From IMG/VR virus record IMGVR_UViG_3300017565_000017, positions 128,779-192,778 of that record: a DNA stretch of 64,000 nucleotides. One strand, 5' to 3'. Both the position numbers and the translations under genes were made by a program. Positions within the stretch are counted from its first letter, which is position 1; each line of letters opens with the position of its first letter. The stretch comes from a virus (lineage: Duplodnaviria; Heunggongvirae; Uroviricota; Caudoviricetes). The notes below the pieces were generated by a model, which saw only the letters and a program-made list of their open reading frames with translations, had not been told where the DNA came from and ran no database searches. Positions 1 to 64,000 of this stretch are shown here, in pieces.

Positions 1-163
1 AAACGTGGGGAACGCCGGTAATGCGGCTATCGTCACCCGCCAAACCGTAGTCCCAGCTTTTCAAGTCGTAGACGATATCACCGACCTTAACACTTGCGTT
101 GGCAGCGTCAGCTCGTGTGACGACGTAAGACTTCGGCACCCAAGTGCTTTTGGACTCAGACAT
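1..163 (-). CDS. hypothetical protein, 3' truncated by window edge
   Basis: Hand translation MSESKSTWVPKSYVVTRADAANASVKVGDIVYDLKSWDYGLAGDDSRITGVPHV; start overlaps upstream stop; frame open to position 1. Confidence 0.6.
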   Translation of the reverse strand, partial: MSESKSTWVPKSYVVTRADAANASVKVGDIVYDLKSWDYGLAGDDSRITGVPHV

Positions 164-674
164 TGCCTGCTCCAACGCCCGAGAACGTGAGGTTGCCTTC
201 ACGGATAGCCGCCGCCTCCTGGGACAGAATCTGGCGCAGGAACGCCGACGGGATAAGCCCCTGGCGGCGAGCTTCCGCCTCCAACAGGTCGTATTCCGTC
301 TTGGACATACGGAAGCTCACGGTCTCGAGATTGAGCGCCTTGTCCACAGCTTCTGCGTCCTTGGCCGAAGCCACACGCAGCGTGTCGAGACGGATCACGT
401 GAACTATCTCGGAGTCCGGCTGGTTGGATACCGAGTAGTATTCGCCTTGCTCGAAGGCCACACGCACAGCGGTATCCGTCCAGCGCATCACCACACCTTC
501 CGAACGCCAGATATTTTCACCCGTGGCCGGGTCTACCATGGACTGTTGACGCAACGTCACCAGCTTCTGGCGCAGCTTACCTGCGAGTTCGTCGTGGGAA
601 CCATATTCCGGCTGTTCCTTGAGGTCGACAAGGCTCAGAGCCTCCAACTGCAACTTTAGAGTATCTGCAAGCAT
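156..674 (-). CDS. hypothetical protein with C-terminal ribbon-helix-helix-like DNA-binding segment
   Basis: VSFRMSKTEYDLLEAEARRQGLIPSAFLRQIL fits the RHH/CopG pattern. Confidence 0.6.
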   Translation of the reverse strand: MLADTLKLQLEALSLVDLKEQPEYGSHDELAGKLRQKLVTLRQQSMVDPATGENIWRSEGVVMRWTDTAVRVAFEQGEYYSVSNQPDSEIVHVIRLDTLRVASAKDAEAVDKALNLETVSFRMSKTEYDLLEAEARRQGLIPSAFLRQILSQEAAAIREGNLTFSGVGAGNV

Positions 675-685
675 GGGGTATCCTT

Positions 686-761
686 TGGAGGCCTAGGTGG
701 GACTCGAACCCACGACCCGGGAATTTAGAGTTCCCTGCTCTGCCAACTGAGCTACTAGGCC
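686..761 (-). tRNA. amber suppressor tRNA, anticodon CUA
   Basis: 76-nt canonical cloverleaf: GGCCTAG TA GCTC AGTTGGCA GAGC A GGGAA CT-CTA-AA TTCCC GGGTC GTGGG TTCGAGT CCCAC CTAGGCC T CCA; all four stems pair; CCA encoded. Confidence 0.95.
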
Positions 762-1072
762 AAATGACCGACGTAAATGTGCCGGTGGTTAGGGTCATAA
801 TACATTTCACTGAACCGCGAATCGAGCTGAGCCCTCAAGGGCGAACCACATTTCGCAGTACATAGCAGATAGACACCAGTTTCGGATTGCTCACCGGGTT
901 CAAGTTGGCGACCACGCTTTACACGGAGGCGACGTACCTCCGAGTTAGAATCGTAGGACGCGCACAAATCTGCTACTAGCCGTGAAAACGTGAGGCGGAT
1001 CAACTTATCGCCCCTCACAACACCCCAAACTCGGTTGAATTTCGGGCGCTTGAATTCGCAAACCTAAGACAT
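755..1072 (-). CDS. candidate amber-readthrough ORF (ATG-TCT-TAG-then 102 sense codons) ending inside the suppressor tRNA
   Basis: SD AGGAG (1081-1085), 8-nt spacer, ATG at 1072, TAG at 1066-1064, then open in frame to TAG TAG at 757-752. Confidence 0.5.
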
Positions 1073-1115
1073 GGTGTAATCTCCTAATGTAGCGGCCAGG
1101 GTAGGCCGTGGGGTA

Positions 1116-1144
1116 ATTATAGCCCTGTACGGGGGCCAGGGCAA
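1116..1144 (-). promoter_or_regulatory. sigma70-type promoter for amber ORF/tRNA
   Basis: TTGCCC-17 nt-TATAAT. Confidence 0.75.
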
Positions 1145-1147
1145 GCC

Positions 1148-1345
1148 CTATTTAAAGCGGGTAAGGCTCGGGAGGGCGGCTAGTCGCTGAGCTTTTTCTT
1201 CTGCGGTAAAGAGGTGAATACGTGACATCCGCATAGAGCTGGATTGTAGTGGAATTCGCTCATACACGGCGTTGCGCGCAGAACGTGCTTTTCGCCGATA
1301 GGCTTTCCACGTCGAGTGCTTATGACGAGCATGGCGCTGCTTCAT
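1148..1345 (-). CDS. small basic hypothetical protein
   Basis: ORF coupled to upstream gene (ATGA overlap); N-terminus MKQRHARHK. Confidence 0.6.
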   Translation of the reverse strand: MKQRHARHKHSTWKAYRRKARSARNAVYERIPLQSSSMRMSRIHLFTAEEKAQRLAALPSLTRFK

Positions 1346-1596
1346 AGGCGACCTTTGTATTTCACTAGGAACGGGATCGGTCCGGTGTTGTTCGCAATGA
1401 ACTGGCGCTGGTGCTCGCGGAACTGATGCATTTGAGCTTCATCGTTAGGATCTAGGCGCTTGCCTTCCAGTTGAGCCACCGCGAATTGCATGGCTCCAAT
1501 CCGGACTAACGTCTGAGCTCGTAGCTGGATTACGTAATTGTGGACGCAGTACGATTCCCACAACTGCCTCTTATGTCTACGATGGCGCTGCTTCAT
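1342..1596 (-). CDS. hypothetical protein
   Basis: ORF with ATGA overlaps; N-terminus MKQRHRRHK. Confidence 0.65.
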   Translation of the reverse strand: MKQRHRRHKRQLWESYCVHNYVIQLRAQTLVRIGAMQFAVAQLEGKRLDPNDEAQMHQFREHQRQFIANNTGPIPFLVKYKGRL

Positions 1597-1931
1597 AGGC
1601 TTCTCATGAACTCTTGAGTGAAGCTAATAACCCAGATACCCTCCTCGTGACGCTGCGTAGGATGGGCGTAGATGTCCGTGACAGTGTGAATGCCGTGATA
1701 CGTGGACAGGGGTCCCTTAGTGGCTTCAGTTGCCGACCCCGCTGCGTGACCTTCACCTAGCGGGTAGCGATTGATAAAGTCCATCGTCAGCGCTTGACCT
1801 GCGATCAGGACAATAGTGTCCTTGGCCGATGGGTCTGCCGCGTAGGTGTCGAATTCTGACCAGGACATAAGCCGATCTGCTCGGCAAATGCCCTGACCCA
1901 ACATGATTTGAATGTCTTCGTAAGTAGTCAT
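1593..1931 (-). CDS. hypothetical protein
   Basis: ORF in coupled gene string. Confidence 0.65.
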   Translation of the reverse strand: MTTYEDIQIMLGQGICRADRLMSWSEFDTYAADPSAKDTIVLIAGQALTMDFINRYPLGEGHAAGSATEATKGPLSTYHGIHTVTDIYAHPTQRHEEGIWVISFTQEFMRSL

Positions 1932-2173
1932 TTAGGCTCGTTGTGCGCAAAGATACGCGCGAGTAGATTTATACGGAACTCCGAAGCGCTTTTGTCAGCA
2001 GATGCTTCTACCGAAGCGTGGGCCATCTTCTTGAAGATTTCGGTGATATACGCATAGTTATCACCTTTACCTTCTTCCTTAGCCTTCGCCTTAGCGTCGC
2101 TCCATTTCTTCTCCAGAGAATCAATGGAACCTTTGCCTTCGGAGGCGAGTTTTTTGATGTAAGGTACGGGCAT
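1928..2173 (-). CDS. hypothetical protein
   Basis: ORF with CAGGAG SD. Confidence 0.7.
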   Translation of the reverse strand: MPVPYIKKLASEGKGSIDSLEKKWSDAKAKAKEEGKGDNYAYITEIFKKMAHASVEASADKSASEFRINLLARIFAHNEPK

Positions 2174-2209
2174 GGTCAGCTCCTGGTCAGTTAACCTTAT
2201 AAAACTGAC

Positions 2210-2428
2210 CTAGCGCCGCAAGCTCTGGACAATACGGTCCCAATCCTCACGGGGGAACCTGGAATGGAATTCATCGTCCAAACGCTTCCATTCCTTGTCC
2301 ACTTTGGTCTGGAGTTCCTTACGGTCCTTGGGGCTTTTGGCTTTGTCCAATTCCTCAAGGAGTTCGTAGAAGGCGCAACCCTGGCCGATAGTCGTACCCT
2401 TATACTGTCTGGATTTCTTGCCGGACAT
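2210..2428 (-). CDS. hypothetical protein (start re-assigned to MSGKKS)
   Basis: GAGGA SD 5 nt before ATG at 2428; ends TAG. Confidence 0.55.
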   Translation of the reverse strand: MSGKKSRQYKGTTIGQGCAFYELLEELDKAKSPKDRKELQTKVDKEWKRLDDEFHSRFPREDWDRIVQSLRR

Positions 2429-3008
2429 AACCATCCTCACGATTGCGAACGTTCTCGTGCATACGGGGCTTGCGATCACGTAGCATCGCAATAACCTCAT
2501 CGTGGTTCCACGGCAACATCAAGTTGTCAGGGCGGTTGTCCACACCAACATCGAACATGCGCCATTCGGGGAACCGAATCACGTGGCCGTGGCTGTGACC
2601 ATGTAGGTGGTAAGCCCCGTAGTGAGCGCCATCCCACTCGTAGATGGGAAAGTGGCAGTACACCATGTGGTCCCGACCGATCGAATTGTTGACAATAAGC
2701 GGAATGTGTACGTTCTCGAACAGTTCGTACAGGTAACGGTTCCGCTTAATGACCTTATCGTGATTGCCCGGAACGAGCTCGATCTTGCCTTGGAGGCGCT
2801 TGACCACCGCCTCAATTTGTTGGGGATTACCGAAGGAGAAGTCGCCAAGGAACCAGATAGTGTCCTCGGGCTTTACCACGGAATTCCAGGCTTCGATCAG
2901 GAGCTCGCCCATTTCCTCCACAGTTTCGCCCCGGCGCGTCGCCCGAGCGAACTTGAGGATGTTGTTGTGGTCAAAGTGTGTATCTGACGTGTACCACGTA
3001 TTAGCCAT
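2400..3008 (-). CDS. calcineurin-like metallophosphoesterase
   Basis: Motifs SDTHFDH, LGDF, GNHD, HFP, HGHSHG. Confidence 0.9.
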   Translation of the reverse strand: MANTWYTSDTHFDHNNILKFARATRRGETVEEMGELLIEAWNSVVKPEDTIWFLGDFSFGNPQQIEAVVKRLQGKIELVPGNHDKVIKRNRYLYELFENVHIPLIVNNSIGRDHMVYCHFPIYEWDGAHYGAYHLHGHSHGHVIRFPEWRMFDVGVDNRPDNLMLPWNHDEVIAMLRDRKPRMHENVRNREDGYVRQEIQTV

Positions 3009-4443
3009 CGTTATAACCTAATTGTGAATAGACTTGATCCACAGACTGCCTCAGGACCCACACGCGCTGCTCACTGTCCGTTAAGGACGTGAGCGCAGCA
3101 TTTAGCGGAGTACCTTTAGCCATCATTTGGTAGAGAGGCATCAGGTCTTCGCCATAGGCGTTGGAAAGCGCAGCCGTATCACATATGATTCTATTTACGT
3201 TTTGGGGTTCGGTACGACCAATCCGCTTAATAAGCGCATAGTAGCGAGACTTCATCTTGATTAGACGTCCGGTTTCCGGATCCTGGACCACAAAACCCTC
3301 GTGACGGCAGCGCTTCAGTTCCTGACGGAGATCACCCACCAGAGCCTTGCTCGTTCCCAACAGCTCCGCATTCTGTCGGTGAGGACGAAGTGCTATAGGG
3401 GTTGCCCCACTAGCTTCAACTACAATGTGTGGGTCCGTAGGGTCGCAAATCTCAAAGAGCCACGTACATAGACCTTCCGATTTGGCTTGGATACCCTCCA
3501 GATGCTCTTTCGCCATATCTACAAAGCGCGAATCCATAGAGCCTGTGGTAGAGAACAGAGGACCGTACTTAGGATGATCCGTATACGCGGCCATGAATCC
3601 GTTGACCTTGCGAGCGTAAGTAACGCACTGGTCATCCCGGAAGCGCACTACGGGCAAAATACCCAGCGCTTCCCCCTCGGCTGCCAGCTTCGTAAACGGA
3701 TGCACTACAATGTTCCAGTTCTCGTCCACCACAAGACCACGCATTTCGATAGCCGCGTAATCCCAGAGGTTGCGGTACATGCAATCGTGTGTGTACTTCA
3801 GGATGCGCAGGCCCGGATAGTTCTTAACTTGACGCACACTGACAAGCATACGATTGGTGTCCACCCACGCTTTGAGCTGGGCCGGGTCGTAAACATTGAA
3901 TTCGGGACCGGCTACAACAGACCGCACCTTTTCAAAGCCAATGTCGTCTGGAACCCACTGTACGTCTGCGTAATAACGGCGCAGGTCCGAAACATTGATC
4001 TTGGAATGCTGTTCGCGCACAGAGTCTTCGGGGACAGCTTTGTCCCCTCGGCCTACCTGACGAGCGATACACTCGTCGAGCGGCGTATTGACGACAATCG
4101 CCCTCAGCTCGTACCCATACTGATACTTGGCGTTCACATACTTCATGCGGCGCGCGGGCGTGAGGTTGGTGGAGTCTGCGATAATGCCGACACCGGAACG
4201 CACCAGATTGGCTAAGAATGTCTTGGCGTACTGGCCGTACTCGCGGTCATTCTCGGAGCAGTATCGGAACGCGTCCCGTGCGTCCGGAGTGCGCCCTGTG
4301 CGCTTCACATAGAACTCAGCGCGGAGGTCATCATGCGAATACACCTTGTAATCCGGGTGCTGCTCCAGCAGCTTCTGGCGAATCGTTGACTTACCAGAAC
4401 CGGCTACCCCGATCAATACAATGATCTCTTTACTCATGGTCAA
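3001..4443 (-). CDS. polynucleotide kinase (AAA_33 P-loop) fused to Rnl1-type RNA ligase
   Basis: N-terminal GVAGSGKST, D-x-x-R and DSTNL; C-terminal nucleotidyltransferase motifs KVNG (I), LFEI (III), EGFVV (IV), KMK (V). Confidence 0.85.
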   Translation of the reverse strand: MTMSKEIIVLIGVAGSGKSTIRQKLLEQHPDYKVYSHDDLRAEFYVKRTGRTPDARDAFRYCSENDREYGQYAKTFLANLVRSGVGIIADSTNLTPARRMKYVNAKYQYGYELRAIVVNTPLDECIARQVGRGDKAVPEDSVREQHSKINVSDLRRYYADVQWVPDDIGFEKVRSVVAGPEFNVYDPAQLKAWVDTNRMLVSVRQVKNYPGLRILKYTHDCMYRNLWDYAAIEMRGLVVDENWNIVVHPFTKLAAEGEALGILPVVRFRDDQCVTYARKVNGFMAAYTDHPKYGPLFSTTGSMDSRFVDMAKEHLEGIQAKSEGLCTWLFEICDPTDPHIVVEASGATPIALRPHRQNAELLGTSKALVGDLRQELKRCRHEGFVVQDPETGRLIKMKSRYYALIKRIGRTEPQNVNRIICDTAALSNAYGEDLMPLYQMMAKGTPLNAALTSLTDSEQRVWVLRQSVDQVYSQLGYNDG

Positions 4444-4645
4444 TATCCAGCTTATTTAAGAGATAAACTTTACTTTGAAGCTCAATTCGTAGCTCTTCGA
4501 TCTCAGCATCCTTACTCTCAAGTAGCCGAGCCACACTGTTTAGGAACGCCTCGGGGTCTTTGGAAGTACTCTGCATAACCCGTAGCTCAGTACGGTAAAA
4601 AGAGGTGGCTTGGTTCTGCGTGTTTTCAGTGTTTTCCTGTTCCAT
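4430..4645 (-). CDS. hypothetical protein
   Basis: ORF in operon. Confidence 0.55.
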   Translation of the reverse strand: MEQENTENTQNQATSFYRTELRVMQSTSKDPEAFLNSVARLLESKDAEIEELRIELQSKVYLLNKLDIDHE

Positions 4646-4662
4646 AGTCCACGACCGGTAGA

Positions 4663-4688
4663 GAAATAAAAACGCCCCTCAGGGCGTC
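4663..4688 (-). terminator. intrinsic terminator
   Basis: GACGCCC-TGAG-GGGCGTT followed by TTTATTT. Confidence 0.7.
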
Positions 4689-4694
4689 CTAGGG

Positions 4695-5072
4695 TTATTT
4701 GGGGTCTAGAAGAGCCCGCATAGCAAGCGTCGGGTCCGTAGCCTTTGCAATAGGCTCCTCTTCGATGGGTCCGTAATGAATGGGATTCACCCGATATTCC
4801 ACACGAACAGCCGAGCCGTGATTGGCAGTGCTACGACGGCGCTCACGCGTGTTCATGGTCTGAACCCAGGATTCGGCGCGTTTCAACGTCTCGAAGTCCT
4901 TGTGGTGCTCCCACACTGGAGTGCGCCCAGTCTGGACGACGCGCCACTGCACAGAGAAGTTCTTGGGCTCGTGTCGTACGAATTTAGGTTGCTTGATGTC
5001 CTCTTCCACCGGCGTCGCTCTTTGATCGCGCGCCCAGGTCGACGGACCCCACCAACTACCCGACTTACTCAT
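4695..5072 (-). CDS. hypothetical protein
   Basis: GGAG SD then ATG (MSKSGSWW). Confidence 0.6.
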   Translation of the reverse strand: MSKSGSWWGPSTWARDQRATPVEEDIKQPKFVRHEPKNFSVQWRVVQTGRTPVWEHHKDFETLKRAESWVQTMNTRERRRSTANHGSAVRVEYRVNPIHYGPIEEEPIAKATDPTLAMRALLDPK

Positions 5073-5442
5073 GGTTTGCTCCAACTAGAATTATTTCAGT
5101 TCTCCATTCATACCCAGGTATGTCCTCGTGTGCCTGGGAATGACGCTGCAACATGCAGCCCCGTTCATTAGAAAGGGCCATCAAGACCCGTATTTCAGGA
5201 AGACCTGAACGGACATCGTACAAGTAGTCAAAATGATGCCACAGCTTCAAATCGCCCGGCACGGCCAAATACTCTTCCCGGGTGATCGTGTGAAAATTGC
5301 GCGCTTGCAGGAGGGGCCATTGAACACGTGAATGCGGCTTATCCTCGACAAACCTTACATAACCCGGACGACCGAAATTGTCCACTATCCACATATACTG
5401 ACCAACGAGTGAGTTGATCTTCAGCTTGTTTTTATCCTGCAT
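5065..5442 (-). CDS. hypothetical protein (start re-assigned to MQDKNK)
   Basis: First ATG downstream of promoter with TAAGG SD. Confidence 0.6.
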   Translation of the reverse strand: MQDKNKLKINSLVGQYMWIVDNFGRPGYVRFVEDKPHSRVQWPLLQARNFHTITREEYLAVPGDLKLWHHFDYLYDVRSGLPEIRVLMALSNERGCMLQRHSQAHEDIPGYEWRTEIILVGANHE

Positions 5443-5511
5443 GCTGCGCCTTATGCGTGGGGTAAGGGCCAGCCCATAAAGCAACGGCCCCGCATTGGTG
5501 TATACGGGGCC

Positions 5512-5540
5512 ATTATAGCGCGTTTACGGCGTTTGCGTAA
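5512..5540 (-). promoter_or_regulatory. sigma70-type promoter in TC/GA-free tract 5436-5578
   Basis: TTACGC-17 nt-TATAAT. Confidence 0.6.
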
Positions 5541-5552
5541 CGGGGTAATGGG

Positions 5553-6296
5553 CTAACCTTTAGCCCGCTGTACGGCCTCCGCCAGCGTCTTGAACTCTTG
5601 AGGTGTTGGAATGCTGTCGAAGAGTTGATATCGGCTGAACCAGCGTTTCCGGGCGCGGTCTGAGAATAGAAACCGTGACCATTCAAGCACGCTAGATGCT
5701 GCCATCAGCAGATCTTGATTCACCGACATCGGTGGCGAGACTTCCACCGGGACTGCGTAAATGGCATACCGACCTTCCGGCAGATCTGGCATCCAGAAGG
5801 CGCGCACGAACTGCTTTTCCTTCTTATCTTGGCCTCCCACTATATTGTCAACGCGCACATAGCCCATGACTTTGTCGGAGGCGTCCTGCGGGATCTTATC
5901 CAGCAGAGAAACCTCGTTCATAAGGCGGCAGAGGCGTCGTGCGTACATCAGCTTGGAAGCAGTGGCACCGAAGTCTCCGGTGATCTCTGCGTAGACGGCT
6001 ACATCTGCAAAGAAATCGTCAGACTGCAAGCCAATCTTGCGCGGGTTGAGCTTGTCCACCGACACCTGCCACGGACCGGCGTCCGGAACAGGCGGCACCT
6101 TAGCCCCGAGACCTATACGGAACGCCTGGAACAGATCATACCGGGTGTGAGGCATTTCGTCAGCGACCTGGGCCGGGGTCTTATCCCCGTGCAGTTCAAC
6201 CCACTTCTCGGAGCCGAATTCCTTAAGGTCGCTTTCCAAGAGCTCTGTGTAGAGTTGGATAAAGAGAATTTCGTCTTGCGTGTATACGCGAGCCAT
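5553..6296 (-). CDS. hypothetical protein
   Basis: 247-aa ORF abutting upstream stop. Confidence 0.7.
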   Translation of the reverse strand: MARVYTQDEILFIQLYTELLESDLKEFGSEKWVELHGDKTPAQVADEMPHTRYDLFQAFRIGLGAKVPPVPDAGPWQVSVDKLNPRKIGLQSDDFFADVAVYAEITGDFGATASKLMYARRLCRLMNEVSLLDKIPQDASDKVMGYVRVDNIVGGQDKKEKQFVRAFWMPDLPEGRYAIYAVPVEVSPPMSVNQDLLMAASSVLEWSRFLFSDRARKRWFSRYQLFDSIPTPQEFKTLAEAVQRAKG

Positions 6297-6884
6297 TTAG
6301 CCTCTGTTCATTGCGAGTTCAAAGCGAGGCTCTGCGAGCCCCGTTCCGTAGATATACTTACCCCACGGCACGGTACGGATACCGTAGGATCCTACCTCCA
6401 AGCCGTTAAGGTTGATGTCGAAACCTTCCGGCGTAGCTACTGTCACCAGATTGGCTTCGTCTTCCGGATCCAGAAACATCTGCATGCACTGGATAGCGCT
6501 GGTCATCACATCCATCAACGAATCCGCGTCAACCTCATCGTTGCGGAACAGTTCCACCTTCATGAAGGTGTACCGGTGCGTGGGGCCAAACTCACGGCCC
6601 TCGTCCCGGAAGCATGGTGTGATAGCCACGTAAGACCCAGGGCTCTGGCTCAGATTCAGCTCCAGAAAACCCTGTTCCGCGGAACCTACGAGATCGCCGT
6701 GGTAAGGAACCCCCATAAGCCGACCCGTATCCGGGCAGGTCAGGATTGAGGTATGGCGGTCGACCAGCCATGGGACGCTACTATACGTGTACCCACAGTT
6801 CTCGTAAAACTCCAAGGCCGTTGTCAGACGTTGCCAGCCTGACGAGGAAATCTTGGGGTCACTGTTACGGTAGCGCGAGATCAT
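6297..6884 (-). CDS. minimal class II aminoacyl-tRNA synthetase-like protein (SerRS-like catalytic core only)
   Basis: Motif 1 GYTYSSVPW, LVGSAEQ, motif 2 TPCFRDE...FMKVEL, motif 3 GTGLAEPRF; only 195 aa. Confidence 0.8.
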   Translation of the reverse strand: MISRYRNSDPKISSSGWQRLTTALEFYENCGYTYSSVPWLVDRHTSILTCPDTGRLMGVPYHGDLVGSAEQGFLELNLSQSPGSYVAITPCFRDEGREFGPTHRYTFMKVELFRNDEVDADSLMDVMTSAIQCMQMFLDPEDEANLVTVATPEGFDINLNGLEVGSYGIRTVPWGKYIYGTGLAEPRFELAMNRG

Positions 6885-7183
6885 GAACGTCTCCCGCTCT
6901 GGAAGGCGCGCTTGGTAGCGTCGCTCATGATGCGAATATCTTCCATGGTGATGCCCGGGTGATTCTTCGCCAAGAACGCTTCCATGGCCCCATACATATC
7001 GGCCATTTCCGCCAGGGTCATGATCTTGTTCCCTTGCAGGTATGCGTCGATCAGTTCCGACAGTTCTTCCTGGATCTTGGAGATATCACCCAGCACACCC
7101 TTCTTGATGTGCGTCGTGTGATAACCCGCAGGGCGGGTGTCCGGCAGAGGGAAAGAATCTTCAGCGGAGTGTGCCATAATCAA
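6881..7183 (-). CDS. MazG-like all-alpha NTP pyrophosphohydrolase
   Basis: KIQEELSELIDA...AEMADMYG resembles the EExxE...ExxD metal motif. Confidence 0.6.
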   Translation of the reverse strand: MIMAHSAEDSFPLPDTRPAGYHTTHIKKGVLGDISKIQEELSELIDAYLQGNKIMTLAEMADMYGAMEAFLAKNHPGITMEDIRIMSDATKRAFQSGRRS

Positions 7184-8013
7184 CCTTTACGGTGGCGGAA
7201 CGATTGTTTGAGGTCAAAACCCGCAGCCACAATCTTTTCCTTGTCGGTCATTTGGGTAGCGGGCATCGTGTCCGGGCTTTCGTTCATCGTGTTGGCGATG
7301 AAATATTCCAGGTCTTGGTAGAGCTGGTACGGATCAACAACCGATTGGAAATCATGCTCTTGGAGGACCGGCAGATAGTAGCCGATGTGGTACGAAACTT
7401 CCGTCTGCTTGGTCGTCTGTGCGGGGCCAAAGATGCTGAACACCGGAGCTTGCAGCTTGCGGTGAATAGCCAGCAGCGTCTCCCCTCCGTCGATGGGGGT
7501 CGAGAACCGGGCGCGGGCCGCGTTACTCATGAGGGGCCATGCCGCGTGACCTTCGTGCAGCAGCGTATAGGATTTAGGATCATCCTCGACCCGGCGCTTA
7601 CGCTCTCGGGTTTCCCCAACTTGGCGCTCACGCTCTTCTTCTGTCATGCCCTTGCGCCCGATAACTGCGTACACCTTGCCCGCGACAGCAATCCAGTATG
7701 TGTCGTATTGACTCAGACGAGACGCAAAGTCCTTCTTGGTCTTCTTGTCCAGAGGACGGCCTTCTTCATCGACTTCCCGATAATCTAGGGAGCGACTCAC
7801 CCACGAGTATTTGCGGTACGGGGAATAGATATCGATGAGGCCGAGCCCCGCCGAAGTACCCTCCACGGTGGTCACGAACGTCGGGTGACGGTTTAGAAAG
7901 TAGGGGTTCGGAGCGCCTTCAAAGGCACGCCGGACATATGTATGCTTCTCGTCACGACCATGGACGTGGCTGACGAAGTCATAGAAATCACGGAAGGGGC
8001 TGAGAATTTTCAT
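7180..8013 (-). CDS. phage hypothetical protein (start MKILSPFRDFYD)
   Basis: Long ORF; MKI-x-S-x-F-x-D-[FY]-YD type N-terminus recalled from phage hypotheticals. Confidence 0.7.
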   Translation of the reverse strand: MKILSPFRDFYDFVSHVHGRDEKHTYVRRAFEGAPNPYFLNRHPTFVTTVEGTSAGLGLIDIYSPYRKYSWVSRSLDYREVDEEGRPLDKKTKKDFASRLSQYDTYWIAVAGKVYAVIGRKGMTEEERERQVGETRERKRRVEDDPKSYTLLHEGHAAWPLMSNAARARFSTPIDGGETLLAIHRKLQAPVFSIFGPAQTTKQTEVSYHIGYYLPVLQEHDFQSVVDPYQLYQDLEYFIANTMNESPDTMPATQMTDKEKIVAAGFDLKQSFRHRKG

Positions 8014-8185
8014 CAGGCTTATATCGCTCTTTTCCAGTGCCTCCGCAGCAGCCACAATACGGGCTGCCGTCAGAGTCGTAGTATCCAGAACCGCTACACG
8101 CCGTGCAGGGTCTGAGCTTCCAGCCCTTCACCTGCTTCTCGTAGTACTCAGTTCGTTGGCGTTTGCGCTCGGCGAAGTTGTTCAA
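7988..8185 (-). CDS. small DnaJ-type zinc-finger protein
   Basis: CTACSGSG...CGCCGGTG repeats. Confidence 0.65.
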   Translation of the reverse strand: MNNFAERKRQRTEYYEKQVKGWKLRPCTACSGSGYYDSDGSPYCGCCGGTGKERYKPDENSQPLP

Positions 8186-8438
8186 TTGCTTCCTTGGAGG
8201 CTGCGTAGACGCAGGTCACGACCTGACCGTCACGGTTGAATTTGACGCCACCGAAAGCTTGATGGGAATGTACGGGGAAGCGCACATACACTACACCATC
8301 ATAGCAGTATTCGTCGGCAGTGAAGTTTTCCACGACCTTACCCTCGGACGTGAGATACTTAGGAGTTTCCTTGGAGCTGGAAGTGGATTCACCACAACCT
8401 ACCAGAGCCAGCAGACCGACCAACAACAGTTTCTTCAT
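8148..8438 (-). CDS. lipoprotein
   Basis: MKKLLLVGLLALVG-C lipobox. Confidence 0.75.
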   Translation of the reverse strand: MKKLLLVGLLALVGCGESTSSSKETPKYLTSEGKVVENFTADEYCYDGVVYVRFPVHSHQAFGGVKFNRDGQVVTCVYAASKEAIEQLRRAQTPTN

Positions 8439-8447
8439 CTGGGTTCC

Positions 8448-8687
8448 TTATACTTCGCGGGGCCAGCCCCGACAGATGGGGATTTGCGCCTTATCATGGA
8501 CGAACCACGCTCGGTTCACCTCGTGGCGGGGCATGAATTGCGACAGAGTGGCCCCTGCCCGCTCCTTAGGTGTAGCAAGACGCATACGCTTGCGTGCTGC
8601 TTCACTGATAAGTGCGCGCAGATGCTCAACGTTGAGGTTGCGCTCCAGCTCGACCAGCGGCTGATTGAGGTTGATTTCCATGGTCAT
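8448..8687 (-). CDS. hypothetical protein
   Basis: ATGA overlap with upstream stop (MTMEINL). Confidence 0.55.
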   Translation of the reverse strand: MTMEINLNQPLVELERNLNVEHLRALISEAARKRMRLATPKERAGATLSQFMPRHEVNRAWFVHDKAQIPICRGWPREV

Positions 8688-8935
8688 TGGCCGTTGCAAG
8701 TGCGGGGCTTGCCTTCCGGCGTGACTGCTACAGTCACCGCCTGGACAGCCGCCGTCCTGGAACTCACCCATTTGTAGTGAACGATGCCGTCGACGCATAC
8801 TCTTGCCGGATTGTCCTGGTAGAGCGACGAAGCTGAAGCGTGGGCTTTGGGTTGGTAGACGCCCAAGAGGGTTCCAAAGGAACCAGCCACGACAACTCCC
8901 AGCAAGACCTTCAAACCGAGCAGCTTCATGTTCAT
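8684..8935 (-). CDS. exported small protein
   Basis: Signal-like N-terminus ending AHA; two Cys. Confidence 0.65.
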   Translation of the reverse strand: MNMKLLGLKVLLGVVVAGSFGTLLGVYQPKAHASASSLYQDNPARVCVDGIVHYKWVSSRTAAVQAVTVAVTPEGKPRTCNGQ

Positions 8936-8964
8936 GGGGTATCCTATACGGTTAGGAGTTAGGG

Positions 8965-9279
8965 TTACGCACGAAGCATTGAGCTAAAGCTCCTCCGCAC
9001 GTCGATTACGGTTGTTTCACAAAACTCTGCACGAGCTCTGTTGTATAGGCCAGCAAGCTGCGAAGCTGATAGAGCTCCCACGAGCGTTAATCGTGGAAGG
9101 GTCCGCAACGAGTTAAGGGTGTAAGGTGTGTATAAGACCGCTTCGGTGCGAATCAACTTAGACCAAGCTAGTTGATCCCTGGAAGCAACCACGATAATAC
9201 CGCCACACAGCCGGAAATGGAGCTCCAACTCTGTATCGGCTACGGGGCCGACTCCCTGGAAAAACCTAACTTCCTTCAC
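8965..9279 (-). CDS. hypothetical protein (GTG start downstream of promoter)
   Basis: AGGTGG SD + GTG at 9279. Confidence 0.45.
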   Translation of the reverse strand: MKEVRFFQGVGPVADTELELHFRLCGGIIVVASRDQLAWSKLIRTEAVLYTPYTLNSLRTLPRLTLVGALSASQLAGLYNRARAEFCETTVIDVRRSFSSMLRA

Positions 9280-9300
9280 AGCTTGCCACCTATTAAAACA

Positions 9301-9329
9301 ATTATACGCCAAAACGGCCCCCATGTAAA
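9301..9329 (-). promoter_or_regulatory. sigma70-type promoter in TC/GA-free tract 9277-9366
   Basis: TTTACA-17 nt-TATAAT. Confidence 0.8.
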
Positions 9330-9360
9330 GCGGGGCCGTGCCTAGCTACAGTTAACCTAG

Positions 9361-9792
9361 TTAGTGATTACGGATACTGCTCGATATTTCTTGAGCACGT
9401 TTACGAGCGGCGTCTGCATGCTCTTTATTCTTACGATCTGCCCTAGCCTGTCTAGCAGCCGCCGAGTCCGGAACCAACGGGAAATCGAACACCCGACCTA
9501 GCCACTTGAAGAGACGGTGGAACAGATGAGGTCCCGCGTGGAACACGGCACACACCAGATTCGCAACCGGCACGCCAATTGTCAAGATCCAGCCTAGGAT
9601 ACGACCTACCGTCAGTGTGGGTACGTAGTAGTCAGATTCTTCCCGGTGCTTCACATCAATGGCGTATTCCTTAATGAATTGCTTGGCGAAGTACACCGCG
9701 CAAATCACAAGAGGCAGCCAGTACAGCAGCAGACCCCAGATAACCGAATTGTCGATCATGAACTGCGGAATAATGCTAGTAAGTTTTTCCAT
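9361..9792 (-). CDS. membrane protein
   Basis: Two hydrophobic segments, basic C-terminus. Confidence 0.7.
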   Translation of the reverse strand: MEKLTSIIPQFMIDNSVIWGLLLYWLPLVICAVYFAKQFIKEYAIDVKHREESDYYVPTLTVGRILGWILTIGVPVANLVCAVFHAGPHLFHRLFKWLGRVFDFPLVPDSAAARQARADRKNKEHADAARKRAQEISSSIRNH

Positions 9793-10223
9793 TAACTATT
9801 AACCTCCGGAAGTAGATCCTGGACACCTAGGGAAACAAATGCGGCCTCTACTTTCTTCTGCACGTCTGCGGCCACGCTAGGATCCACAGCGATATGCAAG
9901 CAGCGTAGAGCCTTTCGGGCTTCCTCTACGGCTGGGTTATTCGACATAGGGGGCTCAACGATCTGTTCCAGGTGAGCCTTAACCCCGTCAGCCTTGGCCT
10001 TCCACAGCAGGGTCTCCAGCTTCTTATCGCGTTTAATATTTGGAGCCCACGCCATGAAGGCGTCACCCCATTCACCGAACCAGCGCCCGCTGACCTGGAT
10101 ACCGCCGATTGTCAGCAACTGCACTTTGGACCCGCGATCAGATGGAGGCTCATAGTTCCAGTGAATTGAACCAGGCTCTGCCGCTACATAATTTCGAATA
10201 GAAAACTGAGTAGAATCAGACAT
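9792..10223 (-). CDS. hypothetical protein
   Basis: Coupled ORF. Confidence 0.65.
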   Translation of the reverse strand: MSDSTQFSIRNYVAAEPGSIHWNYEPPSDRGSKVQLLTIGGIQVSGRWFGEWGDAFMAWAPNIKRDKKLETLLWKAKADGVKAHLEQIVEPPMSNNPAVEEARKALRCLHIAVDPSVAADVQKKVEAAFVSLGVQDLLPEVNS

Positions 10224-10758
10224 TGTCTACCTCATTGAACCAAGTTGGTACTTCCGTTTCCGGCCATTGCGCTATATCACGCTTGTGAATTCTGTAGTAA
10301 TTTCGGTACGATTGAACCACGGAATCTACTTTACAATCATCCGGCATTGCCAGAGGCCTTGGAGTTTTGCCGATGTCCGGCAGAGAAACAAGGTTCTCAG
10401 GCAAATTCTGCAAAACGATACTAGACTTGTGAATTTTGCCGTATCTTCTGGTGTACACTGCACCAAGTTCTATCCCTAGAGCTCGTAGAAGTGCGTAGTT
10501 GTCTTGGCTCTGGCGTACCCACACTGCACACGGATGATTCTTGTGAGTTATCAGAAATGGAGAGCCCTCGGATCTAGAGGGCCTCCCAGTTTCACTATTC
10601 AGTGTTTCCCCAGACATTAGACCTGCGGTACCTCCTATGGACATACGCACCGCCGTGGACAATAGTTGTGCGTACTCGGTGATCATTTTCACCACGTGCT
10701 TATTGCAGTGGTCCGAAGCACAGCGCTCTAGATCATCATCAAGCCAGAATATATTCAC
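10216..10758 (-). CDS. pyrimidine-dimer DNA glycosylase (DenV-related family)
   Basis: MNIF-x-LD...KHVVKMITEYAQLLSTA...THKNHPCAVW...RYGKIHKS signature. Confidence 0.75.
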   Translation of the reverse strand: MNIFWLDDDLERCASDHCNKHVVKMITEYAQLLSTAVRMSIGGTAGLMSGETLNSETGRPSRSEGSPFLITHKNHPCAVWVRQSQDNYALLRALGIELGAVYTRRYGKIHKSSIVLQNLPENLVSLPDIGKTPRPLAMPDDCKVDSVVQSYRNYYRIHKRDIAQWPETEVPTWFNEVDNV

Positions 10759-10769
10759 AGCCTATACTC

Positions 10770-10795
10770 AAAAAGAAGGAGCCCCGTGAGGCTCC
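10770..10795 (-). terminator. intrinsic terminator
   Basis: GGAGCC-TCACGG-GGCTCC then TTCTTTTT. Confidence 0.75.
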
Positions 10796-10820
10796 AGGTA
10801 CAGTTATTTAGGGTCTGGAT

Positions 10821-11891
10821 TTACCAGAGGCGGTAAATGGTATTCTTGAGGCTCTCCCGCTGATTGGGGATCGTCATGATGTCCAGCGCCTTGACAATGA
10901 CTTCGTCAAACTCCGGACCCCAGCACGGGCCAATGATAGCCAGCGCTTCGCCGGTAGCCAGTGACGTACCCTTGGGTAGAGCAAACACCATGGGATCGCC
11001 CACTGCGAACCAGTCGAAGGCGCGACTGCTCTCAGCGCGAGCGCGGATCAAATCTTCTTCCAGTTTCTTGATTTGAATCTGCTCCAGCAGTCGTTGTTCC
11101 TGCTGTTCATCGACGCGCTTGCTCAGCTCTGTCATGCGCTTGTCCATGAGTTCGAGGCCGCGCACCGTGCTCTTGACCGTCGATTCCAAGGAATCCAGGC
11201 GCTTGAAGATTGACTGCAAGTCTGAGCCAATGTTAACGATGGCATCCGACATCATAACCAGGGCGGGCATCGTCATTTGCAGACTTTCGAACGCGGTGTT
11301 GTGATGCAAGCTGTACATCTGACCGCCGGGGTCCTGGGACTTGATTTGGCGCAGAACGTCGTAGTGGCGAACAGGAGCCATGACATACACGTCCATTTCC
11401 TGTTCATGCGCGGCCTTCCGGAACAGGTTTACCTGATTCTCGACGCTGTACGAGCCTTGGTACGACTTCTTGCTCAGGTAGTCGACCGGGATAATCGTCA
11501 GGGCCAGCGCGTCTGACAGGGAGCGCAGGTCGCTGAGCTTGGCCCGAGGCGATTCCGCTAGACGGCCCACGTTGGACCCCAGAATCTGGACTGCCGAGCG
11601 GTTCACAAGTTTGGTCCCGTCGTAGCTGCTGTGCGATACCGTAACGAGCTCCACGTCCGGCAGTGCATCGTTCTTTTTGAAATAGTCGAGCAGGAACTTG
11701 TTGCTCTTGTCGGCGACTTCAATACGAAGACGGTCAATTACCTCGTTGGTAGCCCGATCGTGGGACAGCGAACGGCTGATGGTTTCGATTGCGTCGATCA
11801 ATGGCTTTTGGGAAGCCACGAGGTCGGCCAGACCAGCGGGACGCTTGGTCGTTTTGACCTTCTGGAGCGGCACTACGTCGTGCAGATTCAT
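10821..11891 (-). CDS. hypothetical protein with coiled coil
   Basis: 356-aa ORF with heptad-rich segment. Confidence 0.75.
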   Translation of the reverse strand: MNLHDVVPLQKVKTTKRPAGLADLVASQKPLIDAIETISRSLSHDRATNEVIDRLRIEVADKSNKFLLDYFKKNDALPDVELVTVSHSSYDGTKLVNRSAVQILGSNVGRLAESPRAKLSDLRSLSDALALTIIPVDYLSKKSYQGSYSVENQVNLFRKAAHEQEMDVYVMAPVRHYDVLRQIKSQDPGGQMYSLHHNTAFESLQMTMPALVMMSDAIVNIGSDLQSIFKRLDSLESTVKSTVRGLELMDKRMTELSKRVDEQQEQRLLEQIQIKKLEEDLIRARAESSRAFDWFAVGDPMVFALPKGTSLATGEALAIIGPCWGPEFDEVIVKALDIMTIPNQRESLKNTIYRLW

Positions 11892-11905
11892 AGGTACAGT
11901 CCTAT

Positions 11906-12352
11906 TCAGTCATTACTGAGGATCGTCTGGACCAGGGCAGAGAGTTCCTTGCCCGGATACAGATTGCCCACGCGGGCGCGCACCGGCTTCATGAGGGTAG
12001 CCATGTTAACCGGCTGGCCCTCAGGGATCTTGCGCGCTTCTTCCACGATGACGACGATGACTTCGTCTTCCGTCATTTGCTTGGGCAGGAATTGGCTGAT
12101 GAAAGCCACTTCTGCCAATTCTTGGGCGGCTTTGTCGCCAGCGCCACCCTTAAGGAACTGCTGTGCCGCGTCCTTGCGCTTGGCCGATTCCTTGACCAGC
12201 AAGGCAATACCCTCGTCCTCGGTCAGTTCGTGGCCGAGCTCAATTGCCTTGTTCTGGAAGGCGCTCACCAGCATCTGGAGCAGGGTGATCGTGTCCTGGT
12301 TCTTGGCACGGCGGGCTTCCACCAGCATCACCCGCAGTTGGTGAATGGTCAT
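11906..12352 (-). CDS. yqeY: GatB/YqeY domain protein
   Basis: A-x-x-AK...LL-x-ML...KRKDAAQQF-x-x-GG...ELAEV-x-F-I-x-x-FLPKQMTEDEV...NMATLMK. Confidence 0.85.
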   Translation of the reverse strand: MTIHQLRVMLVEARRAKNQDTITLLQMLVSAFQNKAIELGHELTEDEGIALLVKESAKRKDAAQQFLKGGAGDKAAQELAEVAFISQFLPKQMTEDEVIVVIVEEARKIPEGQPVNMATLMKPVRARVGNLYPGKELSALVQTILSND

Positions 12353-12848
12353 TCGCTTTCTCCTTCTTGATAGCGACCATGATTACGACGCAACCGCTTT
12401 CCGTATCTTGCAGGTGCATCGAATGGGGTTTTTCGTGGTCAAATTCGTAAACGTGGTTGAGTTTGACAAACGTACAATGCGTCGGCGTAATACCGTCCGC
12501 CCCAGCAACTCCTTTGGCGACTATAAGACCGCCGCTTTCGGGGAGGATCACTGGGATAACGAAGGTCCTGGACTCGAAGACTTCAGGGTCCAACAAATCC
12601 GTATGTTCCTCTGCCCCTTTGCACACAGAGAAGTATACGAAATCCAGCCTCGAGACTGGCACCTTAATGCGATCTGCTAATTCCTGCATAAGAGCAGACG
12701 CCTCTTCGTTGTGAAGAGGCTGCACCTGGAAGTTCTTGGGTGTGTTGGTCTTATAGTTTTGGAGCTTTATAGCGTCTGCGGCCTGCACGATGGCAGGCCC
12801 GACGTTCACAGCTCCGTGGTGCCGGATTAAAAGGGGGTCCATGCTCAA
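12240..12848 (-). CDS. putative 2OG-Fe(II)/cupin dioxygenase-like protein
   Basis: H-x-D (EHTD), beta-rich core, distal FDHEKPHSM; 3' end overlaps yqeY by 113 nt. Confidence 0.55.
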   Translation of the reverse strand: MSMDPLLIRHHGAVNVGPAIVQAADAIKLQNYKTNTPKNFQVQPLHNEEASALMQELADRIKVPVSRLDFVYFSVCKGAEEHTDLLDPEVFESRTFVIPVILPESGGLIVAKGVAGADGITPTHCTFVKLNHVYEFDHEKPHSMHLQDTESGCVVIMVAIKKEKANDHSPTAGDAGGSPPCQEPGHDHPAPDAGERLPEQGN

Positions 12849-13273
12849 TGGAGCGTGCGGGTGCTGGGGATAATTACGCCAGCAGCGGCAGGGGCCGGCT
12901 CATGGTCGTCGTCTTCCTCTTCGTCGTCCATGGCCTGCATAACATGCACAACTTCCGTGTCGGTCATGTCTTCAAACACTTCCAGCATGGTGTTGTCGGG
13001 GCGGGTCATATCCATCAGCTCTTGCATCGAATATGGCACCTGACCTTCCGACGACGCTTGGCCGTCACGGAGGGTCTTGAGGGCGTAATACGCGCCGGTC
13101 TTAACGGTGTCAGACAGCAGCTTCTGCATGTCTTCACCTACTTGCATACCGATGCGTTCCAGAAAGTCAGTGATGCGTGCCGTTACATGATCGAAGGGCG
13201 TGTCCGGCGCGACTTCGACCTCGGTGGCATTTGCAGGCAGGGCGGCTAGAGAATTGGCGTCAACTTTGCTCAT
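12845..13273 (-). CDS. hypothetical acidic protein
   Basis: AAGGAA SD; first gene after promoter tract. Confidence 0.7.
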   Translation of the reverse strand: MSKVDANSLAALPANATEVEVAPDTPFDHVTARITDFLERIGMQVGEDMQKLLSDTVKTGAYYALKTLRDGQASSEGQVPYSMQELMDMTRPDNTMLEVFEDMTDTEVVHVMQAMDDEEEDDDHEPAPAAAGVIIPSTRTLH

Positions 13274-13281
13274 GTGACGTT

Positions 13282-13487
13282 CCTTGCGTAAGGCACAAAT
13301 TTATGTAGGGGCAAAAACATATTATACCGCAAATAAGTGTAATACGGCGGCTAAATGTGCTTTAAACCCGCGTAAAAGCCCTAGGGGCCGTTTTGTTACG
13401 TTTAGGGTACTACCCTAGGTTAACCCCGTTTTGCGGCCTTGCGCGCCCGTTTTGCGGCTGCCGCTGCTAGTGCCGCTTTGCTGGCAT
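13282..13487 (-). promoter_or_regulatory. 206-nt TC/GA-free promoter tract, -10 TATAAT at 13321-13326
   Basis: Manual scan; tract ends at the SD. Confidence 0.65.
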
Positions 13488-13593
13488 CGCTTTCAGGGTC
13501 CTTCACTTTCGGTGGCGTCTTGAACAGAGTCTGAGCCAGATGTTCTGCCGGAAGCTGTTCAACAAACTTGTGTGCGAGTTTCAAACCAATCAT
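13420..13593 (-). CDS. small protein with Ala/Lys/Arg-rich tail
   Basis: GGAG SD + ATG 13593. Confidence 0.5.
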   Translation of the reverse strand: MIGLKLAHKFVEQLPAEHLAQTLFKTPPKVKDPESDASKAALAAAAAKRARKAAKRG

Positions 13594-13634
13594 AATCAAC
13601 TCCAAATAGTGACTAGCTGTATTAACGGTATGGC

Positions 13635-14012
13635 CTACCGTTTTACATTATATTTTTGGGAATCGTCGGTTTCAGCGATCATAAAACGAAGACGCTGTTG
13701 AACAGGAAGCATCATGACTCGGGTCAACCAGGGCAAGTCTGCCAGCTTCAGGGCTAGGATCCGCGTCCTGTCAGACGTTCCGGCGTTCACACGGCCTACA
13801 CCAGATACAAGACGCTTGCGGCTTTCCGGTGTGAATTTGCCAATACGCTCGATCAGCTCTTGGAGCTTCAGGGAATGCGCAGCTTCCATAGTGTGGCCCT
13901 TATCGTAGGAAGCTCTCAGATCCGTGGCCAGAAACGATATCTCGTAGTACATGTCGGTGACCTCGGATCCCTGATTCCAGGTCTTGAGCAAATTACGAAT
14001 GTATTGAATCAT
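13635..14012 (-). CDS. hypothetical protein
   Basis: Coupled ORF. Confidence 0.6.
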   Translation of the reverse strand: MIQYIRNLLKTWNQGSEVTDMYYEISFLATDLRASYDKGHTMEAAHSLKLQELIERIGKFTPESRKRLVSGVGRVNAGTSDRTRILALKLADLPWLTRVMMLPVQQRLRFMIAETDDSQKYNVKR

Positions 14013-14362
14013 AGCGTCCCCTCGTCACGGCGTTTGCGCATGGAATCTGACACGTCACGAATTCGCTGATTATGATGTTTAATCATGGTCGAGATCTCAG
14101 AGAGACGGGCACTGGCGATCTGGCGCTCGTTTTCGTCGTTGGATTTAGCTATTATATGAAGTTGCTCGTAGGCCTCTTCTATAGCCCACATAGAAGTTTT
14201 GTTGTGGGCCTGTGCCTGTTCGATATCGATCAAGATGCGATCCCGGCGCTTATACAGCATAGCCCACGACTCTTTCAGAGGCTGTGCCGAAATGTACCAG
14301 CACAGAAAGAACCCAGCTTCAAAGAGCAGGATATACGTGATCAAGCGTTCTAGCAGTTCCAT
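14009..14362 (-). CDS. membrane-anchored coiled-coil protein
   Basis: N-terminal hydrophobic helix then coiled coil. Confidence 0.6.
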   Translation of the reverse strand: MELLERLITYILLFEAGFFLCWYISAQPLKESWAMLYKRRDRILIDIEQAQAHNKTSMWAIEEAYEQLHIIAKSNDENERQIASARLSEISTMIKHHNQRIRDVSDSMRKRRDEGTL

Positions 14363-16264
14363 TTACAGCCCCTTGATAAAGTCTTCCCAGTGACGGGCTC
14401 GAGCGCCAGCCTTCTCGATCTTGCTGCTCTTCTTGCCGCCAACTTTCCAGAAGAGAACCGTGGTCGAACCGCTAACTGAGGAAGAGATCGTGCCCCCGCC
14501 ATCCACCCAAATCTTTTCCTGCTCCGGGCTGCGGTAGCCAGTCCAGCAGGCGGACATACCCTTGAACGGGCCTTCTTTGGGCGCTACCTTTACCACTTTC
14601 TTGTCCGGGATGATCTCAATGTGATTCCGGGCCTCTTCATAAATAGGACGGAAGCGCTTGAAGCCCTCCACCACCTTCTGAGCTGAGGTCTCCTGGAAGC
14701 CGGGTACTTGGGTCAGGAGGCGATCCATAATCACTTGGTCGCTGCACTGGAGCATGTTTTGCAGCGTGTAGTGCTCCTGAATATCCGTGAGCTTGCGCTC
14801 CCCCATACCGGCAGGCATACACGCAGTAGCCAGGATAAAAGTCTTGAGGCCGACCTTCTGAATCTTAGCCAATTCCTTGATTAGCGTCTCGGTCTTGGCG
14901 GGACCAATGCCCGACTTCAGGATTTCTCGTTGCACCCAGCCCCGGCGCGGTCCCATCATGAGCTTGGGGATCATAATGTAGGACATGATATCCTGGAAGC
15001 CCACTTCATACAGAGCTTCGATCGACTTGATCGCAATGTTCTCCACGCCGCACGTAACAAAGAAGTGGAGAATCTTCTGGTGCTCAGCGGCTGCGCTGAA
15101 TTCCGTGGCAAACAGCCAGCAACCCTTACGCTCGTAAGGAACAGACGGCCACTTTAGGGGCGCAGGCTGCACCGTACCTACGTAGAACGGGATAACGTCG
15201 CCACCACGCACCACCTTGATAATGGCTCCAGGGCCGACCTGTCGCTCTTCCATGAGGGAGGCATTGTGCATCGTAACTTGCGTCACCGTAACGCCGCCAA
15301 TCTCGGTAGGCTCAATGATTGCCACCGGAGTCAGTTTCTTGGATTTGGCTTCCTCGTAAATGATATCCAGGACCTTAGCCTCAGGAGCATTCTCTTCTGC
15401 CGTGTTTTCCTTGAACGCAAACGTCCACTTAGGTTTGTCGGCGTCTGTGTACTCAAAGGGGTGGTCAGCCGGTACGTATACCAGACCGTCCATCTCGAAT
15501 TCGGAATCTGCAAGGCGCTCGTTTAGATGCTTGCTCGGCAACGTGGGGTCCGCTACGATAGAGCCCTTCATAACGGCTCGGTAGTGCGCCACATCAAAGC
15601 CGTTGTATTGAGCCCATTTCAGGCCCTCTTCCATGGGTTTGCCGTATACGCCGAGGACCTTCATGTAGACGAACTGAAAATCATCCTTGGTGGCGTCGCC
15701 CTTGTCGGCACTGCGATTGAAGAGGCCATTAACCGCAGCGCGGGCATTCTTCTTGCCCTTCTTTTCACCGGCAGCCTGTATGGAAAAGCGCTCGTTGAAG
15801 TCCTGAATCGTGAGCATGCCTTCAATGCGCAAGTCCACAGTGGACTTGTCCTTAATTTGCTCCGGAATATTCAGGAGCGGAATCAAGAAGGATACATCCT
15901 TGCCCAGCGTGCCGTCCCCACGGGTCCCCAGGAAGATAGGCTTACCGCCCACGTACCGCAGCAGCAACGAAGTGCCGTCGTACTTGATGAGTTCGAGCCA
16001 TCGCAGCACCTTCTTCTTGGTGAAGGTTTTCTCCACAGCGTCTGGGTAAATCTTGTCCAGGCTCGGCATCAGTTGAGGCAGCGGTACTTCGACTTTCTTG
16101 TCGAGAATGCGCACGCCTGTCTGTTTTAGACCTTTCCAGTCGGGGTCTGCCTTACGAAGCTTGTTTTCCAGCGCGTCGAACACGTGATCTTCGACTTCGG
16201 GATCGCCGTTGTAGTAGGCATTCTTCCAACGCATGTAAAGGGCTTTGTCTTGGTCGAGGCTCAT
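14363..16264 (-). CDS. ligA: NAD+-dependent DNA ligase
   Basis: YYNG, MPSLDK, KYDG adenylation motif, TRGDG, DGLV, AFK, OB fold (VRGGDVIP), HhH, C-terminal BRCT-like. Confidence 0.93.
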   Translation of the reverse strand: MSLDQDKALYMRWKNAYYNGDPEVEDHVFDALENKLRKADPDWKGLKQTGVRILDKKVEVPLPQLMPSLDKIYPDAVEKTFTKKKVLRWLELIKYDGTSLLLRYVGGKPIFLGTRGDGTLGKDVSFLIPLLNIPEQIKDKSTVDLRIEGMLTIQDFNERFSIQAAGEKKGKKNARAAVNGLFNRSADKGDATKDDFQFVYMKVLGVYGKPMEEGLKWAQYNGFDVAHYRAVMKGSIVADPTLPSKHLNERLADSEFEMDGLVYVPADHPFEYTDADKPKWTFAFKENTAEENAPEAKVLDIIYEEAKSKKLTPVAIIEPTEIGGVTVTQVTMHNASLMEERQVGPGAIIKVVRGGDVIPFYVGTVQPAPLKWPSVPYERKGCWLFATEFSAAAEHQKILHFFVTCGVENIAIKSIEALYEVGFQDIMSYIMIPKLMMGPRRGWVQREILKSGIGPAKTETLIKELAKIQKVGLKTFILATACMPAGMGERKLTDIQEHYTLQNMLQCSDQVIMDRLLTQVPGFQETSAQKVVEGFKRFRPIYEEARNHIEIIPDKKVVKVAPKEGPFKGMSACWTGYRSPEQEKIWVDGGGTISSSVSGSTTVLFWKVGGKKSSKIEKAGARARHWEDFIKGL

Positions 16265-16340
16265 AATAAGCTCCGAGGGTCGACCCGGATTCCAGGACGA
16301 CCCTCTTATTTTGGGTTATAGGCTAGGGGTTACAGTATGT

Positions 16341-16370
16341 ATTATACCGCAGTTTGCAGGTTTGCGGTAA
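16341..16370 (-). promoter_or_regulatory. promoter in TC/GA-free tract 16305-16386
   Basis: TATAAT at 16341-16346 overlapping the upstream stop. Confidence 0.55.
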
Positions 16371-16662
16371 TTTGCGTAAGCCACGGAAGTAGTTCTTGGA
16401 CCTTCTTGTCAAAAGCGTTCACGTAAGCCTTGAAGTCCTCTTCGTAGGTGGTATCAGGATCGTAATACTCCAGGCTTAGGCCCAACGTGTCCAGACACGC
16501 ATGAACTTGCTTCGACATCTTGAAACCGATCTCGAATTTGGTTTCCCACGAGGCGTCTTCCAGATTGAACAGCAGCATAGTCAAGCGATGCAATTCCAGA
16601 AGCTCATGGGCCGCTCTCTTGATCGAGTCTGTGTACAGTTCCTCGGTGTTTTCATCTACCAT
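16342..16662 (-). CDS. hypothetical protein
   Basis: Coupled ORF. Confidence 0.65.
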   Translation of the reverse strand: MVDENTEELYTDSIKRAAHELLELHRLTMLLFNLEDASWETKFEIGFKMSKQVHACLDTLGLSLEYYDPDTTYEEDFKAYVNAFDKKVQELLPWLTQITANLQTAV

Positions 16663-17183
16663 AGATCCTCCGTATACAATTCAGGCTTGTCCGAGGGGGC
16701 CAGAAGTTGGCCCGCGCTCACAGCTATCTTCATAGCCTCAGTGCGGTTCACGAATAGATTATCGTTGGTCAGAAATCCGTACCGGGTAGGGCCACCGAAC
16801 CCGCCGAAGTGGCGAAGGATATCCGGATGACGGGCTGGTGGAGGCAACGAATACACCTTGCCGTCAAACCAAATCGCGGCTTTAGCAATACACTCAGCCT
16901 CCGAGCTCTTGCTTGAGGGCGTCACCCGGCTATTCCACGCGTTAATCGCCTGTTCCAAGTTCGAGCCCGCCAGTATGAGTGCCCGTTGAGGTTGGCGCTC
17001 ACGAGATTCGCACCAGTGCTTGACTTCCACAGAAATCAAGGACTTGCGGCTTCCAGTCCAGAACCAATGTGGTACAATCTGGGTCGTACCCGCGCCACAG
17101 TACGGACACGGTGTGAGCAAGGCTTCTGCCTCAGCCTGGATTTCACTGAAACCCGACGGGGTCTCGAACGTTGGGATAGTCAT
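16656..17183 (-). CDS. Lar-like zinc-ribbon domain fused to a second small domain
   Basis: LTPCPYCG N-terminal module; C-terminal GFLT...FVNRTEA...LYTEDLW module. Confidence 0.6.
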   Translation of the reverse strand: MTIPTFETPSGFSEIQAEAEALLTPCPYCGAGTTQIVPHWFWTGSRKSLISVEVKHWCESRERQPQRALILAGSNLEQAINAWNSRVTPSSKSSEAECIAKAAIWFDGKVYSLPPPARHPDILRHFGGFGGPTRYGFLTNDNLFVNRTEAMKIAVSAGQLLAPSDKPELYTEDLW

Positions 17184-17184
17184 A

Positions 17185-17805
17185 TCAGGCCCGAATTTTG
17201 GTTGCGCGGGGAACTACCTGATAGAACGGGGATCCCTGGTTATCACGCTGATGGGTGCGGGCCAGGAAATGCGTGGCTGAGCGGATGTTGGCCCCATTGA
17301 AGCGCACCGCCGCCGCAAATTTCTGCCCCAAAGACAGCTTCAGGGGACGGGGAAGAGATTCCCATGACTGATTCGTGAACAAGTCACGCACTGCAAACTG
17401 GGTATTTGCGTTACGGCGTAGGGCTAGAGCCAGAACTTGACGTAGAATCTTGGGGGATTCGGTAATCGGATACGCCCGGTAGTCCACGTCCAGCACAGGT
17501 TCGCTGTTTGCGTCCTGGGTCTGGCCCAGGAACTGCATTCCCATCAACGGAGCTTTGGTTGGAGTCTTCGGCACCGGCTTCTTGGAAGCTGCCGTAGCAG
17601 GCAAACGCCGGATAGGCGTGGGCTTCACTGCTTTCGGAGCCGCCTTAACCGCGTCGGCTTCGATGTCCAGGAGACGGATGCCGCGTGAAAGTGCGTTCAC
17701 TACCACGTCGGCAAACGGCGTCTTTGTGGAAGCTGCGTAGGCAAATAAGCTCGCCAGTAAGGCATCCGGAACGGAGCAGTTGATATCGGTCAGGGAATCA
17801 GCCAT
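17185..17805 (-). CDS. putative DNA-binding protein (RHH-like N-terminus, DUF1413-like C-terminus)
   Basis: INCSVPDALLASL...; FAVRDLF...W...KLSLGQKF. Confidence 0.45.
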   Translation of the reverse strand: MADSLTDINCSVPDALLASLFAYAASTKTPFADVVVNALSRGIRLLDIEADAVKAAPKAVKPTPIRRLPATAASKKPVPKTPTKAPLMGMQFLGQTQDANSEPVLDVDYRAYPITESPKILRQVLALALRRNANTQFAVRDLFTNQSWESLPRPLKLSLGQKFAAAVRFNGANIRSATHFLARTHQRDNQGSPFYQVVPRATKIRA

Positions 17806-17817
17806 GGGGTTCTCGGC

Positions 17818-18285
17818 TTAGGGTTGAGTTGTGGTGGGTTCGGCGTCGGATTCCGGCTCATCGGAAACGCCGTCGGTGAGGGTCGGGAAGACCGAAGACA
17901 GAAGCAGTACCATGTTGCGAACTTCGGGGCGAATGCACGCGGCCATCGCTTCTTCCGCAGTCATCCAGCGGCGTTCACGCGTCTGGGATTCCGGATACGA
18001 TTCCAGCTCCAGAACCACGTGCATGGAGTACATATGCACTTCCTGCACGGTTTCGCCCCGGGTGTAGTTGAAGACACCCAGCTTGGAGCCAAGGCCACCG
18101 ACCACACCGCCCTCTTCGGCCACTTCTTTGATGGCGTTCTTGCGCTTGGACAGGTTGGCTTCAACGCCACCCTTCGGGAACACCCAGTATTCACCGGAGG
18201 TCGATTTGACCATCAAGACTTCAAACTTACCGTCTTCGTTGTAACGATAAGGGATGGCACCGCTGCAAATTCGAGGTTTCGGCAT
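17818..18285 (-). CDS. NUDIX hydrolase
   Basis: WVFPKGGVE...A-x-KEVAEEGG Nudix box. Confidence 0.88.
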   Translation of the reverse strand: MPKPRICSGAIPYRYNEDGKFEVLMVKSTSGEYWVFPKGGVEANLSKRKNAIKEVAEEGGVVGGLGSKLGVFNYTRGETVQEVHMYSMHVVLELESYPESQTRERRWMTAEEAMAACIRPEVRNMVLLLSSVFPTLTDGVSDEPESDAEPTTTQP

Positions 18286-18506
18286 TAGATTGGATCGTGA
18301 AGTTTCTTTGAATCCTGTCCCCGGATCACCACTTTGCGATCACGGACAGGGACGAACGATTTTTTGCTCTGGTAGGTCGCGCCGAAGGCATTGACCGAAG
18401 TCGGGCAAAACAACTTCCCTATGGAATGCAGACGCTTTTCATAGGAACACAGCTCACATTTATGATTGTCTGGAAACTGAAACCCGATGAGCTTCTTACT
18501 AGGCAT
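18285..18506 (-). CDS. small Cys-containing hypothetical protein
   Basis: AGAGGA SD; first gene after promoter. Confidence 0.55.
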   Translation of the reverse strand: MPSKKLIGFQFPDNHKCELCSYEKRLHSIGKLFCPTSVNAFGATYQSKKSFVPVRDRKVVIRGQDSKKLHDPI

Positions 18507-18549
18507 TGATTCCTCTGTAAACGCGGTTAACAGGGTATGTATTTACGGC

Positions 18550-18558
18550 ATTATACCA
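18550..18558 (-). promoter_or_regulatory. extended -10 promoter in TC/GA-free tract 18515-18599
   Basis: TGG-TATAAT. Confidence 0.6.
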
Positions 18559-18576
18559 TGTGCCGCGCTATACCGC

Positions 18577-19104
18577 CTAGCGCATTACCGGGCGCTGCTC
18601 TATGACGCGCACTTGGTCCATACGTAGCTCCCAGAAAGTAGCTTGGACTAGGACCTCACCCAGGCGAGGGCGCTCTCGGGCAGTACGCCACTCTAGATCT
18701 AGAACCAGTCTTTCCCAGAGCGATCTTTGACGGGCGTTTGCGGTTTGCCCGTTGAGGACAAGGTGCCAGAGGTGGTAGTCCGAGAGGAGGACGTGGTCGT
18801 CGGGGAGCTCGATTTCGAGGAAAACGTTGTTGACTGTCCAGAACTTGGAGCGACGTTTATAACGCGCCCATTCTTCATATGCCACGACATGATCTCTCCA
18901 CGCCCAGAGGGGGTACTGGTTAGGGTCAACTGGATCCGGCTTAACACCGCGCTTGCGCATTTGTTCGCGCATCCAGTCGTAAGCAAACTTGAAATTATCG
19001 CCGTCCGGTTCGGCGGCGGAGGTTACAGAAAGGGGTGCCCGAAGCACCCCCGTCTTTTGAAGCTCACGCCACGCACTAGCGGACTGGCTAGTCCACAGCT
19101 TCAT
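18577..19104 (-). CDS. DUF3841-like protein
   Basis: MKLWT-x-Q...AYDWM-x-x-QM...YPLWAW...VLLSDY-x-x-WH-x-VLN...QAT-x-WEL. Confidence 0.65.
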   Translation of the reverse strand: MKLWTSQSASAWRELQKTGVLRAPLSVTSAAEPDGDNFKFAYDWMREQMRKRGVKPDPVDPNQYPLWAWRDHVVAYEEWARYKRRSKFWTVNNVFLEIELPDDHVLLSDYHLWHLVLNGQTANARQRSLWERLVLDLEWRTARERPRLGEVLVQATFWELRMDQVRVIEQRPVMR

Positions 19105-19399
19105 CTCGATTAGCTCCGTTACGGACTTTGGCAATCCACGGAGCCTGTTGCTCCTCGGACAGGCTGGACCACGCAGGCGTATCACCCGTAGTCTCGTAGG
19201 CAGCTTGCGCTTGACGCTGCAAACGAATACCCTGCTGGATAAGCTCCTCAGCGTCTTTGCTGATACGCGGGTCCAGAGCCATGATCTGAACTATCCGTAG
19301 AAGGGCGTCAACCGATTCCTTGGGGTCGTCGCGGAGCTGGACCCAATGGGTAATCAGCGCATCCTCGACGGCATCACGCCACGGGTTACGCTTTTCCAT
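19088..19399 (-). CDS. hypothetical protein
   Basis: MEKRNPWRDAVEDAL... Confidence 0.6.
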   Translation of the reverse strand: MEKRNPWRDAVEDALITHWVQLRDDPKESVDALLRIVQIMALDPRISKDAEELIQQGIRLQRQAQAAYETTGDTPAWSSLSEEQQAPWIAKVRNGANRDEAVD

Positions 19400-20024
19400 C
19401 GGAAGCCTTCTTACGGATGGTTTCCACCCATTTGCGGCGCTCACTGCTGCCGATCTGCGCCCATGTCGGGAATCGGTTGGAGTGGATGTCCGGATGGCTG
19501 TTGGTGTATTCGATGTACGCCGCTTCAGCCGCTTTCAGCTCCTGGACCGTTGGCAAATATTCCCGAATCTCTTCTGCTTTAGCGGCCTTCTCCAAACGTT
19601 CCAGCTTCTGCCAGCGCTTAACCCCCGACTCCCCATAAGCTGCATGGAAATAATCGCGTGGGGCCGGAGCGGCGATCAGTCCCCGACACATATTCGTGTG
19701 AACGATAATCGGGTCAAGCAGATCGCGTCGAATCTGTTCCAGAGCCGCCTTCAGTTGCCGGATCTCGTCATCCTTCTGGGCAAGCGCTGGATCCACTTCC
19801 GGCATGGGCATCGGCACGTGTAGCGGAAGCAGCTTGTCCCCGGCAAAGGCAGCAGTGGAAGCGGCGCTCTCCAAGGAAGCAGCCGACTTCAGGATCTCTT
19901 CACGGGCCTGTGGGTACAGGCCCGCATTATCTCGCGCTCGCTTGCCTTCTGCTCGCAAGTTCTGTGCGATGGCGATCCAAACCTCGGAATCGTGCTTAAC
20001 CTGCGCGTCGTTCCTGGAGCTCAC
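19386..20024 (-). CDS. mosaic hypothetical protein
   Basis: Coupled ORF. Confidence 0.6.
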   Translation of the reverse strand: MSSRNDAQVKHDSEVWIAIAQNLRAEGKRARDNAGLYPQAREEILKSAASLESAASTAAFAGDKLLPLHVPMPMPEVDPALAQKDDEIRQLKAALEQIRRDLLDPIIVHTNMCRGLIAAPAPRDYFHAAYGESGVKRWQKLERLEKAAKAEEIREYLPTVQELKAAEAAYIEYTNSHPDIHSNRFPTWAQIGSSERRKWVETIRKKASDGKA

Positions 20025-20364
20025 GATTTCCCTTCCAGTTCAGGTTGTTGTGGTAGTCGGATACCGCGAGACCGAGCTCGGTTTCCGAGCCGTACTTCTT
20101 CTTGAGTCCGCGCCATTGGTGGGTCTCAAACCGGCCGAAGATGGAAGGGGTCGGATCACCCTGGTACGAAGTCCACAACTCGCCGGTCCAGTACCGGAAA
20201 GGCGACCCGGTCAAGTGGGCCGAGTGGCGATTGTCCGTATACACCGAGTTACGAACTTCGTAGTAACCCGGGTATTCGGGGCGTACATCGTGCGGGAACC
20301 ATTCCGTGCAGAACAGTTCCGGCACGTCACGGGCCTGCTGGGCCACCAGCGTGATCTCGATCAT
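19996..20364 (-). CDS. hypothetical protein
   Basis: ATGA overlap; TEWFP-x-x-x-x-P-x-x-PG-x-YEV module. Confidence 0.6.
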   Translation of the reverse strand: MIEITLVAQQARDVPELFCTEWFPHDVRPEYPGYYEVRNSVYTDNRHSAHLTGSPFRYWTGELWTSYQGDPTPSIFGRFETHQWRGLKKKYGSETELGLAVSDYHNNLNWKGNRELQERRAG

Positions 20365-20681
20365 TTGGCGTCCGCCAGCGAGTTGATATCCTTGATCAGG
20401 CCGAGCTCGACGTGTGCCGTCAGGTCGGGGCGGTTGCGAATCAGGCGCTTGATGTCTTCCATGGCACGCACGTATTCGGCACCGACCGGAGCGGGTTCGG
20501 GGGTACGGCGGAAGTGGGTGACATCGCTGCCGATCTGCTCGTGGTCCCACTTGAGGGAACCGGCACGGGCGGCGGTAACGGTTTGGCCGCTGCGCAGAAC
20601 CACATCAACTTTCGTTTCGTGATCCACGGGGCAGTCGCCACCGCGCCAGAGATTGAAGTGAACGTTTTGAGTAGGTGCCAT
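20361..20681 (-). CDS. hypothetical protein
   Basis: AAGGAG SD; W-x-GG-x-CPV module. Confidence 0.7.
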   Translation of the reverse strand: MAPTQNVHFNLWRGGDCPVDHETKVDVVLRSGQTVTAARAGSLKWDHEQIGSDVTHFRRTPEPAPVGAEYVRAMEDIKRLIRNRPDLTAHVELGLIKDINSLADAK

Positions 20682-20689
20682 GAGTAGCT

Positions 20690-20808
20690 CCTTTATTACG
20701 GTTTGCGCTAGGGCGCGGGGTAGTGGGGTATTACACGCCTAATTATACAGGGCCGCGCCGTAAAACACCATAGCCAGCGCGGCCCTGTTGCGCAAAAATT
20801 ACACAAGT
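20690..20808 (-). promoter_or_regulatory. TC/GA-free promoter tract, TATAAT at 20742-20747
   Basis: Manual scan; tract ends at AAGGAG SD. Confidence 0.65.
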
Positions 20809-21062
20809 CGCTTGAGAGGCTCGCGGAAGCTCTGAGCGCGACTCGTGCCTGACACAGCCAAGGGCTCCGGCTGGTTGCTGGCGCTAAAAGCGCGGGCGCA
20901 AGGGCGGCAAACGCCCGTAAGCGTTTGCGTATGCGTTTGGCCGTAGGCGGTACGGGTGCGGGTAGCGCTAAAGCCTAAAACCGCCTTACGGGCGCATTTG
21001 GGGCATTGCAGGCGCGGGGCCAGGGTAACGGCTACGGTGCGGTTAATAGGGGTTACGGTCAT
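20799..21062 (-). CDS. small zinc-finger protein
   Basis: CPKC...CRPC. Confidence 0.5.
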   Translation of the reverse strand: MTVTPINRTVAVTLAPRLQCPKCARKAVLGFSATRTRTAYGQTHTQTLTGVCRPCARAFSASNQPEPLAVSGTSRAQSFREPLKRLV

Positions 21063-21084
21063 TTGATTAGGTTCCCGAGGAGGG

Positions 21085-21492
21085 TCAGGTTAAGGTCTTT
21101 TGTGGATCTGTGCCGTAGACATAAGCTTCTACGGAGCCATCGATAAAGTGGAGGCGGCACTCGCTGTGAAACATTTGAGCTTTGGAGCTGTAGATGGAAT
21201 CCCCATAAAGCTCGGGGCTGTCGGTGCCCTCATCTTCATGAGCATCGATATACCATCGAGCACCACAGCATTCACAATATTCGGAGTAATTCTCGAACAG
21301 CGCTTCGGCGCGCTTCGTAGCTTCCTCTGCAGAAGACGCCTGAATGAACACATCCTCAGCCACATCTTCATTGGTGATGAAGTACCCGCCACTGTTATTC
21401 TGGTCGAAATGCCACCAGCGCAGCTTGGATACAGGAGCTTCAGAAGCAGGTTCATGGATGGGAGTAGGGACGCCGAATAAAGGCTTGCTCAT
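21085..21492 (-). CDS. phage hypothetical protein
   Basis: F-x-QNNSGG-x-F...CECCG-x-RW motif. Confidence 0.7.
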   Translation of the reverse strand: MSKPLFGVPTPIHEPASEAPVSKLRWWHFDQNNSGGYFITNEDVAEDVFIQASSAEEATKRAEALFENYSEYCECCGARWYIDAHEDEGTDSPELYGDSIYSSKAQMFHSECRLHFIDGSVEAYVYGTDPQKTLT

Positions 21493-21578
21493 AGTAACAC
21501 CAGGGTTAAGGGTAAGGGGCCAGTGTAGCACGTATAAACACACCGCCCGGATTATATTCCGGCCCGTACCCGCTTACC

Positions 21579-21755
21579 CTAGTAGCAACCCGGGACCGAG
21601 CGGAGTGCGTCTTCGAGGTGCTTTTGGATCTCCTCGATAGCACGCTTGGTCATACCGGGCCACTGCGCCCCGTTGCGGTAGTCAGCCGCCAGCTTTTGAG
21701 CCAAGGCCGCTGCGATATCCAGCGACATGGAAGAAGAATCAGTTACTCTCGCCAT
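21579..21755 (-). CDS. small hypothetical protein
   Basis: GGAG SD + ATG (MARVTD). Confidence 0.45.
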   Translation of the reverse strand: MARVTDSSSMSLDIAAALAQKLAADYRNGAQWPGMTKRAIEEIQKHLEDALRSVPGCY

Positions 21756-21978
21756 TCTTGTACCCTTTACGGTCCATCCAGTTGTCTTTAGTAGCCCACG
21801 CCCGCCACGCGCCTTCCGTAGCCGCGTTGAGGTAACAGGCGGGGAACTTGCCGTCAGCGCAGTGCATGCCCGGGGCCGGAGTAAGGGGTAATCCCTGCTC
21901 AGTAGCCCACTCACGAAAATGAAGCTCGTTGAAGGCAACCTCAGCCTGAAGCCGCGCTGCGGTATCGTCGCCACTCAT
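21739..21978 (-). CDS. hypothetical protein
   Basis: Coupled ORF. Confidence 0.55.
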   Translation of the reverse strand: MSGDDTAARLQAEVAFNELHFREWATEQGLPLTPAPGMHCADGKFPACYLNAATEGAWRAWATKDNWMDRKGYKNGESN

Positions 21979-22163
21979 TCGAGGTGCGCCATGGGCTTGC
22001 AGGACCTGAGGCGGTCCACCATTATGCGGAAATCATCCCGCTTGTTGGACCGACCCTCTTCGAGCAGCCGTAGCAAGTGCCGTGCCGCGTCCGGGTTGTC
22101 GAGAATCCAGCGCAGGCGGGCGGCTTCAGCTTCGGCGGACTTGTCGAGCTCCGGCTTATCCAT
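21975..22163 (-). CDS. hypothetical protein
   Basis: GGAG SD; coupled ORF. Confidence 0.55.
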   Translation of the reverse strand: MDKPELDKSAEAEAARLRWILDNPDAARHLLRLLEEGRSNKRDDFRIMVDRLRSCKPMAHLE

Positions 22164-22506
22164 TCCCGCACTCCGGGGTGTAAACAGCGCGCCGAGGAAT
22201 ATTCACCGAAGCCACCCCGTAGGCACGGGCAAAGTCTGCCATGGAGCAGAAGCGCTGCTCTTGGACGGAGAGGTCCGTAGGAGTGTCATACTCGACTTTG
22301 AGCAAAACTTCGTGGTCGTGGCGATCGTAAAACAGGTCGTAGGTGGTAATCGAGCGCTTCTTCTTGCTGGAACCCTCGATCTTACGAACACGGCCGACCA
22401 CATTACCCGCGCCAGCCATCACACCTTCTGCGACTGCGGTAAGGCAGTGTTTGATCAGTTTGCGAGCGATCTTACGGGTGAGCTTGATTTCTTTGTTCGG
22501 GCACAT
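22156..22506 (-). CDS. hypothetical protein
   Basis: ORF after terminator. Confidence 0.5.
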   Translation of the reverse strand: MCPNKEIKLTRKIARKLIKHCLTAVAEGVMAGAGNVVGRVRKIEGSSKKKRSITTYDLFYDRHDHEVLLKVEYDTPTDLSVQEQRFCSMADFARAYGVASVNIPRRAVYTPECGNG

Positions 22507-22526
22507 TTCTTAGATCCTATAATGAA

Positions 22527-22554
22527 AGAAGCCCACTAGGATTCTAGCGGGCTC
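22527..22554 (-). terminator. intrinsic terminator after TAXI gene
   Basis: GAGCCCGCTAG-AATC-CTAGTGGGCTTC then TTT. Confidence 0.7.
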
Positions 22555-22566
22555 TTGTTCAGACGA

Positions 22567-23493
22567 TTAGCGATTGTACGCGGGCCAGTTGACCTTCGTG
22601 TCGTTTTCCACCTGCTTCCACTTCGGGTGGTTGCCCAGCTCTTCCTGGATTTCCGGCAGCTTTTCCGCCTTGCACTCGCGGAACTTGTTGAGCGCCGCCA
22701 CCATCTTGGGCGACTTGTAGTCCTGGACCACGAACAGGGCTTGCACAGCAATGCCGTCCACACCCTGGCTGTCAGTCAGGTTCTCGTAGGTCATCTCCTG
22801 CGTCGGCGTGTACCACTGCGAGAGCTCCTTGACCGGCTTGCCGCTGATGGGCAGGAGGCGGAACTCCTTGCCCAGAGCCGCGATAGCAGGCACCGGGAAG
22901 CCCTGCACGATGATGGCCGCGTCGATCTGCTTGTTGCGCAACGCTTCCAGCAGTTCGTCGTTCTTGGGGAACTCGACCACCTGGAAGTCGACGCCGGAGT
23001 TGGCAGCCATGAACTTGGCGGTGATGGAGGAGCCGCCCACCGCGCCCACGGGGCGACCATTCAGGTCGCTGAAGTCACGGAGTTGGACCTGGGTCGCACC
23101 GACCTTGTAGTTGCCGATACCCCAGCCGCCTTCCTTCTTGCCGTCGGCCAGCGCCAGGATCTGGACTTCTTCCTTGTGGAGGGGGAACAGAACCTTCACC
23201 TGCTCCGGCAGCTTCTTGGCGGACATGGCGCGGTATTCCAGCACGTCCGACTGGACGAGCGCACCATGAACCTTGTTACCGGCCAGCAGGTCGGTATTCG
23301 TGATCGAGCCATTGGTCTCGACTTCGTTGAAGTTCAGTCCGGAATCGATGCCGCACGCGGAAACGAGCTGCGTGAACATCGTGTTGTACGTGCCGCCCTT
23401 GCCGCCAGTGGCGATCTTGACTTGTTGAGCTTGAACAGTGACGGCAGCCAGCGACAGGAGGGTGCCAGCGACGAATGCGATACGGTTGCGCAT
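22567..23493 (-). CDS. TAXI-family TRAP solute-binding protein
   Basis: Signal peptide, IATGGKGGTY, T-x-GS-x-x-N-x-x-LL, ALVQSDV, PLHKEEVQIL, GS-x-x-TA, IDAA-x-x-V-x-G-x-P. Confidence 0.85.
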   Translation of the reverse strand: MRNRIAFVAGTLLSLAAVTVQAQQVKIATGGKGGTYNTMFTQLVSACGIDSGLNFNEVETNGSITNTDLLAGNKVHGALVQSDVLEYRAMSAKKLPEQVKVLFPLHKEEVQILALADGKKEGGWGIGNYKVGATQVQLRDFSDLNGRPVGAVGGSSITAKFMAANSGVDFQVVEFPKNDELLEALRNKQIDAAIIVQGFPVPAIAALGKEFRLLPISGKPVKELSQWYTPTQEMTYENLTDSQGVDGIAVQALFVVQDYKSPKMVAALNKFRECKAEKLPEIQEELGNHPKWKQVENDTKVNWPAYNR

Positions 23494-23508
23494 GTTAAGG
23501 TTCCTTGA

Positions 23509-23643
23509 TTAGCGTTTGAAGGCGTTGGGCTGCGAGGACTTCTGGGCAGCAGGTTTCGGGGTGCTCGATTCGGTGTTCATGACCAGAAACGCCAGGGCGC
23601 TAATGACGATGACAACCAAGCTCATGATAAGACGGAATTTCAT
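23509..23643 (-). CDS. 44-aa single-pass membrane peptide (not in ORF track)
   Basis: Hand translation MKFRLIMSLVVIVISALAFLVMNTESSTPKPAAQKSSQPNAFKR. Confidence 0.6.
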   Translation of the reverse strand: MKFRLIMSLVVIVISALAFLVMNTESSTPKPAAQKSSQPNAFKR

Positions 23644-23706
23644 GATCGTAGAGGTAGGTTAGGTGATGAATGGGGCTACCATAGGAGCCCCGGCTAGTAG
23701 CTCGGA

Positions 23707-24576
23707 TTAGTGGCGGGTGCTCTTGTCCGAGGGAGAATCGACAATCTCGGCAACCACGGTCGCCGGGATACGAATGTTGCCATCCAGGCCAGAGCTCGGG
23801 ATACTGCGCGTCTCGGACGACGTGTCCGGGACTTGGGGACCCGCAGAGCGGGTAAAGCCCTTGGACGCCACGGTCCCGAGGGTAGCCTTCGGGATATGCA
23901 GAGGCTTCACCCCCTGCTTGGAGGCATCCACCGCGCTGCGCATCTTGACCATGGAACTGTTGATGTTGTTCTGCATGGCCCGGAACGATTCTTCCATGGC
24001 GAGCTGGTCGTCGGCCGACATCGTACGGGCCTTGGACATGCGGTCGGCAAGACGCCCACTGGTCTTCGACATGCGGTTCTTGGCCTGCCACTTCCGAACT
24101 TCTTGCTCGGCTTGAGCGATCTGTTGGCCCAGCGCATCCAGGCCCTCAGCCATCTGGTGCAGCGCTTCTTTCTTGGCCTCGAGATAGTCGATTTGGTCCT
24201 GGGCATCCGAAGCCCCGAACTCGCGGATGTAGTTGGCGACCTCGGACTCGTAGTTGGCAACTTCGGTCGTCATCATCTCCAGATCACGCCGCCCCGCCCG
24301 TTGGTGTTCACGCAATTGATTGAGGAACGCACGTTGCACTTCCTCGGGATTGCGCTGGGCGACCGCCTTGATGGCCTTGATGCGCCACACGGAGAGCATG
24401 CGGCCAAACGCGGGGGCCAGATTGACGACCAGAAGTCCCGTAACCAGGAACGCCACGAGGGCCACCAGACCGGCCAGCGCCTTCATAATAAAGGCACCTG
24501 CCAAGCCGAGGCCGACGATAGCGAAGCCCCAGGTGCCCCACTTCTTGAGATTCTCTTCCTTCTTTTCCAAATCCAT
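23707..24576 (-). CDS. membrane-anchored PspA/IM30-like coiled-coil protein
   Basis: Two N-terminal TM helices, long coiled coil, disordered tail. Confidence 0.55.
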   Translation of the reverse strand: MDLEKKEENLKKWGTWGFAIVGLGLAGAFIMKALAGLVALVAFLVTGLLVVNLAPAFGRMLSVWRIKAIKAVAQRNPEEVQRAFLNQLREHQRAGRRDLEMMTTEVANYESEVANYIREFGASDAQDQIDYLEAKKEALHQMAEGLDALGQQIAQAEQEVRKWQAKNRMSKTSGRLADRMSKARTMSADDQLAMEESFRAMQNNINSSMVKMRSAVDASKQGVKPLHIPKATLGTVASKGFTRSAGPQVPDTSSETRSIPSSGLDGNIRIPATVVAEIVDSPSDKSTRH

Positions 24577-24623
24577 GATTACCTCACAAGTTACTGCGCC
24601 ACATCCAGACGCATAGGAGTTAT

Positions 24624-24836
24624 TTACAGGTTATGTTGACGCTGCTCGCGGCGGCTCTTGTACAGATAGAACTGTACGTAAGCCCACATACCCAGAGGCA
24701 CCATCCATACCAGGGTCAGGATGATGAAAAACAACCACTTGAGGCCGAAGGCCACGATGGGCCAGACCACATAGTAGGTCACCAGAAGCCCCAGCACGAT
24801 AGCCAGAGCCACATAGATTTTGTCACGAAGACGCAT
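24624..24836 (-). CDS. small two-TM membrane protein
   Basis: Hydrophobicity pattern. Confidence 0.65.
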   Translation of the reverse strand: MRLRDKIYVALAIVLGLLVTYYVVWPIVAFGLKWLFFIILTLVWMVPLGMWAYVQFYLYKSRREQRQHNL

Positions 24837-25542
24837 TGGCGGAGCTCCCCATCTGTTGGAATTCCTTCAGCTTTTCTGCCATGAGTTGGCACCGGGCGTT
24901 GAGGGCCTCGGCTTCCTCAGCATTCAGGCGGCGGTCCAGGTCCCCCGGCTCGATAACGCCCTTCATGATCTCGGACACGCCGGAAATGTGGATGTCGTAT
25001 TCGAGACTGCCGTCGAGGTGCGTATTGCGCACGATTTTGCGGGCCTCAGCTTGGGAACCGGCGGAGATCAGGTAGACGCCGTAGAAGCCGCCCTTGACAT
25101 TGGGTTTCGCCACAGACACCCACTTGAGGGTGGAATTCAGGCGCTGTTCCTGAACTTCCGGCGGCAAAATGCTCGCCACGCTGTCGAACATGCGGAGTTC
25201 ACGGTCATCCATTTCGTCCCCGCTGGCCACGACCATGTGCCAGTCGCTGAGGTCCTTGCCCAACACCGCTTCCAGCGCATCCATAGCCGGGTCGTTGAAC
25301 ACCATGGGATCTGCCGTTACGTGCAGATGGGACTCGTGGTTGCGGCCCTCGTGGTCCATCACAACCAACTGGTTGATCTTCTCCTCGAGATCCGCATCGG
25401 ACGTGGCGATGACATAGGCGTGAACTTCAGCCTCGATGATGTTGCCGTCGTTGTCGAAACGCACACAGCGGAGCAGTGCGACACGCTGGCGCGTGCTGTC
25501 GTCGGGGAAGAAATTGTGGTCGTGGCCGCATTTGGAGCACAT
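24823..25542 (-). CDS. hypothetical protein
   Basis: AAGGAA SD; N-terminal CSKC. Confidence 0.7.
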   Translation of the reverse strand: MCSKCGHDHNFFPDDSTRQRVALLRCVRFDNDGNIIEAEVHAYVIATSDADLEEKINQLVVMDHEGRNHESHLHVTADPMVFNDPAMDALEAVLGKDLSDWHMVVASGDEMDDRELRMFDSVASILPPEVQEQRLNSTLKWVSVAKPNVKGGFYGVYLISAGSQAEARKIVRNTHLDGSLEYDIHISGVSEIMKGVIEPGDLDRRLNAEEAEALNARCQLMAEKLKEFQQMGSSANASS

Positions 25543-25557
25543 AGGTATTCCTTTAGG

Positions 25558-25770
25558 TTAGGGTTGTCGGCTGAGCTTTTCGAGCTCACGGCAGAGAGTG
25601 CCAATTTTCCCCTGATGCTGGCGAATCTGCTTGAAGCGCACAGGAACAGGGAGCTTGGGGTCTTGCAAATCTACCAGGATATTCGTTTGGAACTGAAGGA
25701 TGCGAGCCTGAATCGCCAAGGCCCGTACGACCTTGTCGGTGGCAGACTGCTGTTCGGGGGGTTGCTGCAT
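25558..25770 (-). CDS. hypothetical protein
   Basis: First ORF after promoter tract. Confidence 0.55.
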   Translation of the reverse strand: MQQPPEQQSATDKVVRALAIQARILQFQTNILVDLQDPKLPVPVRFKQIRQHQGKIGTLCRELEKLSRQP

Positions 25771-25876
25771 GGGGTTGCGCCTATACGGTTAGGGCGGTGG
25801 GGTAAGGGCCAGTATACAACAAATACGGCCCTATTTGGTGGGGGCTTGCTTTTTATTTTTGGGCGGGTAGTAAACG
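25755..25876 (-). promoter_or_regulatory. TC/GA-free promoter tract, TATACT at 25811-25816
   Basis: Manual scan. Confidence 0.55.
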
Positions 25877-26289
25877 ATGGAGCCGCGTACACATTCCATC
25901 TGGCCCTTGGCGATATCTTCGAAGAAGCGACGCTCTGGATTCTCGATATGATATGCCAGTCTGCCCGAGAAGTAGACAGCGTAATCACCCTGAGGGCCCC
26001 GCACGATAACCGTGTACGCGGTAGTCATGGCCGCGCCGCCAATACCACCGAACCCCAGAGCCGTGGATCCCCAGGTTTGGGGGAACATATGCACGTCCAT
26101 TTCGTCAACGTAAGGACGGCGCTCGTCGAATTCATCGGTTTTGACTTTCTTCACACGGGACTTGGTCACAGGGTCCGGTGTGTCGCTGGTCACGTACTTG
26201 AATCGCGGACTCTTGACCGGGTACAGCGTCACAAGGCGAGCGTCGGCCAGGGAATCGTGCAGAGTAAGAAGAGGATCACCCGTTCTCAT
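25831..26289 (-). CDS. phage hypothetical protein
   Basis: MFPQTWGSTALGFGGIGGAAMTTAYTV motif. Confidence 0.7.
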   Translation of the reverse strand: MRTGDPLLTLHDSLADARLVTLYPVKSPRFKYVTSDTPDPVTKSRVKKVKTDEFDERRPYVDEMDVHMFPQTWGSTALGFGGIGGAAMTTAYTVIVRGPQGDYAVYFSGRLAYHIENPERRFFEDIAKGQMECVRGSIVYYPPKNKKQAPTK

Positions 26290-26437
26290 TGTCGTCCTTG
26301 GGAGCGAAGTTGATGATACCGATCTTGTGGAGTGCCCACCAGATAAGAGCCAGAAAGCCTGCAACCCCGAGCACAATCAGAAATGCTATGAAGAGCTTCA
26401 CATCAACTCCGTAATGAGCCAGATACAGGGCGCGCAT
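26276..26437 (-). CDS. small membrane protein
   Basis: Single long hydrophobic segment. Confidence 0.5.
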   Translation of the reverse strand: MRALYLAHYGVDVKLFIAFLIVLGVAGFLALIWWALHKIGIINFAPKDDNENG

Positions 26438-26439
26438 CG

Positions 26440-26679
26440 CTATTCGACGGTCTGGATCTGCACCCAGTTGGTCCAGAACCACTCATCAACCTTGAGATCA
26501 TCAGTGGTGTAAAAGATTTCCGGGATGGGGTCCAGCAACTTGCCCTCGGTGCGAAGGCGATTTACCACGGTCTGGCCGTAGCGGATGCACCAGGACTTCG
26601 GCTGGGCCTCCTGCTCCTCACGGCAGCTACGGAGAAACTCACCAGCCTCTTCAGGCGTAAACTTCTTGATGATAGTCAT
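26440..26679 (-). CDS. hypothetical protein
   Basis: GAGGAG SD. Confidence 0.65.
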   Translation of the reverse strand: MTIIKKFTPEEAGEFLRSCREEQEAQPKSWCIRYGQTVVNRLRTEGKLLDPIPEIFYTTDDLKVDEWFWTNWVQIQTVE

Positions 26680-26691
26680 CAGATATACTCC

Positions 26692-26901
26692 TCAAAGTTC
26701 TTTGTAGGAAGCGAGTTCCTGGATCTTGGCCTTGGACCAGCCCTTGCGCGACCACGCATCGGACAGGGATTCCCCGTCGATAACCTCGGAACCGCCTGCT
26801 TTCCAAGTAAGCTGATACGACTTCAGCTTCGGGTTAAACACCTTGGAAAAGGCGGAGTTCTTGCCAAAGATCTGGCGCATTTGTCGCTCAAAATTATTCA
26901 T
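26692..26901 (-). CDS. hypothetical protein (start MNNFERQ)
   Basis: First in-frame ATG after promoter. Confidence 0.55.
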   Translation of the reverse strand: MNNFERQMRQIFGKNSAFSKVFNPKLKSYQLTWKAGGSEVIDGESLSDAWSRKGWSKAKIQELASYKEL

Positions 26902-26940
26902 GAACTTTACAAGGGGGTAAAGGGGGTTTAGGGCTTTGCC

Positions 26941-26969
26941 ATTATACGGCACGGCCCTAGCCCCGGCAA
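26941..26969 (-). promoter_or_regulatory. sigma70-type promoter in TC/GA-free tract 26903-26994
   Basis: TTGCCG-17 nt-TATAAT. Confidence 0.75.
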
Positions 26970-26983
26970 CCCTTATTTACAAG

Positions 26984-27946
26984 TTAGCGCGCTTCCCAGC
27001 GAGCCCGGCGACGGACCTTACGGAAAAAGGTTTGGACTTGCGCAGCAGTAACGCCGAAATACCGCTGGACTTTCGATTGATAAGTTGTGAATTGAACGCG
27101 CTCCACCAGCACGGAATTGTCAGTGCCAAGATGCTCACTGAACTTCTTGTCGTATTGGCCGCTAAGAATCCAGAGGAATTTGCGGGCGCGTTTGGTCATG
27201 TACGGTTCGACCTTAGATAATGCTGTGAGACCCTCTTTCAGGAAGTTCTCGGGTTCTGCCTTCTGCTCCAGTTGTAGACCCGGGGTATCATACGGAACTA
27301 GAACATTGCTGTAGGTGCCGTCCGAATTCTTCACGATACGTTGGCGCGACTGAGTGGTTTGCTCCTTAATCAGGGACTGGCCGCTATCCTTAATCGCAGA
27401 CTTGGCAACGTTCACCATGTGCATGTGATTCTCGAAGAACGGATAGCGGCGATACAGTGCGTAGATTGCGGCCAGCTTCTCCCGCTGGGAGATATCCTGA
27501 CGGCCTTCCACGTAAGACTTAACGATGAAGGTATGCTTGCGAGTCGTGAACTTACCAATGTAGTCGTCGATCTTACGGCTAGTAAGGAACGCCATTTCCG
27601 AGCGAAACTGCGCTATTGAGTACGCCGGGTACTTGGGGTCAATATGGCTCAAGTCCAGAGCACGCAGTCTGCGAGCATCACCTTTGCTAACACCATATTC
27701 CAGACGTGAGGGCAGGTCACGACCTTCTAGCCGTGCCTTGTGAACTGCGTAGGCGTACAGCTTACAGTTGAGTAGAATGTACCCGGAACTATCCATTGTA
27801 GCTTTTGCCTCAATGCCATCCTGAAACATCTTGCGGAATTGGGCGTTGTCGATGTAACGGAACAGATACATGAACATTGCATTGAACTGTTCGGGGGTCA
27901 GTTCGTATCCCATAGCTTCAGTAACAGACTGGGCTTCCTTGCGCAT
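26984..27946 (-). CDS. putative divergent sigma-factor-like transcription protein
   Basis: DISQREKLAAIYAL-x-x-x-YP...VAKSAI...LIKEQTTQSRQR weakly resembles sigma region 2. Confidence 0.35.
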   Translation of the reverse strand: MRKEAQSVTEAMGYELTPEQFNAMFMYLFRYIDNAQFRKMFQDGIEAKATMDSSGYILLNCKLYAYAVHKARLEGRDLPSRLEYGVSKGDARRLRALDLSHIDPKYPAYSIAQFRSEMAFLTSRKIDDYIGKFTTRKHTFIVKSYVEGRQDISQREKLAAIYALYRRYPFFENHMHMVNVAKSAIKDSGQSLIKEQTTQSRQRIVKNSDGTYSNVLVPYDTPGLQLEQKAEPENFLKEGLTALSKVEPYMTKRARKFLWILSGQYDKKFSEHLGTDNSVLVERVQFTTYQSKVQRYFGVTAAQVQTFFRKVRRRARWEAR

Positions 27947-28315
27947 TTATAACTCCCGCACTCTAAACTCATAACGGCGGTCCCGGGCTTTGCGAGATAA
28001 CTGCTTCTCAGCCAGTTCCAGGGAGTCGTGTACTGATACAGGCTCCCACCCCTTGTCTGCACTCAAGCGTCGCTCAATAACAGCCTTAGCTTTCTTGACC
28101 GGAGTGGGATGTTCCGTAAATGGTAGAGGCGCACCAGAATCGAAGGCATACTCGCCGTCTAGTGCCGCCTTGGCCTGTGTAACTCTGTCGTCTAGCTCCT
28201 TGGTCAAGCGCTTGTGGGTATTAGCATCGACAGACCCATGTTTGGAACGGGCCTGCTCTGCCTCTAGCATGCGCATATATTCCCGGAACCTTGCATCATC
28301 CAGTTCCTGGCTCAT
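27947..28315 (-). CDS. hypothetical protein
   Basis: Coupled ORF. Confidence 0.65.
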   Translation of the reverse strand: MSQELDDARFREYMRMLEAEQARSKHGSVDANTHKRLTKELDDRVTQAKAALDGEYAFDSGAPLPFTEHPTPVKKAKAVIERRLSADKGWEPVSVHDSLELAEKQLSRKARDRRYEFRVREL

Positions 28316-28317
28316 AG

Positions 28318-29028
28318 TTACTCCGTGGGAAATTCGACTTCTTGTACCACGGACTTTTTCTTCTTGATAAGGTTGCCGTGTTCATCCACCTCGTCATCCT
28401 TGACTTTGCGGAACCAGTGGTCCGGGGCAGTATCCATGGACGGCGGCTCGTAATCGTCGAGAGTGGTTTTCTTGATGAAGGCGCGGCTCAGTTCCGGATC
28501 ATTGATCAAGTTCTGCTCCAGTAGCTGCGCACGTTTCTCACGCCACTCGGCGGGGGTCAGTATGCCTTCCTCGTCCTTGAGCAGAGCAATGTAGGAATTG
28601 CCTCGTTTGCTGGGGTCACGGTCACCCACAACCATGAGGTCACCTGTAGACGACATACCAAGAACAAAACCCGAACGGTAGTTGGACATATAGTCCTTAC
28701 CAATCGGGCGGAAATAGATTTTGGTGCCGAATTTGAAGCGTTTCTGGTCGGCCGACATGAGGGCAGCTAACACGCGCCGAGCAGTGCGCGGCAACGACAT
28801 CATAGCCGTAGCCTGGACCAGCAATTCAGAAGTAACACACAACTCTTGCACGTTGGGGGTAAAGCAAGACGGGGCGGTTCCCTGGGCGCGCACACCCATC
28901 TTCGAACACACTTCGCCTTTCTTGGAGGCGTGAGGCACGTTTTCAAAGTGTAGGCACGAGCCACACTTCATAGCCGGTAAGTTGTACGAAGTAGCGGGAC
29001 TACCATCTGCTACATCACGCTTTTGCAT
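28318..29028 (-). CDS. hypothetical protein with Cys-rich N-terminus
   Basis: C-x-x-C-x-H-F...C...C. Confidence 0.7.
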   Translation of the reverse strand: MQKRDVADGSPATSYNLPAMKCGSCLHFENVPHASKKGEVCSKMGVRAQGTAPSCFTPNVQELCVTSELLVQATAMMSLPRTARRVLAALMSADQKRFKFGTKIYFRPIGKDYMSNYRSGFVLGMSSTGDLMVVGDRDPSKRGNSYIALLKDEEGILTPAEWREKRAQLLEQNLINDPELSRAFIKKTTLDDYEPPSMDTAPDHWFRKVKDDEVDEHGNLIKKKKSVVQEVEFPTE

Positions 29029-29106
29029 CTTAGCTTCCTGAAAGGAATACGGATACGGTTCCGATACTTAACAATGGGAAGGGGTTTTGTTACAGCTATT
29101 AAATGT

Positions 29107-29135
29107 ATTATAACACAGAGGCGTCAAGAACGCAA
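29107..29135 (-). promoter_or_regulatory. sigma70-type promoter (contains TC/GA, an exception to the pattern)
   Basis: TTGCGT-17 nt-TATAAT with TGT extended -10. Confidence 0.6.
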
Positions 29136-29591
29136 GCTCCTGAAGTGTTGCAAATACAGATTTCTTATGGCGGTACGGATTAGGGCAGCACGGCCTCGGC
29201 ACTGAGGATACACTCCCCCTAGGGCATCTAGCATAGCCCGAGTTTCGGCGTCGAGACCTAATACGACTGAGGTCCGCTTATTGGGGTCATTGCGGGTACG
29301 TTCCTCAGCCCGCTGGATAACCTCCGCCAGATACTCCAACTTGGCGATCTGGGTTCGGTCATAGGTGCCGAGGAACTGGTGGTGAGGTTTGTTGTGACGG
29401 AGTGCCACCGCTATCTTGTGAATTGCAGTGTGATGGCCGTCACATAGACTTACAGTAGGACCATCTGTTCCACCGTAGGCTTGTGGAACTACGTGATGTT
29501 CTTCCCGCTGGGCAGGACCCGGTGGAAGCACGTCGTTAAACCGCTTACCACATACCCAGCAATGGTCTAGGGTAATGGTCTCGGTAATCAT
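29124..29591 (-). CDS. HNH endonuclease with C-terminal RHH-like domain
   Basis: CWVCG...EEHHVVPQAYGG...LCDGHHTAIH. Confidence 0.75.
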   Translation of the reverse strand: MITETITLDHCWVCGKRFNDVLPPGPAQREEHHVVPQAYGGTDGPTVSLCDGHHTAIHKIAVALRHNKPHHQFLGTYDRTQIAKLEYLAEVIQRAEERTRNDPNKRTSVVLGLDAETRAMLDALGGVYPQCRGRAALIRTAIRNLYLQHFRSLRS

Positions 29592-30073
29592 ACACGCATC
29601 CAGAGTTCGTTGTACTCTCGGCTGGGTTCGTCCAGAAAGTCCTCAGTTACTACTGTCTCCTGACCCCAAATGAATAGCGGAGCCTGCATATCGAGACTGA
29701 ATTGGTTCAGACGATTGCGGTTGCGGCGACGCAGGGGTGGGAAATGGCGCACGAGCATGGAGTGCGGAAAGTAATGGTAACCGAAAGCGGGTTCCACACC
29801 CATCTCGCATAGCTCTACAAATCGGGCCTCTGCATCCGGAGAAATCACGCCAGCCAATGGGGACGATCCTCCAACAGCCGTGCTGAAGTAGAGGGCAACT
29901 TCCTCAATTCTACTTTCATATTTACGGTCTGGATCGGGGTGGATAGTATCCCGCGAAATCATGATCGTAAGCTTTGGGTCTTGATCCAGCTGTAGGCGAT
30001 GAAGGGAAGCCAGTTGGCGATACTTAGCTAATGACTCCGGCTCAAGGGTAACGTATAAGTGCTGCAAGTACAT
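29588..30073 (-). CDS. hypothetical protein, possible degenerate 2H-phosphoesterase fold
   Basis: PKLTIMIS and YFPHSML at 2H-like spacing. Confidence 0.35.
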   Translation of the reverse strand: MYLQHLYVTLEPESLAKYRQLASLHRLQLDQDPKLTIMISRDTIHPDPDRKYESRIEEVALYFSTAVGGSSPLAGVISPDAEARFVELCEMGVEPAFGYHYFPHSMLVRHFPPLRRRNRNRLNQFSLDMQAPLFIWGQETVVTEDFLDEPSREYNELWMRV

Positions 30074-30075
30074 GA

Positions 30076-31056
30076 TTAGCCTCCAAAGCCGAAGCCCCAA
30101 TCGCTGATGTTAATGTTGCCTCCAGCAGCTTGTTGTAGGGCGCGCAGTGTCTGCCGGTCAGCAACCCAATACCAGGAGCCCCCCGCGTGCGCCTGAGCCT
30201 TAGCGCTTACCATAGTAAGCGGGGCCACGGCATCGCGTAGGCTAACCATATAGCGAGTTGCGGCTTCAATAGCTCGCTCAGGTTTACCCCGGGCATCGGC
30301 CTGGATGGCGTCACGGTTCACACCGATAATGCGTTGGTCGTAGATCATAGGATAGCCCCCGACCATTTCACACTTGATACCAGCCGCCTTGAGCTTGGCT
30401 AGATCGAGACGGCCAGCCAGGACCGGAATAATGGGAGCCATGCACAGGACATTCGGGCGGTTACGGATGGCATCTAGAGCACCCTTGGCGCGGGCCGTAG
30501 TGGTGAGCGCCTTAACCGAGCTCTCATCAATTTCCAGGGCTGGAGCCTTCGCAGCCGTAATAACTTCCATACGGGCTTCGGCCTTGGTTTTCAGGCCCGC
30601 CAAAATCTGACGGGCTTCGATGATTTCGGTGATCTCAAGACCGGCGCGTTCGGTCTTGGTGTAGGATCCTGTCATAAGACCCTCACGCACGGAAACCATA
30701 GCATTGCGGATGAGACGGAGTGGGCGGCTGGCACCCACGGGCAACTCGGGTTGGTCGCGTATTGAGTCCAGGGCTTCGAGGGCAGCGGTCAGTGTCATGA
30801 TCTGATCCGACTTGCTCTTGAGGCCAAACGTAGCAACCACTACGCCGAGTTCCTGGAGCTGTTTATCCAGGCTGTTAATGGAATTGATTCGAGCCTCCAG
30901 CTTGGCCCGGACTGCCGCATCTTGGCGCTCTGCGGCTTCGATACCCAGACCCATGTCACCAACCTTGGACATCTGGGAATTGTTCTTTACAGTAAGGCCA
31001 CGGCGGGCCTGGAGTCGGTCAAAATTATTGTCGTTTACTCGAATCAGATTTTCCAT
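30076..31056 (-). CDS. hypothetical coiled-coil protein
   Basis: 326-aa ORF with GGGAG SD. Confidence 0.7.
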   Translation of the reverse strand: MENLIRVNDNNFDRLQARRGLTVKNNSQMSKVGDMGLGIEAAERQDAAVRAKLEARINSINSLDKQLQELGVVVATFGLKSKSDQIMTLTAALEALDSIRDQPELPVGASRPLRLIRNAMVSVREGLMTGSYTKTERAGLEITEIIEARQILAGLKTKAEARMEVITAAKAPALEIDESSVKALTTTARAKGALDAIRNRPNVLCMAPIIPVLAGRLDLAKLKAAGIKCEMVGGYPMIYDQRIIGVNRDAIQADARGKPERAIEAATRYMVSLRDAVAPLTMVSAKAQAHAGGSWYWVADRQTLRALQQAAGGNINISDWGFGFGG

Positions 31057-31114
31057 TTATCTCTCCCAAAACGAACTAAAGGGGTGCGGCCTCTAAGGAC
31101 CACACCCCTATCTA

Positions 31115-31639
31115 TTACAGGCCGAACGTCTCTGCCTTAGCGGAAGCCTTTTCAGCCTTCACCGGGGCAGCCTTCTCAGCCTTTGCCTTCTTCTCGGTCT
31201 TGGCAGGCTTGTCAGCTTGCTTGACCACAACCTTCACATCCTTGCCAGCTTCAGCCTTCTTGGCTTTGCGAGCAGCGCGGCGAGCCGCCTTGTCTTCCTT
31301 CGACTCGGCGGCAGGCTTGGCAGCCTTAACCGGCTTTGCAGCCTTCTCAGCCTTCACCGGAGCCTTGGCAGCGGCGGCGGCTTCCTTAGCGGCCTTACGG
31401 GCAGCGCGGCGAGCAGCCTTGGCGTCAGCAGCGGGAGCCGCTGCGGTCTTGGCCGGAGCAGCCTTCTTAGCAGCCGGAGCCGTCTTAGCAGCGGCAGGAG
31501 CCTTGCCCGAAGCAGCCTTAGCTGCGGTGGCGGCGATCTTAGCTTCCAGACGCTGAACTTGCTTGGTCAGGGCAGCGATTTGGCTTTCTTGCGACTTGGC
31601 GGTCTTGGCCGCGTCTTGGAGGGATTTAACGATACTCAT
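31115..31639 (-). CDS. histone H1/AlgP-like Lys-Ala-Pro-rich DNA-binding protein
   Basis: N-terminal coiled coil; KAAPAK, KAARRAARKA x2. Confidence 0.75.
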   Translation of the reverse strand: MSIVKSLQDAAKTAKSQESQIAALTKQVQRLEAKIAATAAKAASGKAPAAAKTAPAAKKAAPAKTAAAPAADAKAARRAARKAAKEAAAAAKAPVKAEKAAKPVKAAKPAAESKEDKAARRAARKAKKAEAGKDVKVVVKQADKPAKTEKKAKAEKAAPVKAEKASAKAETFGL

Positions 31640-31744
31640 GTTGTTTTCTCTTAGTGAGGTTAGATGCAAGGGTCTTTCGAATTGACCCCTGCGGACAGGG
31701 GACTTGCTAAAGAACGTGTGCTTTTAAATTGGAGCACACATAAT

Positions 31745-33259
31745 TTACGCTTTGGACTTACGAGCAGATTTTGAAGCGTTGATCGCAGCCATTTCAGCAT
31801 CAGGGTTGTAGTGCCAGAACTTCTTGGCTCCCAACTCTACGATCTCAGCCCGAACCTTCTTCTTGGGTCGCAGCAACCACTTTTCAAGTACAGCCAAGTG
31901 CTTCTTCTGAGAGGCCAAAGTTTCCAGAATAGCTGCTTGATCCAGACGGGAGAGAGTCTTGATCTTGAGCTCCAGTAATTCCTTGGCCTGCTCTTCAGTA
32001 AGCTTGCTGTTCTTGACAAGAAACTTCACATCATCAGGAGCATCCCACGCCTTGCGGATAACATCCTTGATTGATGCCGCGTAGATCAACAGCTCAGACT
32101 TAGCGATAAGTCGGTTCTGCTTCTCAATGCGATAGTTCAGGCTACGAGTCTCAAGCTCGATACGCATCCGCAACCACGTAATGAGAATGTCTGGGATGGA
32201 CATCGACAAGAACTCAGTCTTATGCTTAGTCACACCGTCAACAGTCGTTGCGGAACGGCGGGTAACGTTCATCTTGTAAGATTTACGCACCGTCGTGATC
32301 TTCTGTACCTTCTTGACGAATGCTTGGAACTGAGCGAGATTGTAACCGCGCTTCATAGTAATCGTGTATTCGGAATTACCCGATGAGTTGTACACGTCCT
32401 CGCAACCGTCAATAGCTCGAACCTTCTTGACCAAGGCTTCAGGAGTAAGGCCCGGGGGCCACTCACGAATGATAATACGGCGGCGGTCCTCGTCAACCTC
32501 AAGATTGGGAGTATACTGCACAGCGCCGGAAGTTCCTTTGAACAGGTTCTCCCAGGCTTCCATATTGTCTTTGGTCTTAACCAGACGACCGCCCCACTTA
32601 AGCTCCGGCTTGAGCGTATTCGCAAAATCCGTTGCGGTGAGCTTTTCGCCAGCAAGTAGGCGGTCGATTACTGCGCAAACACTCTCCACGGTAAACGCAG
32701 GGAGGTTTGTCGTAATGCCAACCCCGATACCTTCGTTGCTGTTGAGCAGCACGTTAGGCAGCAGAGCAGGCAGCGTAACCGGCTCCACAGTACGATCGTC
32801 GAAGTTCGGCACGAATGTCGTAACCTCAGGAACGATGTAATTGGGGTCGAAAAATGTAGCCCCGTATTCACTGAGCTTTGCGTTTGTGTAACGATAAGCC
32901 GCAGCCTCTTCCGTAAGAGAGCCGAAGTTACCGTCACCAAACATAGTTGGGAGCTGACCCTGCACCAGCGTGACCAGTGCGCCGTACACAGAGCCGTCAC
33001 CCTTCGGGTGGTACTTACCCAGAACATCACCGACGATTGTGGCACTCTTAACCGGCTCACCGTTGTACTTAGCGACATGGTGGGCTGACCACAGGATGCG
33101 GCGATGCACCGGCTTGAGTCCGTCGTAAACGTCAGGAACAGAACGCTCCAGGTTTACTTCGGTCGCGTAGTGAATGATTTGCCGTTCACTAAACGAATAC
33201 AGATCCTGGTCCTGGACATTAGCATCCACGGCAACAGGCGATGATAATTTGCGTGCCAT
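31745..33259 (-). CDS. gyrA: type IIA topoisomerase A subunit (GyrA/ParC-like, no CTD)
   Basis: RSVPDVYDGLKPVHRRIL, GKYHPKGD, GNFGS, AAAYRYT (catalytic Tyr), GIGVG. Confidence 0.93.
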   Translation of the reverse strand: MARKLSSPVAVDANVQDQDLYSFSERQIIHYATEVNLERSVPDVYDGLKPVHRRILWSAHHVAKYNGEPVKSATIVGDVLGKYHPKGDGSVYGALVTLVQGQLPTMFGDGNFGSLTEEAAAYRYTNAKLSEYGATFFDPNYIVPEVTTFVPNFDDRTVEPVTLPALLPNVLLNSNEGIGVGITTNLPAFTVESVCAVIDRLLAGEKLTATDFANTLKPELKWGGRLVKTKDNMEAWENLFKGTSGAVQYTPNLEVDEDRRRIIIREWPPGLTPEALVKKVRAIDGCEDVYNSSGNSEYTITMKRGYNLAQFQAFVKKVQKITTVRKSYKMNVTRRSATTVDGVTKHKTEFLSMSIPDILITWLRMRIELETRSLNYRIEKQNRLIAKSELLIYAASIKDVIRKAWDAPDDVKFLVKNSKLTEEQAKELLELKIKTLSRLDQAAILETLASQKKHLAVLEKWLLRPKKKVRAEIVELGAKKFWHYNPDAEMAAINASKSARKSKA

Positions 33260-33261
33260 GG

Positions 33262-35646
33262 TTAAACTCCAAACAGGTTCTTGCGGAACTCGACGTCTTC
33301 GTTCATCAGGCGATTGAAGTTGTCGTGTAGCTCTGCCGTGGCTGGCGGCTTAACCCGGATAAGACGGCGAGTAGCTGCATCCATAGCCAGAGTGCGCAAC
33401 TGAGGAGCGTTAATCTCACCCCAGCCCTTGATGTGCTTAATGTGCGTCTTGGCCGGAGCCCCCGCTGCATCAAGCTTCTTACGCACCTCTGACAGAGTAT
33501 CACCCGAGTACATCTGGTTCTTGTACATAGCATAGAACTCAGGAGCGTCTACCACGTACACCATACCCAGCTCAAACAATTGCGGCATGAACTTGTAGAA
33601 CAAGGTCAAGAGCAGTGTATTGATGTGGCAGTTGGAACTCACATGACCCGAAGGAGTAACGAAGTTCCCCATTCCCTTAACCGACAAGCAGTACACTGGC
33701 ACGGCTTCTTTGAGTCGCTGAAGCTTGGATTTCGATACGATCGTAAACGGTTTCGTCTCTCGCTTATTAGCTTTCGCGCCAGGGGTGAAAATGTGGTCCC
33801 CACTCGTAATGTCGCGCGCACGCTTCCACGCAATATCGTGCGCTTCATCAAGGATGACTTTTCCTTCACTTACTTCCCACTGCTTGAAGTTGGTGATTGC
33901 CCACTTGTGATCTGGATCCACCTTGTACTTGGTGCCACCGATCTCCATGGAGACAATCTCATCCGTGTGTCGAACCTGCATTGCCGTAGCAGGCATGAGC
34001 TTAATCGAGTTACCCGTCCATGAGGGGACCTTGAACTTGACGCCGGAAGTGACTAGATCCTCAATCTGAACTTGGCGGAGAATCTCCTCACCTTCCAACT
34101 GAATCGTAATCAGAGTGCCTGCAACAAACGGGCCGTCTGGGTCCGGGTCAGCGAGGCAGATAATCTTGCCGACGTTGAGCTTGGAATACGGGTCAGATGC
34201 ACGAGCATCGAACCCCATAGCCGCCAGAATGTGGGCCACCGACTCCGATTCCAGGGCGCGGGCATCCGTGGACTTAGCCGCGTTAAGAATCTTACCCTTA
34301 AGCGGGAGAATGGCTTGCCAGCCAAACCGAGCGCTCTTGGCCGTACCGCCTGCCGAGTCACCCTCAACCAGGAACAGTTCCCGATCTTCTGGACGACCCT
34401 CAGTTGCCTTAGCGAACTTCGTAGGCATCTGCTTGCTGGCCTTGGCAATCTCCTTCAGAGCGTTCTTACTTGCCCGGAACTTAGACTTCAGCTCGTTAAT
34501 GGCAGAACTACGCTCACAGATCTTGGCAGCAAGGCCCGGGTTCTTGGCAAAGAACGCCTTAGCCTGGGTATACACCCACTCTTCGAAGTCAGCTCCCATA
34601 CGCTCGTCGGTAAGCTGTACCTTGGCCTGAGAACTGAATTTGGCACCGCTGAGTTTCGCGTTAACGATACCCACGAGGCCTTCACGGAAGTCTAGTGCCG
34701 TGAACACTTGCTTCTTCTTGATGTGCTCCTTAACTGCACGGAACAGGCCACTCTGGACCGAGTTCACGTGAGTGCCGCCCTGACTGTTGGTCAAACCGTT
34801 AGTAGCACCCCGCAAGTCTTGCCCGTCGTAGTTTGTGAACGATACCGCAATATCGCACAGAGGGCTAGTTGCCTCAAATGCCAGACGCTCAGACAGAGGC
34901 GTGGCCTTCAGCAATTCAACGCGCTTATCAAGGTACTCACGCGGACCCACCTTGGAGTAGTACTCCTTAGTATCGCCCTTGTACGTAACCTGGATCTTGA
35001 ACTTCGGGTTGAGGTAGGCAGTGAGCTCCGACCATTCGTGGAGCATAACCGCCGGGAAGGTCTTGGCACTGAAAATCTTCGTGTCAGGTACGAAATGGAT
35101 TAGGGTGCCGCTTGCAATCTTACCGAAGGGGTTATCGGTCGGTGGGCGCTTGGACTCAACGCCCTTCGAAACCAGCTTGCCTTCAGAGAACTCGATATAG
35201 TGCCACTTGCCTTCAAAGAAGGTCCACACCTGGAACTGTGTAGACAGAGCGTTAGTACCTTTAGCACCGACGCCGTGAACACCACGAGCCGTCTCGTAGG
35301 CATCACTATGCTTACCCGAAGTATGCAGATTGCCGAAAATGGCCTGCATCGTCGGGAGCTTGGATTTGACAGGCTTCCCGTCAACTTCCACGGTTGTTTC
35401 TTTCACACCTTGCGGAACGCCAGTACCGTCGTCGAGAACCCAATAGCCGGTTGCGTCTACGTGAGCCTTGGCAAACGTGGCACGACCAGCACCGAATTCG
35501 TCAACGACGTTATCCAGCAGTTCCCGCAGGATCAGAAAGAGGCCATCCTCACCGGTATCCCCGATGTACATCGAGGGGTGTTCCCGGACTTGGTTCAGGC
35601 CGGACAGTAATCGAATACTGTCGCTTGTGTAGGCTTTGCGCGCCAT
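33262..35646 (-). CDS. gyrB: type IIA topoisomerase B subunit (GyrB/ParE-like) containing an intein
   Basis: HPSMYIG, ELLDNVVDE, DDGTG, GVHGVG, VEGDSAGG, PLKGKILN, DPDPDG|intein|CHI-x-TLLLT, IKGWGE; start set to ATG 35646 because 35700 lies inside a tRNA. Confidence 0.93.
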   Translation of the reverse strand: MARKAYTSDSIRLLSGLNQVREHPSMYIGDTGEDGLFLILRELLDNVVDEFGAGRATFAKAHVDATGYWVLDDGTGVPQGVKETTVEVDGKPVKSKLPTMQAIFGNLHTSGKHSDAYETARGVHGVGAKGTNALSTQFQVWTFFEGKWHYIEFSEGKLVSKGVESKRPPTDNPFGKIASGTLIHFVPDTKIFSAKTFPAVMLHEWSELTAYLNPKFKIQVTYKGDTKEYYSKVGPREYLDKRVELLKATPLSERLAFEATSPLCDIAVSFTNYDGQDLRGATNGLTNSQGGTHVNSVQSGLFRAVKEHIKKKQVFTALDFREGLVGIVNAKLSGAKFSSQAKVQLTDERMGADFEEWVYTQAKAFFAKNPGLAAKICERSSAINELKSKFRASKNALKEIAKASKQMPTKFAKATEGRPEDRELFLVEGDSAGGTAKSARFGWQAILPLKGKILNAAKSTDARALESESVAHILAAMGFDARASDPYSKLNVGKIICLADPDPDGPFVAGTLITIQLEGEEILRQVQIEDLVTSGVKFKVPSWTGNSIKLMPATAMQVRHTDEIVSMEIGGTKYKVDPDHKWAITNFKQWEVSEGKVILDEAHDIAWKRARDITSGDHIFTPGAKANKRETKPFTIVSKSKLQRLKEAVPVYCLSVKGMGNFVTPSGHVSSNCHINTLLLTLFYKFMPQLFELGMVYVVDAPEFYAMYKNQMYSGDTLSEVRKKLDAAGAPAKTHIKHIKGWGEINAPQLRTLAMDAATRRLIRVKPPATAELHDNFNRLMNEDVEFRKNLFGV
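33631..34131 (-). mobile_element. 167-aa mini-intein, class 3 type (Pro1; W/C/S triad), no endonuclease
   Basis: Block A PFVAGTLI, block B KVDPDHKW, block F VPVYCLSV, block G GHVSSN|C. Confidence 0.85.
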
Positions 35647-35674
35647 TAATCTACCTTCATCTTGGTTACTTCGA

Positions 35675-35749
35675 TGGTGGACCCGGTGTGACTTGAACAC
35701 ACACTCTTGGAATTATGAGTTCCCTGCTTCACCTTTAAGCTACAGGTCC
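35675..35749 (-). tRNA. tRNA with CAU anticodon (elongator; Ile2-like or Met)
   Basis: GGACCTG TA GCTT AAAGGTG AAGC A GGGAA CT-CAT-AA TTCCA AGAGT GTGTG TTCAAGT CACAC CGGGTCC A CCA; G1-C72 so not an initiator; C4-G69 and C5-G68 as in Ile2. Confidence 0.9.
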
Positions 35750-35776
35750 AGAGGTTTTAAAACTGCACACCATCTA

Positions 35777-36451
35777 TTAACGCTTCTGCATTTCGATGAG
35801 CGACCCGATGAAGGCCAGTGGGTTGTTCAGCTCATCAAGTGTGCAACTCGAAGAATGCTTCTCAATCCAGTTGTCACCCGACTTCTGTTCGAATGACCAG
35901 TGCAGGAAATGCTTGTCACGGCGCATTGTCAAGCGATTGAACCCAAACGTGAGAATGCTGGGTTCGATATCCTGAACGTCTTTCTTAATCGTCACAGATG
36001 GCATGCGCTTGACATCCATCTTGAAGTTGATCACCAACTTGAGGCGCTCGCGGCTTTCGGAAGGCACGAATTCACCAACGAAACCCCAACGATCGAAAAA
36101 CTCACGAAGGCTACGCTCCAGCTTAGGCAGCGCCTCACGGGCAGCCACATACGCATCAGCCTTCTTCGTAGAGAAGATCCACTGACGCGTGCGGAACTCA
36201 GCATCGCAGTTAGGGTGAACGCTTTTCCAGAACTCAGCCAACTTGGCTTCGGCTTTGGCTCTGACGTTAGCCCACAACTTACCCCGCAACTCATAACCCT
36301 TAGCCAGAGCAGCGCTCTTAACCATGGGGATCAGGTCCTCGTGAATACGAGTGCTGGGCATACCAAGCTCGCAAAGAGCTTTGTACGAGGCAGCATTAGC
36401 CGGGATGTAGAACTTCTTGTACACCACAAGAAGAATAACTTTGGGTTCCAC
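35777..36451 (-). CDS. hypothetical protein
   Basis: GGAG SD; 224 aa. Confidence 0.7.
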   Translation of the reverse strand: MEPKVILLVVYKKFYIPANAASYKALCELGMPSTRIHEDLIPMVKSAALAKGYELRGKLWANVRAKAEAKLAEFWKSVHPNCDAEFRTRQWIFSTKKADAYVAAREALPKLERSLREFFDRWGFVGEFVPSESRERLKLVINFKMDVKRMPSVTIKKDVQDIEPSILTFGFNRLTMRRDKHFLHWSFEQKSGDNWIEKHSSSCTLDELNNPLAFIGSLIEMQKR

Positions 36452-36474
36452 AGGATACTCCGGATACGATTTGG

Positions 36475-36786
36475 TTAGATACCCATGACGTCGAAAATGC
36501 GGCGCTGGACCTCGGGACTTTCCTTAACGACTTCCTCCCAAATCTTGGCAACCTCTGGAGCATTACGGGCAGCCTGAGCTTTCTCGATCCTGTCGATATA
36601 AGCTCGCACTTTACCGCTAGTCATGATCCGGATTGCGATTGCCGGACAGTCAGGATTGCCCTGGCTATAGTGGCACTTGGTGAAAGTCTTCTCTGCACCG
36701 TCAACTAGATGAGAGCAACGAAAGCACCGTTCCGAGTAGAGTACAATGCACTCCCGGCTCTCGTCTATTGTATGTGAATCTTTCAT
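36475..36786 (-). CDS. Cys-rich hypothetical protein
   Basis: CFRC-x-H...C...DCP. Confidence 0.65.
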   Translation of the reverse strand: MKDSHTIDESRECIVLYSERCFRCSHLVDGAEKTFTKCHYSQGNPDCPAIAIRIMTSGKVRAYIDRIEKAQAARNAPEVAKIWEEVVKESPEVQRRIFDVMGI

Positions 36787-36856
36787 ATTGAGAACTCCGG
36801 TTAGGGGAGGCCCGCAAAGACCTCCCCGGTCTACTCTATGGCGGCACTACAAAGAC

Positions 36857-37750
36857 TTAGGCGTCGTCTTCTTCGTCTTCGTCTTCGTCCTCATCTTCAT
36901 CGGAGTCTTCGTCGCTGTCCTCGTCCTCATCTTCGTCCGAGTCTTCATCCTCATCGGAATCCTCGTCCTCATCTTCGTCCGAGTCTTCATCCTCGTCTTC
37001 GTCTTCGTCTTCGTCTTCCTCGTCGTCACCCGAGAGGCTCACGATGCCGTCATCTTCCTCGTCGTCTTCGTCATCTTCTTCGACGGCAACGGCTTTCTTA
37101 CCACCCTTACCACGCACGGGCGGCTCGTCCTCTTCGTCGTCGTCCTCGTCGTCCGAAACGTCGATGGTGTCATCTTCGTCTTCGTCGTCTTCTTCGACAA
37201 CCGGAGCCTTGGTCTTCTTGCCCGGTTTCTGGGCTACCGGAGCCGGCTCATCCTCGTCTTCATCTTCCTCGGTGTCGGTGTCTTCTGAGGAGGTGTCTTC
37301 CTCAGCCGAGGCTTCGACGACAACCAGCGTCGAGACGTACGAGGGTTGCAGGACTTGCACACCAGCTTCCAGAGCGAAAACCGTGCGAACGTAGGCCAGA
37401 TCGCTGGAGGCAGCGATAACAGCCGACGCCGGAACCGAGACCGAACCGATGGTGAACGAATCACCGTTGTTCGACACAGCACCGCGCAATTCACGCACGA
37501 TGGTCAGGAACTGAGGAGTGGTTTCCAGAGCAGCCTTGGCCTTGCGGACATTGCTGGTCTTGGGCTTTGCCGGGGCCGCAGCCGGGGCAGCTTCCTTCTT
37601 GGAAGCGGCGCGGGTCGTCTTAGCCGGGGTCTTGGTAGGAGTTGCCTCAGCGACTTCGGCAGCCTTCTTGGCCTTGCGGGCAGCGCGAGCAGCGCGGCGA
37701 GCAGCCTTCTTTTCGGCTTCCAGTTGTTCAGCTTTGGTCATCTTAGCCAT
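36857..37750 (-). CDS. bipartite protein: basic H1-like N-terminus, long Asp/Glu-rich C-terminus
   Basis: KKAARRAARAARKAKK; C-terminal EDEDSD repeats. Confidence 0.75.
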   Translation of the reverse strand: MAKMTKAEQLEAEKKAARRAARAARKAKKAAEVAEATPTKTPAKTTRAASKKEAAPAAAPAKPKTSNVRKAKAALETTPQFLTIVRELRGAVSNNGDSFTIGSVSVPASAVIAASSDLAYVRTVFALEAGVQVLQPSYVSTLVVVEASAEEDTSSEDTDTEEDEDEDEPAPVAQKPGKKTKAPVVEEDDEDEDDTIDVSDDEDDDEEDEPPVRGKGGKKAVAVEEDDEDDEEDDGIVSLSGDDEEDEDEDEDEDEDSDEDEDEDSDEDEDSDEDEDEDSDEDSDEDEDEDEDEEDDA

Positions 37751-37884
37751 GAGTAAAACCTCAAAAGAGATAGAGTTTTGGTTTGGACCCGGAAATGTAC
37801 CGGGTCCTTTTAATGCGGAGCAAGGAGCGCCACGCAGTAATGCAATATTAACGGTATTTGTGGGACTGCGCAACTAAATCCGTA

Positions 37885-38250
37885 TTAAAGGATTAGGCTG
37901 GACTTTCCTGTCGCGTTATCCGGCATCGTAGTTGCCAGATCAAGTCCACTCGTCACTTTGGTGTACAGAGCTTCAATGGCCGCGTCAGACCATTCCCAGA
38001 CGACAACGTGGATTGCCTGCAGAGGCAGAACCAACAGACCTTCACCTACATGCGGAATAACTGAGTACGGCATCATGGCAGGCGACGGCTGGCCGTCACG
38101 ACCACGAACAAACGCAAACTCATGAGGTCCGTGGACAATATGAGTGCGCTTCAGTTGCTCTTCATAAGAAGGGTCATCCTGGTAATCTTCAGGGTCCACG
38201 CGGCCGACAATCACACGACCGTTAACCAGTTGGAATGCAGCGAGTTTCAT
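37885..38250 (-). CDS. hypothetical small beta-rich (Sm-like) protein
   Basis: FQLVNG-x-x-IVG N-terminus. Confidence 0.55.
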   Translation of the reverse strand: MKLAAFQLVNGRVIVGRVDPEDYQDDPSYEEQLKRTHIVHGPHEFAFVRGRDGQPSPAMMPYSVIPHVGEGLLVLPLQAIHVVVWEWSDAAIEALYTKVTSGLDLATTMPDNATGKSSLIL

Positions 38251-38251
38251 A

Positions 38252-38980
38252 TTAATAGTCCTCGCCTTCGTCTTCTTCAACCTTCTTGGGGCGGCGACCC
38301 TTCGGCGGTTGCATCATCGATTTGAACGCGCAAGCTAGGAACTTGGTAGCCCCGGCAAACATACGGCGGAACGGGTCCTTGGTGTTCAGTTCCACAACTT
38401 TGGTTGTGGTTTCGCCGGTCTTCTTGTTCTTCACACGCTTGGTGATAAAGACATGACGCAGGGTCACACCCAGAATCTTCTCGTGAACGCCATTCGGGTC
38501 CTTCTTGGCGATAACACGGAACACCACACGGTAGACCTTGTTCGGTTCCAGGCGCTTCGGCACTTCTGCACCTTCCTTGTTTACCAGCTTGCGGCCCGTA
38601 GCGTGGAACAGCTTGGGCGACAGGCGGGCAAACACAGAAGCCACCGTCTTGGGATCGAATTCCCACATATCGTACTTCTTCTTTTCGTCATCGTCATAAC
38701 GGCCCTTGTGATAATTCACTTGGAAGTCGTTATGCAGGTTGACCATACCGTCCTGTTCCGTCTTGAACGTGATTTCCAGGAAGAACGGCTTGAAGTCCGA
38801 AGGCGGCACATACGTGTAGGTGCGCTGGTCTTCGAAGGTGGTCAGGGTATGGGCCACGTCCGGGATAACCGGCTTGCCTTCACGAGCCTTGGATGCTACC
38901 TCTACCTTCTCTTCCTTGCGCTTCTTGAGCGCCTTAGTCACTACTTCTTTACCGCTTCTGACTTTCTCAGCTTTAGCCAT
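38252..38980 (-). CDS. hypothetical basic protein
   Basis: GGAG SD; strong codon bias. Confidence 0.75.
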   Translation of the reverse strand: MAKAEKVRSGKEVVTKALKKRKEEKVEVASKAREGKPVIPDVAHTLTTFEDQRTYTYVPPSDFKPFFLEITFKTEQDGMVNLHNDFQVNYHKGRYDDDEKKKYDMWEFDPKTVASVFARLSPKLFHATGRKLVNKEGAEVPKRLEPNKVYRVVFRVIAKKDPNGVHEKILGVTLRHVFITKRVKNKKTGETTTKVVELNTKDPFRRMFAGATKFLACAFKSMMQPPKGRRPKKVEEDEGEDY

Positions 38981-39029
38981 TCATGGCTCCACGAGGAGGG
39001 GTGATAAAAAGGACCGGGTTATACCGGCC

Positions 39030-39773
39030 TTATTTATGGGATTCCGGGCGCAGTATTGGGTCCGCGCCTTGGACTATTCCCTGTTTTCGGTTGTACACGT
39101 ATTTAAGCTCTTCCATAAGCGCGTTTGCGCGCCTTTGGAGTTCTTCTTCCATAAGGGCGGCAGCGCGTTCCTTATTGCCGGATACGTGGGCCGACATGAC
39201 CTTAAAAATTGGCAGCGCCTGTAGACGCTCCTTATTTATGATGGCCCGTTCCTGCTGCTCGGACCAAAACTTCTCCCCTTCCTGGGCTTGCCAATCCACG
39301 TCCATACCCTTGAATTGGGTGAAGAACTGGAGGCGCAGATAATCCACATCCCCCATAGTCATGGCATTGCGCAAGCTTACGAAGTAGTCTACATCACCCC
39401 CTTTGTCGGGGTGAAATTTCTGGGCCAGCGAGCGATAGTAACGCTTACACTCATACAGGCGGGTATCGTCTGCTCTAGTGGACTCACCTTCAACAGTAAG
39501 CTCACTGACGTTGCGAAAGGTTCGGCCTTCCCGGTCTGGGGCCATGCCCTTACCGTAATGTACTTCCCGTATTTGCTGCTGCAAGCGTAGCATGTGGGCG
39601 CGCAAAACGGGGTGCTGGTGCTCGTAATCGCTTAGGACTCGGTTTACCCCGCCCAGGAACAATAAAAGCCGCTCTCGGGCGGCTAATGCGTGTTTACGGG
39701 CTACCCGGGCGCGGTATAGGCGCGGCAGGTAATCGGGGGGCCGGTATAGGGCTAAGGGCCATTGTTGCGCCAT
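39030..39773 (-). CDS. J-domain (DnaJ-like) protein
   Basis: KRYYRSLAQKFHPDKGG (HPD motif). Confidence 0.75.
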   Translation of the reverse strand: MAQQWPLALYRPPDYLPRLYRARVARKHALAARERLLLFLGGVNRVLSDYEHQHPVLRAHMLRLQQQIREVHYGKGMAPDREGRTFRNVSELTVEGESTRADDTRLYECKRYYRSLAQKFHPDKGGDVDYFVSLRNAMTMGDVDYLRLQFFTQFKGMDVDWQAQEGEKFWSEQQERAIINKERLQALPIFKVMSAHVSGNKERAAALMEEELQRRANALMEELKYVYNRKQGIVQGADPILRPESHK

Positions 39774-39786
39774 AGCAGGCTCCAAA

Positions 39787-39812
39787 TGAAAAGCCCCGCA
39801 CGGGGCGGGGCT
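39787..39812 (-). terminator. intrinsic terminator
   Basis: AGCCCCGC-CCCGT-GCGGGGCT then TTTCATTT. Confidence 0.7.
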
Positions 39813-39831
39813 GGACAAGACTAGGGTTGGG

Positions 39832-40167
39832 TCAGAGCGTAATGGGAACCCCTCGCGCTCCTCGGCCGTTTTGCGTTATGGACATAACGCGAACATGCGT
39901 GGTGTCCTTGGTAACGGGGCCGAGAATGAACAGAATCATTCCCTTTTTCGAGCCATCGGGATGGCGGGAATCCTTAGGAATGACTACCCATTTATCAAGC
40001 TCACGCTCGTAATGGATAGTGATGGTCGGTGTGAACGTAGTTTGAGCCTTCGGGTTGGCTTTCAGATCACGCGTGGTTGGATTGCGTGGTTCCAGAAACA
40101 CATGGGCGTGAGTAAGCTCAATCAGGGTGTCCACACGCGGGACCAAAGTTGCAGCGGACATTTGCAT
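39832..40167 (-). CDS. hypothetical protein
   Basis: ORF in operon. Confidence 0.55.
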   Translation of the reverse strand: MQMSAATLVPRVDTLIELTHAHVFLEPRNPTTRDLKANPKAQTTFTPTITIHYERELDKWVVIPKDSRHPDGSKKGMILFILGPVTKDTTHVRVMSITQNGRGARGVPITL

Positions 40168-40176
40168 ACAGAAACT

Positions 40177-40539
40177 CTACAGCGACGTCAAGACGCCAAC
40201 GCAGGCCAGGGCCATTAGGACCCAACCCACGAATCCCCAATTGATCCGGATAGGGTCGCCCTGCTGCAATCGAGGGTCTACAACGAGATTAGAAGGACCG
40301 GCACCCAACTGATTAAGGCACCGGGCGGTGAAAATAGGAGTGACACCCGTCTTGGGAGTATCCGGGTGCATGATCTTCCAGGCAGACCCGATGATAACCT
40401 TGGGGTTTGCTTGGTACTCTTCTTTGAGTTGCTTGCGAATTGCAGCAGGCAACTCAAAATGAGGTTCATTGCCTGGGGCAACCGGGCACTCAAAATCAAG
40501 TCCATGAATAGGAATGACCGGAACTGTAAGGCGTCCCAT
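40177..40539 (-). CDS. hypothetical protein with C-terminal TM anchor
   Basis: AAGGAG SD; hydrophobic C-terminus. Confidence 0.6.
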   Translation of the reverse strand: MGRLTVPVIPIHGLDFECPVAPGNEPHFELPAAIRKQLKEEYQANPKVIIGSAWKIMHPDTPKTGVTPIFTARCLNQLGAGPSNLVVDPRLQQGDPIRINWGFVGWVLMALACVGVLTSL

Positions 40540-40549
40540 GATAGTCTCC

Positions 40550-41647
40550 TTAGTAGGAATCGACTGAGCGGTTGCCCAGCACAATGGCTTCGTTGATTTC
40601 ACGCAGGCGAGCCACCCCTTTAACATTGGGGTAAATGCGCTTGACTTGGCTACGATAGTTCTTCGGCAGATGAGCTGAAAACTTTTCTAGCTGGATAAGG
40701 TGGGTGTTGGCGTTGCGCTTCTGCTCCAACTCGCGAAGCTCTTGCACGTAGTGGATACGCACGTTCTGGAACCACGGTTTGTCACGCATTGCCAACTTGA
40801 TCGACTCGCGATTGGCAGGCCAGATACCCAGAACAACGATGTTGTCCGTCTCCGCATCCCAGTAGTTGTTGAGGCGAAGAGGCTTCGGTTCGGCCAAAGG
40901 GGCCGGAGTTTGCAGCAGGGTCGAAGTCTGCGGAGGCTCCGAAGCGCTTGCGACTTCGGGTACTACCTGACTAACCTGGGATTGAACGTGATCCCTGATC
41001 TTCTGCGTATTGGCCGCGATTGCGCCCTGGATAGCCCCGTCGACTGCCGACGTGAGCTTTTCCTGGAGCTTGGGCACCACGTACTCGTTATGGAGCTTGT
41101 CGATGACTGTGTCAAGCATCGGCTTGACCAGCACCGTAACGTAGTCTTGCACCGCAGCCAGCAGATTCTGCTCCACACGGCCGAGGGCCGAAATGGGAAG
41201 TGCCGGTACGATGGGACTGATGATTGGTGTGGGAGCCGGTGCCGGAGTGGGCTCTGGCTCGGGTTCCGGGGCGGGGGCCGCAGCAACGGGGGGCGTCTCA
41301 ACCACCGGGGCTGGAGCGGGCTCGGCGGCAGGTGGAGCAGTGTCCAGATTGGCTTGCGCCGTGGCCTTTTCGGCCACGGTGTCGAGCGAAACCAGATCAT
41401 GCTCTGCTACGAGAGCCCGAAGATCCACTGGCAACATGCACTGGAGGGTGTCCAGAAACGAGGCGAACTTAGGCCCGAGCCACGCATTGTCACATTTCCG
41501 ACGCCTGTCCTTGGGAAGGCATTCAAGCTGTGCGTTGAGCATGGCTTCGCGCTTTTCTTGCCCACGGCGCATCAATTCCATGGTCCTGAGCGCAACTTGC
41601 AGATGCTCTCGCTCTTCCCAAATAATGTGCTTGCGAACGGTACTCAC
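40550..41647 (-). CDS. multidomain hypothetical protein with Pro/Ala linkers
   Basis: GGGAG SD + GTG; first gene after promoter tract. Confidence 0.75.
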   Translation of the reverse strand: MSTVRKHIIWEEREHLQVALRTMELMRRGQEKREAMLNAQLECLPKDRRRKCDNAWLGPKFASFLDTLQCMLPVDLRALVAEHDLVSLDTVAEKATAQANLDTAPPAAEPAPAPVVETPPVAAAPAPEPEPEPTPAPAPTPIISPIVPALPISALGRVEQNLLAAVQDYVTVLVKPMLDTVIDKLHNEYVVPKLQEKLTSAVDGAIQGAIAANTQKIRDHVQSQVSQVVPEVASASEPPQTSTLLQTPAPLAEPKPLRLNNYWDAETDNIVVLGIWPANRESIKLAMRDKPWFQNVRIHYVQELRELEQKRNANTHLIQLEKFSAHLPKNYRSQVKRIYPNVKGVARLREINEAIVLGNRSVDSY

Positions 41648-41657
41648 TAGGGTAACT

Positions 41658-41810
41658 CCCTTACGGTTGGGGTTTAGGTAGGCGCGTAGGGGTACACGCC
41701 GGTATACGTATTATATACCCGCGCCCCGTAAAACGCTATTACGCTTATGTAACTATAGCCCTAGCGGTACGGGTAAGGGCTACATAATACCCCGTTGTTT
41801 GTAGTAATGG
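41658..41810 (-). promoter_or_regulatory. 153-nt TC/GA-free promoter tract, TATAAT at 41710-41715
   Basis: Manual scan; tract ends at GGGAG SD. Confidence 0.65.
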
Positions 41811-42025
41811 ATCGTGTCGTCGATATCGTCGTTCGTTACAACGATACGATCCAGCTCTTCCTGATATTCTTCAGCGGCCTGTTCGGCGCTCACGCGACCT
41901 TGCTGACGCTCAGTGCGATGCGTCATCTTTTTCGCAAAAGCGCCGCGACTCATGCGGCCTTTCCCTGGCCGACGGGACCAGAATTCATATCCGGGCGGTT
42001 TTGAACCCCTGATAGTGTTGCTCAC
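41780..42025 (-). CDS. phage hypothetical protein
   Basis: GGAGG SD + GTG; GSK-x-PGYE-x-WSRRP motif. Confidence 0.6.
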   Translation of the reverse strand: MSNTIRGSKPPGYEFWSRRPGKGRMSRGAFAKKMTHRTERQQGRVSAEQAAEEYQEELDRIVVTNDDIDDTIHYYKQRGIM

Positions 42026-42203
42026 GTTTAAATCCTCCAACAATAGGGTCTATGAAGATAAAGCCAACGCACACCATGGTCACGGGCCACACGATGGGGA
42101 CGAAGATGACGTCCAACTCCGCCGCTTCCCATACAAGGTACATACCTTCAAACACTGCATAGGCGATCAAAGCGAGAACAACAGCAATCAGGGTCTGTTT
42201 CAT
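41985..42203 (-). CDS. small two-TM membrane protein
   Basis: Hydrophobicity; AGGA SD. Confidence 0.6.
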   Translation of the reverse strand: MKQTLIAVVLALIAYAVFEGMYLVWEAAELDVIFVPIVWPVTMVCVGFIFIDPIVGGFKREQHYQGFKTARI

Positions 42204-42214
42204 GCTCTTTCCTG

Positions 42215-42865
42215 TCAGTTATGAGGAACGGGTTTGGGCATAATCTCAACGATACCGGGGCGACCGCCCAAATCGGTGCCGTCCGGGCGATACGTCCGCA
42301 CGACGTTGGTGCCGAGCAGGCGGACATGGTACTTCCACGGGTTCGCCGGATACACACCGACGACTACGCCCGCCATACCACCCACGAGGCCGACGCGCTG
42401 ACCCTCAATCAAATTAAGGTCATCACCGATTTCAGCAAGCGGACGGCTCCACATCTGCTGTTCGTTGTCATAGGTAGGCTGAGGACGCTTGGGAGCAACC
42501 TTCGTCGGGCGGGGGTCGCTCACTTCTGCTGCCTTGATCAGATTACCGCTGAACGTGCGGAGCAGGCCGCGATTCAGGCGGGCAATGATCGGGGTGTTCA
42601 CACCTTTCTGATAGCCCATCGACAGATGGTTCGGCACGATAGCCGGAGTGCGCATGTGACCGTACACGCGGGTCAGCTTGTTCTTCTCGTTGATCGTGTC
42701 TTGCATGGTCTTGGCGTAGAAATAGCGGGTAACACCGCTTTCTACGTCCATGGCCGTCCAGATTTCAGGACGCGAGCTATGCTTCGTCATGATCCAGTAG
42801 AAGCGATCATTGGTCGAACGCCATACTTGGCCGTAATGCAGAGCGCCGGGTTGGGTAACGTTCAT
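42215..42865 (-). CDS. hypothetical protein
   Basis: TAGGA SD; 216 aa. Confidence 0.7.
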   Translation of the reverse strand: MNVTQPGALHYGQVWRSTNDRFYWIMTKHSSRPEIWTAMDVESGVTRYFYAKTMQDTINEKNKLTRVYGHMRTPAIVPNHLSMGYQKGVNTPIIARLNRGLLRTFSGNLIKAAEVSDPRPTKVAPKRPQPTYDNEQQMWSRPLAEIGDDLNLIEGQRVGLVGGMAGVVVGVYPANPWKYHVRLLGTNVVRTYRPDGTDLGGRPGIVEIMPKPVPHN

Positions 42866-42908
42866 AGAAAATCCTATTGTGGGGTGGATACCGATATATT
42901 TACGGTAC

Positions 42909-42928
42909 GGTCCGGGTTTCCCCGGACC
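42909..42928 (-). terminator. GNRA hairpin after the Nampt-like gene
   Basis: GGTCCGGG-GAAA-CCCGGACC; no U tract. Confidence 0.45.
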
Positions 42929-42934
42929 CTGGAC

Positions 42935-44719
42935 TTACGCGGCAGGATAAGCGTCAGACCAACCGAGGCGCGCACGCATGTTGCTCAAGGTCTCGTCGAC
43001 CAGAAGCTGACCATTACGGAATGTTGGGACGAGTTCACCGGAACCGAAGTTACCACCCATGACCTCCGTAGGTTCAGCCAAAATGCCGTCCAGAAGCTTG
43101 TAATCGCCACCTTCCGCCTGCACTACAAGGAGGCCCGTAGCCGACTTCTTGCCGGGGTCCGTCTTAGGATCCTTGATAATGGCTCTCCCCACGCCCTTCA
43201 CGGCACCGTAGGTCGCCTTGACGGCAGCCCCGAGGGTATCACGAGTGACGTATTGGTACGTATAGGAACCGACACCAACCACGAGGTTGCTGTGGCTGAA
43301 GCCCATGTCCGTGAGACGCTTGAGAATGGCGTCGTACAGTTGCGGCGTGATGCTATCGCCGTAAATCAGGCCCACGTGGGGGTCCAAGTCAATAAAGCCC
43401 TTGGAGTTCTTGGCACCTCCGAACACTTCGTACAGGCAGTAATACGCGCCCTTGACTTCCGGAGGTACGATGGCGCTATCGAGCAATTCGCCTGTGTAGT
43501 AGTGCCAGTCTCGACCATCACCCTTGTCTATCGGGTGGCGTACTACACGATAGAAGCTACCGTCGCATACGACGGTCTTACCTTCAGGCCGTGTGTGACC
43601 GTTGTCCAGGAGCCAGTTGGTCAGGGTATTGCGGTCCACGCCGGGTACGGTGATGGCCGTACCAGTAATGATATCCAGCGGGTTGCCAGAGTCCGGCCGG
43701 AACACTACACGACCCTCGCGGGCCATGATAGTATCGTACAGGCGGCGCGTGAACATGGTAATGACCTGCCAGAAGTCGTAGGTGTCGCTCACGATGCTGA
43801 CAATGCCAGACGTGTACAGAGCCAGCAGGCGAACGTAAGTGTCGAACTCCTTGTCCGAGCCGTCGATACACATCACAGAGTGCTCGGTGGCTGGAACCGA
43901 ACCGCCTACGAAGTGACGGCGCGGCTCTGCATTGTACAGCAAGCGAGCAGCGTGGATTGCCGACACCGTGTCGGTGCCCGTGAAGGCCAACAGGTGAGCC
44001 ATACCACAAGCGCGGCTATCCCACCGGCCGGACATGCCCCGGGAACTGAAGTCATGGCAGCCCCACTGAAGCATGTAGTCTGGACTGCCGTTGACCTGGG
44101 ACCAGTACTCGGCCGTGGCCCGGTAGTTGGCCGCGATAGTTGCCGCGACCATGGGCTTCCACGTCTCGTTGCTGAGTACAGTTTCCAGCGCATTGGTCAG
44201 CCAATAAAACTCCGGCAGCGTGTTGTGGATGGTGAAGACCGGGATCTTCATACCGACTCGAATGCCCTCCGGCAGCGCGCGGATTTCCACCGGCAAATAG
44301 CCCAGCGTGTGGAGTGCCTTCAGGTGGCTGATGTCGAGTACCGTGTTGAGGCCGGTGTCGACCGATTCGCGGTACTCGTATTCAACATGCGACCACGGGC
44401 GCTGGAAGAAATCGCGGTTCCACGTGTCGATCAGGTATTCCTTGATGAATGCTTGAAGGCCGAAAACGACAGCTTTGTAATCCCACACACGGGGATTCAT
44501 CTTGGCTTCCGCGTGCTTGTCGTTACGCGGCGTCATGTTCGAGTAGACAACCGTCGTACCCGTGGGGTACTGGTGGACGTGCCCGACCTTGTAGAAGTCC
44601 ACGTCCAGGAATGGCGGCGCGGCGCAAGCCACGTAACCCTCGGGCGCTACGCCCGGAGTATAGTCACTGCCCGTGGCGGGGGTAGACGCCCAGATGGACG
44701 GTTCGGTGGGAAAACCCAT
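42935..44719 (-). CDS. nicotinamide phosphoribosyltransferase-like protein (Nampt/Namat)
   Basis: DVDFYKVGH, HDFSSRG, FTGTDT, VPATEHSVM, SIVSDTYD, RPDSG, IYGDSI, GVGSYTY, KKSATG; start at MGFPTEP. Confidence 0.92.
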   Translation of the reverse strand: MGFPTEPSIWASTPATGSDYTPGVAPEGYVACAAPPFLDVDFYKVGHVHQYPTGTTVVYSNMTPRNDKHAEAKMNPRVWDYKAVVFGLQAFIKEYLIDTWNRDFFQRPWSHVEYEYRESVDTGLNTVLDISHLKALHTLGYLPVEIRALPEGIRVGMKIPVFTIHNTLPEFYWLTNALETVLSNETWKPMVAATIAANYRATAEYWSQVNGSPDYMLQWGCHDFSSRGMSGRWDSRACGMAHLLAFTGTDTVSAIHAARLLYNAEPRRHFVGGSVPATEHSVMCIDGSDKEFDTYVRLLALYTSGIVSIVSDTYDFWQVITMFTRRLYDTIMAREGRVVFRPDSGNPLDIITGTAITVPGVDRNTLTNWLLDNGHTRPEGKTVVCDGSFYRVVRHPIDKGDGRDWHYYTGELLDSAIVPPEVKGAYYCLYEVFGGAKNSKGFIDLDPHVGLIYGDSITPQLYDAILKRLTDMGFSHSNLVVGVGSYTYQYVTRDTLGAAVKATYGAVKGVGRAIIKDPKTDPGKKSATGLLVVQAEGGDYKLLDGILAEPTEVMGGNFGSGELVPTFRNGQLLVDETLSNMRARLGWSDAYPAA

Positions 44720-44721
44720 GG

Positions 44722-45615
44722 TTACTTTCTCCGGAAGTAGAGACTTGTGTAAGGGGGAATGTCTTGGTCGGAAAAGATCGTGTAATCCGGAGTATACTCC
44801 GGGGCGCGCTGGAGGGCGTATCCGTTGAACGGGAACGGCGTGTATATGCGCGAATACGCGGACAGTGGCTTCAGTCCCTTGCTGAGAATGCCGTGTGTCA
44901 CATAGAGGTTTAGCGAAGCAGGCATATAGGATGCCACGGCCTCGGCTAGACCTGCAAACGTGCCTCCGCCGTCGCAGATATCGTCGCAGACCAGAATGTG
45001 CTTTCCGCAAATAGCGGATCCGCCGCTGATCGTCATGGGGCCGATTTCGCCAGTGGCCTCGTTACGATTCTTCTGGGCGTACAGAACAGTCTGGATGCCG
45101 TATTTGTGTGCGATCTGTTGCGTGGCTTTCACAGCCCCGAGATCCGGAGCCACCAACACCACGTCCTTCAGCTCCACATCTTCCTTGAGCATCCGGCGGA
45201 TGAAATTGTCCACGTATTCGGCGCGGTCCACGACCACCACACGGTCAATGAGACTCGTGCTCACGCCCGAATGGGGGTCGCTCACCGTGACCGTTGACCA
45301 CTTCATGGCGTTGATAAGCCACGAGAACGCCTTAATCGAGAGCGTAGCGTTGTTGTCGGCACTGGAACGGCGGTCTTGACGCGCATACGGAATGTATGGC
45401 ATCATGAGATGTGGCATGACCCCACCCAAGTTCTGGTAGTACTCGGCCAGAAGCATGAGCGCCATGATGTCATCACTGGATTCAAGCTGAGCTCGCACTG
45501 AGAGTGCCGGTCCCTGAGGGATTTGCGGAAGGCGCAGCTCGCCACCGGGGTAACGCTCCGGCTGTATATAGGACAAAGTGCCGTCAGTGCCGACGACTAC
45601 GATCTGGTTAATCAC
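44722..45615 (-). CDS. ribose-phosphate pyrophosphokinase-like protein (Prs/Adps)
   Basis: YPGGE, MPYIPYARQDR, DPHS, VAPDLGA, DDICDGGGTF, YVTHGILS. Confidence 0.92.
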   Translation of the reverse strand: MINQIVVVGTDGTLSYIQPERYPGGELRLPQIPQGPALSVRAQLESSDDIMALMLLAEYYQNLGGVMPHLMMPYIPYARQDRRSSADNNATLSIKAFSWLINAMKWSTVTVSDPHSGVSTSLIDRVVVVDRAEYVDNFIRRMLKEDVELKDVVLVAPDLGAVKATQQIAHKYGIQTVLYAQKNRNEATGEIGPMTISGGSAICGKHILVCDDICDGGGTFAGLAEAVASYMPASLNLYVTHGILSKGLKPLSAYSRIYTPFPFNGYALQRAPEYTPDYTIFSDQDIPPYTSLYFRRK

Positions 45616-45965
45616 GTAGCACTCCTGAAGAATTCGTTGTAGTGGGTGTCGCTTAGAACTAGATGCTGACCTTCACCCATCGAGATCACCCAGTCGCCGG
45701 GGCTTACGAACAGCTTACCCTTCTGAGAGTCAATGACCCCCATCACGTTGTGGGTCCACCACGGGTAGTCCTTCGAGCACCCGCACGTACCGAGGCCCGC
45801 AGACACTTCATCGTAGGACGTGGGGCGCACAGACGGATGGTCGTTGCATTCCCGTGCAAGCTTGGGGCGTCCCTTACCCTGAGCAGCATCTTTTGGGAGA
45901 GCGTTCCAGCGTATAGCCAGAAATGGAGTGTTCGGTTCAATCGTCACAGGCACGGCAGTAATCAT
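45612..45965 (-). CDS. hypothetical protein
   Basis: Coupled ORF. Confidence 0.65.
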   Translation of the reverse strand: MITAVPVTIEPNTPFLAIRWNALPKDAAQGKGRPKLARECNDHPSVRPTSYDEVSAGLGTCGCSKDYPWWTHNVMGVIDSQKGKLFVSPGDWVISMGEGQHLVLSDTHYNEFFRSAT

Positions 45966-46258
45966 TTCTCAACCTCCATGAGGATATAAATCTTGCCCGT
46001 GTCGAAATACACCGACTGGCGGACGATCTTGGTGTAGCCCTGCCGCTGAGCCCACGACTGAGGGGAAATCTCAGAAATGGTAGATTGTGTGCGGGAAGCC
46101 GACGCTCCATCCACACGGCACTGGCCGACGCCAATCTGTTCGCAAACCAGTAGAGCTCGCCCTTCCTGAATTTCCAGCTTAGGGGTTTGCTGGGGCGCGG
46201 CGGTCGCGGGCAGTGCTAGGAACAGAGGCAACAACAGCCCGAACAGTTTCAAGTTCAC
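45962..46258 (-). CDS. exported small protein
   Basis: Signal peptide KLFGLLLPLFLALPATA-APQ; start uncertain. Confidence 0.55.
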   Translation of the reverse strand: MNLKLFGLLLPLFLALPATAAPQQTPKLEIQEGRALLVCEQIGVGQCRVDGASASRTQSTISEISPQSWAQRQGYTKIVRQSVYFDTGKIYILMEVEK

Positions 46259-46670
46259 GATCAATTTCTCCAAGCATCCAATCAATCCAGGCCATGCGGG
46301 TCTGGCGCATCTTGTCACGATATTCGTGTTCCGGCAGGTGGGCAACCAAATCCAGATGGATATTCTTCATCCAGACATCCAAGTACACGTAGTCTTTATA
46401 GCGAACACGGCCCTTGGGAGTCGTACCGACCTTCACCCGGAGCATGTCAAGAATCCAATCCCGTACCCGATGGCGCGATTTTTCAAAACGGTCGTAGATT
46501 ACAGAGTACGGCCCAGCTTGCTGATGGCTCCGGAGTTCGCTCGATGCGCGAAAGAGCGCAAAGCAAATGTATCGCTCCGCGCCCGATTCGATGTGGGTCC
46601 TGGCCTGTTTCAGCATCTGCTGGTCAGCTCGGAGATCGCTTTCGGTAAGAACCGGGGATTTCTTGCTCAC
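46179..46670 (-). CDS. hypothetical protein
   Basis: Coupled ORF. Confidence 0.6.
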   Translation of the reverse strand: MSKKSPVLTESDLRADQQMLKQARTHIESGAERYICFALFRASSELRSHQQAGPYSVIYDRFEKSRHRVRDWILDMLRVKVGTTPKGRVRYKDYVYLDVWMKNIHLDLVAHLPEHEYRDKMRQTRMAWIDWMLGEIDRELETVRAVVASVPSTARDRRAPANP

Positions 46671-47104
46671 GAACGTCTCCGGAGTAGACCCTGGCGCTCA
46701 TCCGCGAGATCAGAGTCAGTCATATATTGAGGCCCCATCTTATTACCGACGGGGCCAACTCGGGCCTGCATTTCCTTGGTACGCTGGAGGGCGGCGGCTT
46801 CGCGCTCTGCCATTTCACCATCGTATTTCGGTTCTGCGACCACCTTGGGGGCCGGGTCGGCCTTGGCCGGTAGGCGCTGGTTAATCGCCATATTAAGGCG
46901 CGGGCCAAAGCGCATCAATTGCGCCGTTTGTGCGGCCTTTTGGCGGATACCTGGGGCCGCAGTAGTGCCGGGGCGGGCAAAGCCCCCGGTAAGGCTACGC
47001 AAGCGCTTTAGGTTTTGCGCCAGAGCCTTATCAAGGACTTCATGCTCCCGGAGCTTGCGCTCCCGATCCCGTTGTGCCAGCAATTTCTGTCGTTTTGATG
47101 CCAT
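46667..47104 (-). CDS. basic hypothetical protein
   Basis: GGAAAG SD; Arg/Ala-rich. Confidence 0.65.
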   Translation of the reverse strand: MASKRQKLLAQRDRERKLREHEVLDKALAQNLKRLRSLTGGFARPGTTAAPGIRQKAAQTAQLMRFGPRLNMAINQRLPAKADPAPKVVAEPKYDGEMAEREAAALQRTKEMQARVGPVGNKMGPQYMTDSDLADERQGLLRRRS

Positions 47105-47615
47105 ATCGTTCTTTCCATTTATTTAGTTCTTCTTGTACGCCTGCATACGTCTCACGGATTTTACGTTGTTCTTCCTGGTACGCGGCTAGGCGCTTGTCGG
47201 ACTCCTTCCGCAGCCACACTTCGCGCTTGTCGTCATCGAGGTAGAGGCGGCGTCTGACGAATTCGTGAAACGTCAAATCAGGCATAACATCCGACAAGTG
47301 GAGAAAGCGCTGATAGCGCTCTTGCCCACGGGTCAACTTGGGGCGCTTGGCGCTGTGCGTCTTCACATACTGGCGGCCAGCTTCCGTGACAAAGAACCAC
47401 GGGCTACCGCCCGAGATAGCGGTGGCCGGACGCTCTTTCATGAGCCCGAGCTTCAGCATCTGCTGAATGTACTGCCAATCGTGGTGGCCTTCGCTCGCAA
47501 CAAAGTGATTGCGAAACCCTTCCGGGCGGCTCGGGTCACGGCTTTCACCGTATTCGTCAAAGCCGATGGTATGTTGGAGGATCGACAGGAACCGCTTGTT
47601 GAATTCAGTCGTCAC
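47040..47615 (-). CDS. phage hypothetical protein (winged-helix-like)
   Basis: RNHFVA...M-x-x-x-GLM...FFVTEAGR...LTRGQERYQRFL. Confidence 0.6.
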   Translation of the reverse strand: MTTEFNKRFLSILQHTIGFDEYGESRDPSRPEGFRNHFVASEGHHDWQYIQQMLKLGLMKERPATAISGGSPWFFVTEAGRQYVKTHSAKRPKLTRGQERYQRFLHLSDVMPDLTFHEFVRRRLYLDDDKREVWLRKESDKRLAAYQEEQRKIRETYAGVQEELNKWKERYGIKTTEIAGTTGSGAQAPGA

Positions 47616-47859
47616 GGGTATAAGCCTTGAGAAACGCCATCACGTTGGGATGCTGCTCGCTCTTGGTCGTATCCGACTGGCAGTCATGCTCACTTACGGT
47701 GATGGCACCGTTAGTAGCCAACTGCACTTCCATGACATACGTAGGAAACGTAAAGCGGAGCAACTGCTCGGAACCTGCCAGACTCGCATTGGAAAACACG
47801 ACACCGATAGCCATGGCTTCACGGCTATTAAGGATGTCGCCTACTCGTTCAGAAAGCAT
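47605..47859 (-). CDS. hypothetical protein
   Basis: ORF in operon. Confidence 0.5.
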   Translation of the reverse strand: MLSERVGDILNSREAMAIGVVFSNASLAGSEQLLRFTFPTYVMEVQLATNGAITVSEHDCQSDTTKSEQHPNVMAFLKAYTRDD

Positions 47860-47863
47860 GCGC

Positions 47864-48214
47864 TTAACCTCCGATGAAGATCATGTTGTGGTGGACCGAA
47901 ATCGGCACGTAGGCACCCATAGCCGACAGACCCGGCTTCTCGTAGTACTCGGTGAGGAACTCGTTGGCCTGCTTGGGGGTAATTTTCAGGCAGCCGCGCA
48001 CCCGATAGTTCACGTCGGTGGGAGTTCCATGGGCGACGCTCGGGACTTCATGACGAACATGGAGCAGTAGAGCTCGGCCCGTACCATGGGTCGCAAACTT
48101 CAGGATCTTGCGCGTTTCGGTAACGGAGGCGATACCCTGGACCGAAGCTTCTGCCTCGCTCTGGGGCAGAACGGGCAGCGTGTCAAGGGTGAGGATTTGG
48201 TTGGGAGTGGTCAT
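47864..48214 (-). CDS. hypothetical protein
   Basis: First gene after promoter. Confidence 0.6.
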   Translation of the reverse strand: MTTPNQILTLDTLPVLPQSEAEASVQGIASVTETRKILKFATHGTGRALLLHVRHEVPSVAHGTPTDVNYRVRGCLKITPKQANEFLTEYYEKPGLSAMGAYVPISVHHNMIFIGG

Positions 48215-48253
48215 GCAGAACCTATACAGCTAGGGGGTTTACGGGTTAGGCAA

Positions 48254-48282
48254 ATAATACAGCGCCGGGGCCGGTATGTAAA
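48254..48282 (-). promoter_or_regulatory. sigma70-type promoter in TC/GA-free tract 48219-48297
   Basis: TTTACA-17 nt-TATTAT. Confidence 0.7.
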
Positions 48283-48285
48283 GGG

Positions 48286-48756
48286 TTAAGCGGGCTGAAC
48301 GGCGTATCGCTTCTGGAAGTCTTCAACGTTCACGAAGGATTTGAATTCGTCCAATGACTGGGTGTCGTGAAGCTCAATGGAGCCATCCGCCATACGCCGA
48401 ATCGCCATGCGACCCGCACCTACGTAAGTGACGCCGCTGACAGAAATGGCGGTAACGAGGCGTTCCAGGGTTTCCGGAGTCAGGAAATCCAAGCAGTCTT
48501 CCCGAGCATACGCCTTGCGGAAGTTTTCCAGGGAGGAGAAAAGCTCATCCTGGCTGCGGAAGCCACCTACGGGGACGCGGGTAATGGATACCGACTGGTC
48601 ACCGGGCAGACGGGTCACTTCATAAGTGTGAGTGTCGTCCACAAATGCGATGAGTTGCTGACCTCCCCAGGGGAGCAGAGTAAGCATATCGGCAAGGTGG
48701 AGGGCGAGGGAACGCGTGAGAAGAATGCCGACTTCGGGGTCGCGGGACAGACTCAT
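48286..48756 (-). CDS. hypothetical protein
   Basis: AGGAT SD; first gene after promoter. Confidence 0.7.
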   Translation of the reverse strand: MSLSRDPEVGILLTRSLALHLADMLTLLPWGGQQLIAFVDDTHTYEVTRLPGDQSVSITRVPVGGFRSQDELFSSLENFRKAYAREDCLDFLTPETLERLVTAISVSGVTYVGAGRMAIRRMADGSIELHDTQSLDEFKSFVNVEDFQKRYAVQPA

Positions 48757-48793
48757 TTGAATATCCTATACGGTTAGGGTTTACGGTGTAGCT

Positions 48794-48822
48794 ATTATAT
48801 AGCGGCTGGCCCATAAACGCAA
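48794..48822 (-). promoter_or_regulatory. sigma70-type promoter in TC/GA-free tract 48765-48868
   Basis: TTGCGT-17 nt-TATAAT. Confidence 0.7.
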
Positions 48823-48854
48823 ACGGGGCAAGCCCTTTTTATAGGCTTGCCCCG
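48822..48854 (-). terminator. hairpin terminator immediately upstream of promoter
   Basis: CGGGGCAAGCC-TATAAAAAG-GGCTTGCCCCG then TTTG. Confidence 0.65.
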
Positions 48855-48859
48855 GTGTT

Positions 48860-49537
48860 TTAGGCGCGACCGATAGCGCGGTTCAGCATCGCAACAGTCT
48901 TGGGGAAGTTATCCGAATCCAGGACATGCAGCAGATACAGAACTTGGCGCTTGCGCAATTGGTCTTGCGACTGTACTTCGTTCTTGACGTCGATATCGTC
49001 TTTGCCGTCAGCGAGACGATCAGCCCACGCCTTAAAGCGGGGTTCCAGGCCGTTTGCCGGGTCTTCCGATTCTTGCGACTTGCCGTTGAGGCTAATGTAT
49101 TCCTCAGGCTGGTCAACCTTACCATCTTGACCAACGATGGTGACGTTAGCCATGGCGATAGTGCGGGCGGAACCGGCTGCGGCGACGTTATCTTCCTTGG
49201 CTTTCAGGCGAGCGTGCTCACGCTTGGCTTCCGGCTTTGCCAGAAGGCGCGTGGCCGTCTGGTCGTCGATCAGAACAATCAGCTCCTTAAATAGAGCATC
49301 GCGGAATTCATTGCTCGTAAGAATTTGCTCACGTGTAAACTTGATGTTAACGCGCTGAGGGAGCCACGTTTGTAGGATCACCAGAGGATCCGTACGGTCA
49401 CCACGTAGTTGCTGGATACCGATAATAATATTACCGGCGTCTCGAATACGTGAGCGCTTACTGTTGTTTAGGACCCAAATGGGTTCGTTGGGTTTTTGAG
49501 CCTCAACGTCGAAAATACTTAGAGTCTTGACTGCCAT
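48860..49537 (-). CDS. hypothetical protein
   Basis: AAGGA SD; 225 aa. Confidence 0.75.
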   Translation of the reverse strand: MAVKTLSIFDVEAQKPNEPIWVLNNSKRSRIRDAGNIIIGIQQLRGDRTDPLVILQTWLPQRVNIKFTREQILTSNEFRDALFKELIVLIDDQTATRLLAKPEAKREHARLKAKEDNVAAAGSARTIAMANVTIVGQDGKVDQPEEYISLNGKSQESEDPANGLEPRFKAWADRLADGKDDIDVKNEVQSQDQLRKRQVLYLLHVLDSDNFPKTVAMLNRAIGRA

Positions 49538-49539
49538 GG

Positions 49540-49824
49540 TTAATCCTTTTTCATTAAAGACTGGCGGAGCCTGTCAAATATCACTGGAGACTCAACAGGG
49601 CTCGCTATTTCAGAGCCTGCCAATCCGTTGAGTATCTTGCTCAGTTCCTCGTTAGTAGGCAGTGGAGCACCAACTAACGCGGCTAAATCTTCTGGAGGTA
49701 AGAGTTTAGCGTCATCATCGTACATACAGATTCCTGTATCTCTGTGACGCCAAAAGCATGCCCCTCTATGGAGTGGGCAACTGGAAGTAGCCAGCTCACG
49801 CTCCACAACGCAGCAGAACGTCAT
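49540..49824 (-). CDS. Cys-rich hypothetical protein
   Basis: CPL-x-x-G-x-C-x-W...C. Confidence 0.6.
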   Translation of the reverse strand: MTFCCVVERELATSSCPLHRGACFWRHRDTGICMYDDDAKLLPPEDLAALVGAPLPTNEELSKILNGLAGSEIASPVESPVIFDRLRQSLMKKD

Positions 49825-50828
49825 GCTCTTCTCCTAAGTATCGACCGTCTCAGCTTTAAAACAGCCGCCCGATCGTCGTCATTTATCTCGGTTTGGGTAT
49901 CGAGCCATGCCTTAAAGAATTCCGTTGTATCTACGGTAATCTGCTCAGACTGAGCTAAGTCTTCGGATAATACCGACTCTAGCTCTTCCCTTGACTTATA
50001 CCCGGTTGTTTTAACAACATTTGTCTTTGAGGCCCATTCCGAAACATCGACATCTGCACCGTCACGTAGAATAAGCTTAACCAAGTCTTTCTTATCGTCA
50101 GGAATAAGCTCCAGGTCTCGCTTCGATTTGACTACGATGTTGTGCAACCGATACTCGGGTCTAGTGCGGATACTTTCTATGTCAAAGTCTTTAACCGACT
50201 CAAACCGAATATGGTGAAAGTATTTCTTAATACCTTCACCGAAGTTCTGCTGAAATGGTGTCCCTGAGAAATAAGTATTCCGCACTACTTGGTTCGTATG
50301 AAGATGCCCTGCAACGATAACTGCGTTACCTGCATAAAGACCCTCAGGATCCATTTCACGACCTGAATCGGATTTAGATCCCGCAGTCTCTATGTGAGCA
50401 ACGTTGAGCATACGCTTTGAAAACGCACGGCTAGGCCACGGCAAGAACCGCACACCCACACCATCAATCTCAACATCAGTCGGTTCTGTGTACACATGAG
50501 TATTGGGTATCATGTCAAGCCAGTCCACCAACAATTCTAGGGAGTGACCCGCGCTAGAATCTGGCGCAAACTTATCATGGTTGCCCAAAATAATATGAAA
50601 CTCAACAGAGGGGTTTGACCGGAGTAGCTTAGTAAACGCGGTATACGCTTCATAGGACATGCGAGGTGAGTCGCAGAGGTCGCCATAGAAGATTACGCGA
50701 TCTATGCCCCGTTTTGTGCCCCAATCCACGATTTTCTGCACTTCACGACATATAACCGTATTACCGTTCGGGACCAATTTAGTGAATGGGCCGTCTAGAT
50801 GTAGGTCACCGCACCCTAGGGCTTCCAT
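49821..50828 (-). CDS. sbcD: SbcD/Mre11-family nuclease subunit (gp47-like)
   Basis: GDLHL, GDLCD, GNHD, GHLH, YFSGTPFQQNFGE. Confidence 0.9.
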   Translation of the reverse strand: MEALGCGDLHLDGPFTKLVPNGNTVICREVQKIVDWGTKRGIDRVIFYGDLCDSPRMSYEAYTAFTKLLRSNPSVEFHIILGNHDKFAPDSSAGHSLELLVDWLDMIPNTHVYTEPTDVEIDGVGVRFLPWPSRAFSKRMLNVAHIETAGSKSDSGREMDPEGLYAGNAVIVAGHLHTNQVVRNTYFSGTPFQQNFGEGIKKYFHHIRFESVKDFDIESIRTRPEYRLHNIVVKSKRDLELIPDDKKDLVKLILRDGADVDVSEWASKTNVVKTTGYKSREELESVLSEDLAQSEQITVDTTEFFKAWLDTQTEINDDDRAAVLKLRRSILRRRA

Positions 50829-51499
50829 TTCCCACCCTCCCACACCGAAGTATACTCACCAACCCAACCTTTGTAGTTTGAGCGTTCGCCCCGACACACT
50901 TCTCGCATGGAAGAGGCTGCCAACCCATGATCTTTGCAGAATTGACTTAGATTTCGACCAGCGTGTACTGTTCCGTCTGGATCGATGATTCGGAATTCCA
51001 TGCTACGCTTATAAGCTATAAGCGCTAGATGTTCGTGGGTTAGCTTAGACCTACCCGTTAGCTTCAGGGAAGCAGCGGCTTTTGAAGCGTCTAACTCTTT
51101 AGTTCTCCCAGATAAGGCGGAGCTTATCTTTCGTTTCGAGCGCTCTACGCCACCGTTTAGCATTTTCTCTTCCAGATTCACGGAAGCCAGCACAAACCTA
51201 CAATTCCCGATACAGTAGTCACCACTATCTGAGGGTCGAGCCATCTGATACTGGTCCATCCTAAGGCCAATCTGGGTCGGATGCTTAATACCCGCAGCTT
51301 TCGCTAGATTCATATAGTCTATGAACGATAAAAGGCACGTCACCCCTCTACGAGTAGCATTTGCGGATAAGGCTTTCCATTTCTTACGCCACTCAGAAAA
51401 GTCGGCTCTCTGGAATCCTAGCGTAACAATATACTCTTTTCTATAATTGGAAAGCTCGGATTTATTTAGCCCGAGCTCTTCGATTGAGTATACGGCCAT
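50816..51499 (-). mobile_element. free-standing HNH (His-Me finger) homing endonuclease with NUMOD-like C-terminus
   Basis: MARPSDSGDYCIGNCRF...N; KISSALSGR repeats; GRNLSQFCKDHGL...SM-x-x-VCRG-x-R-x-x-YKGW HTH; AT-rich. Confidence 0.75.
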
Positions 51500-51933
51500 T
51501 AGCCCACCTGTTCCGTACCCGGTGCGCCCTTAGGAACTCTGAACCAGTTGGACTCAATCGCCACCAGCAGATCCCCAGGCTCAAAATCCGCGTAAGAGCC
51601 TGACGCAACGTAATACGAGCCCACAGGATAGGTATTCGGCGGAAACAGATGGTTGACGCTTTCGTTGGGGTCCCAGTCGCCCTGTTTCTCACCCAGAGGC
51701 ACTGTAAGTTCGAGCAGCGTTACGGGTCTGGTGAATTGCTGATAATACTGAACAGCCAACTCGGCGGTACGCAGCAGATCCAGCGCATACTGCTCAGCAA
51801 CCACATAGTGACGCCCCGCACCGGCTTCCGTCATACGGTTCAGGACTCCGTTCACACTTGCCAAGGCTTGGGAAGTTCGGATGGCCAGAGGCTCCATCGG
51901 GTTGTAATTGGAGGGTACGTACTTCTTAACCAT
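51499..51933 (-). CDS. hypothetical protein
   Basis: AAGGA SD. Confidence 0.65.
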   Translation of the reverse strand: MVKKYVPSNYNPMEPLAIRTSQALASVNGVLNRMTEAGAGRHYVVAEQYALDLLRTAELAVQYYQQFTRPVTLLELTVPLGEKQGDWDPNESVNHLFPPNTYPVGSYYVASGSYADFEPGDLLVAIESNWFRVPKGAPGTEQVG

Positions 51934-51997
51934 GTTGAAATAATCCTTGTTAGGGGACGCGGACTAGAGCCGCATACCCCTTCTATTTAAGGTTTTA

Positions 51998-54169
51998 CTA
52001 TCGCAGTCCAGGCCAAATGTTCACTCCAGAGCGGCTAACAAACATAGCCGGAGCCGCAGAGGTAGTGCGCTTCATTTTCACTTCCCACTCGTCCAAAAGC
52101 TCGCGAATTCGTGGCAAGTGGATAAGAGAAGCCCCCAGGACCCATGCCCGGAAGATATCGTCCGTGAAACCATCGCCCTTTTCCGGAGGACGGCGGACGT
52201 GCGTATCCCTGACCGTAATCATCTGAGCAGCCAAGTGGGCTACAGGACGATTAAGGAAGAATTTGCGATACGACTCAAAAGACAGTTCCATAAGCTCTTC
52301 GAGAGGAATTTCAGTAAATGGCAGTCGGGCATTGCCCTCCTGCAAAAGAGCTTTAGCGGAGTCGAAGTGGCGGCGCATCGGTGTAAAGGTCTTAGCCGTA
52401 ACTCCGGGGATATCCGCGCTGATGCGATACAGCAGATCCAGAGAGTTCCAACGGTCGGCGATAACTACAGCAGCGTTAGTGTCCTTAGCCACCGGCAGGA
52501 TCACGTTGTTGTACATGTCGTTGAAGTTAATCTTCAGGCCGGAGCTTGGGATCACTTCCAGGACAGTTGACGTGACTGTCTGCCCAGTCTTCTTATCGAA
52601 GTGCTGACTGCACAGTGTAAACGAGTTGTTCACGTGACCGGCGTCAATCGTTAGGATGCTGGCGTGGTAGCATTCGCGGACTTTGCGAACACGGGCGCTG
52701 ATCTCTTCACCGGAGAATTCATACTCCAATGTGTGGGTATTGCGCGTCGGCCCAAACACGTCCTCACGCAACAGGTTGCGGTGAATATACGCTGATTGCA
52801 GGCGTGGCGGGTTAGCGCCAACGTCGCGCTCTGCGTCCTCAGGGTTCTTGGCGTAGGCTGCAACGATTTCAGGACTGTCTCGGTTGAAGTCGGGATGAAC
52901 GTCCCAGGTAGCCAGTTGGATGCCCAGCATTGTGTTGCACGTAGGCTCTACCTTAGACATGCCGAGCAGACGCATAACCATGTCACGCGGGCTAATAGGT
53001 GAGGATACCCCCAGCATGATGCCCGTCGGCATATGGTACATACCGCCCTCAAACAGCTTTGCCGCAGCCTTACGAATCGTCATCAGACTGGTGTTAACCG
53101 ACTGGTGTGCCTGATCGGCGTTAGCCATCTTCTTGTCGTTGGTGATCGTAAGACCCCCGTCGAAATCGAGCTCATTAACACTCACGTTAGGCAACGGGAA
53201 CAGACCCAATTCGTCGAAGCTGGCCCCGATACGAGTGGCACCCCGCAGCTTTTCCCAGCCTGGGTGAGTTGGAACTAAGTGAATGTTTTTGTGATAGAAC
53301 TTGATGAATTCCAGCTTACGGTTGTACAGTTCAACACCATACTTCTTACCGTAAAAGTCTAGAAGAGCAAAGAGGTCGTTGTACCACGCACTATCCTTGA
53401 TAATCGAGACAAAGGGTTCCCAGAGCAGGTTAATAGCTTTACCCAGGTCCAAGCTGATAAACGAGTACGTGAGGGGCGTACTGTTCTGCATGGTGTCGAT
53501 AAGAGTACCGAGCTTAGGCAGCTTCAGGAAGCGGTGAATATGGTACGCCGTCATCATCGAGGCAGATGTAGACTTACCACTCCGCTGACCCCACACCAGG
53601 ACCAGCTCGTTGTAAATCTTCATTTCTCCGCTCTTGGCAAATTCCAGCTTCGTGGCCTTGCATCTGGGACAGATACCGTATTCAAGTAACTGAAGCTCAC
53701 TAACCATCTTCTCGGTAGGCATTCCCTTGGGTACATTCATGATGTCCTTCAGGAACTTCTTATTCGAGCAACGGGGACACACCTCGCCAAACAGAACCAA
53801 GGCAGTCCACATCTGGCGAGCCCACGGCATAACCGGATCATCTAGTCGCAAAATATTCTGGCAAAAGTCAAAATAGTTTTTGGCTAGAGGAAGGTCCCGA
53901 TCATCGATCTTTAGATCGCGCATAAGGCCAGTGAGAGGATCTTTGGCAGACTGCATGGCAGCAGCAATGTCAAAGTCCTCTTCATCGTCACTGGTCCAAA
54001 TGCGCTTGCTTGCGGGGGTCCAAACTTTACCAGGCTCGTCAGACGTCGTCTTCGAGCTCAGTCCTTCTACTTCCTGTTCGGGATCGGGTTCGTCTTCGGC
54101 TTCCAGACGGCTGATTCCCATTAGTTCTGGGAAGAACAGGTTTGCTTTTCTTCGTAGGTCGTCGTTCAT
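51998..54169 (-). CDS. terL: terminase large subunit
   Basis: Walker A WGQRSGKST, Walker B ASFDELG, RNase H-like TIDAG...DDIFRA. Confidence 0.8.
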   Translation of the reverse strand: MNDDLRRKANLFFPELMGISRLEAEDEPDPEQEVEGLSSKTTSDEPGKVWTPASKRIWTSDDEEDFDIAAAMQSAKDPLTGLMRDLKIDDRDLPLAKNYFDFCQNILRLDDPVMPWARQMWTALVLFGEVCPRCSNKKFLKDIMNVPKGMPTEKMVSELQLLEYGICPRCKATKLEFAKSGEMKIYNELVLVWGQRSGKSTSASMMTAYHIHRFLKLPKLGTLIDTMQNSTPLTYSFISLDLGKAINLLWEPFVSIIKDSAWYNDLFALLDFYGKKYGVELYNRKLEFIKFYHKNIHLVPTHPGWEKLRGATRIGASFDELGLFPLPNVSVNELDFDGGLTITNDKKMANADQAHQSVNTSLMTIRKAAAKLFEGGMYHMPTGIMLGVSSPISPRDMVMRLLGMSKVEPTCNTMLGIQLATWDVHPDFNRDSPEIVAAYAKNPEDAERDVGANPPRLQSAYIHRNLLREDVFGPTRNTHTLEYEFSGEEISARVRKVRECYHASILTIDAGHVNNSFTLCSQHFDKKTGQTVTSTVLEVIPSSGLKINFNDMYNNVILPVAKDTNAAVVIADRWNSLDLLYRISADIPGVTAKTFTPMRRHFDSAKALLQEGNARLPFTEIPLEELMELSFESYRKFFLNRPVAHLAAQMITVRDTHVRRPPEKGDGFTDDIFRAWVLGASLIHLPRIRELLDEWEVKMKRTTSAAPAMFVSRSGVNIWPGLR

Positions 54170-54815
54170 CTTGCGACTCCATTTCGGGTAATGGGCTCCC
54201 TAGAGGTGGTCGTTCAATGACTAATTTCTTGGTATAGTCTACTTGGGCGAGCATCGCTTGTACTTCTTCCACTGGGAGATCAAAAAGTTCTGCAACGAAT
54301 TTGCATAGTCTTAAATTAGTCGCTTTGATCAAGAGCTGATGAAAAAAGTGCTCAGTTACCCCGTCTACTTTACCTCCCACAACCCGCTCAACAACTAATC
54401 GCGCTTGGTCGATACCTGTCAACGAGGCCATGGCTTTGGGCGCTAACTCGGTAAGCATAAACTCCCGAGTTCGTACCATTATGTCTTCCATCTGTGCAGG
54501 CAACTCTACCGAGTAGGCATCAGCCCGGTCATCAACTTGCCTCGATGATCGGGGTAATTCCGGTGCAGCAGTGAGCTCCTCCCGACGTAGGTCTTCATCC
54601 GAGGGTCCCTGTAACGTGAATATAAATCGGGACCGATGCGGGTTTAAAGACCGGCGCTTACCAAAACGCCGGGAAGGGTCTCTATATGAAGTAGCAATGG
54701 AAGACAACTCAGATACAATGCTGTCCATGTCGGCTTTGGCATCGCGGGGCGTTTCCCGCTTAACCGGAACCACTTCGACCACAGCATCGGCCGGTTTAAT
54801 CCGCTTCACCCTCAT
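54039..54815 (-). CDS. hypothetical protein upstream of terL (possible small terminase)
   Basis: Position; overlaps terL 5' end; start uncertain. Confidence 0.45.
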   Translation of the reverse strand: MRVKRIKPADAVVEVVPVKRETPRDAKADMDSIVSELSSIATSYRDPSRRFGKRRSLNPHRSRFIFTLQGPSDEDLRREELTAAPELPRSSRQVDDRADAYSVELPAQMEDIMVRTREFMLTELAPKAMASLTGIDQARLVVERVVGGKVDGVTEHFFHQLLIKATNLRLCKFVAELFDLPVEEVQAMLAQVDYTKKLVIERPPLGSPLPEMESQDERRPTKKSKPVLPRTNGNQPSGSRRRTRSRTGSRRTELEDDV

Positions 54816-56283
54816 CGTCATCATCCTTACCCTTAGAGTTCTTGTACGCAACATACAAGCGCTCCGCTACACCCTCTTCCATCTGGTGGAAGCAGAACTT
54901 GCGGATATCTATGGGCTTGTAACCGAGCTTGGCACACACTTCCGCCTTCTCTTCCTTGGTCCCGATAACCCAGCGCTTAAAGTCGATCCACGTAATGGTC
55001 TTAGCGCCAGCACCCAGACCCTCCAGGTTGAAGTTAATGGCGTTACGCTTACTGCCCTTAGCTTGGCCCGTGTAGAAGAGATACCAGTAAGTGTCGTACA
55101 CGGGGTCTAAGCCCTGGGCCTCGCCGTTGGCGTCTTCCACCCAAATACGAATCCAGGCTACGCGCTTAGGGGTCCACAGCTTATTCTTGTCTGCCTTAAC
55201 CGCAATATACCGATACGTATCCTGGCCTTCGTACTGCACGCTGGCCTCGACTTCCGTGCTCTTGTCATCCGGATTTTCCTTGGGCTTGGGCGACGTAGGT
55301 ACGCCACTAATAGCTCGCGAGGTGTGCCGGATACGCACGTCAGAGAAGAACTTCAGGGCTTGGCCGCCCGGTTCCGATTCGGGCGGGCCATGGCGTGCCA
55401 TAGGATTGGAGCGGAGCTGGTTAACCCCGATAACGGCTACCATTTTGGAGGCTAGACGGCCCTTAACCCGAGGAATGTGCTTGGCAAACATGCGGGCCTG
55501 CAATGCCAGCGAGTTGTTAGCGTCATCATCGTCGTTAGCCTCAGGGTTCATACCTGGGTAGGAGTCAGTGATAATAAGCGCTTGCAGCTTGCCGTCCGGA
55601 GCCTTAACGTATATGCCGGGACCGTGCTTCTTAGCCATAGTTGGGACCGAGCGATCTCCGTACTTAGCCTTGTTTTGCTTGGTGTCCTCGAATACCAACC
55701 ACCAATCCTTACCGATTTTCTTCTTATCTGGCAGCGTCTTAAGCAGGTCGTGTAGGCGGTCGAAGAAAGCCTCACCCCGGGTTTCTGGAATGTAACCAAC
55801 AATCGGGCGAATCAGCCATTTGCCGGTATCAGGGTCTTTAACCCCGAACACTTCCTGTACTGACTTCTTGATGCCAGCACTACGGAAAATATTCTGCACG
55901 TAAGGAATCGAATTGCGGGTACTGCCCTCAAAGTCTTCCAGGCGCGAATACGGAATGGCAGCCTTAATAGCTGCGGCCAGAATTGTCAGGGTAGTGGTCG
56001 TCTTAGCAGACTGTTCCCCACCAAAGTTGGTGTACCACGCGGGGCGAATACCGCCGCCCATGACCATGTCTAGGGCCAACATACCTGTAGACATAGGCTC
56101 CATATCGGAGGCAAGACCATCGTCCATGCCTTGGCGCTTCCAGACATCATCTAGAATATCGCCGTAAATCGAGCTCACGTCATAAATGGCGTCATCAGAC
56201 ACCTCATCTTTAACAACCCGGCGCTTCTTGCGGGGCGTGATTTCCGTATCAACTGTTTCACCAACAGCAATCTTCTTTGGCAT
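54796..56283 (-). CDS. recA: RecA/UvsX-like recombinase
   Basis: STG-x-x-ALD-x-x-MGGG, GGEQSAKTT, ITDS, LQARM, NQLR, PGGQALKFFSDVRI. Confidence 0.88.
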   Translation of the reverse strand: MPKKIAVGETVDTEITPRKKRRVVKDEVSDDAIYDVSSIYGDILDDVWKRQGMDDGLASDMEPMSTGMLALDMVMGGGIRPAWYTNFGGEQSAKTTTTLTILAAAIKAAIPYSRLEDFEGSTRNSIPYVQNIFRSAGIKKSVQEVFGVKDPDTGKWLIRPIVGYIPETRGEAFFDRLHDLLKTLPDKKKIGKDWWLVFEDTKQNKAKYGDRSVPTMAKKHGPGIYVKAPDGKLQALIITDSYPGMNPEANDDDDANNSLALQARMFAKHIPRVKGRLASKMVAVIGVNQLRSNPMARHGPPESEPGGQALKFFSDVRIRHTSRAISGVPTSPKPKENPDDKSTEVEASVQYEGQDTYRYIAVKADKNKLWTPKRVAWIRIWVEDANGEAQGLDPVYDTYWYLFYTGQAKGSKRNAINFNLEGLGAGAKTITWIDFKRWVIGTKEEKAEVCAKLGYKPIDIRKFCFHQMEEGVAERLYVAYKNSKGKDDDDEGEAD

Positions 56284-56305
56284 TCGATGTTCCATAAATA
56301 GGAAA

Positions 56306-56335
56306 GGGGTCTACGCCGAACCTGACGTAGACCCC
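56306..56335 (-). terminator. intrinsic terminator after SSB
   Basis: 10-bp stem GGGGTCTACG/CGTAGACCCC then TTTCCTATTT. Confidence 0.7.
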
Positions 56336-56365
56336 AGAACTAGGTTAGCAGAGCCTACCTATGTA

Positions 56366-57997
56366 TTAACGCTTTGGCTTCTTAACCGGCTTCTTGGCAG
56401 GCTTCACTTCCTCTTCGTCCTCATCCTCGTCGTCTTCGATGTCGTCATCTTCATCTTCGTCAACGGGCTTCTTGACAGGCTTTTTAGCCGGAGCTTTCGA
56501 GGGCTTCTTAGCAGGCTTTACGTCCTCCTCTTCATCCTCGTCGTCTTCCTCATCTTCGTCTTCGTCTTCGTCTTCGTCTTCATCGACGGGCTTTTTCACC
56601 GGCTTTTTGGCAGGCTTCTTCGAAGGCTTGACTTCTTCCTCTTCTTCATCGTCGAGGTCGTCATCTTCGTCTTCGTCGTCCTCATCTTCATCGACAGGCT
56701 TCTTGACGGGTTTCTTAGCAGGCTTGGCCGGTTTCTTGGCGGGCTTTACCTCTTCTTCCTCGTCTTCGTCTTCGTCGTCGAGGTCGTCATCTTCGTCTTC
56801 GTCTTCGTCGACGGGTTTCTTGGCAGGCTTCTTTACCGGCTTCTTGGCGGGGGCTTCATCCTCATCTTCGTCGTCGAGGTCATCCTCCTCTTCCTCGTCG
56901 TCTTCCTCGTCTTCATCTTCGTCGACAGGCTTTTTCACCGGCTTCTTGCTAGGCTTCTTGACGGGCTTTTCGTCTTCGTCCTCATCATCGAGATCGTCGT
57001 CTTCATCATCGTCCTCATCCTCATCAACCACCTTAGCAGGCTTCTTGCTGGGCTTGGCAGGTTTCTTCTTAGGGGCCGGGGCTTCGTCCTCGTCGTCCTC
57101 TTCATCATCGAGGTCTTCGTCAACAATCTTGGCCTTCTTCTTTTTAACTTCCTCGTCCTTGGCCTTCGACTTCTTAATACCCTTGATGCTCATGTTTCCA
57201 ATCTCCACATCATTGCGTTTGGCCCACGATTCGAAATCGCGGATAAGTTCATCTTCGTCCATCGGCTCATCGATGAGCAGCTCCAGGTTCTGGAGCAAAA
57301 AGCCGCGCTCTTCTTCGGTCAGCGGAGTACGGTCACCCTTCTGCACGTCGTACATATTGGCCGGGGTGGAGGCGTCCGGATCAAACTTGATCATCAGATC
57401 GCAACCGTACTTCTCATCCGACATGTGGTAGGACTTGGTCTCACCAGACTTCTTGTTGAAGTGCGTGTTGGTCCCGCGTAGACCCTGGATACGCTCGACT
57501 AGCGTCTTGGTCATGCGAACAGCATAAACCGGAGTCCAGCTATCGCTATCCTTGTCCTTAAAGCCGGTTTCGCGCTCAGCTTTGGTGTGCTGAGGTTGGT
57601 TGGCTGGAGCGTTATCTTGCTCCGAACGGATGATAGCACCAATCCAAAAAGTCTTCTGGAAGCTGATGACCTTCTTGGAATTAGCCTTGTCTTCGGAGTA
57701 CTCGTTCAGCTCAGCAGCCGCGTCACGCCACGGGTCAACCTTGTTGTCATCGCGATCATGCGTGTCGTAGTCGTAGGAGTTGCACGGGGCGAAGAAACGA
57801 CCTTCCGTCTTGTCCTTCTTCTTGGTCGTGACCCAATAGCCAGCGGTCGTAACCATACCCGTCAGCAGGCGCAGGCGCACCCACTTATTCTTGGGAAACT
57901 TGTAGACGGCGACGCGCTCGTCCGGCTTGCTGCGCTTTTCCTTGTTGCCGGTGGGAATATCACCCAGATCGGACCATTTCGACTTCTTGTCTGCCAT
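56366..57997 (-). CDS. gp32-like single-stranded DNA-binding protein with long charge-block tail
   Basis: N-terminal ~270 aa fits gp32-type pattern (VRLRLL, DPW, GCDLMIK, MYDV); adjacent to recA. Confidence 0.65.
   Translation of the reverse strand: MADKKSKWSDLGDIPTGNKEKRSKPDERVAVYKFPKNKWVRLRLLTGMVTTAGYWVTTKKKDKTEGRFFAPCNSYDYDTHDRDDNKVDPWRDAAAELNEYSEDKANSKKVISFQKTFWIGAIIRSEQDNAPANQPQHTKAERETGFKDKDSDSWTPVYAVRMTKTLVERIQGLRGTNTHFNKKSGETKSYHMSDEKYGCDLMIKFDPDASTPANMYDVQKGDRTPLTEEERGFLLQNLELLIDEPMDEDELIRDFESWAKRNDVEIGNMSIKGIKKSKAKDEEVKKKKAKIVDEDLDDEEDDEDEAPAPKKKPAKPSKKPAKVVDEDEDDDEDDDLDDEDEDEKPVKKPSKKPVKKPVDEDEDEEDDEEEEDDLDDEDEDEAPAKKPVKKPAKKPVDEDEDEDDDLDDEDEDEEEEVKPAKKPAKPAKKPVKKPVDEDEDDEDEDDDLDDEEEEEVKPSKKPAKKPVKKPVDEDEDEDEDEDEEDDEDEEEDVKPAKKPSKAPAKKPVKKPVDEDEDDDIEDDEDEDEEEVKPAKKPVKKPKR
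56369..57170 (-). repeat. 7 alternating KP(A/V/S)K and poly-D/E blocks in the SSB C-terminus
   Basis: Unit approx. KPAKKPVKKPV-DEDEDE..DDLDDEDEE. Confidence 0.9.
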
Positions 57998-58085
57998 TTC
58001 GGCTCCTAGTAAAATCCATAGGACAGGCGGCTATACAACATTCCGCCCTTGTGCATTTATTAACGGTTCCGCTTGGGGCGGAACA

Positions 58086-58982
58086 TTAGGCCGGTGCCTG
58101 AGCACCATCCTTGGTGTACATATCCTGGATCACCTGATACATTGAATCTGCAGTCACAGTGATTTCAGGGGCGGACGCCAGGGAACGGGCGATTTCCATG
58201 ACGTGGGCATTATCCTCACGGCCGTCAGACCAAATCTTACGATACGGGGGCTTGCCTTCTTGGTCACCCTTATAGTTGTTGTCCTTGCGGAAACGATTCA
58301 GGGCGTTCTTGGCGTGGTACAAGGTAAACAGGGTTTCCGGGGTTACGCCATACACCGCACACATGGCCCAAAAATGGGGCATAGAGGCGCGTGGGCCGTC
58401 TAGTAGGAGTTTACCTAGCCAGCGGTTAGCGGCCTTAACAGGCGACCATTTAGGGGCCGCGCCGGTAAGTTCCGGCGGCATAAGAAAGCCGTCGGTAATG
58501 AACTCGGTGACTGGCTCGATAAGCATCTTCTGGGAAATCTTATCGTTCTGGGTAAGTACCGACGGGTCGTAGATATAGGGTTCCAGCAACGACACCCGGG
58601 CATAGTGGGCTTGCAGCAGACCCTGAATCAGGAAGTGGAAAATATCCACAATTTCCATAACGCAGTTTTCGTGATCAATGGGCTGCACACCCTTCGTCCA
58701 CCAGGACTTGTACCCTGCGCTTTCCATCAGCTCACCGGCTTCCACACGCATAGCGGAATCCGTGTCAACGCGGGCCGTGTTCTCCAGCCAATCTGCGCCA
58801 GCCAACTTGAAACTCAAGTCGTACTGCAAGCGCACGATATCGGAAATGCGCTTTCGGTTCTCGGGACTTTCTTCAGAAAGCCCTAGTACGTAATCCCGGC
58901 GCTTGATTAGGATAGCCGAGATGCGGCTAGAAATTGCTTGGCTGTTCTGTTTCAGCTCATCTGCACGTGAATTTTCGGTCAT
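58086..58982 (-). CDS. dimeric all-alpha dUTPase (dUTPase_2 family)
   Basis: VEAGEL...YKSWW...EIVDIFHF...Y-x-x-KN-x-LN-x-FR-x-x-x-x-YK...DGREDN. Confidence 0.85.
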   Translation of the reverse strand: MTENSRADELKQNSQAISSRISAILIKRRDYVLGLSEESPENRKRISDIVRLQYDLSFKLAGADWLENTARVDTDSAMRVEAGELMESAGYKSWWTKGVQPIDHENCVMEIVDIFHFLIQGLLQAHYARVSLLEPYIYDPSVLTQNDKISQKMLIEPVTEFITDGFLMPPELTGAAPKWSPVKAANRWLGKLLLDGPRASMPHFWAMCAVYGVTPETLFTLYHAKNALNRFRKDNNYKGDQEGKPPYRKIWSDGREDNAHVMEIARSLASAPEITVTADSMYQVIQDMYTKDGAQAPA

Positions 58983-59950
58983 TGTTCGAATGCGAAAGAT
59001 AAAAGTGTTTGACGGTCGTGTTGGGTAACGTACTGAGGTATACCGAGCACGGTTCTTACGACGCCTTCTGGATCATGTACCTGAGCTCGGTAGGCAAGGG
59101 CTTGGGAGTCTTCGGCGCTAGTATCCGGAGCCACACAGCCGATGTCCATACTATCGCCGAGCTTTTCGTACAACTCCTCTAGGGAATCGTCCTTCTGGCC
59201 AGAAGCTAACTCTGACACCTGAGAGCGCGCACCTTTTAGCCAGTTCTGGATAAAGGTAGTTAGCACCCCTCGTCTGGCGTCACATCGATCTACCGCCTTA
59301 GCAGCTACCATAAGGTAAATCTGAGTTACGTCGTCCAGATCAACATAGTGATTAAAGTCCACGTATGTCTTCTGAGCTTGGCCCAAGGCCATACGTGTGT
59401 ACTTTTCCAGAATAACGTTCTTCCAGGCACGTGCGCGCTTGTCCCAATACTCTACCTGACGAATTGCTTGGTAAAGGGTGTTTGAATCGCGAGCCCCCAA
59501 GGCAATCTCTAGAGCTTGGCACATAGAGCGCTGCTCGTATTTGGGGATATCGCTAAACGCGGAGTGCAGCCGTTCATAGGGTTCGGCTATCTTTAGAAAA
59601 GTGCTGATCATGCCAAAGAGCAGGCCACGATTGATATATAGCTTGCGAGCCTTTGCTAGTGCCGCTACCGGATCTATCTTGGACTCGACAAGCATTTGCA
59701 TCAAAATCGTTGGAAGTACTCCCTTTTCACCTGACGTGTATTTACTGTTAGGATACACGGACTGGTAAGCCACGCACTTGGACATAAACGTGTAGAAGAA
59801 GGAAGGGCATTCCAGAGCTATAGGCTCCAGAGCTTTCCACAGGAGCATGTCCAGCGTATTCAGGTATTGGGCGCTAGTGAGATTACCAGCAACCTGTTCC
59901 TTAGTGCGCTTCAGACTGTTAAACGTCAGTGAATGGGAGTATGTCTTCAT
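58979..59950 (-). CDS. divergent sigma70-family factor (region 2 recognisable)
   Basis: DLDDVTQIYLMVAAKAVDRCDARRGVLTTFIQNWLK aligns with RpoD region 2.2-2.4 pattern. Confidence 0.7.
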   Translation of the reverse strand: MKTYSHSLTFNSLKRTKEQVAGNLTSAQYLNTLDMLLWKALEPIALECPSFFYTFMSKCVAYQSVYPNSKYTSGEKGVLPTILMQMLVESKIDPVAALAKARKLYINRGLLFGMISTFLKIAEPYERLHSAFSDIPKYEQRSMCQALEIALGARDSNTLYQAIRQVEYWDKRARAWKNVILEKYTRMALGQAQKTYVDFNHYVDLDDVTQIYLMVAAKAVDRCDARRGVLTTFIQNWLKGARSQVSELASGQKDDSLEELYEKLGDSMDIGCVAPDTSAEDSQALAYRAQVHDPEGVVRTVLGIPQYVTQHDRQTLLSFAFEQ

Positions 59951-60378
59951 ATGCGGACCACTTGAGCCAATCTAGGTTGGATCGTCTGGTAAAGTTTCAC
60001 AAGGTGCTTGCAGGCGCTAGGCACCATCTGGGGATTGTTGATGACTGGAGGCTGACCGTTCGAGTATTCGATCTCAGCCGCATCCTTGCGTTCCAGTGCT
60101 ACTTCCCAGCGGAACTTGAAGTCACCGCAGGAGCAAGAACACTGAACATGGCCCCGTTTATTTAAGAGAACGATAACAGTCAAATACACGGGTTTTCCGG
60201 TAATCCGAATAATATTCCCGTTAGGCAAACGTTCTCTTACACTTTGTGTCTTAGCCGCGAAGAATACATCACCGCTATCCAGATAACCGGCCTTCTGCTG
60301 TAGGATCTTAACGAGACCCGCATCGGTAATACGCTGAGCCGGAGTGCGGCTCAGGATTAGTGGCATGGTAAGCATCAT
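59947..60378 (-). CDS. SWIM zinc-finger protein
   Basis: CSCSCGDF...CKHL. Confidence 0.75.
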   Translation of the reverse strand: MMLTMPLILSRTPAQRITDAGLVKILQQKAGYLDSGDVFFAAKTQSVRERLPNGNIIRITGKPVYLTVIVLLNKRGHVQCSCSCGDFKFRWEVALERKDAAEIEYSNGQPPVINNPQMVPSACKHLVKLYQTIQPRLAQVVRI

Positions 60379-60399
60379 TTACTCCTTCAAAGAATAAAA

Positions 60400-60855
60400 C
60401 TAAATGAGGTACTTAGCCACCTTCGTCTGATAGCAGGTAACGCCTAGGGAGCGCCACATATCGACAATGTCCTGCCGATCCTCAAATACCAGGAGCACAT
60501 CGTCCACCCGGCAACCATTCTCTTCCAACGTAATGAGCTTGGAGGGGCCACCGTCATCAGGAGTACGCTTACGGTCCCGATCACGCATCCAAAGTGGAAC
60601 TCCTTGGAACCCTAGACTGTCGAGCTGGGCCTGAGTATAGTGCCGATTACGCTCACTGCGGTCTGTTAGGAAAACACACTTGAGGCTAGGATCAGCACAC
60701 AAAGCACGGTACACAGAAAGACCGGCAGGGATAGGCGTATCTTCAACATGCGCCGCATGATAAGCAATCCAGTCTTGTCGTTGAAAGGCGTTAAAGCGAC
60801 CCGGGCCCGGTTCCAACAGACACCCGTCAATATCGAACAAGATTAGGTTTTTCAT
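60400..60855 (-). CDS. HAD phosphatase (PNKP-phosphatase-like)
   Basis: FDIDG, LTDR, K, FEDR..VDMWR-x-LGVTCYQ. Confidence 0.85.
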   Translation of the reverse strand: MKNLILFDIDGCLLEPGPGRFNAFQRQDWIAYHAAHVEDTPIPAGLSVYRALCADPSLKCVFLTDRSERNRHYTQAQLDSLGFQGVPLWMRDRDRKRTPDDGGPSKLITLEENGCRVDDVLLVFEDRQDIVDMWRSLGVTCYQTKVAKYLI

Positions 60856-61253
60856 TGGATATCGTCGTCTTCGTAGAGTTTCGTGCCGTTGACTACGGTG
60901 TAGCCCACTGAGCCTTTAACGGGACCAGATTCTTCAGGATCAAAGTCTTCTTCCTCGTCCTCATCATCGTCGTCGCCAATGTCACCCAGAAGCTCCGATG
61001 CTGCCTCGTGGATGTCCGCCATTGACACACCGACTACGTAGCCTTCACTATCCTGAGCGCCTTCCGATAGCATGTGTAGGGATGCCACAGAACCGGCGGC
61101 AAACACCTGCAGGAGCAGTCCCTTGATTTCTTCCGGGAATTCTGCACCCTGCGCCTGCATATTAACATAGAGTTCCATGAACGCAGTGACCAGGATATTG
61201 TCCGGGCCGACATCTTCGCTATCTTCTTGCAGGTCTTTCTGATCAGGATTCAT
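60852..61253 (-). CDS. acidic hypothetical protein
   Basis: Coupled ORF. Confidence 0.65.
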   Translation of the reverse strand: MNPDQKDLQEDSEDVGPDNILVTAFMELYVNMQAQGAEFPEEIKGLLLQVFAAGSVASLHMLSEGAQDSEGYVVGVSMADIHEAASELLGDIGDDDDEDEEEDFDPEESGPVKGSVGYTVVNGTKLYEDDDIQ

Positions 61254-61720
61254 TAAAAATCACCATAGTCGGTTTGGTAGCACTTGACACCACGATCACG
61301 CCAGCCTTTGACAACAATGTCACGATCATCGAAGGCCAGGAACACTTCGCTCAGCTTATAGCCCGCTTCTTGTAGCAAGAACGGCTTAATGTCGTACTCA
61401 GATACGTTCAGGGTGCGGCCCGTCTCGTAGTTGTTTTGCCGCATAAGCAGTCGAGCACGGTTCATTAACTGAGGGCCGAAAATACGCGTCAGTTGAGTAG
61501 TGGTGTTGGGGCGGTCTTCCTCGGAACGCGAAGTAATGAACAGGCACGTATAGGCCGGACTCATGAGGAAGGCCGAGTAGATAGCCACCCCTTGCGGGAT
61601 GGGCTTATCGGTTTCCCACATCTTGAGGTAGGTTTCATAATCACCCGCCACAAGATGTGGAAGACGCTCGCTGGGATCCACACAGCAACCGTCAATGTCA
61701 AATACGACTATTTGCCGCAT
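61253..61720 (-). CDS. HAD phosphatase (PNKP-phosphatase-like), paralog
   Basis: FDIDG, ITSR, IK, FDDRDIVV-x-x-WR-x-x-GVKCYQ-x-x-x-GDF. Confidence 0.85.
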   Translation of the reverse strand: MRQIVVFDIDGCCVDPSERLPHLVAGDYETYLKMWETDKPIPQGVAIYSAFLMSPAYTCLFITSRSEEDRPNTTTQLTRIFGPQLMNRARLLMRQNNYETGRTLNVSEYDIKPFLLQEAGYKLSEVFLAFDDRDIVVKGWRDRGVKCYQTDYGDF

Positions 61721-62298
61721 TCGTCCTCCGCAGGATCTTTAATTAAGCCCTTCCCTTTAAGGGCCTCCAAGTCGACGCCTGCCGCCTTAGCCCACATTTC
61801 GAGAGGAACCGAGGCACCGCCCGCGTGTACCGTATGGATGAAACCACCATCTGGATTGCGTTCAGCCTCTTGGAACTCCTTGATGAGACGCGCTTGCTCT
61901 TCCGGGGTCATTTCGATGTCAATTCCCGCTTGCCGACTACGACGAATAATCTCGGCATCACGCTCACGAATAGCCTTGCGCTTTTCGATCACGAGATACA
62001 GGTAGTTGGCAAAGTCACGCATAGTCTCGTCTAGAGACTCGGTGCTGTTGGGGTCGTCAGAGACGTCGAACATATTGAATTCGACCTTCTTGAGCTGCTC
62101 TTCCAGACGGTCGGCTTTGCGCCATACCGTGAAGAATGCTCCAACCCCACCACGGCGGCACCAACTTGCTCCGTACTCAGCATCCTTCTTGCGACACATT
62201 TCCAGGGTTTGATCCTGGATAGCTTGCATCTTATCGAAGTCAGTGTGCGGCAAGTCTTCGGTTGAATATGCGTAACGCTTGTCCAGTTGTTTGCTCAT
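61708..62298 (-). CDS. nucleotide-modification-associated domain 1 (Nmad1/DUF1599-like)
   Basis: KKDAEYGASW-x-x-RGGVGAF...RK-x-DRL...ETM-x-D-x-ANY. Confidence 0.7.
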   Translation of the reverse strand: MSKQLDKRYAYSTEDLPHTDFDKMQAIQDQTLEMCRKKDAEYGASWCRRGGVGAFFTVWRKADRLEEQLKKVEFNMFDVSDDPNSTESLDETMRDFANYLYLVIEKRKAIRERDAEIIRRSRQAGIDIEMTPEEQARLIKEFQEAERNPDGGFIHTVHAGGASVPLEMWAKAAGVDLEALKGKGLIKDPAEDECGK

Positions 62299-63359
62299 TG
62301 GGATGCCTTTGCCTTTCGGGCTGCAATACGACGCTCAATCCATTGTTTGCCGTTGACAAGCCAGTCGTAACGATTGTGATTCTCCAGAAGAGCTACAGCG
62401 TCTTCCAGCTTATCCTGCTTGTATAAGTCGTACGCCTTACCCATGGGGTCCAACACCTGAGTGCCAAACTTAGAGGCATAGAACGTACCAGTCAAGTGAC
62501 CCGCGCTATCAAATCTGTGGAAAAGATTCACTAGATCTTGATAGAACAAATCGCGGCCTTCTTGAGTGTAGTCGAATAGAAATGGGGTAACAGTGAGCCC
62601 CTGAGGGATCTTAGTCGAGCTCAAGAACACTTCGGTCAAGGAATAGCCAGTGTCCGCGTCACCTTGGATCAAGCGTTGCGCCACCGGGTTCTCCAGGTAG
62701 ATGTGAGCGTTGTTGCTGACTTGATAATAGTTACCCAGCATCAAGCCCACCGATTGGGCAACATATTCTTGCAGGAACGACATATGCACCAGATTGGCAC
62801 CGTATGCACCCCACACCAGATCATTGCTGCGATTAAACACCGTCATATTGAGGCGGTTTTCAACCACATCAAATGCGATGCTCAGATTGCACGGAACATC
62901 CTTAGTGCCGGTTTGGGCAGAGCGGGGGTCATTGCGGGCATCCCACATACCCAGGTGAGCCCGACGGCTATCCTTATTGGTCTTCAGTTCCGGCACGATG
63001 AAGTCATCAATCTGATCAATACCGAACTGGTAGCGCCAGCGCCATCCGTAAGCCCCGTTGAGAGTTACACCATCGTCCGAATAGGACCGCATTTGAGGTG
63101 TGAAATAACTGACAAATGCCAGATCCCGGCGACCCCGTAGCATCCACATAGATTCAAACAGATGCAGGAACGGATTGCAGTCGCGTACCGGGTTAAACAA
63201 CACCCGCGATTTCGGATCGACATACGTGGTTGTCAGGGGCATACGCGCACGCAGCACCGGCCCATTGCGCGACTCTGCCACAAGTGGGGAATTGTCGATA
63301 ACAGTCTGAAGGCCAGATTGCAGAGCGTCATCTGCGGAGGTCGTGAATACAGTCAGCAT
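62295..63359 (-). CDS. thymidylate-synthase-fold enzyme, likely dUMP hydroxymethylase
   Basis: SRNG, NPF-x-HLFES-x-WML-x-GR, GAYG-x-RWR, SRRA, DVPCN (catalytic Cys), NRSND-x-x-WGAYGAN (Asn = dUMP specificity), SNNAH-x-Y. Confidence 0.85.
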   Translation of the reverse strand: MLTVFTTSADDALQSGLQTVIDNSPLVAESRNGPVLRARMPLTTTYVDPKSRVLFNPVRDCNPFLHLFESMWMLRGRRDLAFVSYFTPQMRSYSDDGVTLNGAYGWRWRYQFGIDQIDDFIVPELKTNKDSRRAHLGMWDARNDPRSAQTGTKDVPCNLSIAFDVVENRLNMTVFNRSNDLVWGAYGANLVHMSFLQEYVAQSVGLMLGNYYQVSNNAHIYLENPVAQRLIQGDADTGYSLTEVFLSSTKIPQGLTVTPFLFDYTQEGRDLFYQDLVNLFHRFDSAGHLTGTFYASKFGTQVLDPMGKAYDLYKQDKLEDAVALLENHNRYDWLVNGKQWIERRIAARKAKASQ

Positions 63360-63392
63360 TACATTCCTTAGTTGTAAGGGATACGTTCCTAT

Positions 63393-64000
63393 TTACGCTT
63401 TGCCACGGTAGGATGCGCGCATTTGGCCGGAACCTGTGGAAACGGCCATCCACTTGCTGAATTCGCAAAGCGAATTGGAATAGTTAGACATTTCCATAGG
63501 TGCAAAGCCTGTGCGGAAATCTCCGGTCCAGAGCGTTTTAGGTACTAGCGCCTGGATACGCTTGTTGGCTTCCTCTCGACCTGCAATCATCTGTTCCTGC
63601 ACCCCTACGAAGGAAGACGATTTGCCCAAAACCCCCGTCGTCAAGAATTGCTGGCCTTTTCTAGTACCAGGGCCGGGACTCGTAAACGTATTCAGGTCCA
63701 GCGCGTTAGCCAGCCAGTTCTCCGAGTACGAAAGGTCAACAATCACTTGATAGGACATGAACGCAGCCCACCCATGATAGGTACTCAGCTTCTTTACAGC
63801 ATGCTCCATGCCGACCTTCATATCTTTGGTCAACTCCTTACGGGTAGCCCACAAAGGGTCGATACCAAAGCGCGGAATGTAGTGGACCTTCGTGTTACCG
63901 AGTTCACTGCTGTCAAAGCCTTGAGGAAAGATCGAGTTAACGATGTAGGCACCCGTAACCACTTTTTCCCCACGCTGTTTACGAGCTTCTAGGACGTTGT
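63393..64000 (-). CDS. amino acid:DNA transferase / aGPT-pyrophosphorylase-like protein, 5' truncated
   Basis: Frame open to window edge; VVTGAYIV, F-x-S-Y-Q-V-x-x-DL, PGPGT-x-KG, NSLCEFSKW; next to TS-fold gene. Confidence 0.7.
   Translation of the reverse strand, partial: NVLEARKQRGEKVVTGAYIVNSIFPQGFDSSELGNTKVHYIPRFGIDPLWATRKELTKDMKVGMEHAVKKLSTYHGWAAFMSYQVIVDLSYSENWLANALDLNTFTSPGPGTRKGQQFLTTGVLGKSSSFVGVQEQMIAGREEANKRIQALVPKTLWTGDFRTGFAPMEMSNYSNSLCEFSKWMAVSTGSGQMRASYRGKA

Follow-up and report, generated by a model that had tools for sequence, protein, structure and literature searches.

An orphan amber tRNA was described in the Xanthomonas phage XacN1, where an in silico search for C-terminal extensions gave no target (PMC5852040). 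Another is present in RsoM2USA, a Ralstonia jumbo phage using the standard code (PMC8504454), and a tRNA-Sup is annotated in the record of Serratia phage BF. The presence of an amber tRNA in a jumbo phage that terminates at TAG has by itself already been published. The orphan tRNA-Sup(CUA) of jumbo phages resembles the one studied here in its type I cloverleaf, in its association with a large tRNA cluster and in the retention of TAG as a stop. The tRNAs of BF and of Xanthomonas phage Xoo-sp13 are about 80% identical to it. In contrast with XacN1, the candidate target is an N-terminal amber codon in an uncalled neighbour gene and not a C-terminal extension. In phages that recode stops (code 15/4), suppressor tRNAs also license genes with in-frame stops, and regulation was proposed (bioRxiv 10.1101/2021.08.26.457843). 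Many late and lysis genes are recoded in those phages, which are mostly low-GC gut phages, whereas the present case concerns one gene and one codon at 53% GC, with interchangeable keys that include four-base ones.

Other systems use a special tRNA to control translation. In Streptomyces, the bldA tRNA-Leu(UAA) gates TTA-containing genes. As at the present locus, one tRNA is required for genes with a rare codon near the start, but bldA reads a sense codon, serves a many-gene chromosomal regulon, has no co-located client and shows no key switching. tRNA-Pyl and tRNA-Sec are special tRNAs for a few specific in-frame stops in standard-code genomes. Unlike these cases, the phage genome has no PylRS, its amber tRNA has no Pyl architecture and nothing points to a requirement for a special residue. 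The enlarged anticodon loops of sufD, sufJ and engineered quadruplet tRNAs restore the +1 frame. Those found in the relatives L087, L101, L105 and L112 would do the same. In contrast with the laboratory frameshift suppressors, these tRNAs are natural and paired with a client gene, and the tRNA described here is a plain triplet amber reader. Finally, in prfB autoregulation a stop codon near the start serves as sensor.

A literature search, with subscription journals thinly covered, found no description of amber-gated genes or of natural quadruplet or frameshift tRNAs in phages. A dedicated client, swappable keys and a stop codon inside the tRNA were likewise not found in the literature searched. 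The locus offers a concrete candidate answer to a published puzzle, namely why standard-code phages retain suppressor tRNAs without a known target.

The window, that is, the whole stretch of 64,000 nucleotides analysed here, belongs to a record of 242,859 bases with 53% GC and 26 tRNA genes. The terminase is 46% identical to that of Achromobacter phage Motura and 41% identical to that of Ralstonia phage RSL1. The phage is related to RSL1 and Motura and uses the standard genetic code. The features of the locus are collected in Table 1.

Table 1. Features of the tRNA(CUA) locus (window coordinates)
Feature	Position	Strand	Remark
tRNA gene, anticodon CUA (728-726)	686..761	minus	type I cloverleaf, U73, encoded CCA
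Candidate amber-gated gene, 105 codons	755..1072	minus	directly upstream of the tRNA; uncharacterised phage family
Gate codon TAG, codon 3 (ATG TCT TAG GTT)	1064..1066	minus	same in contig X7 and in L089-L091
Shine-Dalgarno AGGAG, 8 nt ahead of ATG	1081..1085	minus	
Sigma-70-type promoter TTGCCC-17-TATAAT	1116..1144	minus	
Tandem TAG TAG stop of the gated gene	752..757	minus	tRNA nucleotides 5-10
Weak NikA-like ribbon-helix-helix gene	156..674	minus	below Pfam cut-off; next in likely transcript

The CUA tRNA is the first gene of a 25-gene tRNA cluster. ARAGORN called the 76-nt tRNA with anticodon CTA on the minus strand at the position given by an earlier sequence-only reading. Rfam model RF00005 matches it with 68.7 bits (E 7e-13) and the minimum-energy structure is a full cloverleaf. 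The pairs G1-C72, G2-C71 and C3-G70, the U73 discriminator and the encoded CCA are all as that reading described them. The molecule conforms to the canonical type I pattern (7/4/5/5, D-loop GG, T-loop UUC, U33, purine 37, CCA). The tRNA is not a sequencing error, being unchanged in assembled contigs, as distinct from raw reads, of two independent studies. The 52-kb contig X7, from an independent wastewater study (depth 70), shows 13 differences over window 100-1168, none of which falls within the tRNA or the start codons ahead of it. Contig X11, from a manure study, spans the tRNA with a single difference located outside it.

The hallmarks of tRNA-Pyl are a 1-nt linker, a small D-loop without GG, a 6-bp anticodon stem, a 3-nt variable loop and G73. 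tRNA(CUA) has a 2-nt linker, an 8-nt D-loop with GG, a 5-bp stem, a 5-nt variable loop and U73, in agreement with the earlier view that its fold is not that of tRNA-Pyl. A pyrrolysine reading was ruled out, as the PylRS profile TIGR02367 has no match in the phage genome.

ARAGORN's label for this tRNA is set by the anticodon. The hint towards Cys or Gly that had been drawn from U73 is weak. Among the bacterial identity sets (PMC9976931 Table 1), that of tRNA-Cys is present at the acceptor end (U73, G2-C71 and C3-G70), with its other elements absent (CUA instead of GCA, G15:C48 instead of the E. coli G15:G48). The tRNA-Gly set (U73, G1-C72, C2-G71, G3-C70 and C35-C36) is matched at U73 and G1-C72 only. 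Amber tRNAs with U35 are frequently charged with Gln or Lys (PMC9976931). Cys is the best guess for the residue that the window copy would insert, and Gln or Lys are the alternatives. Viral contigs scanned for the tRNA pattern yielded 70 distinct related CUA tRNAs. Their acceptor stems differ and position 73 is A in 28, G in 27, U in 12 and C in 3, so that U73 was dropped as a conserved signal. In the three homologous modules closest to the window's, the partner tRNA has A73. The nature of the residue probably matters little because the gate lies in a variable N-terminal position, acceptor ends vary and the closest partner tRNAs carry A73. Outside the window, the discriminator is A73 in the phage's own tRNA-Gly and U73 in its initiator-type tRNA (genome 124112-124885, minus strand). 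Thus, the discriminators of this phage depart from E. coli rules.

The frame directly upstream of the tRNA reads ATG TCT TAG, then 102 sense codons, then TAG TAG. After this tandem stop, the next in-frame stop is the TAA found in the tRNA anticodon loop (727-725). The 243-kb genome has a single free site with the arrangement SD-ATG-NNN-TAG-long frame, the one abutting the tRNA. One other, partly free match to this build corresponds to the fixed TAG at positions 8-10 of a tRNA-Arg. The promoter match is by itself not above chance (1 found, 1.3 expected), and the homologous locus L083 keeps TTGCCC-17-TATACT. Gene callers begin the gene at GTG 1018 (codon 19), thereby dropping the first conserved strand, and this short form has no evident Shine-Dalgarno sequence. 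Codons 4-18 are conserved and contain the first predicted strand; there is no alternative start codon ahead of codon 19. Compared with its L083 counterpart, the gene shows 35 synonymous and 18 non-synonymous codon changes, and 45 of the 67 differences are at third positions. As judged from the sequences, it is under purifying selection. The NikA-like gene begins 11 nt past the tRNA and is a possible operon regulator. Upstream of the module (window 2400-4443, minus strand) lie phosphoesterase and polynucleotide kinase/RNA ligase genes of the tRNA-repair type. The kinase/ligase gene is 2 kb upstream, and similar genes are found upstream in L083 and L086.

Homologues of the gated product are 54-85% identical to it. 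The family has 125 representatives at 50% clustering, a few of which are repeat-protein artefacts. A profile search gave no Pfam family. The phrog_29342 profile (function not assigned) matches the gated protein weakly and 63 of 106 family members. Structure work used the natural homologues P0003 and P0004. The predicted model of P0003 (85% identical to the window protein, pLDDT 94.9) shows two strand-strand-helix-strand repeats. Its first strand corresponds to codons 13-20, mostly ahead of GTG codon 19, the first alternative start. Therefore, the full protein would need the amber codon to be read. Searches by PDB sequence, Foldseek PDB, VIA-align, ESM Atlas and BFVD gave nothing significant beyond unnamed phage proteins, which does not by itself establish a new fold; the best VIA structure match has Z 4.3 and rmsd 1.3 over 35 aligned residues.

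A survey of 27 family loci revealed that 25 are interrupted within 7 codons of the start. A matching tRNA was found in 19. The UAG/CUA pair occurs in the window, in L106, L107, L092 and L113, and in the cultured Klebsiella phages KP2025/KP13-26 and Acinetobacter phages KARL-1, Acj9, ZZ1 and 313. It is also found in Pseudomonas phage Astolliot, Synechococcus phage BUCT-ZZ01 and Alishewanella phage Slickus01, the last with a miniature tRNA identified by eye. L084 and L085 use a UGA/UCA pair. Four further loci have a start codon displaced by one base from the frame, next to a tRNA whose 9-nt loop carries four central bases complementary to the junction. These pairs are CAUU/AAUG in Myxococcus phage Mx1 (L101) and in L112, CGGU/ACCG in L105 and CGAU/GUCG, with one wobble, in L087. 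Skipping the four-base junction restores the whole frame in all four. The sequences fit either a reading of four bases at once or a reading of three followed by a slip. The UAG, UGA, CGGU and CGAU keys all lie within one supported clade that contains the window's gene. Among these relatives, sequence comparison shows that codon and anticodon change together.

The base after the gate stop is a purine in 20 of 21 loci, which are not independent, versus 32 of 54 ordinary TAG ends. A purine after the stop is a context favouring suppression. The gene's stop falls within the tRNA in 9 loci, which belong to the window's clade and include the cultured Klebsiella phages. In most of the distant family members, the gene does not overlap the tRNA. 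For five interrupted loci (L095, L097, L104, L108 and L110), mostly on short or cut contigs, the DNA examined contains no matching tRNA. In L083 the UAG is in frame, but the tRNA has a 9-nt anticodon loop and is called Arg(CCU) by ARAGORN. In L083 and L084 an in-frame ATG is found four codons past the gate. Two members, L109 and L111, are ungated; one of the two comes after an amber-gated PTH2-like gene.

Several minor features were noted in these loci. In L104 (near 4992) and L108 (near 481) the order is ATG NNN stop ATG, with a start right after the gate that may represent an escape from the lock; the L104 gate is TAA and no overlapping tRNA is seen there. The miniature CUA tRNA-like gene of Slickus01 (L114, about 4848-4918) is unannotated, lies directly upstream of the gated gene and is not picked up by ARAGORN or Rfam. 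Further tRNAs with 8-nt anticodon loops (GUCG and UUGU) are found in L119 (3269-3341, minus strand) and L109 (8616-8692).

A second survey covered 81 loci picked by the CUA tRNA pattern alone. Sites with the arrangement SD-ATG-(1-6 codons)-stop-long frame were found 21 times with TAG, 4 times with TGA and 3 times with TAA. Many of the 21 TAG sites look PTH2-like, Serratia BF among them. None of the 81 loci carries the window's gated-gene family, which would therefore be one client family among several. In BF (L002, near 2423) and in L063 (near 190), the PTH2-like gene has TAG at codon 4; in BF this gene is unannotated and lies about 3.6 kb ahead of the annotated tRNA-Sup. Both families meet in Mx1 (L101, 2120-2963). 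There, a PTH2-like gene lies directly upstream of a window-family gene, both require +1 at CATT and share the same CAUU key, and an unannotated tRNA with loop AGU-AAUG-AC follows the two genes. An amber-gated PTH2 was considered in the window's own genome and rejected, as this gene has its own ATG after TAG AAA (genome 119601-120011). A frame of 72 codons, in phase with PTH2 and ending TAG AAA ATG, lies ahead of it (L082, genome 119601-120233, minus strand). Readthrough at this TAG would fuse the two, and the upstream part has no family match.

The selective amber readthrough suggested by the sequence-only reading is thus supported, with the gene directly upstream as candidate target. On sequence evidence, the gene is real, its early stop is conserved and changes in codon and anticodon are matched. 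We infer that the module is expressed, that a host synthetase charges the tRNA and that readthrough takes place in vivo. We consider it likely that tRNA(CUA) serves as a dedicated key, opening a translational lock on one gene, and not as an agent of timed genome-wide readthrough. A single promoter would give one transcript with the small gene first and the tRNA behind it. Without the tRNA, ribosomes would initiate at the ATG, halt at codon 3 and release a dipeptide. With mature tRNA(CUA) charged by the host, some ribosomes would decode UAG and produce a protein of 104 residues.

The overlap may add a further level of control. If RNase P cuts at tRNA +1, the message left over would end two bases into a codon, without a stop, and a ribosome at the gene's stop would have to unfold the acceptor stem. 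Because the stop lies inside the tRNA, protein and tRNA would not be obtainable from one transcript, which could cause a delay and a negative feedback on the suppressor level. This feedback, a prediction drawn from established RNase P and tmRNA biology, is put forward with less assurance than the decoding step. Since most of the distant members have no overlap, it would concern the overlapping subfamily only. The lock may serve for timing, to keep a harmful product from being made, or as a sensor of tRNA damage. In its widest form, the proposal is a self-contained, self-limiting codon lock, in which one co-transcribed gene that ends inside the tRNA depends for its translation on this private key, be it an amber, opal or four-base tRNA. 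Maturation and protein synthesis would compete on each transcript, giving a regulated switch or a sensor of tRNA status, and keys would diversify between related phages. We advance this complete scheme tentatively, as a possibility.

The tRNA could alternatively mediate general or timed amber readthrough, extending or fusing many phage or host proteins, possibly as an early step toward code 15. Recoding does go together with suppressor tRNAs, which have been proposed to come first (bioRxiv 10.1101/2021.08.26.457843), and three family loci (L093, L094 and L098), whose members have two internal TAG codons, lie in apparently TAG-recoded genomes. Against this explanation, our own simple gene caller gives 351 genes ending in TAA (185), TGA (112) or TAG (54), and opening TAG leaves the coding density at 0.869. 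The earlier statement that the genome is not globally recoded is therefore borne out, and the seven stops on which it relied (1148, 2210, 5553, 13635, 18577, 41780 and 51998) are all TAG on the minus strand. In-frame junctions at TAG ends are not enriched (8/54 versus 34/297, p=0.49). Together with the single free gated site, this gives no support to a timed readthrough, whether in late genes or elsewhere. The junction with two annotated partners links separate families, a head-tail connector and a major tail protein. On these three grounds, global or late-gene TAG recoding was rejected. Profile searches of the phage genome found no release factor and none of the five synthetase families searched (Pyl, Glx, Cys, Asp-Asn-Lys and Trp-Tyr). 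In relatives, UGA or four-base keys do the same job. General readthrough is, in our opinion, unlikely. About 15% of the phage genes stop at TAG, so a strong suppressor should be costly, which counts against the dedicated lock.

Another explanation shares the decoding step with the dedicated lock and differs in purpose alone: with a suppressor already present, the tolerant N-terminus of a neighbouring gene acquired a stop by drift, which made the tRNA needed, as a selfish or neutral lock-in without regulatory purpose. Ungated members, members with an ATG after the stop, the interchangeable keys and the position of the gate in a variable region would all fit such a history. However, the same two families, the window's and the PTH2-like one, are struck repeatedly, in every case within codons 2-7, and gates are re-formed with new keys instead of disappearing. 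A selfish or neutral lock-in appears rather unlikely. It is very unlikely that the tRNA is defective or an uncharged decoy, with translation of the upstream frame starting at the internal GTG or relying on basal leakage past the stop. The short form (P0002) is indeed what gene callers annotate, and acceptor identity elements vary among related tRNAs. Yet an exact codon-anticodon match over five different keys would be unexpected for a decoy, the short form lacks the conserved strand and an evident Shine-Dalgarno sequence, and the tRNA is a clean cloverleaf with CCA.

The dedicated lock could be tested with a 460-nt cassette and with the cultured Klebsiella phages KP2025, KP13-26 and phi1_175008. 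Acinetobacter phages Acj9, ZZ1 and KARL-1, Pseudomonas phage Astolliot and Myxococcus phage Mx1 are other cultured candidates. The analysis also brings to light a gene family that annotation truncated or missed, and the natural tRNAs for amber, opal or four-base codons would be useful in expanding the genetic code.

Scanning viral contigs with single proteins gave no close relatives. Two other tRNA genes were noted. Xoo-sp13 has a 96-nt tRNA-like gene (L001, 3034-3129) whose variable region is enlarged; like the CUA tRNA close to it, this gene is unannotated. In the window, a lone tRNA(CAU) lies outside the cluster (35675-35749, minus strand) and its anticodon arm is much like the CUA tRNA's. 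In its longest frame, the topoisomerase II large-subunit gene begins within this tRNA.

What the first reader, a model, noticed from the sequence alone, without database searches (positions are those of the whole stretch)
725..1144. Amber-gated leader ORF that reads into the suppressor tRNA gene: a possible self-sensing readthrough circuit
Seen: promoter TTGCCC-17-TATAAT (1144-1116), then SD AGGAG, then ATG TCT TAG (amber at codon 3), then 102 in-frame sense codons (VCEFKRPKFNRVWGVVRGDKL...YVGHLA). The frame ends at TAG TAG inside the tRNA 5' end (acceptor stem and positions 8-10). If those are also suppressed it stops at a TAA overlapping the anticodon (727-725). The strong SD points at the ATG upstream of the amber, not at the GTG called in the ORF track. 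Inference: translation of the tRNA's own precursor would depend on the tRNA, giving feedback control of tRNA maturation or transcription, or an amber-conditional 105-aa protein. I know of no description of this arrangement.
Basis: partly seen in the sequence, partly recalled or inferred. Interest (0 to 1): 0.9.

Follow-up and report, generated by a model that had tools for sequence, protein, structure and literature searches.

The report
Suppressor-tRNA-gated phage gene, tRNA overlapping
A giant phage that uses the normal genetic code has a small conserved gene with a UAG stop as its third codon, running into the phage's own UAG-reading tRNA; relatives in very different phages keep the same lock and key, so the protein is probably made only when that tRNA works.

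Summary
The ORF is a real gene. It belongs to a phage-only family (234 cluster representatives) with a confident predicted fold (pLDDT 90) that matches no known structure.

In 37 of 42 family lineages examined, the gene starts with SD-ATG, 0-10 codons, then a block. The block is an in-frame TAG in most, TGA in five, and a +1 frame break at CAU-U in five. One further lineage has an internal TAG.

The block matches a special tRNA encoded nearby:
- TAG with anticodon CUA: 12 lineages.
- TGA with UCA: 4 adjacent, 1 elsewhere in the genome.
- CAU-U with a tRNA whose loop is GUAAUGA: 5 of 5.
- No mismatches. The window's nearest relatives have switched to TGA plus UCA.

Codons just after the stop are under purifying selection (dN/dS 0.13). 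The genome itself is not recoded.

Best reading: translation is gated by the suppressor tRNA. The protein's function is unknown. Three ungated members still sit beside CUA tRNAs, so protein and tRNA are probably linked functionally.

I found no paper describing this. Earlier agents of this scan noted the same family and the same gating on other phage DNA.

The parts
1116..1144 (-). Sigma-70-like promoter, TTGCCC-17-TATAAT
   Evidence: 10 of 12 matches, the only hit in 1-2600. An equivalent site lies at the same position in relatives L015 (TTGCCC-17-TATACT) and L016 (TTGTAA-17-TAATAT), read. Function is inferred.
1081..1085 (-). Shine-Dalgarno AGGAG, 8 nt before the ATG
   Evidence: An SD-like purine run precedes the leader ATG in most of the 28 gated homologue loci tabulated.
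1067..1072 (-). Two-codon leader, ATG TCT (Met-Ser)
   Evidence: Leaders in homologues are 1-10 codons long. Ser, His or Thr is the commonest last residue.
1064..1066 (-). The gate: in-frame amber codon TAG at codon 3, followed by G
   Evidence: It is conserved as TAG or TGA in homologues and matches the nearby tRNA's anticodon. The base after the stop is a purine in 28 of 28 loci.
758..1063 (-). Coding body: 102 codons of a conserved phage protein family with two beta-beta-alpha-beta halves and an invariant Cys at codon 2 after the gate
   Evidence: tblastn hits at 45% identity, E 3e-19, in Klebsiella phages. 234 cluster representatives. AlphaFold2 pLDDT 90.4. dN/dS 0.126 overall and 0.131 in the first 16 codons.
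752..757 (-). Tandem TAG TAG that ends the frame, at positions 5-10 of the tRNA
   Evidence: The same overlap is found in L016-L018 and in Klebsiella-type loci.
686..761 (-). Amber-suppressor tRNA: anticodon CUA at 728-726, loop CUCUAAA, U73, encoded CCA
   Evidence: ARAGORN and Rfam RF00005 at 68.7 bits. It is the most upstream of 24 tRNA genes in the minus-strand array.
725..727 (-). Back-up TAA, reached only if both TAGs are read through; it overlaps the anticodon
156..674 (-). Next gene of the unit (172 aa, weak NikA-like ribbon-helix-helix match), starting 11 nt after the tRNA
   Evidence: PF21983, 25.4 bits, below the cut-off. Co-transcription is inferred from spacing.

Best explanation
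This is a two-part module: an amber-suppressor tRNA and a 'client' gene locked by the stop codon that this tRNA reads.

How it most likely works:
1. Ribosomes load at AGGAG-ATG and make Met-Ser.
2. At UAG, release factor 1 ends translation after two residues, unless the phage tRNA(CUA) inserts an amino acid.
3. With the tRNA, a 105-residue protein is made. Its folded part starts with the invariant Cys right after the gate.
4. Output should therefore follow suppressor activity.

The gate sits in the unstructured N-terminal leader, so the identity of the inserted residue should not matter.

Shown here:
- The gene is real and under purifying selection.
- The gate is conserved.
- Gate type co-varies with the neighbouring tRNA's anticodon.
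- The genome is not recoded.

Inferred:
- Read-through actually happens and is needed.
- The protein acts with or on non-standard decoding. Ungated members also sit next to CUA tRNAs. In other phages the neighbours include a GGQ-less release-factor domain and a PTH2 gene with the same kind of gate.
- My preferred but weakly supported function is a sensor-effector loop that reports, and perhaps tunes, suppressor activity, in the style of prfB.

In this window the frame also ends inside the tRNA. RNase P cleavage at the tRNA 5' end would therefore leave the mRNA without a stop codon. One transcript could then serve as message or as tRNA precursor, but not both. This is inferred from coordinates only.
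For: The gene is real:
- tblastn finds homologues in Klebsiella, Myxococcus, Synechococcus and Acinetobacter phages.
- A profile search finds 234 cluster representatives.
- AlphaFold2 gives pLDDT 90.4.
- dN/dS is 0.126 overall and 0.131 for the first 16 codons after the stop. In the window these codons hold no ATG, GTG or TTG.

The gate is conserved:
- SD-ATG-(0-10 codons)-TAG or TGA, then x-Cys, in the Klebsiella phages, a cyanophage and the T4-likes, and in metagenomic and IMG/VR loci.

Gate and tRNA co-vary:
- TAG with tRNA(CUA) within 0-2.2 kb in 12 lineages.
- TGA with tRNA(UCA) in L009, L016, L017/18 and L056. L007 has one elsewhere in its genome.
- There are no mismatches.
- L016 and L017, 66-70% identical to the window protein, form a 100/100-supported clade with the window protein and L015. 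They carry TGA plus UCA in the same overlapping layout.
- The tree needs at least 3 origins of TGA.

A third kind of lock:
- Five loci have SD-ATG/GTG-(0-2 codons)-CAU-U with the body in the +1 frame.
- An adjacent tRNA has the loop GUAAUGA in 6 of 6 copies.
- Phage Mx1's PTH2 gene has the same CAU-U break.

The genome uses the standard code:
- TAG ends 63 of 304 long ORFs at 89% coding density.
- TAG-terminated ORFs show no excess of extension on read-through.
Against: - Nothing here shows read-through experimentally.
- One complete 381-kb genome (G001, locus L008, gate ATG TAG) has no CUA tRNA among 16 detected.
- Several other TAG-gated loci show no suppressor, but they lie on short contigs.
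- In L016, L017 and L115 the codon after the stop is GTG or ATG. In about half of all loci it is AUN or GUG. Reinitiation there is conceivable.
- L015, the closest relative, has TAG, but its tRNA loop reads CGCCUAA. ARAGORN calls it CCU.
- L015-L017 have an in-frame ATG or TTG at codon 4 after the gate. That could give a protein lacking only three residues.
- The function of the protein is unknown: no Pfam, PDB or atlas match.
Confidence: 0.8

Rival explanations
1. Start-stop coupling without suppression. The 1-10-codon leader is a loading mini-ORF. The ribosome terminates at the stop and reinitiates on the next codon or nearby, so the protein does not need the tRNA. The adjacency is only because both live in tRNA clusters.
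For: The codon after the stop is ATT, ATC, ATA, ATG or GTG in 14 of 28 loci. L016/L017 have GTG and L115 has ATG directly after the stop. Complete genome G001 has the ATG-TAG gate but no CUA tRNA was found.
Against: In the window the next codon is GTT, and no canonical start follows for 15 codons. Other loci have ACT, AGT, AAC, AAA, GCT or GTT. Reinitiation does not predict that TAG goes with CUA and TGA with UCA without exception. It does not predict that TAA is never used. It does not predict the internal TAG of L010 or the +1 CAU-U class with its own tRNA.
Confidence: 0.1
2. One reading: the point is the act of translating, not the protein. Ribosomes that pass the amber run into the tRNA's 5' end. 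This alters folding or RNase P processing of the precursor and gives cis feedback on tRNA supply.
For: The frame ends at tRNA positions 5-10 in the window. The same overlap is found in L016-L018 and in the Klebsiella-phage clade. RNase P cleavage would remove the stop codons (inferred from coordinates).
Against: In at least nine other lineages the tRNA lies upstream, or 7 nt to 2.7 kb away, with no overlap. The protein is strongly conserved and folds confidently. A pure cis device does not need that. The terminal TAG is the tRNA's conserved U8-A9-G10, and it stays TAG in the opal-using relatives.
Confidence: 0.07
3. A chance ORF behind a two-codon minigene, or a decaying pseudogene.
For: In this genome alone the SD-start-stop-ORF pattern is as common with TGA as with TAG.
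Against: Homologues exist across unrelated phage groups. The profile search finds 234 clusters. dN/dS is 0.13 and the fold has pLDDT 90.
Confidence: 0.01
4. The phage is globally recoded (TAG is a sense codon, as in code 15), and this is just one of many TAG-containing genes.
For: The phage carries a tRNA(CUA).
Against: TAG terminates 63 of 304 long ORFs at 89% coding density under the standard code. Read-through extensions after TAG are no longer than after TAA or TGA. No other convincing TAG-gated gene was found in the genome.
Confidence: 0.02

Closest known systems
Stop-codon recoding in phages with phage-encoded suppressor tRNAs (code 15 and code 4 phages: crAss-like, Lak, Jade, Agate; bioRxiv 10.1101/2021.08.26.457843; PMC7886860; PMC9523058)
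   Same: A phage tRNA that reads a stop codon is needed to translate phage genes carrying that codon in frame. Timing or conditional expression is the proposed purpose.
   Different: Here the genome keeps the standard code and TAG ends about a fifth of its genes. Only one gene is locked. The lock lies in the first few codons, ahead of the folded protein. The client lies next to, or overlaps, the tRNA. The same protein family is locked by UAG, UGA or a +1 break in different phages.
prfB (release factor 2) autoregulatory +1 frameshift at an in-frame UGA (my own knowledge; reviewed in PMC5009743)
   Same: An early in-frame stop in a translation-related gene acts as a sensor of the competition between termination and an alternative decoding event.
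   Different: In prfB the product is itself the factor that reads the stop, and no special tRNA is involved. Here the product's function is unknown and the alternative event needs a dedicated phage tRNA.
Laboratory nonsense and frameshift suppressor tRNAs and quadruplet decoders (sufD, SufB2, engineered qtRNAs; bioRxiv 10.1101/2020.12.31.424971; PMC9094753; PMC8481270)
   Same: These are tRNAs with anticodon CUA or UCA, or a loop able to pair with four bases, that rescue a blocked frame. AAUG within the loop GUAAUGA is complementary to CAUU.
   Different: Those arose by selection or design. Here they are natural, each is paired with a conserved client gene, and the frameshift class has a 7-nt loop (often with an unpaired closing pair) instead of the classic 8-nt loop. 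Four-base reading is not shown here.
Synthetic amber-suppressor logic gates (for example PMC11669171)
   Same: The design is the same: gene output requires both its promoter and a suppressor tRNA, because of an early amber codon.
   Different: Those are engineered. This appears to be a natural counterpart.
Lambda bar-type minigenes (SD-ATG-one codon-stop; my own knowledge)
   Same: A two-codon ORF with a strong SD. Without the suppressor the leader would behave like one.
   Different: Minigenes have no conserved coding sequence in frame after the stop.

Membership tests
Suppressor-tRNA-gated client gene (module noted earlier in this scan; not found in print) | In-frame stop within the first ~10 codons after an SD-ATG, followed by conserved coding sequence with no start of its own | tested here: met
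   TAG is at codon 3, no ATG/GTG/TTG occurs for 15 codons, and dN/dS in that stretch is 0.13.
Suppressor-tRNA-gated client gene (module noted earlier in this scan; not found in print) | A cognate suppressor tRNA encoded nearby | tested here: met
   tRNA(CUA) lies at 761-686 and overlaps the ORF's last codons.
Suppressor-tRNA-gated client gene (module noted earlier in this scan; not found in print) | The gate is conserved in homologues, and gate type matches the tRNA anticodon | tested here: met
   TAG goes with CUA in 12 lineages and TGA with UCA in 4 plus 1. There are no mismatches. L015 is ambiguous and G001 has no tRNA.
Suppressor-tRNA-gated client gene (module noted earlier in this scan; not found in print) | Full-length protein is made only when the tRNA is active | not testable with these tools
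   Needs reporter assays, proteomics or Ribo-seq.
Globally recoded phage (TAG as a sense codon, code 15) | TAG frequent inside genes and not used as a terminator | tested here: not met
   TAG ends 63 of 304 long ORFs, coding density is 89% under code 11, and there is no excess of TAG read-through extension.
Bacterial-type elongator tRNA (Rfam RF00005) | Cloverleaf scoring above the gathering threshold, 7-nt anticodon loop with U33 | tested here: met
   68.7 bits against a cut-off of 29; loop CUCUAAA. G1-C72 is paired, so it is not initiator-like.
PTH2 peptidyl-tRNA hydrolase (PF01981) or release-factor domain (PF00472), the other gated or neighbouring genes | Profile match of the window protein | tested here: not met
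   no Pfam hit at E <= 0.1; no PDB match by fold or sequence. The window protein is a different family.
prfB-type autoregulatory recoding | The gene product acts on the recoding event in its own mRNA | not testable with these tools
   The function of the protein is unknown. Only the association with suppressor tRNAs supports it, including in ungated members.
Natural quadruplet (+1) decoding, for the Mx1-like branch of the family only | A frame break at a four-base site complementary to four bases of the adjacent tRNA's anticodon loop | tested here: met
   CAU-U occurs in 5 of 5 loci and in Mx1 PTH2. The loop is GUAAUGA in 6 of 6 tRNAs. Actual four-base reading is not shown, and the window itself does not use it.

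The most novel reading that the evidence does not exclude
The protein is the effector of a self-measuring loop for non-standard decoding. Its synthesis reports how well the phage's suppressor (or frameshift) tRNA out-competes normal termination or decoding, and the protein then acts on that process. The possible targets are the tRNA, the release factors, or ribosomes that have run past stops. This would hold read-through at a set level in a phage that still needs its own TAG stops. In this window, message use and tRNA maturation of the same transcript would in addition exclude each other.
Probability: 0.2. Interest if true: 0.92.

Novelty: new variant of a known kind. Interest (0 to 1): 0.8.

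Why it matters
Many large standard-code phages carry 'orphan' suppressor tRNAs whose purpose is unknown. A dedicated client gene gives them a concrete, testable job. The client is locked by exactly the codon the tRNA reads, and it switches to UGA/UCA or to a CAU-U frame break with a matching odd tRNA in other lineages.

It is also a practical annotation point. Public records either miss this gene or call it 20-35 residues too short.

The module is a natural counterpart of the amber-gated switches built in synthetic biology. Its frameshift-type branch may be a natural case of four-base decoding. The protein has a confident fold with no known relative and is a good target for structure and function work.

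Tried and rejected
- Near-identity DNA search of the region against phage records: no match. The distant search hit only the tRNA.
- Function of the protein. Nothing usable came from Pfam and PHROGs, Foldseek against PDB, AFDB clusters, VIA-align wide (best Z 4.3 on half a domain), ESM atlas by shape, BFVD (only unnamed family members), atlas by features or the PDB sequence profile.
- Other amber-gated genes in this genome: none convincing. The candidate at genome position 117794 lies in a tRNA-like sequence.
- The phage's own PTH2 (genome 119601-120011) has a normal ATG and no mini-leader.
- A CUA tRNA in the complete genome G001, searched with Infernal and with relaxed, intron-aware ARAGORN over the tRNA region: none found.
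- Family members in bacterial genomes: the one pattern scan found none. This covers a single peptide pattern only.
- A broad 42-sequence alignment was too diverse for locus searching.
- I considered that UAG might be an initiation codon read by an initiator-like tRNA(CUA). I rejected this because the tRNA has a paired G1-C72 and no GGG/CCC anticodon stem, and because an SD-ATG always precedes the stop.
- I did not try to assign the amino-acid identity of the tRNA. U73 with a CUA anticodon fits no E. coli identity set that I know.

Full report
1. WHAT IS IN THE WINDOW

The window is bases 128779-192778 of a single 242,859-bp phage contig. The contig has 53% G+C and 25 tRNA genes. Twenty-four of them form a minus-strand array interleaved with small ORFs.

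- TTGCCC-17-TATAAT at 1144-1116
- AGGAG at 1085-1081
- ATG TCT TAG at 1072-1064
- 102 sense codons at 1063-758
- TAG TAG at 757-752
- after eight more codons, TAA at 727-725

The tRNA at 761-686 is a canonical cloverleaf (Rfam 68.7 bits). Its loop is CUCUAAA, with the anticodon CUA at 728-726. The frame's last sense codon and both TAGs are therefore tRNA positions 2-10. The next gene starts 11 nt after the tRNA.

The promoter-like site is the only one in 1-2600. One hit is what shuffles give, so it is not significant alone. Its recurrence at the same place in relatives L015 and L016 is better evidence.

2. THE GENOME IS NOT RECODED

Under the standard code, non-overlapping ORFs of 80 aa or more cover 89% of the genome. 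They end in TAA 150 times, TGA 91 times and TAG 63 times. Reading through TAG extends ORFs no more than reading through TAA or TGA.

A loose scan for SD-start-(0-8 codons)-stop-long ORF gives 11 TAG, 13 TGA and 5 TAA cases. Inside this genome the pattern is therefore at chance level. No second convincing gated gene exists.

3. THE ORF IS A REAL GENE OF A PHAGE FAMILY

tblastn of the 102 residues finds homologues in several phage groups:
- Klebsiella Stephanstirmvirinae phages (45% identity, E 3e-19)
- Myxococcus phage Mx1
- a Synechococcus phage
- 63 Acinetobacter T4-like phages

A profile search of 1.84 billion cluster representatives finds 234 with E <= 0.001. The one pattern scan of bacterial genomes found none.

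AlphaFold2 on a 12-sequence alignment gives pLDDT 90.4. The model has two beta-beta-alpha-beta halves. The N-terminal ten residues are less well defined.

No Pfam, PHROG-with-function, PDB, AFDB or atlas match gives a function.

Against its closest relative (L015, 83% identity), dN/dS is 0.126 overall. It is 0.131 for the first 16 codons after the stop. These are the codons upstream of the GTG that ORF callers use.

4. THE GATE IS CONSERVED

In the Klebsiella phages the gene begins AGGAGA...ATG TCA TAG and also ends inside a tRNA(CUA). Other gates:
- Cyanophage: ATG + 5 codons + TAG
- T4-likes: ATG AAA CAT TAG

Further loci came from IMG/VR, metagenomes and assemblies. I read them in frame.

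In the tree set of 39 sequences:
- 26 have a leader TAG
- 1 has an internal TAG (L010)
- 5 have TGA
- 5 have a +1 break
- 2 are uninterrupted

Three more lineages were read afterwards. L110 and L112 are uninterrupted. L115 is TAG-gated. L113/L114, also read then, is uninterrupted too.

TAA never occurs as a gate. The base after the stop is a purine in 28 of 28 loci. This is partly explained by the Ile/Val that usually follows.

Public annotation either misses the gene (KP2025) or starts it 20-35 residues late.

5. GATE AND tRNA CO-VARY

TAG loci have a tRNA(CUA) within the fetched flank in 12 lineages:
- the window
- the Klebsiella type
- L065, L066, L069 and L081
- the cyanophage
- the T4-likes
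- L078 (an 8-nt loop containing CUA)
- L088, L092 and L099

TGA loci have a tRNA(UCA):
- L016 and L017/18: overlapping, exactly as in the window
- L009: 90 nt downstream
- L056: 2.7 kb away
- L007: elsewhere in the genome

No locus pairs TAG with UCA or TGA with CUA.

The proteins of L016 and L017 are 66-70% identical to the window's. They form a 100/100-supported clade with the window protein and L015. Stop and anticodon therefore changed together over a short distance. Well-supported branches of the tree force at least three origins of the TGA type.

The tRNA bodies differ widely between lineages. The constant feature is the match, not one particular tRNA.

6. A THIRD KIND OF LOCK

Five loci have no in-frame stop: Mx1 (L003), L071, L072, L073 and L077. 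Instead an SD-ATG or SD-GTG is followed after 0-2 codons by CAU-U. The conserved body, starting with the family's x-Cys motif, lies in the +1 frame. The zero frame stops within a few codons in four of the five; L071's zero frame was not followed to its end.

Each locus has, within 0.7 kb, an odd tRNA that ARAGORN calls Ile(AAU). Its loop is GUAAUGA in 6 of 6 copies. The closing base pair is unpaired in four of the six. AAUG is the complement of CAUU.

Mx1's PTH2 gene, just upstream, has the same arrangement with two CAU-U sites.

This fits a tRNA-dependent +1 event, possibly four-base reading. That is not shown here, and the window does not use it.

L007 (GTGA start, loop CUAAUCA) is not explained.

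7. UNGATED MEMBERS STILL SIT BY SUPPRESSORS

Three members have ordinary starts: L101, L112 and L113/114. Each nevertheless has a tRNA(CUA) 0.3-0.9 kb upstream. L110 has an ordinary start and no tRNA nearby.

The link between this protein and suppressor tRNAs therefore goes beyond the gate. In the T4-likes the next gene is a 78-residue release-factor domain (PF00472, E 9e-12). In two cyanophage-type loci a two-piece tmRNA follows the gene. The neighbourhood theme is termination and ribosome rescue.

8. EXCEPTIONS

- The complete 381-kb genome G001 has an ATG-TAG gate but no CUA tRNA was found.
- L015 has TAG, but its tRNA loop is CGCCUAA.
- Several gated loci on short contigs show no suppressor.
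- In L016, L017 and L115 a GTG or ATG follows the stop.

These exceptions keep the reinitiation rival alive at about 10%.

9. READING

The best-supported explanation is suppressor-gated translation of a conserved protein (confidence 0.8).

The idea of feedback through translating the tRNA precursor cannot be general, because most lineages have no overlap. The terminal TAG is simply the tRNA's U8-A9-G10.

In this window the overlap does imply something, from coordinates alone. RNase P cleavage would leave a message without a stop codon. Ribosomes finishing the ORF would occupy the acceptor and D-arm strand.

What the protein does is unknown. A prfB-like sensor-effector role is my preferred guess, at about 0.2.

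10. NOVELTY

Four full-text searches found no description of a suppressor tRNA with a dedicated gated client in standard-code phages. One paper on Klebsiella phages says the role of such tRNAs is open (PMC8386662).

Earlier agents of this scan reached the same reading for this family in Acinetobacter T4-likes. They also noted PTH2 genes gated by TAG, TGA and CAUU.

- the tRNA-overlapping form in a jumbo phage
- the TAG/CUA to TGA/UCA switch among close relatives
- the CAU-U branch of this same family
- ungated members beside CUA tRNAs
- the fold
- the selection test

Noticed in passing
L003 1115-1450 (Myxococcus phage Mx1, OR576727.2): The annotated 86-aa 'peptidyl-tRNA hydrolase' is only the C-terminal part of a PTH2 domain. 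The full frame has no start of its own. It is reached from the mini-ORF ATG AAC CAT TAC CAT TGC TGA by a +1 shift at either of two CAU-U sites. This is the same site as in the family gene 300 nt downstream.
   Followed up: partly
L004 1937-2355 and L013 2842-3275: ARAGORN calls a two-piece (permuted) tmRNA immediately downstream of the gated gene in the Synechococcus phage and in a related IMG/VR contig.
   Followed up: no
L004 900-950: Directly after the cyanophage's tRNA(CUA) lies a second mini-leader, ATG GGC GGA GAC GCA TCC TAG ATT AAT. It closely resembles the gate of the real gene 550 nt downstream but is followed by only five codons. It may be a remnant copy or a decoy gate.
   Followed up: no
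L005 1790-2026 (Acinetobacter phage KARL-1): The gene after the gated gene is a 78-aa release-factor domain (PF00472, E 9e-12). Earlier notes of this scan say it lacks the GGQ motif.
   Followed up: partly
L015 3294-3371: The closest relative's tRNA, in the position of the window's suppressor, has the anticodon loop CGCCUAA. ARAGORN reads CCU (Arg) with G33. CUA is present one base out of register. This is either an aberrant suppressor or an assembly error in a low-coverage contig.
   Followed up: partly
L041 2051-2138 (381-kb phage G001): An 88-nt tRNA-like gene with a long variable arm and a 6-nt anticodon loop (CGACCA). This genome has an ATG-TAG gate but no CUA tRNA.
   Followed up: partly
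L034 1498-1575 and L078 527-597: Two tRNAs with 8-nt anticodon loops (CUUAUAAU and AUUCUAAC) lie near TAG-gated family members.
   Followed up: no
L009 100-172 and L094 2930-2965: A T-arm plus 3'-acceptor-like fragment (GGTTCGAGTCC...GGGGGC) lies directly before the leader ATG. ARAGORN does not call a tRNA there even at relaxed settings.
   Followed up: partly
L108 3001-3105: Only the last ~35 residues of the family protein remain, directly after a tRNA(UCC) in a suppressor-free tRNA array. This is a decayed copy.
   Followed up: no
L007 2480-2500 and 3692-3766: The family gene starts GTGA: a GTG overlaps an in-frame TGA. A nearby odd tRNA has the loop CUAAUCA, and a tRNA(UCA) lies 62 kb away. 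How this copy is decoded is unclear.
   Followed up: partly
window 2400-4443: A kinase-RNA-ligase fusion and a metallophosphoesterase lie upstream of the module. Relatives L015 and L017 keep the same order (AAA_33 in both, a weak RNA_lig_T4_1 hit in L015 only; then Metallophos, small ORFs, the gated gene, then the tRNA).
   Followed up: no

Follow-up and report, generated by a model that had tools for sequence, protein, structure and literature searches.

The window analysed here is a stretch of 64,000 nucleotides, positions 128,779 to 192,778 (G000:C1:128779-192778) of the 242,859-bp record of an uncultivated jumbo phage. It contains runs of sequence, referred to below as islands, from which the dinucleotides TC and GA are entirely missing. 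Twelve of these had been listed in an earlier note on this DNA and all were reproduced with the same coordinates and lengths; two further runs, of 193 and 77 nt, were also found (Table 1). The earlier note had in addition placed a 5-hydroxymethyl-dU (5-hmdU) pathway in the window, and part of that pathway is indeed present. The thymidylate-synthase (TS)-family enzyme is, to judge from its similarities, probably a hydroxymethylase rather than a methylase. The clade-1 aGPT-Pplase runs over the window end, so that the window holds its C-terminal 201 codons and stop and its start lies 376 nt further on, at coordinate 64376; it is 35% identical to M6 gp55 and 48% to RSL1 ORF231, and also matches phiW-14 gp72. 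The kinase-like protein is encoded outside the window, and no clade-2 aGPT-Pplase (amine or amino-acid transferase) was found when the six-frame translation was searched by tblastn with M6 gp51 or by a profile built from M6 gp51 and its phiW-14 homologue. The phage sigma factor presumably serves the non-island (middle/late) promoters.

Table 1. TC/GA-free runs of the window and genes relevant to their interpretation
Feature	Position	Strand	Remarks
Island	1083..1168	-	TTGCCC-17-TATAAT promoter; ends at AGGAG ribosome-binding site
Island, 143 nt	5436..5578	-	TATAAT; GA-free ribosome-binding site TAAGG before ATG
Island	9277..9366	-	TTTACA-17-TATAAT promoter, preceded by terminator-like hairpin
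Longest island, 206 nt	13282..13487	-	About 70 nt of upstream-gene tail, TATAAT promoter, leader to AAGGAA
Island	16305..16386	-	TATAAT promoter
Island	18515..18599	-	TATAAT promoter; ends at AGAGGA
Island	20690..20808	-	TATAAT promoter; ends at AAGGAG
TC/GA-free stretch, 193 nt	20867..21059	-	No clear promoter; overlaps 87-codon ORF of uncertain coding status
Island	25755..25876	-	TATACT promoter; CCGTATAGG box before ATG
Island	26903..26994	-	TTGCCG-17-TATAAT promoter
Island, 153 nt	41658..41810	-	TATAAT promoter; ortholog in 83% relative has 30 substitutions and is also TC/GA-free
TC/GA-free stretch, 77 nt	46947..47023	-	No strong promoter; relative has orthologous island
Island	48219..48297	-	TTTACA-17-TATTAT promoter and CTGTATAGG box
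Island	48765..48868	-	Terminator hairpin, TTGCGT-17-TATAAT promoter, CCGTATAGG box
Phage sigma factor	58979..59950	-	phrog_17569
TS-family enzyme, probable dUMP hydroxymethylase	62295..63359	-	PF00303 E=1.5e-18; phrog_5131 E=6.6e-101; 44% identical to M6 gp58
Clade-1 aGPT-Pplase / HMUDK_hel protein, 327 aa	63393..64000 (part in window)	-	PF18723 E=2.4e-40
5-hmdU DNA kinase-like protein, 430 aa	genome 231923-233215		39 kb past window end; kinase similarity in residues 1-200

The earlier note had proposed a dinucleotide count over the whole genome, and this gave 51 TC/GA-free runs of at least 75 nt where about one is expected (geometric distribution, density 0.129). Seventeen are longer than 108 nt, the length expected once per 100 genomes, while five other two-member dinucleotide pairs of similar density gave between none and three runs of at least 75 nt each. 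Local base composition predicts approximately 665 TC and GA in the islands, which add up to 5.5 kb and have none, whereas TG/CA is retained within them (odds 0.83), as had been claimed. Outside the islands both dinucleotides are common: the GA/TC odds are 1.04 genome-wide, 1.05-1.09 in coding DNA and 1.09 in early coding DNA, and late intergenic regions have a normal TC/GA density and contain GGAG sites. On average the genome has 7.8 TC/GA per 60 nt, so the 9-11 per 60 nt previously given for coding sequence was somewhat high. The purge is thus confined to initiation regions, with coding DNA and late-gene regions normal. Genome-wide avoidance of a short word, of the restriction type, does not fit the overall odds of 1.04, nor does a block resembling the first-step-transfer DNA of T5 fit the spread of the 51 islands over three regions totalling about 120 kb.

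Approximately 40 runs carry a predicted sigma70-like promoter, composed of TTGCNN or TTTACA, a 17 bp spacer and TATAAT or TATACT. The 39 that score well are co-oriented with downstream genes or tRNAs, their start sites being predicted. TTGACA, which contains GA, is never the -35 box of an island promoter. The twelve runs listed earlier each have the TATAAT-like -10 box ascribed to them (TATAAT, TATACT or TATTAT), preceded at 16-18 bp by a -35-like hexamer; several end at a ribosome-binding site (GGAG/AGGA) and some reach into the tail of the upstream gene, both as the note had described. When the 39 islands were aligned on the -10 box (0 being its first base), TC and GA were close to zero from -45 to +30. 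The purged zone extends from about -57 to +20/+30, with TC and GA lost to an equal degree; it is strand-symmetric and matches an RNA polymerase footprint in length. At one pair of diverging promoters, each island starts upstream of its -35 box, by 2-6 nt.

Because TC and GA behave alike in this register, the target appears to be duplex DNA over the polymerase footprint rather than RNA. This bears on the possibility that early leaders shun GA (and UC) to evade a defence or nuclease directed against RNA, for instance an ADP-ribosyltransferase resembling CmdT that acts on GA in mRNA. Islands do mostly continue through the 5' leader up to the start codon, and GGAG is replaced by GA-free ribosome-binding boxes, as such an explanation would have it. 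Depletion is just as complete at -57 to -1, however, upstream of the predicted start where there is no RNA; TC and GA are equally depleted on the same strand; and early coding sequences, which are mRNA too, are undepleted. We consider avoidance at the RNA level very unlikely. The altered ribosome-binding sites may be accounted for by the protected zone itself. A GA-free site is found in 17/33 genes behind islands versus 39/276 other genes, the box used by promoter-proximal genes being TATAGG/TAAGG, often in place of GGAG. The CCGTATAGG-type box sits 6-10 nt before early-gene start codons, and the purge would explain why it exists, as a ribosome-binding site that avoids GA where the site falls inside the protected zone.

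The islands are maintained by selection in related phages. Four orthologous islands in a relative whose terminase is 83% identical have each accumulated 15-33 substitutions together with indels, and all remain TC/GA-free; the individual chances of this are 0.0018, 0.0053, 1e-4 and <5e-5 (combined P <1e-12). Further relatives have 6-12 islands each. One could suppose that the islands are functionless, either duplicates of a single ancestral promoter-leader module that by chance had no TC or GA, or a side effect of composition, and they do have short boxes in common, such as CCCTAACC and CCGTATAGG. Outside these boxes, however, their sequences are dissimilar, coding tails that fall within islands follow the same rule, local composition predicts the 665 TC and GA given above, and the orthologs have diverged without gaining a single one. 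This account seems to us extremely improbable.

By sequence similarity, no DNA-modification machinery other than the 5-hmdU pathway could be identified in the genome. Its candidate kinase is the 430-aa protein. A profile built from three validated kinases (M6 gp54, phiW-14 gp37 and ViI gp67) matches this protein at E=1.7e-8, a remote match (31 bits); the reverse profile, built from the 430-aa protein, recovers the same three kinases. The protein has a further match, at E=1.5e-14, to phrog_800, to which M6 gp54 belongs, and its predicted model has a polynucleotide-kinase-like fold. Although the match is remote, the N-terminal half of the protein thus resembles a 5-hmdU DNA kinase-like P-loop kinase. 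Only seven homologues exist among 5.8 billion proteins, and both of those for which surrounding DNA was retrieved sit on island-bearing contigs. Islands therefore co-occur with this clade-specific kinase. No islands were found in RSL1, which has the TS and Pplase1 genes and in which the kinase was not found, nor in Motura, in which none of the three genes was found, nor in 32 kb of a relative that carries radical-SAM and GTP cyclohydrolase I genes in place of TS at the locus.

Based on this, we favour, by a little more than an even chance, the reading that T in TC is hypermodified and that the early promoters are modification-exclusion islands. Several observations count against it: no clade-2 transferase was found, the kinase match is remote, islands were found neither in M6, ViI, phiW-14, 9g and CAjan nor in IMG/VR contigs carrying more distant kinase homologues, some islands are 100-200 nt long, well past the polymerase footprint, and a few have no recognisable promoter.

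A mark at the same step might instead be carried by the C of TC or by the A or G of GA, placed there by an enzyme we have not recognised. As far as the sequence shows, any of the four bases of the step could carry the mark, and many of the approximately 309 genes have no assigned function; in phages of the 9g/CAjan type it is the G in GA that is modified. However, searches of the genome found no TGT/DpdA (PF01702), FolE (PF01227), N6/N4, D12 or C5 DNA methyltransferase (PF01555, PF02086, PF00145) or Tet/JBP enzyme, whereas the genome does have a 5-hmdU pathway with a kinase, which varies together with the islands. We hold a mark on a base other than T to be distinctly unlikely. The earlier note had also allowed for a 7-deazaguanine modification in GA, and this found no backing in the gene content, nor were islands found in the 9g and CAjan genomes.

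Restriction-site avoidance provides a further line of evidence. Among GC-rich 6-mer palindromes, strong depletion (observed/expected as low as 0.03) affects 14/24 words without TC/GA versus 0/8 of those with TC/GA (Fisher p=0.0044), a test that compares 8 with 24 words only. In island-free Motura, 4/8 of the TC/GA-containing palindromes are depleted. Palindromes containing TC/GA are thus spared from restriction-site avoidance in the island-bearing phage. This sparing would be left unexplained if no covalent mark existed and promoters were instead harmed by a phage or host protein that reads TC/GA in duplex DNA, be it a nuclease, a deaminase, a silencer or a DNA-coating protein. Strand symmetry and selection would suit any reader of duplex DNA, and the genome-wide GA/TC odds ratio of 0.67 in the relative L034/L079 resembles general avoidance of a harmful word. 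Yet TC/GA is kept outside promoters (odds 1.04-1.09), which is awkward for a nuclease or deaminase, and we know of no DNA-binding protein with two-base specificity. Such a protein is a serious alternative that we nevertheless think improbable.

Returning to hypermodification of T in TC, we propose the following sequence of events. 5-Hydroxymethyl-dU would substitute for thymidine at replication, through the TS-like dUMP hydroxymethylase with dUTPase- and HAD-type nucleotide enzymes. Post-replicative hypermodification would then occur only where the base precedes C (5'-TC-3', GA on the opposite strand), a context probably set by the 430-aa kinase-like protein, with the clade-1 aGPT-Pplase as its probable partner. 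The injected phage DNA would have to be read by unmodified host sigma70 RNA polymerase, whose promoter binding and opening would be blocked by a major-groove group that is bulky or carries charge. Because the mark would block this polymerase, selection would strip early promoters of all TC and GA in the part that it contacts, and the promoters would be reshaped accordingly, with TTGCNN or TTTACA taking the place of TTGACA and TATAGG/TAAGG often that of GGAG. Elongation across modified DNA would be tolerated, which would explain why coding DNA is normal in TC/GA, and late promoters, using the phage's own sigma factor, would stay unpurged. The earlier note had suggested that a modification at TC/GA is kept away from host promoters; the footprint-sized symmetric depletion, selection, 5-hmdU genes, kinase co-occurrence and spared palindromes all speak for this, while the modification itself, its placement on T in TC, the setting of the context by the kinase and the effect on the host polymerase are what we infer. 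For the jumbo-phage clade as a whole, we regard it as an evenly balanced proposition that host-polymerase promoters are written in a TC/GA-free alphabet which keeps about 50 footprints plain, with TC-specific, kinase-initiated thymidine hypermodification elsewhere. If true, a viral genome would be partitioned epigenetically by its own sequence, and both the context of an enzyme and the sensitivity of sigma70 polymerase to its mark could be read from sequence alone.

Thymidine hypermodification pathways have been described for the phages M6, ViI, phiW-14, SP10 and PaMx11 (Lee et al. 2018, PMC5889632; 2021, PMC8989533). Like the M6/ViI/phiW-14-type pathways, the present gene set contains a clade-1 aGPT-Pplase, together with a probable dUMP hydroxymethylase of the TS family and a P-loop domain resembling the kinases; unlike them, it includes no clade-2 transferase that we could find, and the kinase-like domain is fused to a C-terminal region of about 230 residues with relatives only within the clade. 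Those phages modify a sequence-dependent part of T only, for which a TG/TC context, credited to the kinase, has been proposed (PMC6449724). The earlier note had taken them as its reference, yet no dinucleotide-free islands were found in M6, ViI or phiW-14, though they have kinase, transferase and proven hypermodification. As these phages, 9g and CAjan are all without islands, the principle is not general. Dinucleotide specificity does occur in phage T-modifying enzymes: the thymidine dioxygenase 5mYOX97 prefers NTC, selecting T in TC on duplex DNA and marking about one quarter of all T (PMC13229309). It differs in belonging to the Tet/JBP family, and 5hmU in the present phage is presumably made before replication. 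Bacterial RNA polymerase tolerates 5hmU (PMC11550810) and is blocked at initiation by bulky major-groove groups (PMC4838386).

As in other cases of short-word avoidance by phages, a short DNA word has been selected out, here presumably so that an enzyme cannot act. Such cases include restriction sites, GATC and the EcoRI-free first-step-transfer DNA of T5. Here, however, the word is two bases long and is not avoided overall; it is missing neither genome-wide nor from a single block at one end but from about 50 dispersed, footprint-sized stretches, and the enzyme being evaded most likely belongs to the phage itself. In vertebrates, CpG islands are unmethylated promoters within a methylated genome. 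The phage islands would resemble them as promoters free of a mark that covers the remaining genome, and both are seen as a dinucleotide anomaly at promoters. CpG islands, however, are rich in the target and shielded from the enzyme, whereas in the phage islands the target is absent and exclusion would be written in the sequence: a CpG island inverted.

The purge of TC and GA in this DNA is real, far above chance and restricted to one dinucleotide pair. The earlier note had listed twelve TC/GA-free runs, and a script run over the window recovered all twelve at identical coordinates, along with two that had been missed (table). A genome-wide count, the check proposed for this claim, demonstrated that such islands (runs of at least 75 nt without TC or GA) also occur outside the window, which spans positions 128779-192778 of a source record of 242,859 bp that is rated complete. 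TC and GA together have a density of 0.129 per base over the genome, for which the geometric expectation is about one island; we observed 51, and 17 of these exceed the length expected once per hundred such genomes. Five other two-member dinucleotide pairs of nearly equal density, used as a control, gave 0-3 runs of this length each. The base composition of the islands is ordinary, and their 5.5 kb contain none of the approximately 665 TC and GA expected. TG/CA is found inside them, in agreement with the note's statement that it is not avoided, and so is AG/CT. About 29% of T in the window precedes C. The islands lie in clusters, and the structural and replication regions (14-80 and 178-231 kb) have none.

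The association of these runs with promoters was also borne out. Approximately 40 islands contain a good sigma70-type promoter in the orientation of the neighbouring genes, while the others mostly hold weaker versions of the same elements, and a few have no clear promoter. These promoters take the form TTGCNN or TTTACA, a 17-bp spacer, and TATAAT or TATACT; the consensus -35 box TTGACA, which contains GA, is never present in islands. When 39 islands were aligned on the -10 box, TC and GA each fell from a background of about 0.7 per 10 nt to 0-0.1 between -45 and +30, counted from the first base of the -10 box with start sites predicted. The two profiles are identical and regain background on both flanks. 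At the median, an island starts 23 nt before the -35 box and stops 37 nt past the -10 box, or roughly from -58 to +30. This is about the stretch that a promoter-bound RNA polymerase covers, although some islands are longer than this footprint. As the note had seen, islands may run into genes, taking in the final codons of the gene before them; the opening codons of the gene that follows can be included too. Each island of one divergent promoter pair starts 2-6 nt upstream of its own -35 box, and the strict requirement therefore begins at the -35 box. Promoters of tRNA operons upstream of the window also lie in islands, each of which reaches only to the start of the tRNA. One 193-nt TC/GA-free stretch coincides with an 87-codon ORF whose product would have two CxxC pairs and about 64 residues without Asp or Glu; this ORF may be non-coding, as our codon-usage caller did not call it.

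GA-free ribosome-binding boxes (TATAGG, TAAGG) were found for 17 of 33 genes behind islands versus 39 of 276 other genes, 184 of which have a GA-containing site, and this usage provides a reason for the genome's conserved leader box. Early coding DNA shows no depletion (TC/GA odds 1.09). In late intergenic regions TC/GA is at normal levels, GGAG sites occur and the candidate promoter word is a different one, NGTAAATA; intergenic statistics are approximate here, because the simple caller used misses small genes and tRNAs. Based on the register of islands with promoters and on the normal early coding and late intergenic DNA, the constraint therefore acts on initiation, at host-type promoters and on duplex DNA. 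A deaminase-type mutational footprint (TC to TT) was rejected, the purge being absolute, strand-symmetric, promoter-bounded and absent from coding DNA.

The phage encodes its own sigma factor, for which NGTAAATA is a candidate promoter. This word is similar to the T4 late promoter TATAAATA and is found 13-60 nt before many non-early genes, among them those for thymidylate synthase and the kinase described below, in surroundings of normal TC/GA content. Outside the window, the 600 nt of non-coding DNA immediately preceding the kinase gene contain 22 GATC, against a genome mean of 2.8 per 600 nt and 9 in the next-best stretch. AGATCT/GGATCC words are numerous there, GCAGCAGGAGAG-type repeats are present, and the density of TC/GA is almost double the mean. 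This stretch is an island's opposite, and it might serve as an origin or as a site of packaging or loading.

Coordinates of the features discussed, in genome, window or contig numbering
Feature	Position	Numbering	Detail
Island clusters	0-13.5, 80-178, 231-243 kb	genome	
Additional island	20867-21059	window	193 nt
Additional island	46947-47023	window	77 nt
87-codon ORF	20799-21062	window	minus strand
tRNA-operon promoter islands	119051-119110, 121640-121717, 116127-116254	genome	upstream of window
Divergent promoter pair	234271-234470	genome	
NGTAAATA sites	171675, 192168 (window 63390), 195523, 196706, 209843, 227449, 233274 and others	genome	
5-hmdU DNA kinase-like protein	231923-233215	genome	430 aa
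GATC-rich stretch	233,290-233,890 (L013:13290-13890)	genome	600 nt
AAA_33 kinase	85030-85578	genome	
AAA_33 kinase	3001-4437	window	
Radical-SAM and GTP cyclohydrolase I genes, 54% relative	L037:1864-3369	contig	
RSL1 ORF232-238	L015:5678-11915	contig	

No match among cultured phages emerged when 8 kb of the window was compared with a phage collection by megablast, and scanning IMG/VR with the terminase as the only protein query gave none. Uncultivated relatives were located via the terminase, and their neighbouring DNA was obtained contig piece by piece. Contigs with an 83%-identical terminase have islands at the same promoters. Four orthologous island pairs from this relative differ by 15, 19, 30 and 33 substitutions plus indels with both copies TC/GA-free, for which the chance under random substitution is 0.0053, 0.0018, <5e-5 and 1e-4, respectively. 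A 249-kb relative has 12 islands within 8 kb of its early region, and a relative with 63% terminase identity has eight. At 69% identity (JGI contig Ga0596950_0000013, GC 45%) there are islands of 184 and 123 nt; over about 32 kb that include coding DNA, the GA/TC odds ratio is 0.67, and this lineage avoids the word everywhere. The relative at 54% has no islands in 32 kb. There, radical-SAM and GTP cyclohydrolase I genes replace the thymidylate-synthase-family enzyme and clade-1 aGPT-Pplase of our phage, which suggests a 7-deazapurine-type pathway and looks like a swap of DNA-modification modules.

The synthase shares 44% identity with its counterpart in M6, a 5-hmdU phage, and adjoins a clade-1 aGPT-Pplase (PF18723), two HAD phosphatases and a dimeric dUTPase-family enzyme. 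A profile built from experimentally validated 5-hmdU DNA kinases (PMC8989533, Table 1) matches one 430-aa protein (E=1.7e-8), which also matches the PHROG family containing M6 gp54; the reverse profile recovers M6 gp54 and phiW-14 and ViI ORFs where gp37, gp67 and gp243 are expected. Its model has a predicted polynucleotide-kinase-like fold, and comparison with solved structures returned only kinase folds, in alignments of about the length of the N-terminal domain. The C-terminal half had no match in any genome profile-searched. Among 5.8 billion proteins the kinase has only seven homologues, and the two whose surrounding DNA was fetched are both on island-bearing contigs. Two AAA_33 kinases were dismissed as DNA base kinases, as they look like polynucleotide-kinase or RNA-repair enzymes. 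Neither BLAST nor profile searches of the genome found a clade-2 transferase.

Partial thymidine hypermodification is described as depending on sequence context (PMC8989533). A TG/TC context has been proposed with the kinase as its source (PMC6449724), and an NTC-specific phage thymidine dioxygenase exists (PMC13229309). Bulky major-groove groups block initiation by E. coli and B. subtilis RNA polymerase (PMC4838386), whereas 5hmU alone is tolerated or even stimulatory (PMC11550810). The earlier note proposed that host-type promoters are kept free of a modification at TC or GA. Judged from gene content and sequence, the exclusion of a putative mark is the best available explanation, if only narrowly probable, and we would refine its context to T in TC, with the clade-specific kinase as the likely source. 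Host polymerase would not cope with the mark on injected DNA, and so the promoters would have been rewritten. The note's alternative of 7-deazaguanine at GA is unsupported, as are methylation and Tet/JBP oxidation, because TGT/DpdA, FolE, three DNA methyltransferase families and Tet/JBP dioxygenase are absent from the genome.

A protective mark on TC/GA sites would remove the need to avoid restriction sites containing them. TC and GA are missing from all 16 strongly depleted 6-mer palindromes (p=0.0066); examples, observed versus expected, are GGCGCC (2/72), GGGCCC (2/55), CCGCGG (6/65), GCCGGC (6/64) and GGTACC (6/52). As the avoided sites are biased towards GC, the comparison was also made on GC-rich palindromes alone: 14 of the 24 lacking TC/GA were depleted versus 0 of the 8 that contain it (p=0.0044; small sample). 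Corresponding depletions are 0/8 with and 4/24 without TC/GA in RSL1, and 4/8 with TC/GA in Motura. The main rival, that some protein reads TC/GA on duplex DNA, shares the duplex substrate on which the constraint acts; the palindromes, albeit a small sample, agree with the protective-mark prediction. The 16 avoided sites point to heavy restriction pressure exerted by a GC-rich host. In ViI, with T hypermodification reported in a proposed TG/TC context (PMC6449724), 0 of 10 strongly depleted palindromes contain TC/GA (p=0.046); in M6 and Motura, TC/GA-containing palindromes are the most depleted.

The purge accounts for two peculiar traits of this phage, namely -35 boxes that depart from the consensus and ribosome-binding boxes that lack GA, and whatever the mark, such strong selection on a two-base step at promoters demands explanation. 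If promoters do exclude a modification, the genome sequence tells which thymidines carry it and how marked DNA is handled by the host RNA polymerase, and offers about 50 natural promoters free of modification, to be contrasted with matched late promoters. The 430-aa kinase fusion is a concrete enzyme candidate for the context, and footprint-sized dinucleotide-free islands give a simple signature of context-specific DNA marks in uncultivated viruses.

We found no description of dinucleotide-free promoter islands in the literature. RSL1 has the synthase and clade-1 protein, no kinase and no islands; Motura has none of the three genes and no islands. Beside its synthase and Pplase, RSL1 carries three glycosyltransferases, two sugar nucleotidyltransferases, a sulfotransferase and an APS kinase, hinting that its 5hmU is glycosylated and possibly sulfated; our phage lacks this glycosyltransferase/sulfotransferase block. 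Such islands, whichever dinucleotide is considered, are absent from RSL1, Motura, the T-hypermodified M6, phiW-14 and ViI, and 9g and CAjan, which modify G in GA, and none occur in seven IMG/VR contigs whose kinase domains show 31-39% identity. Set against these hypermodified and distant-kinase phages, the island strategy is peculiar to the clade studied here.
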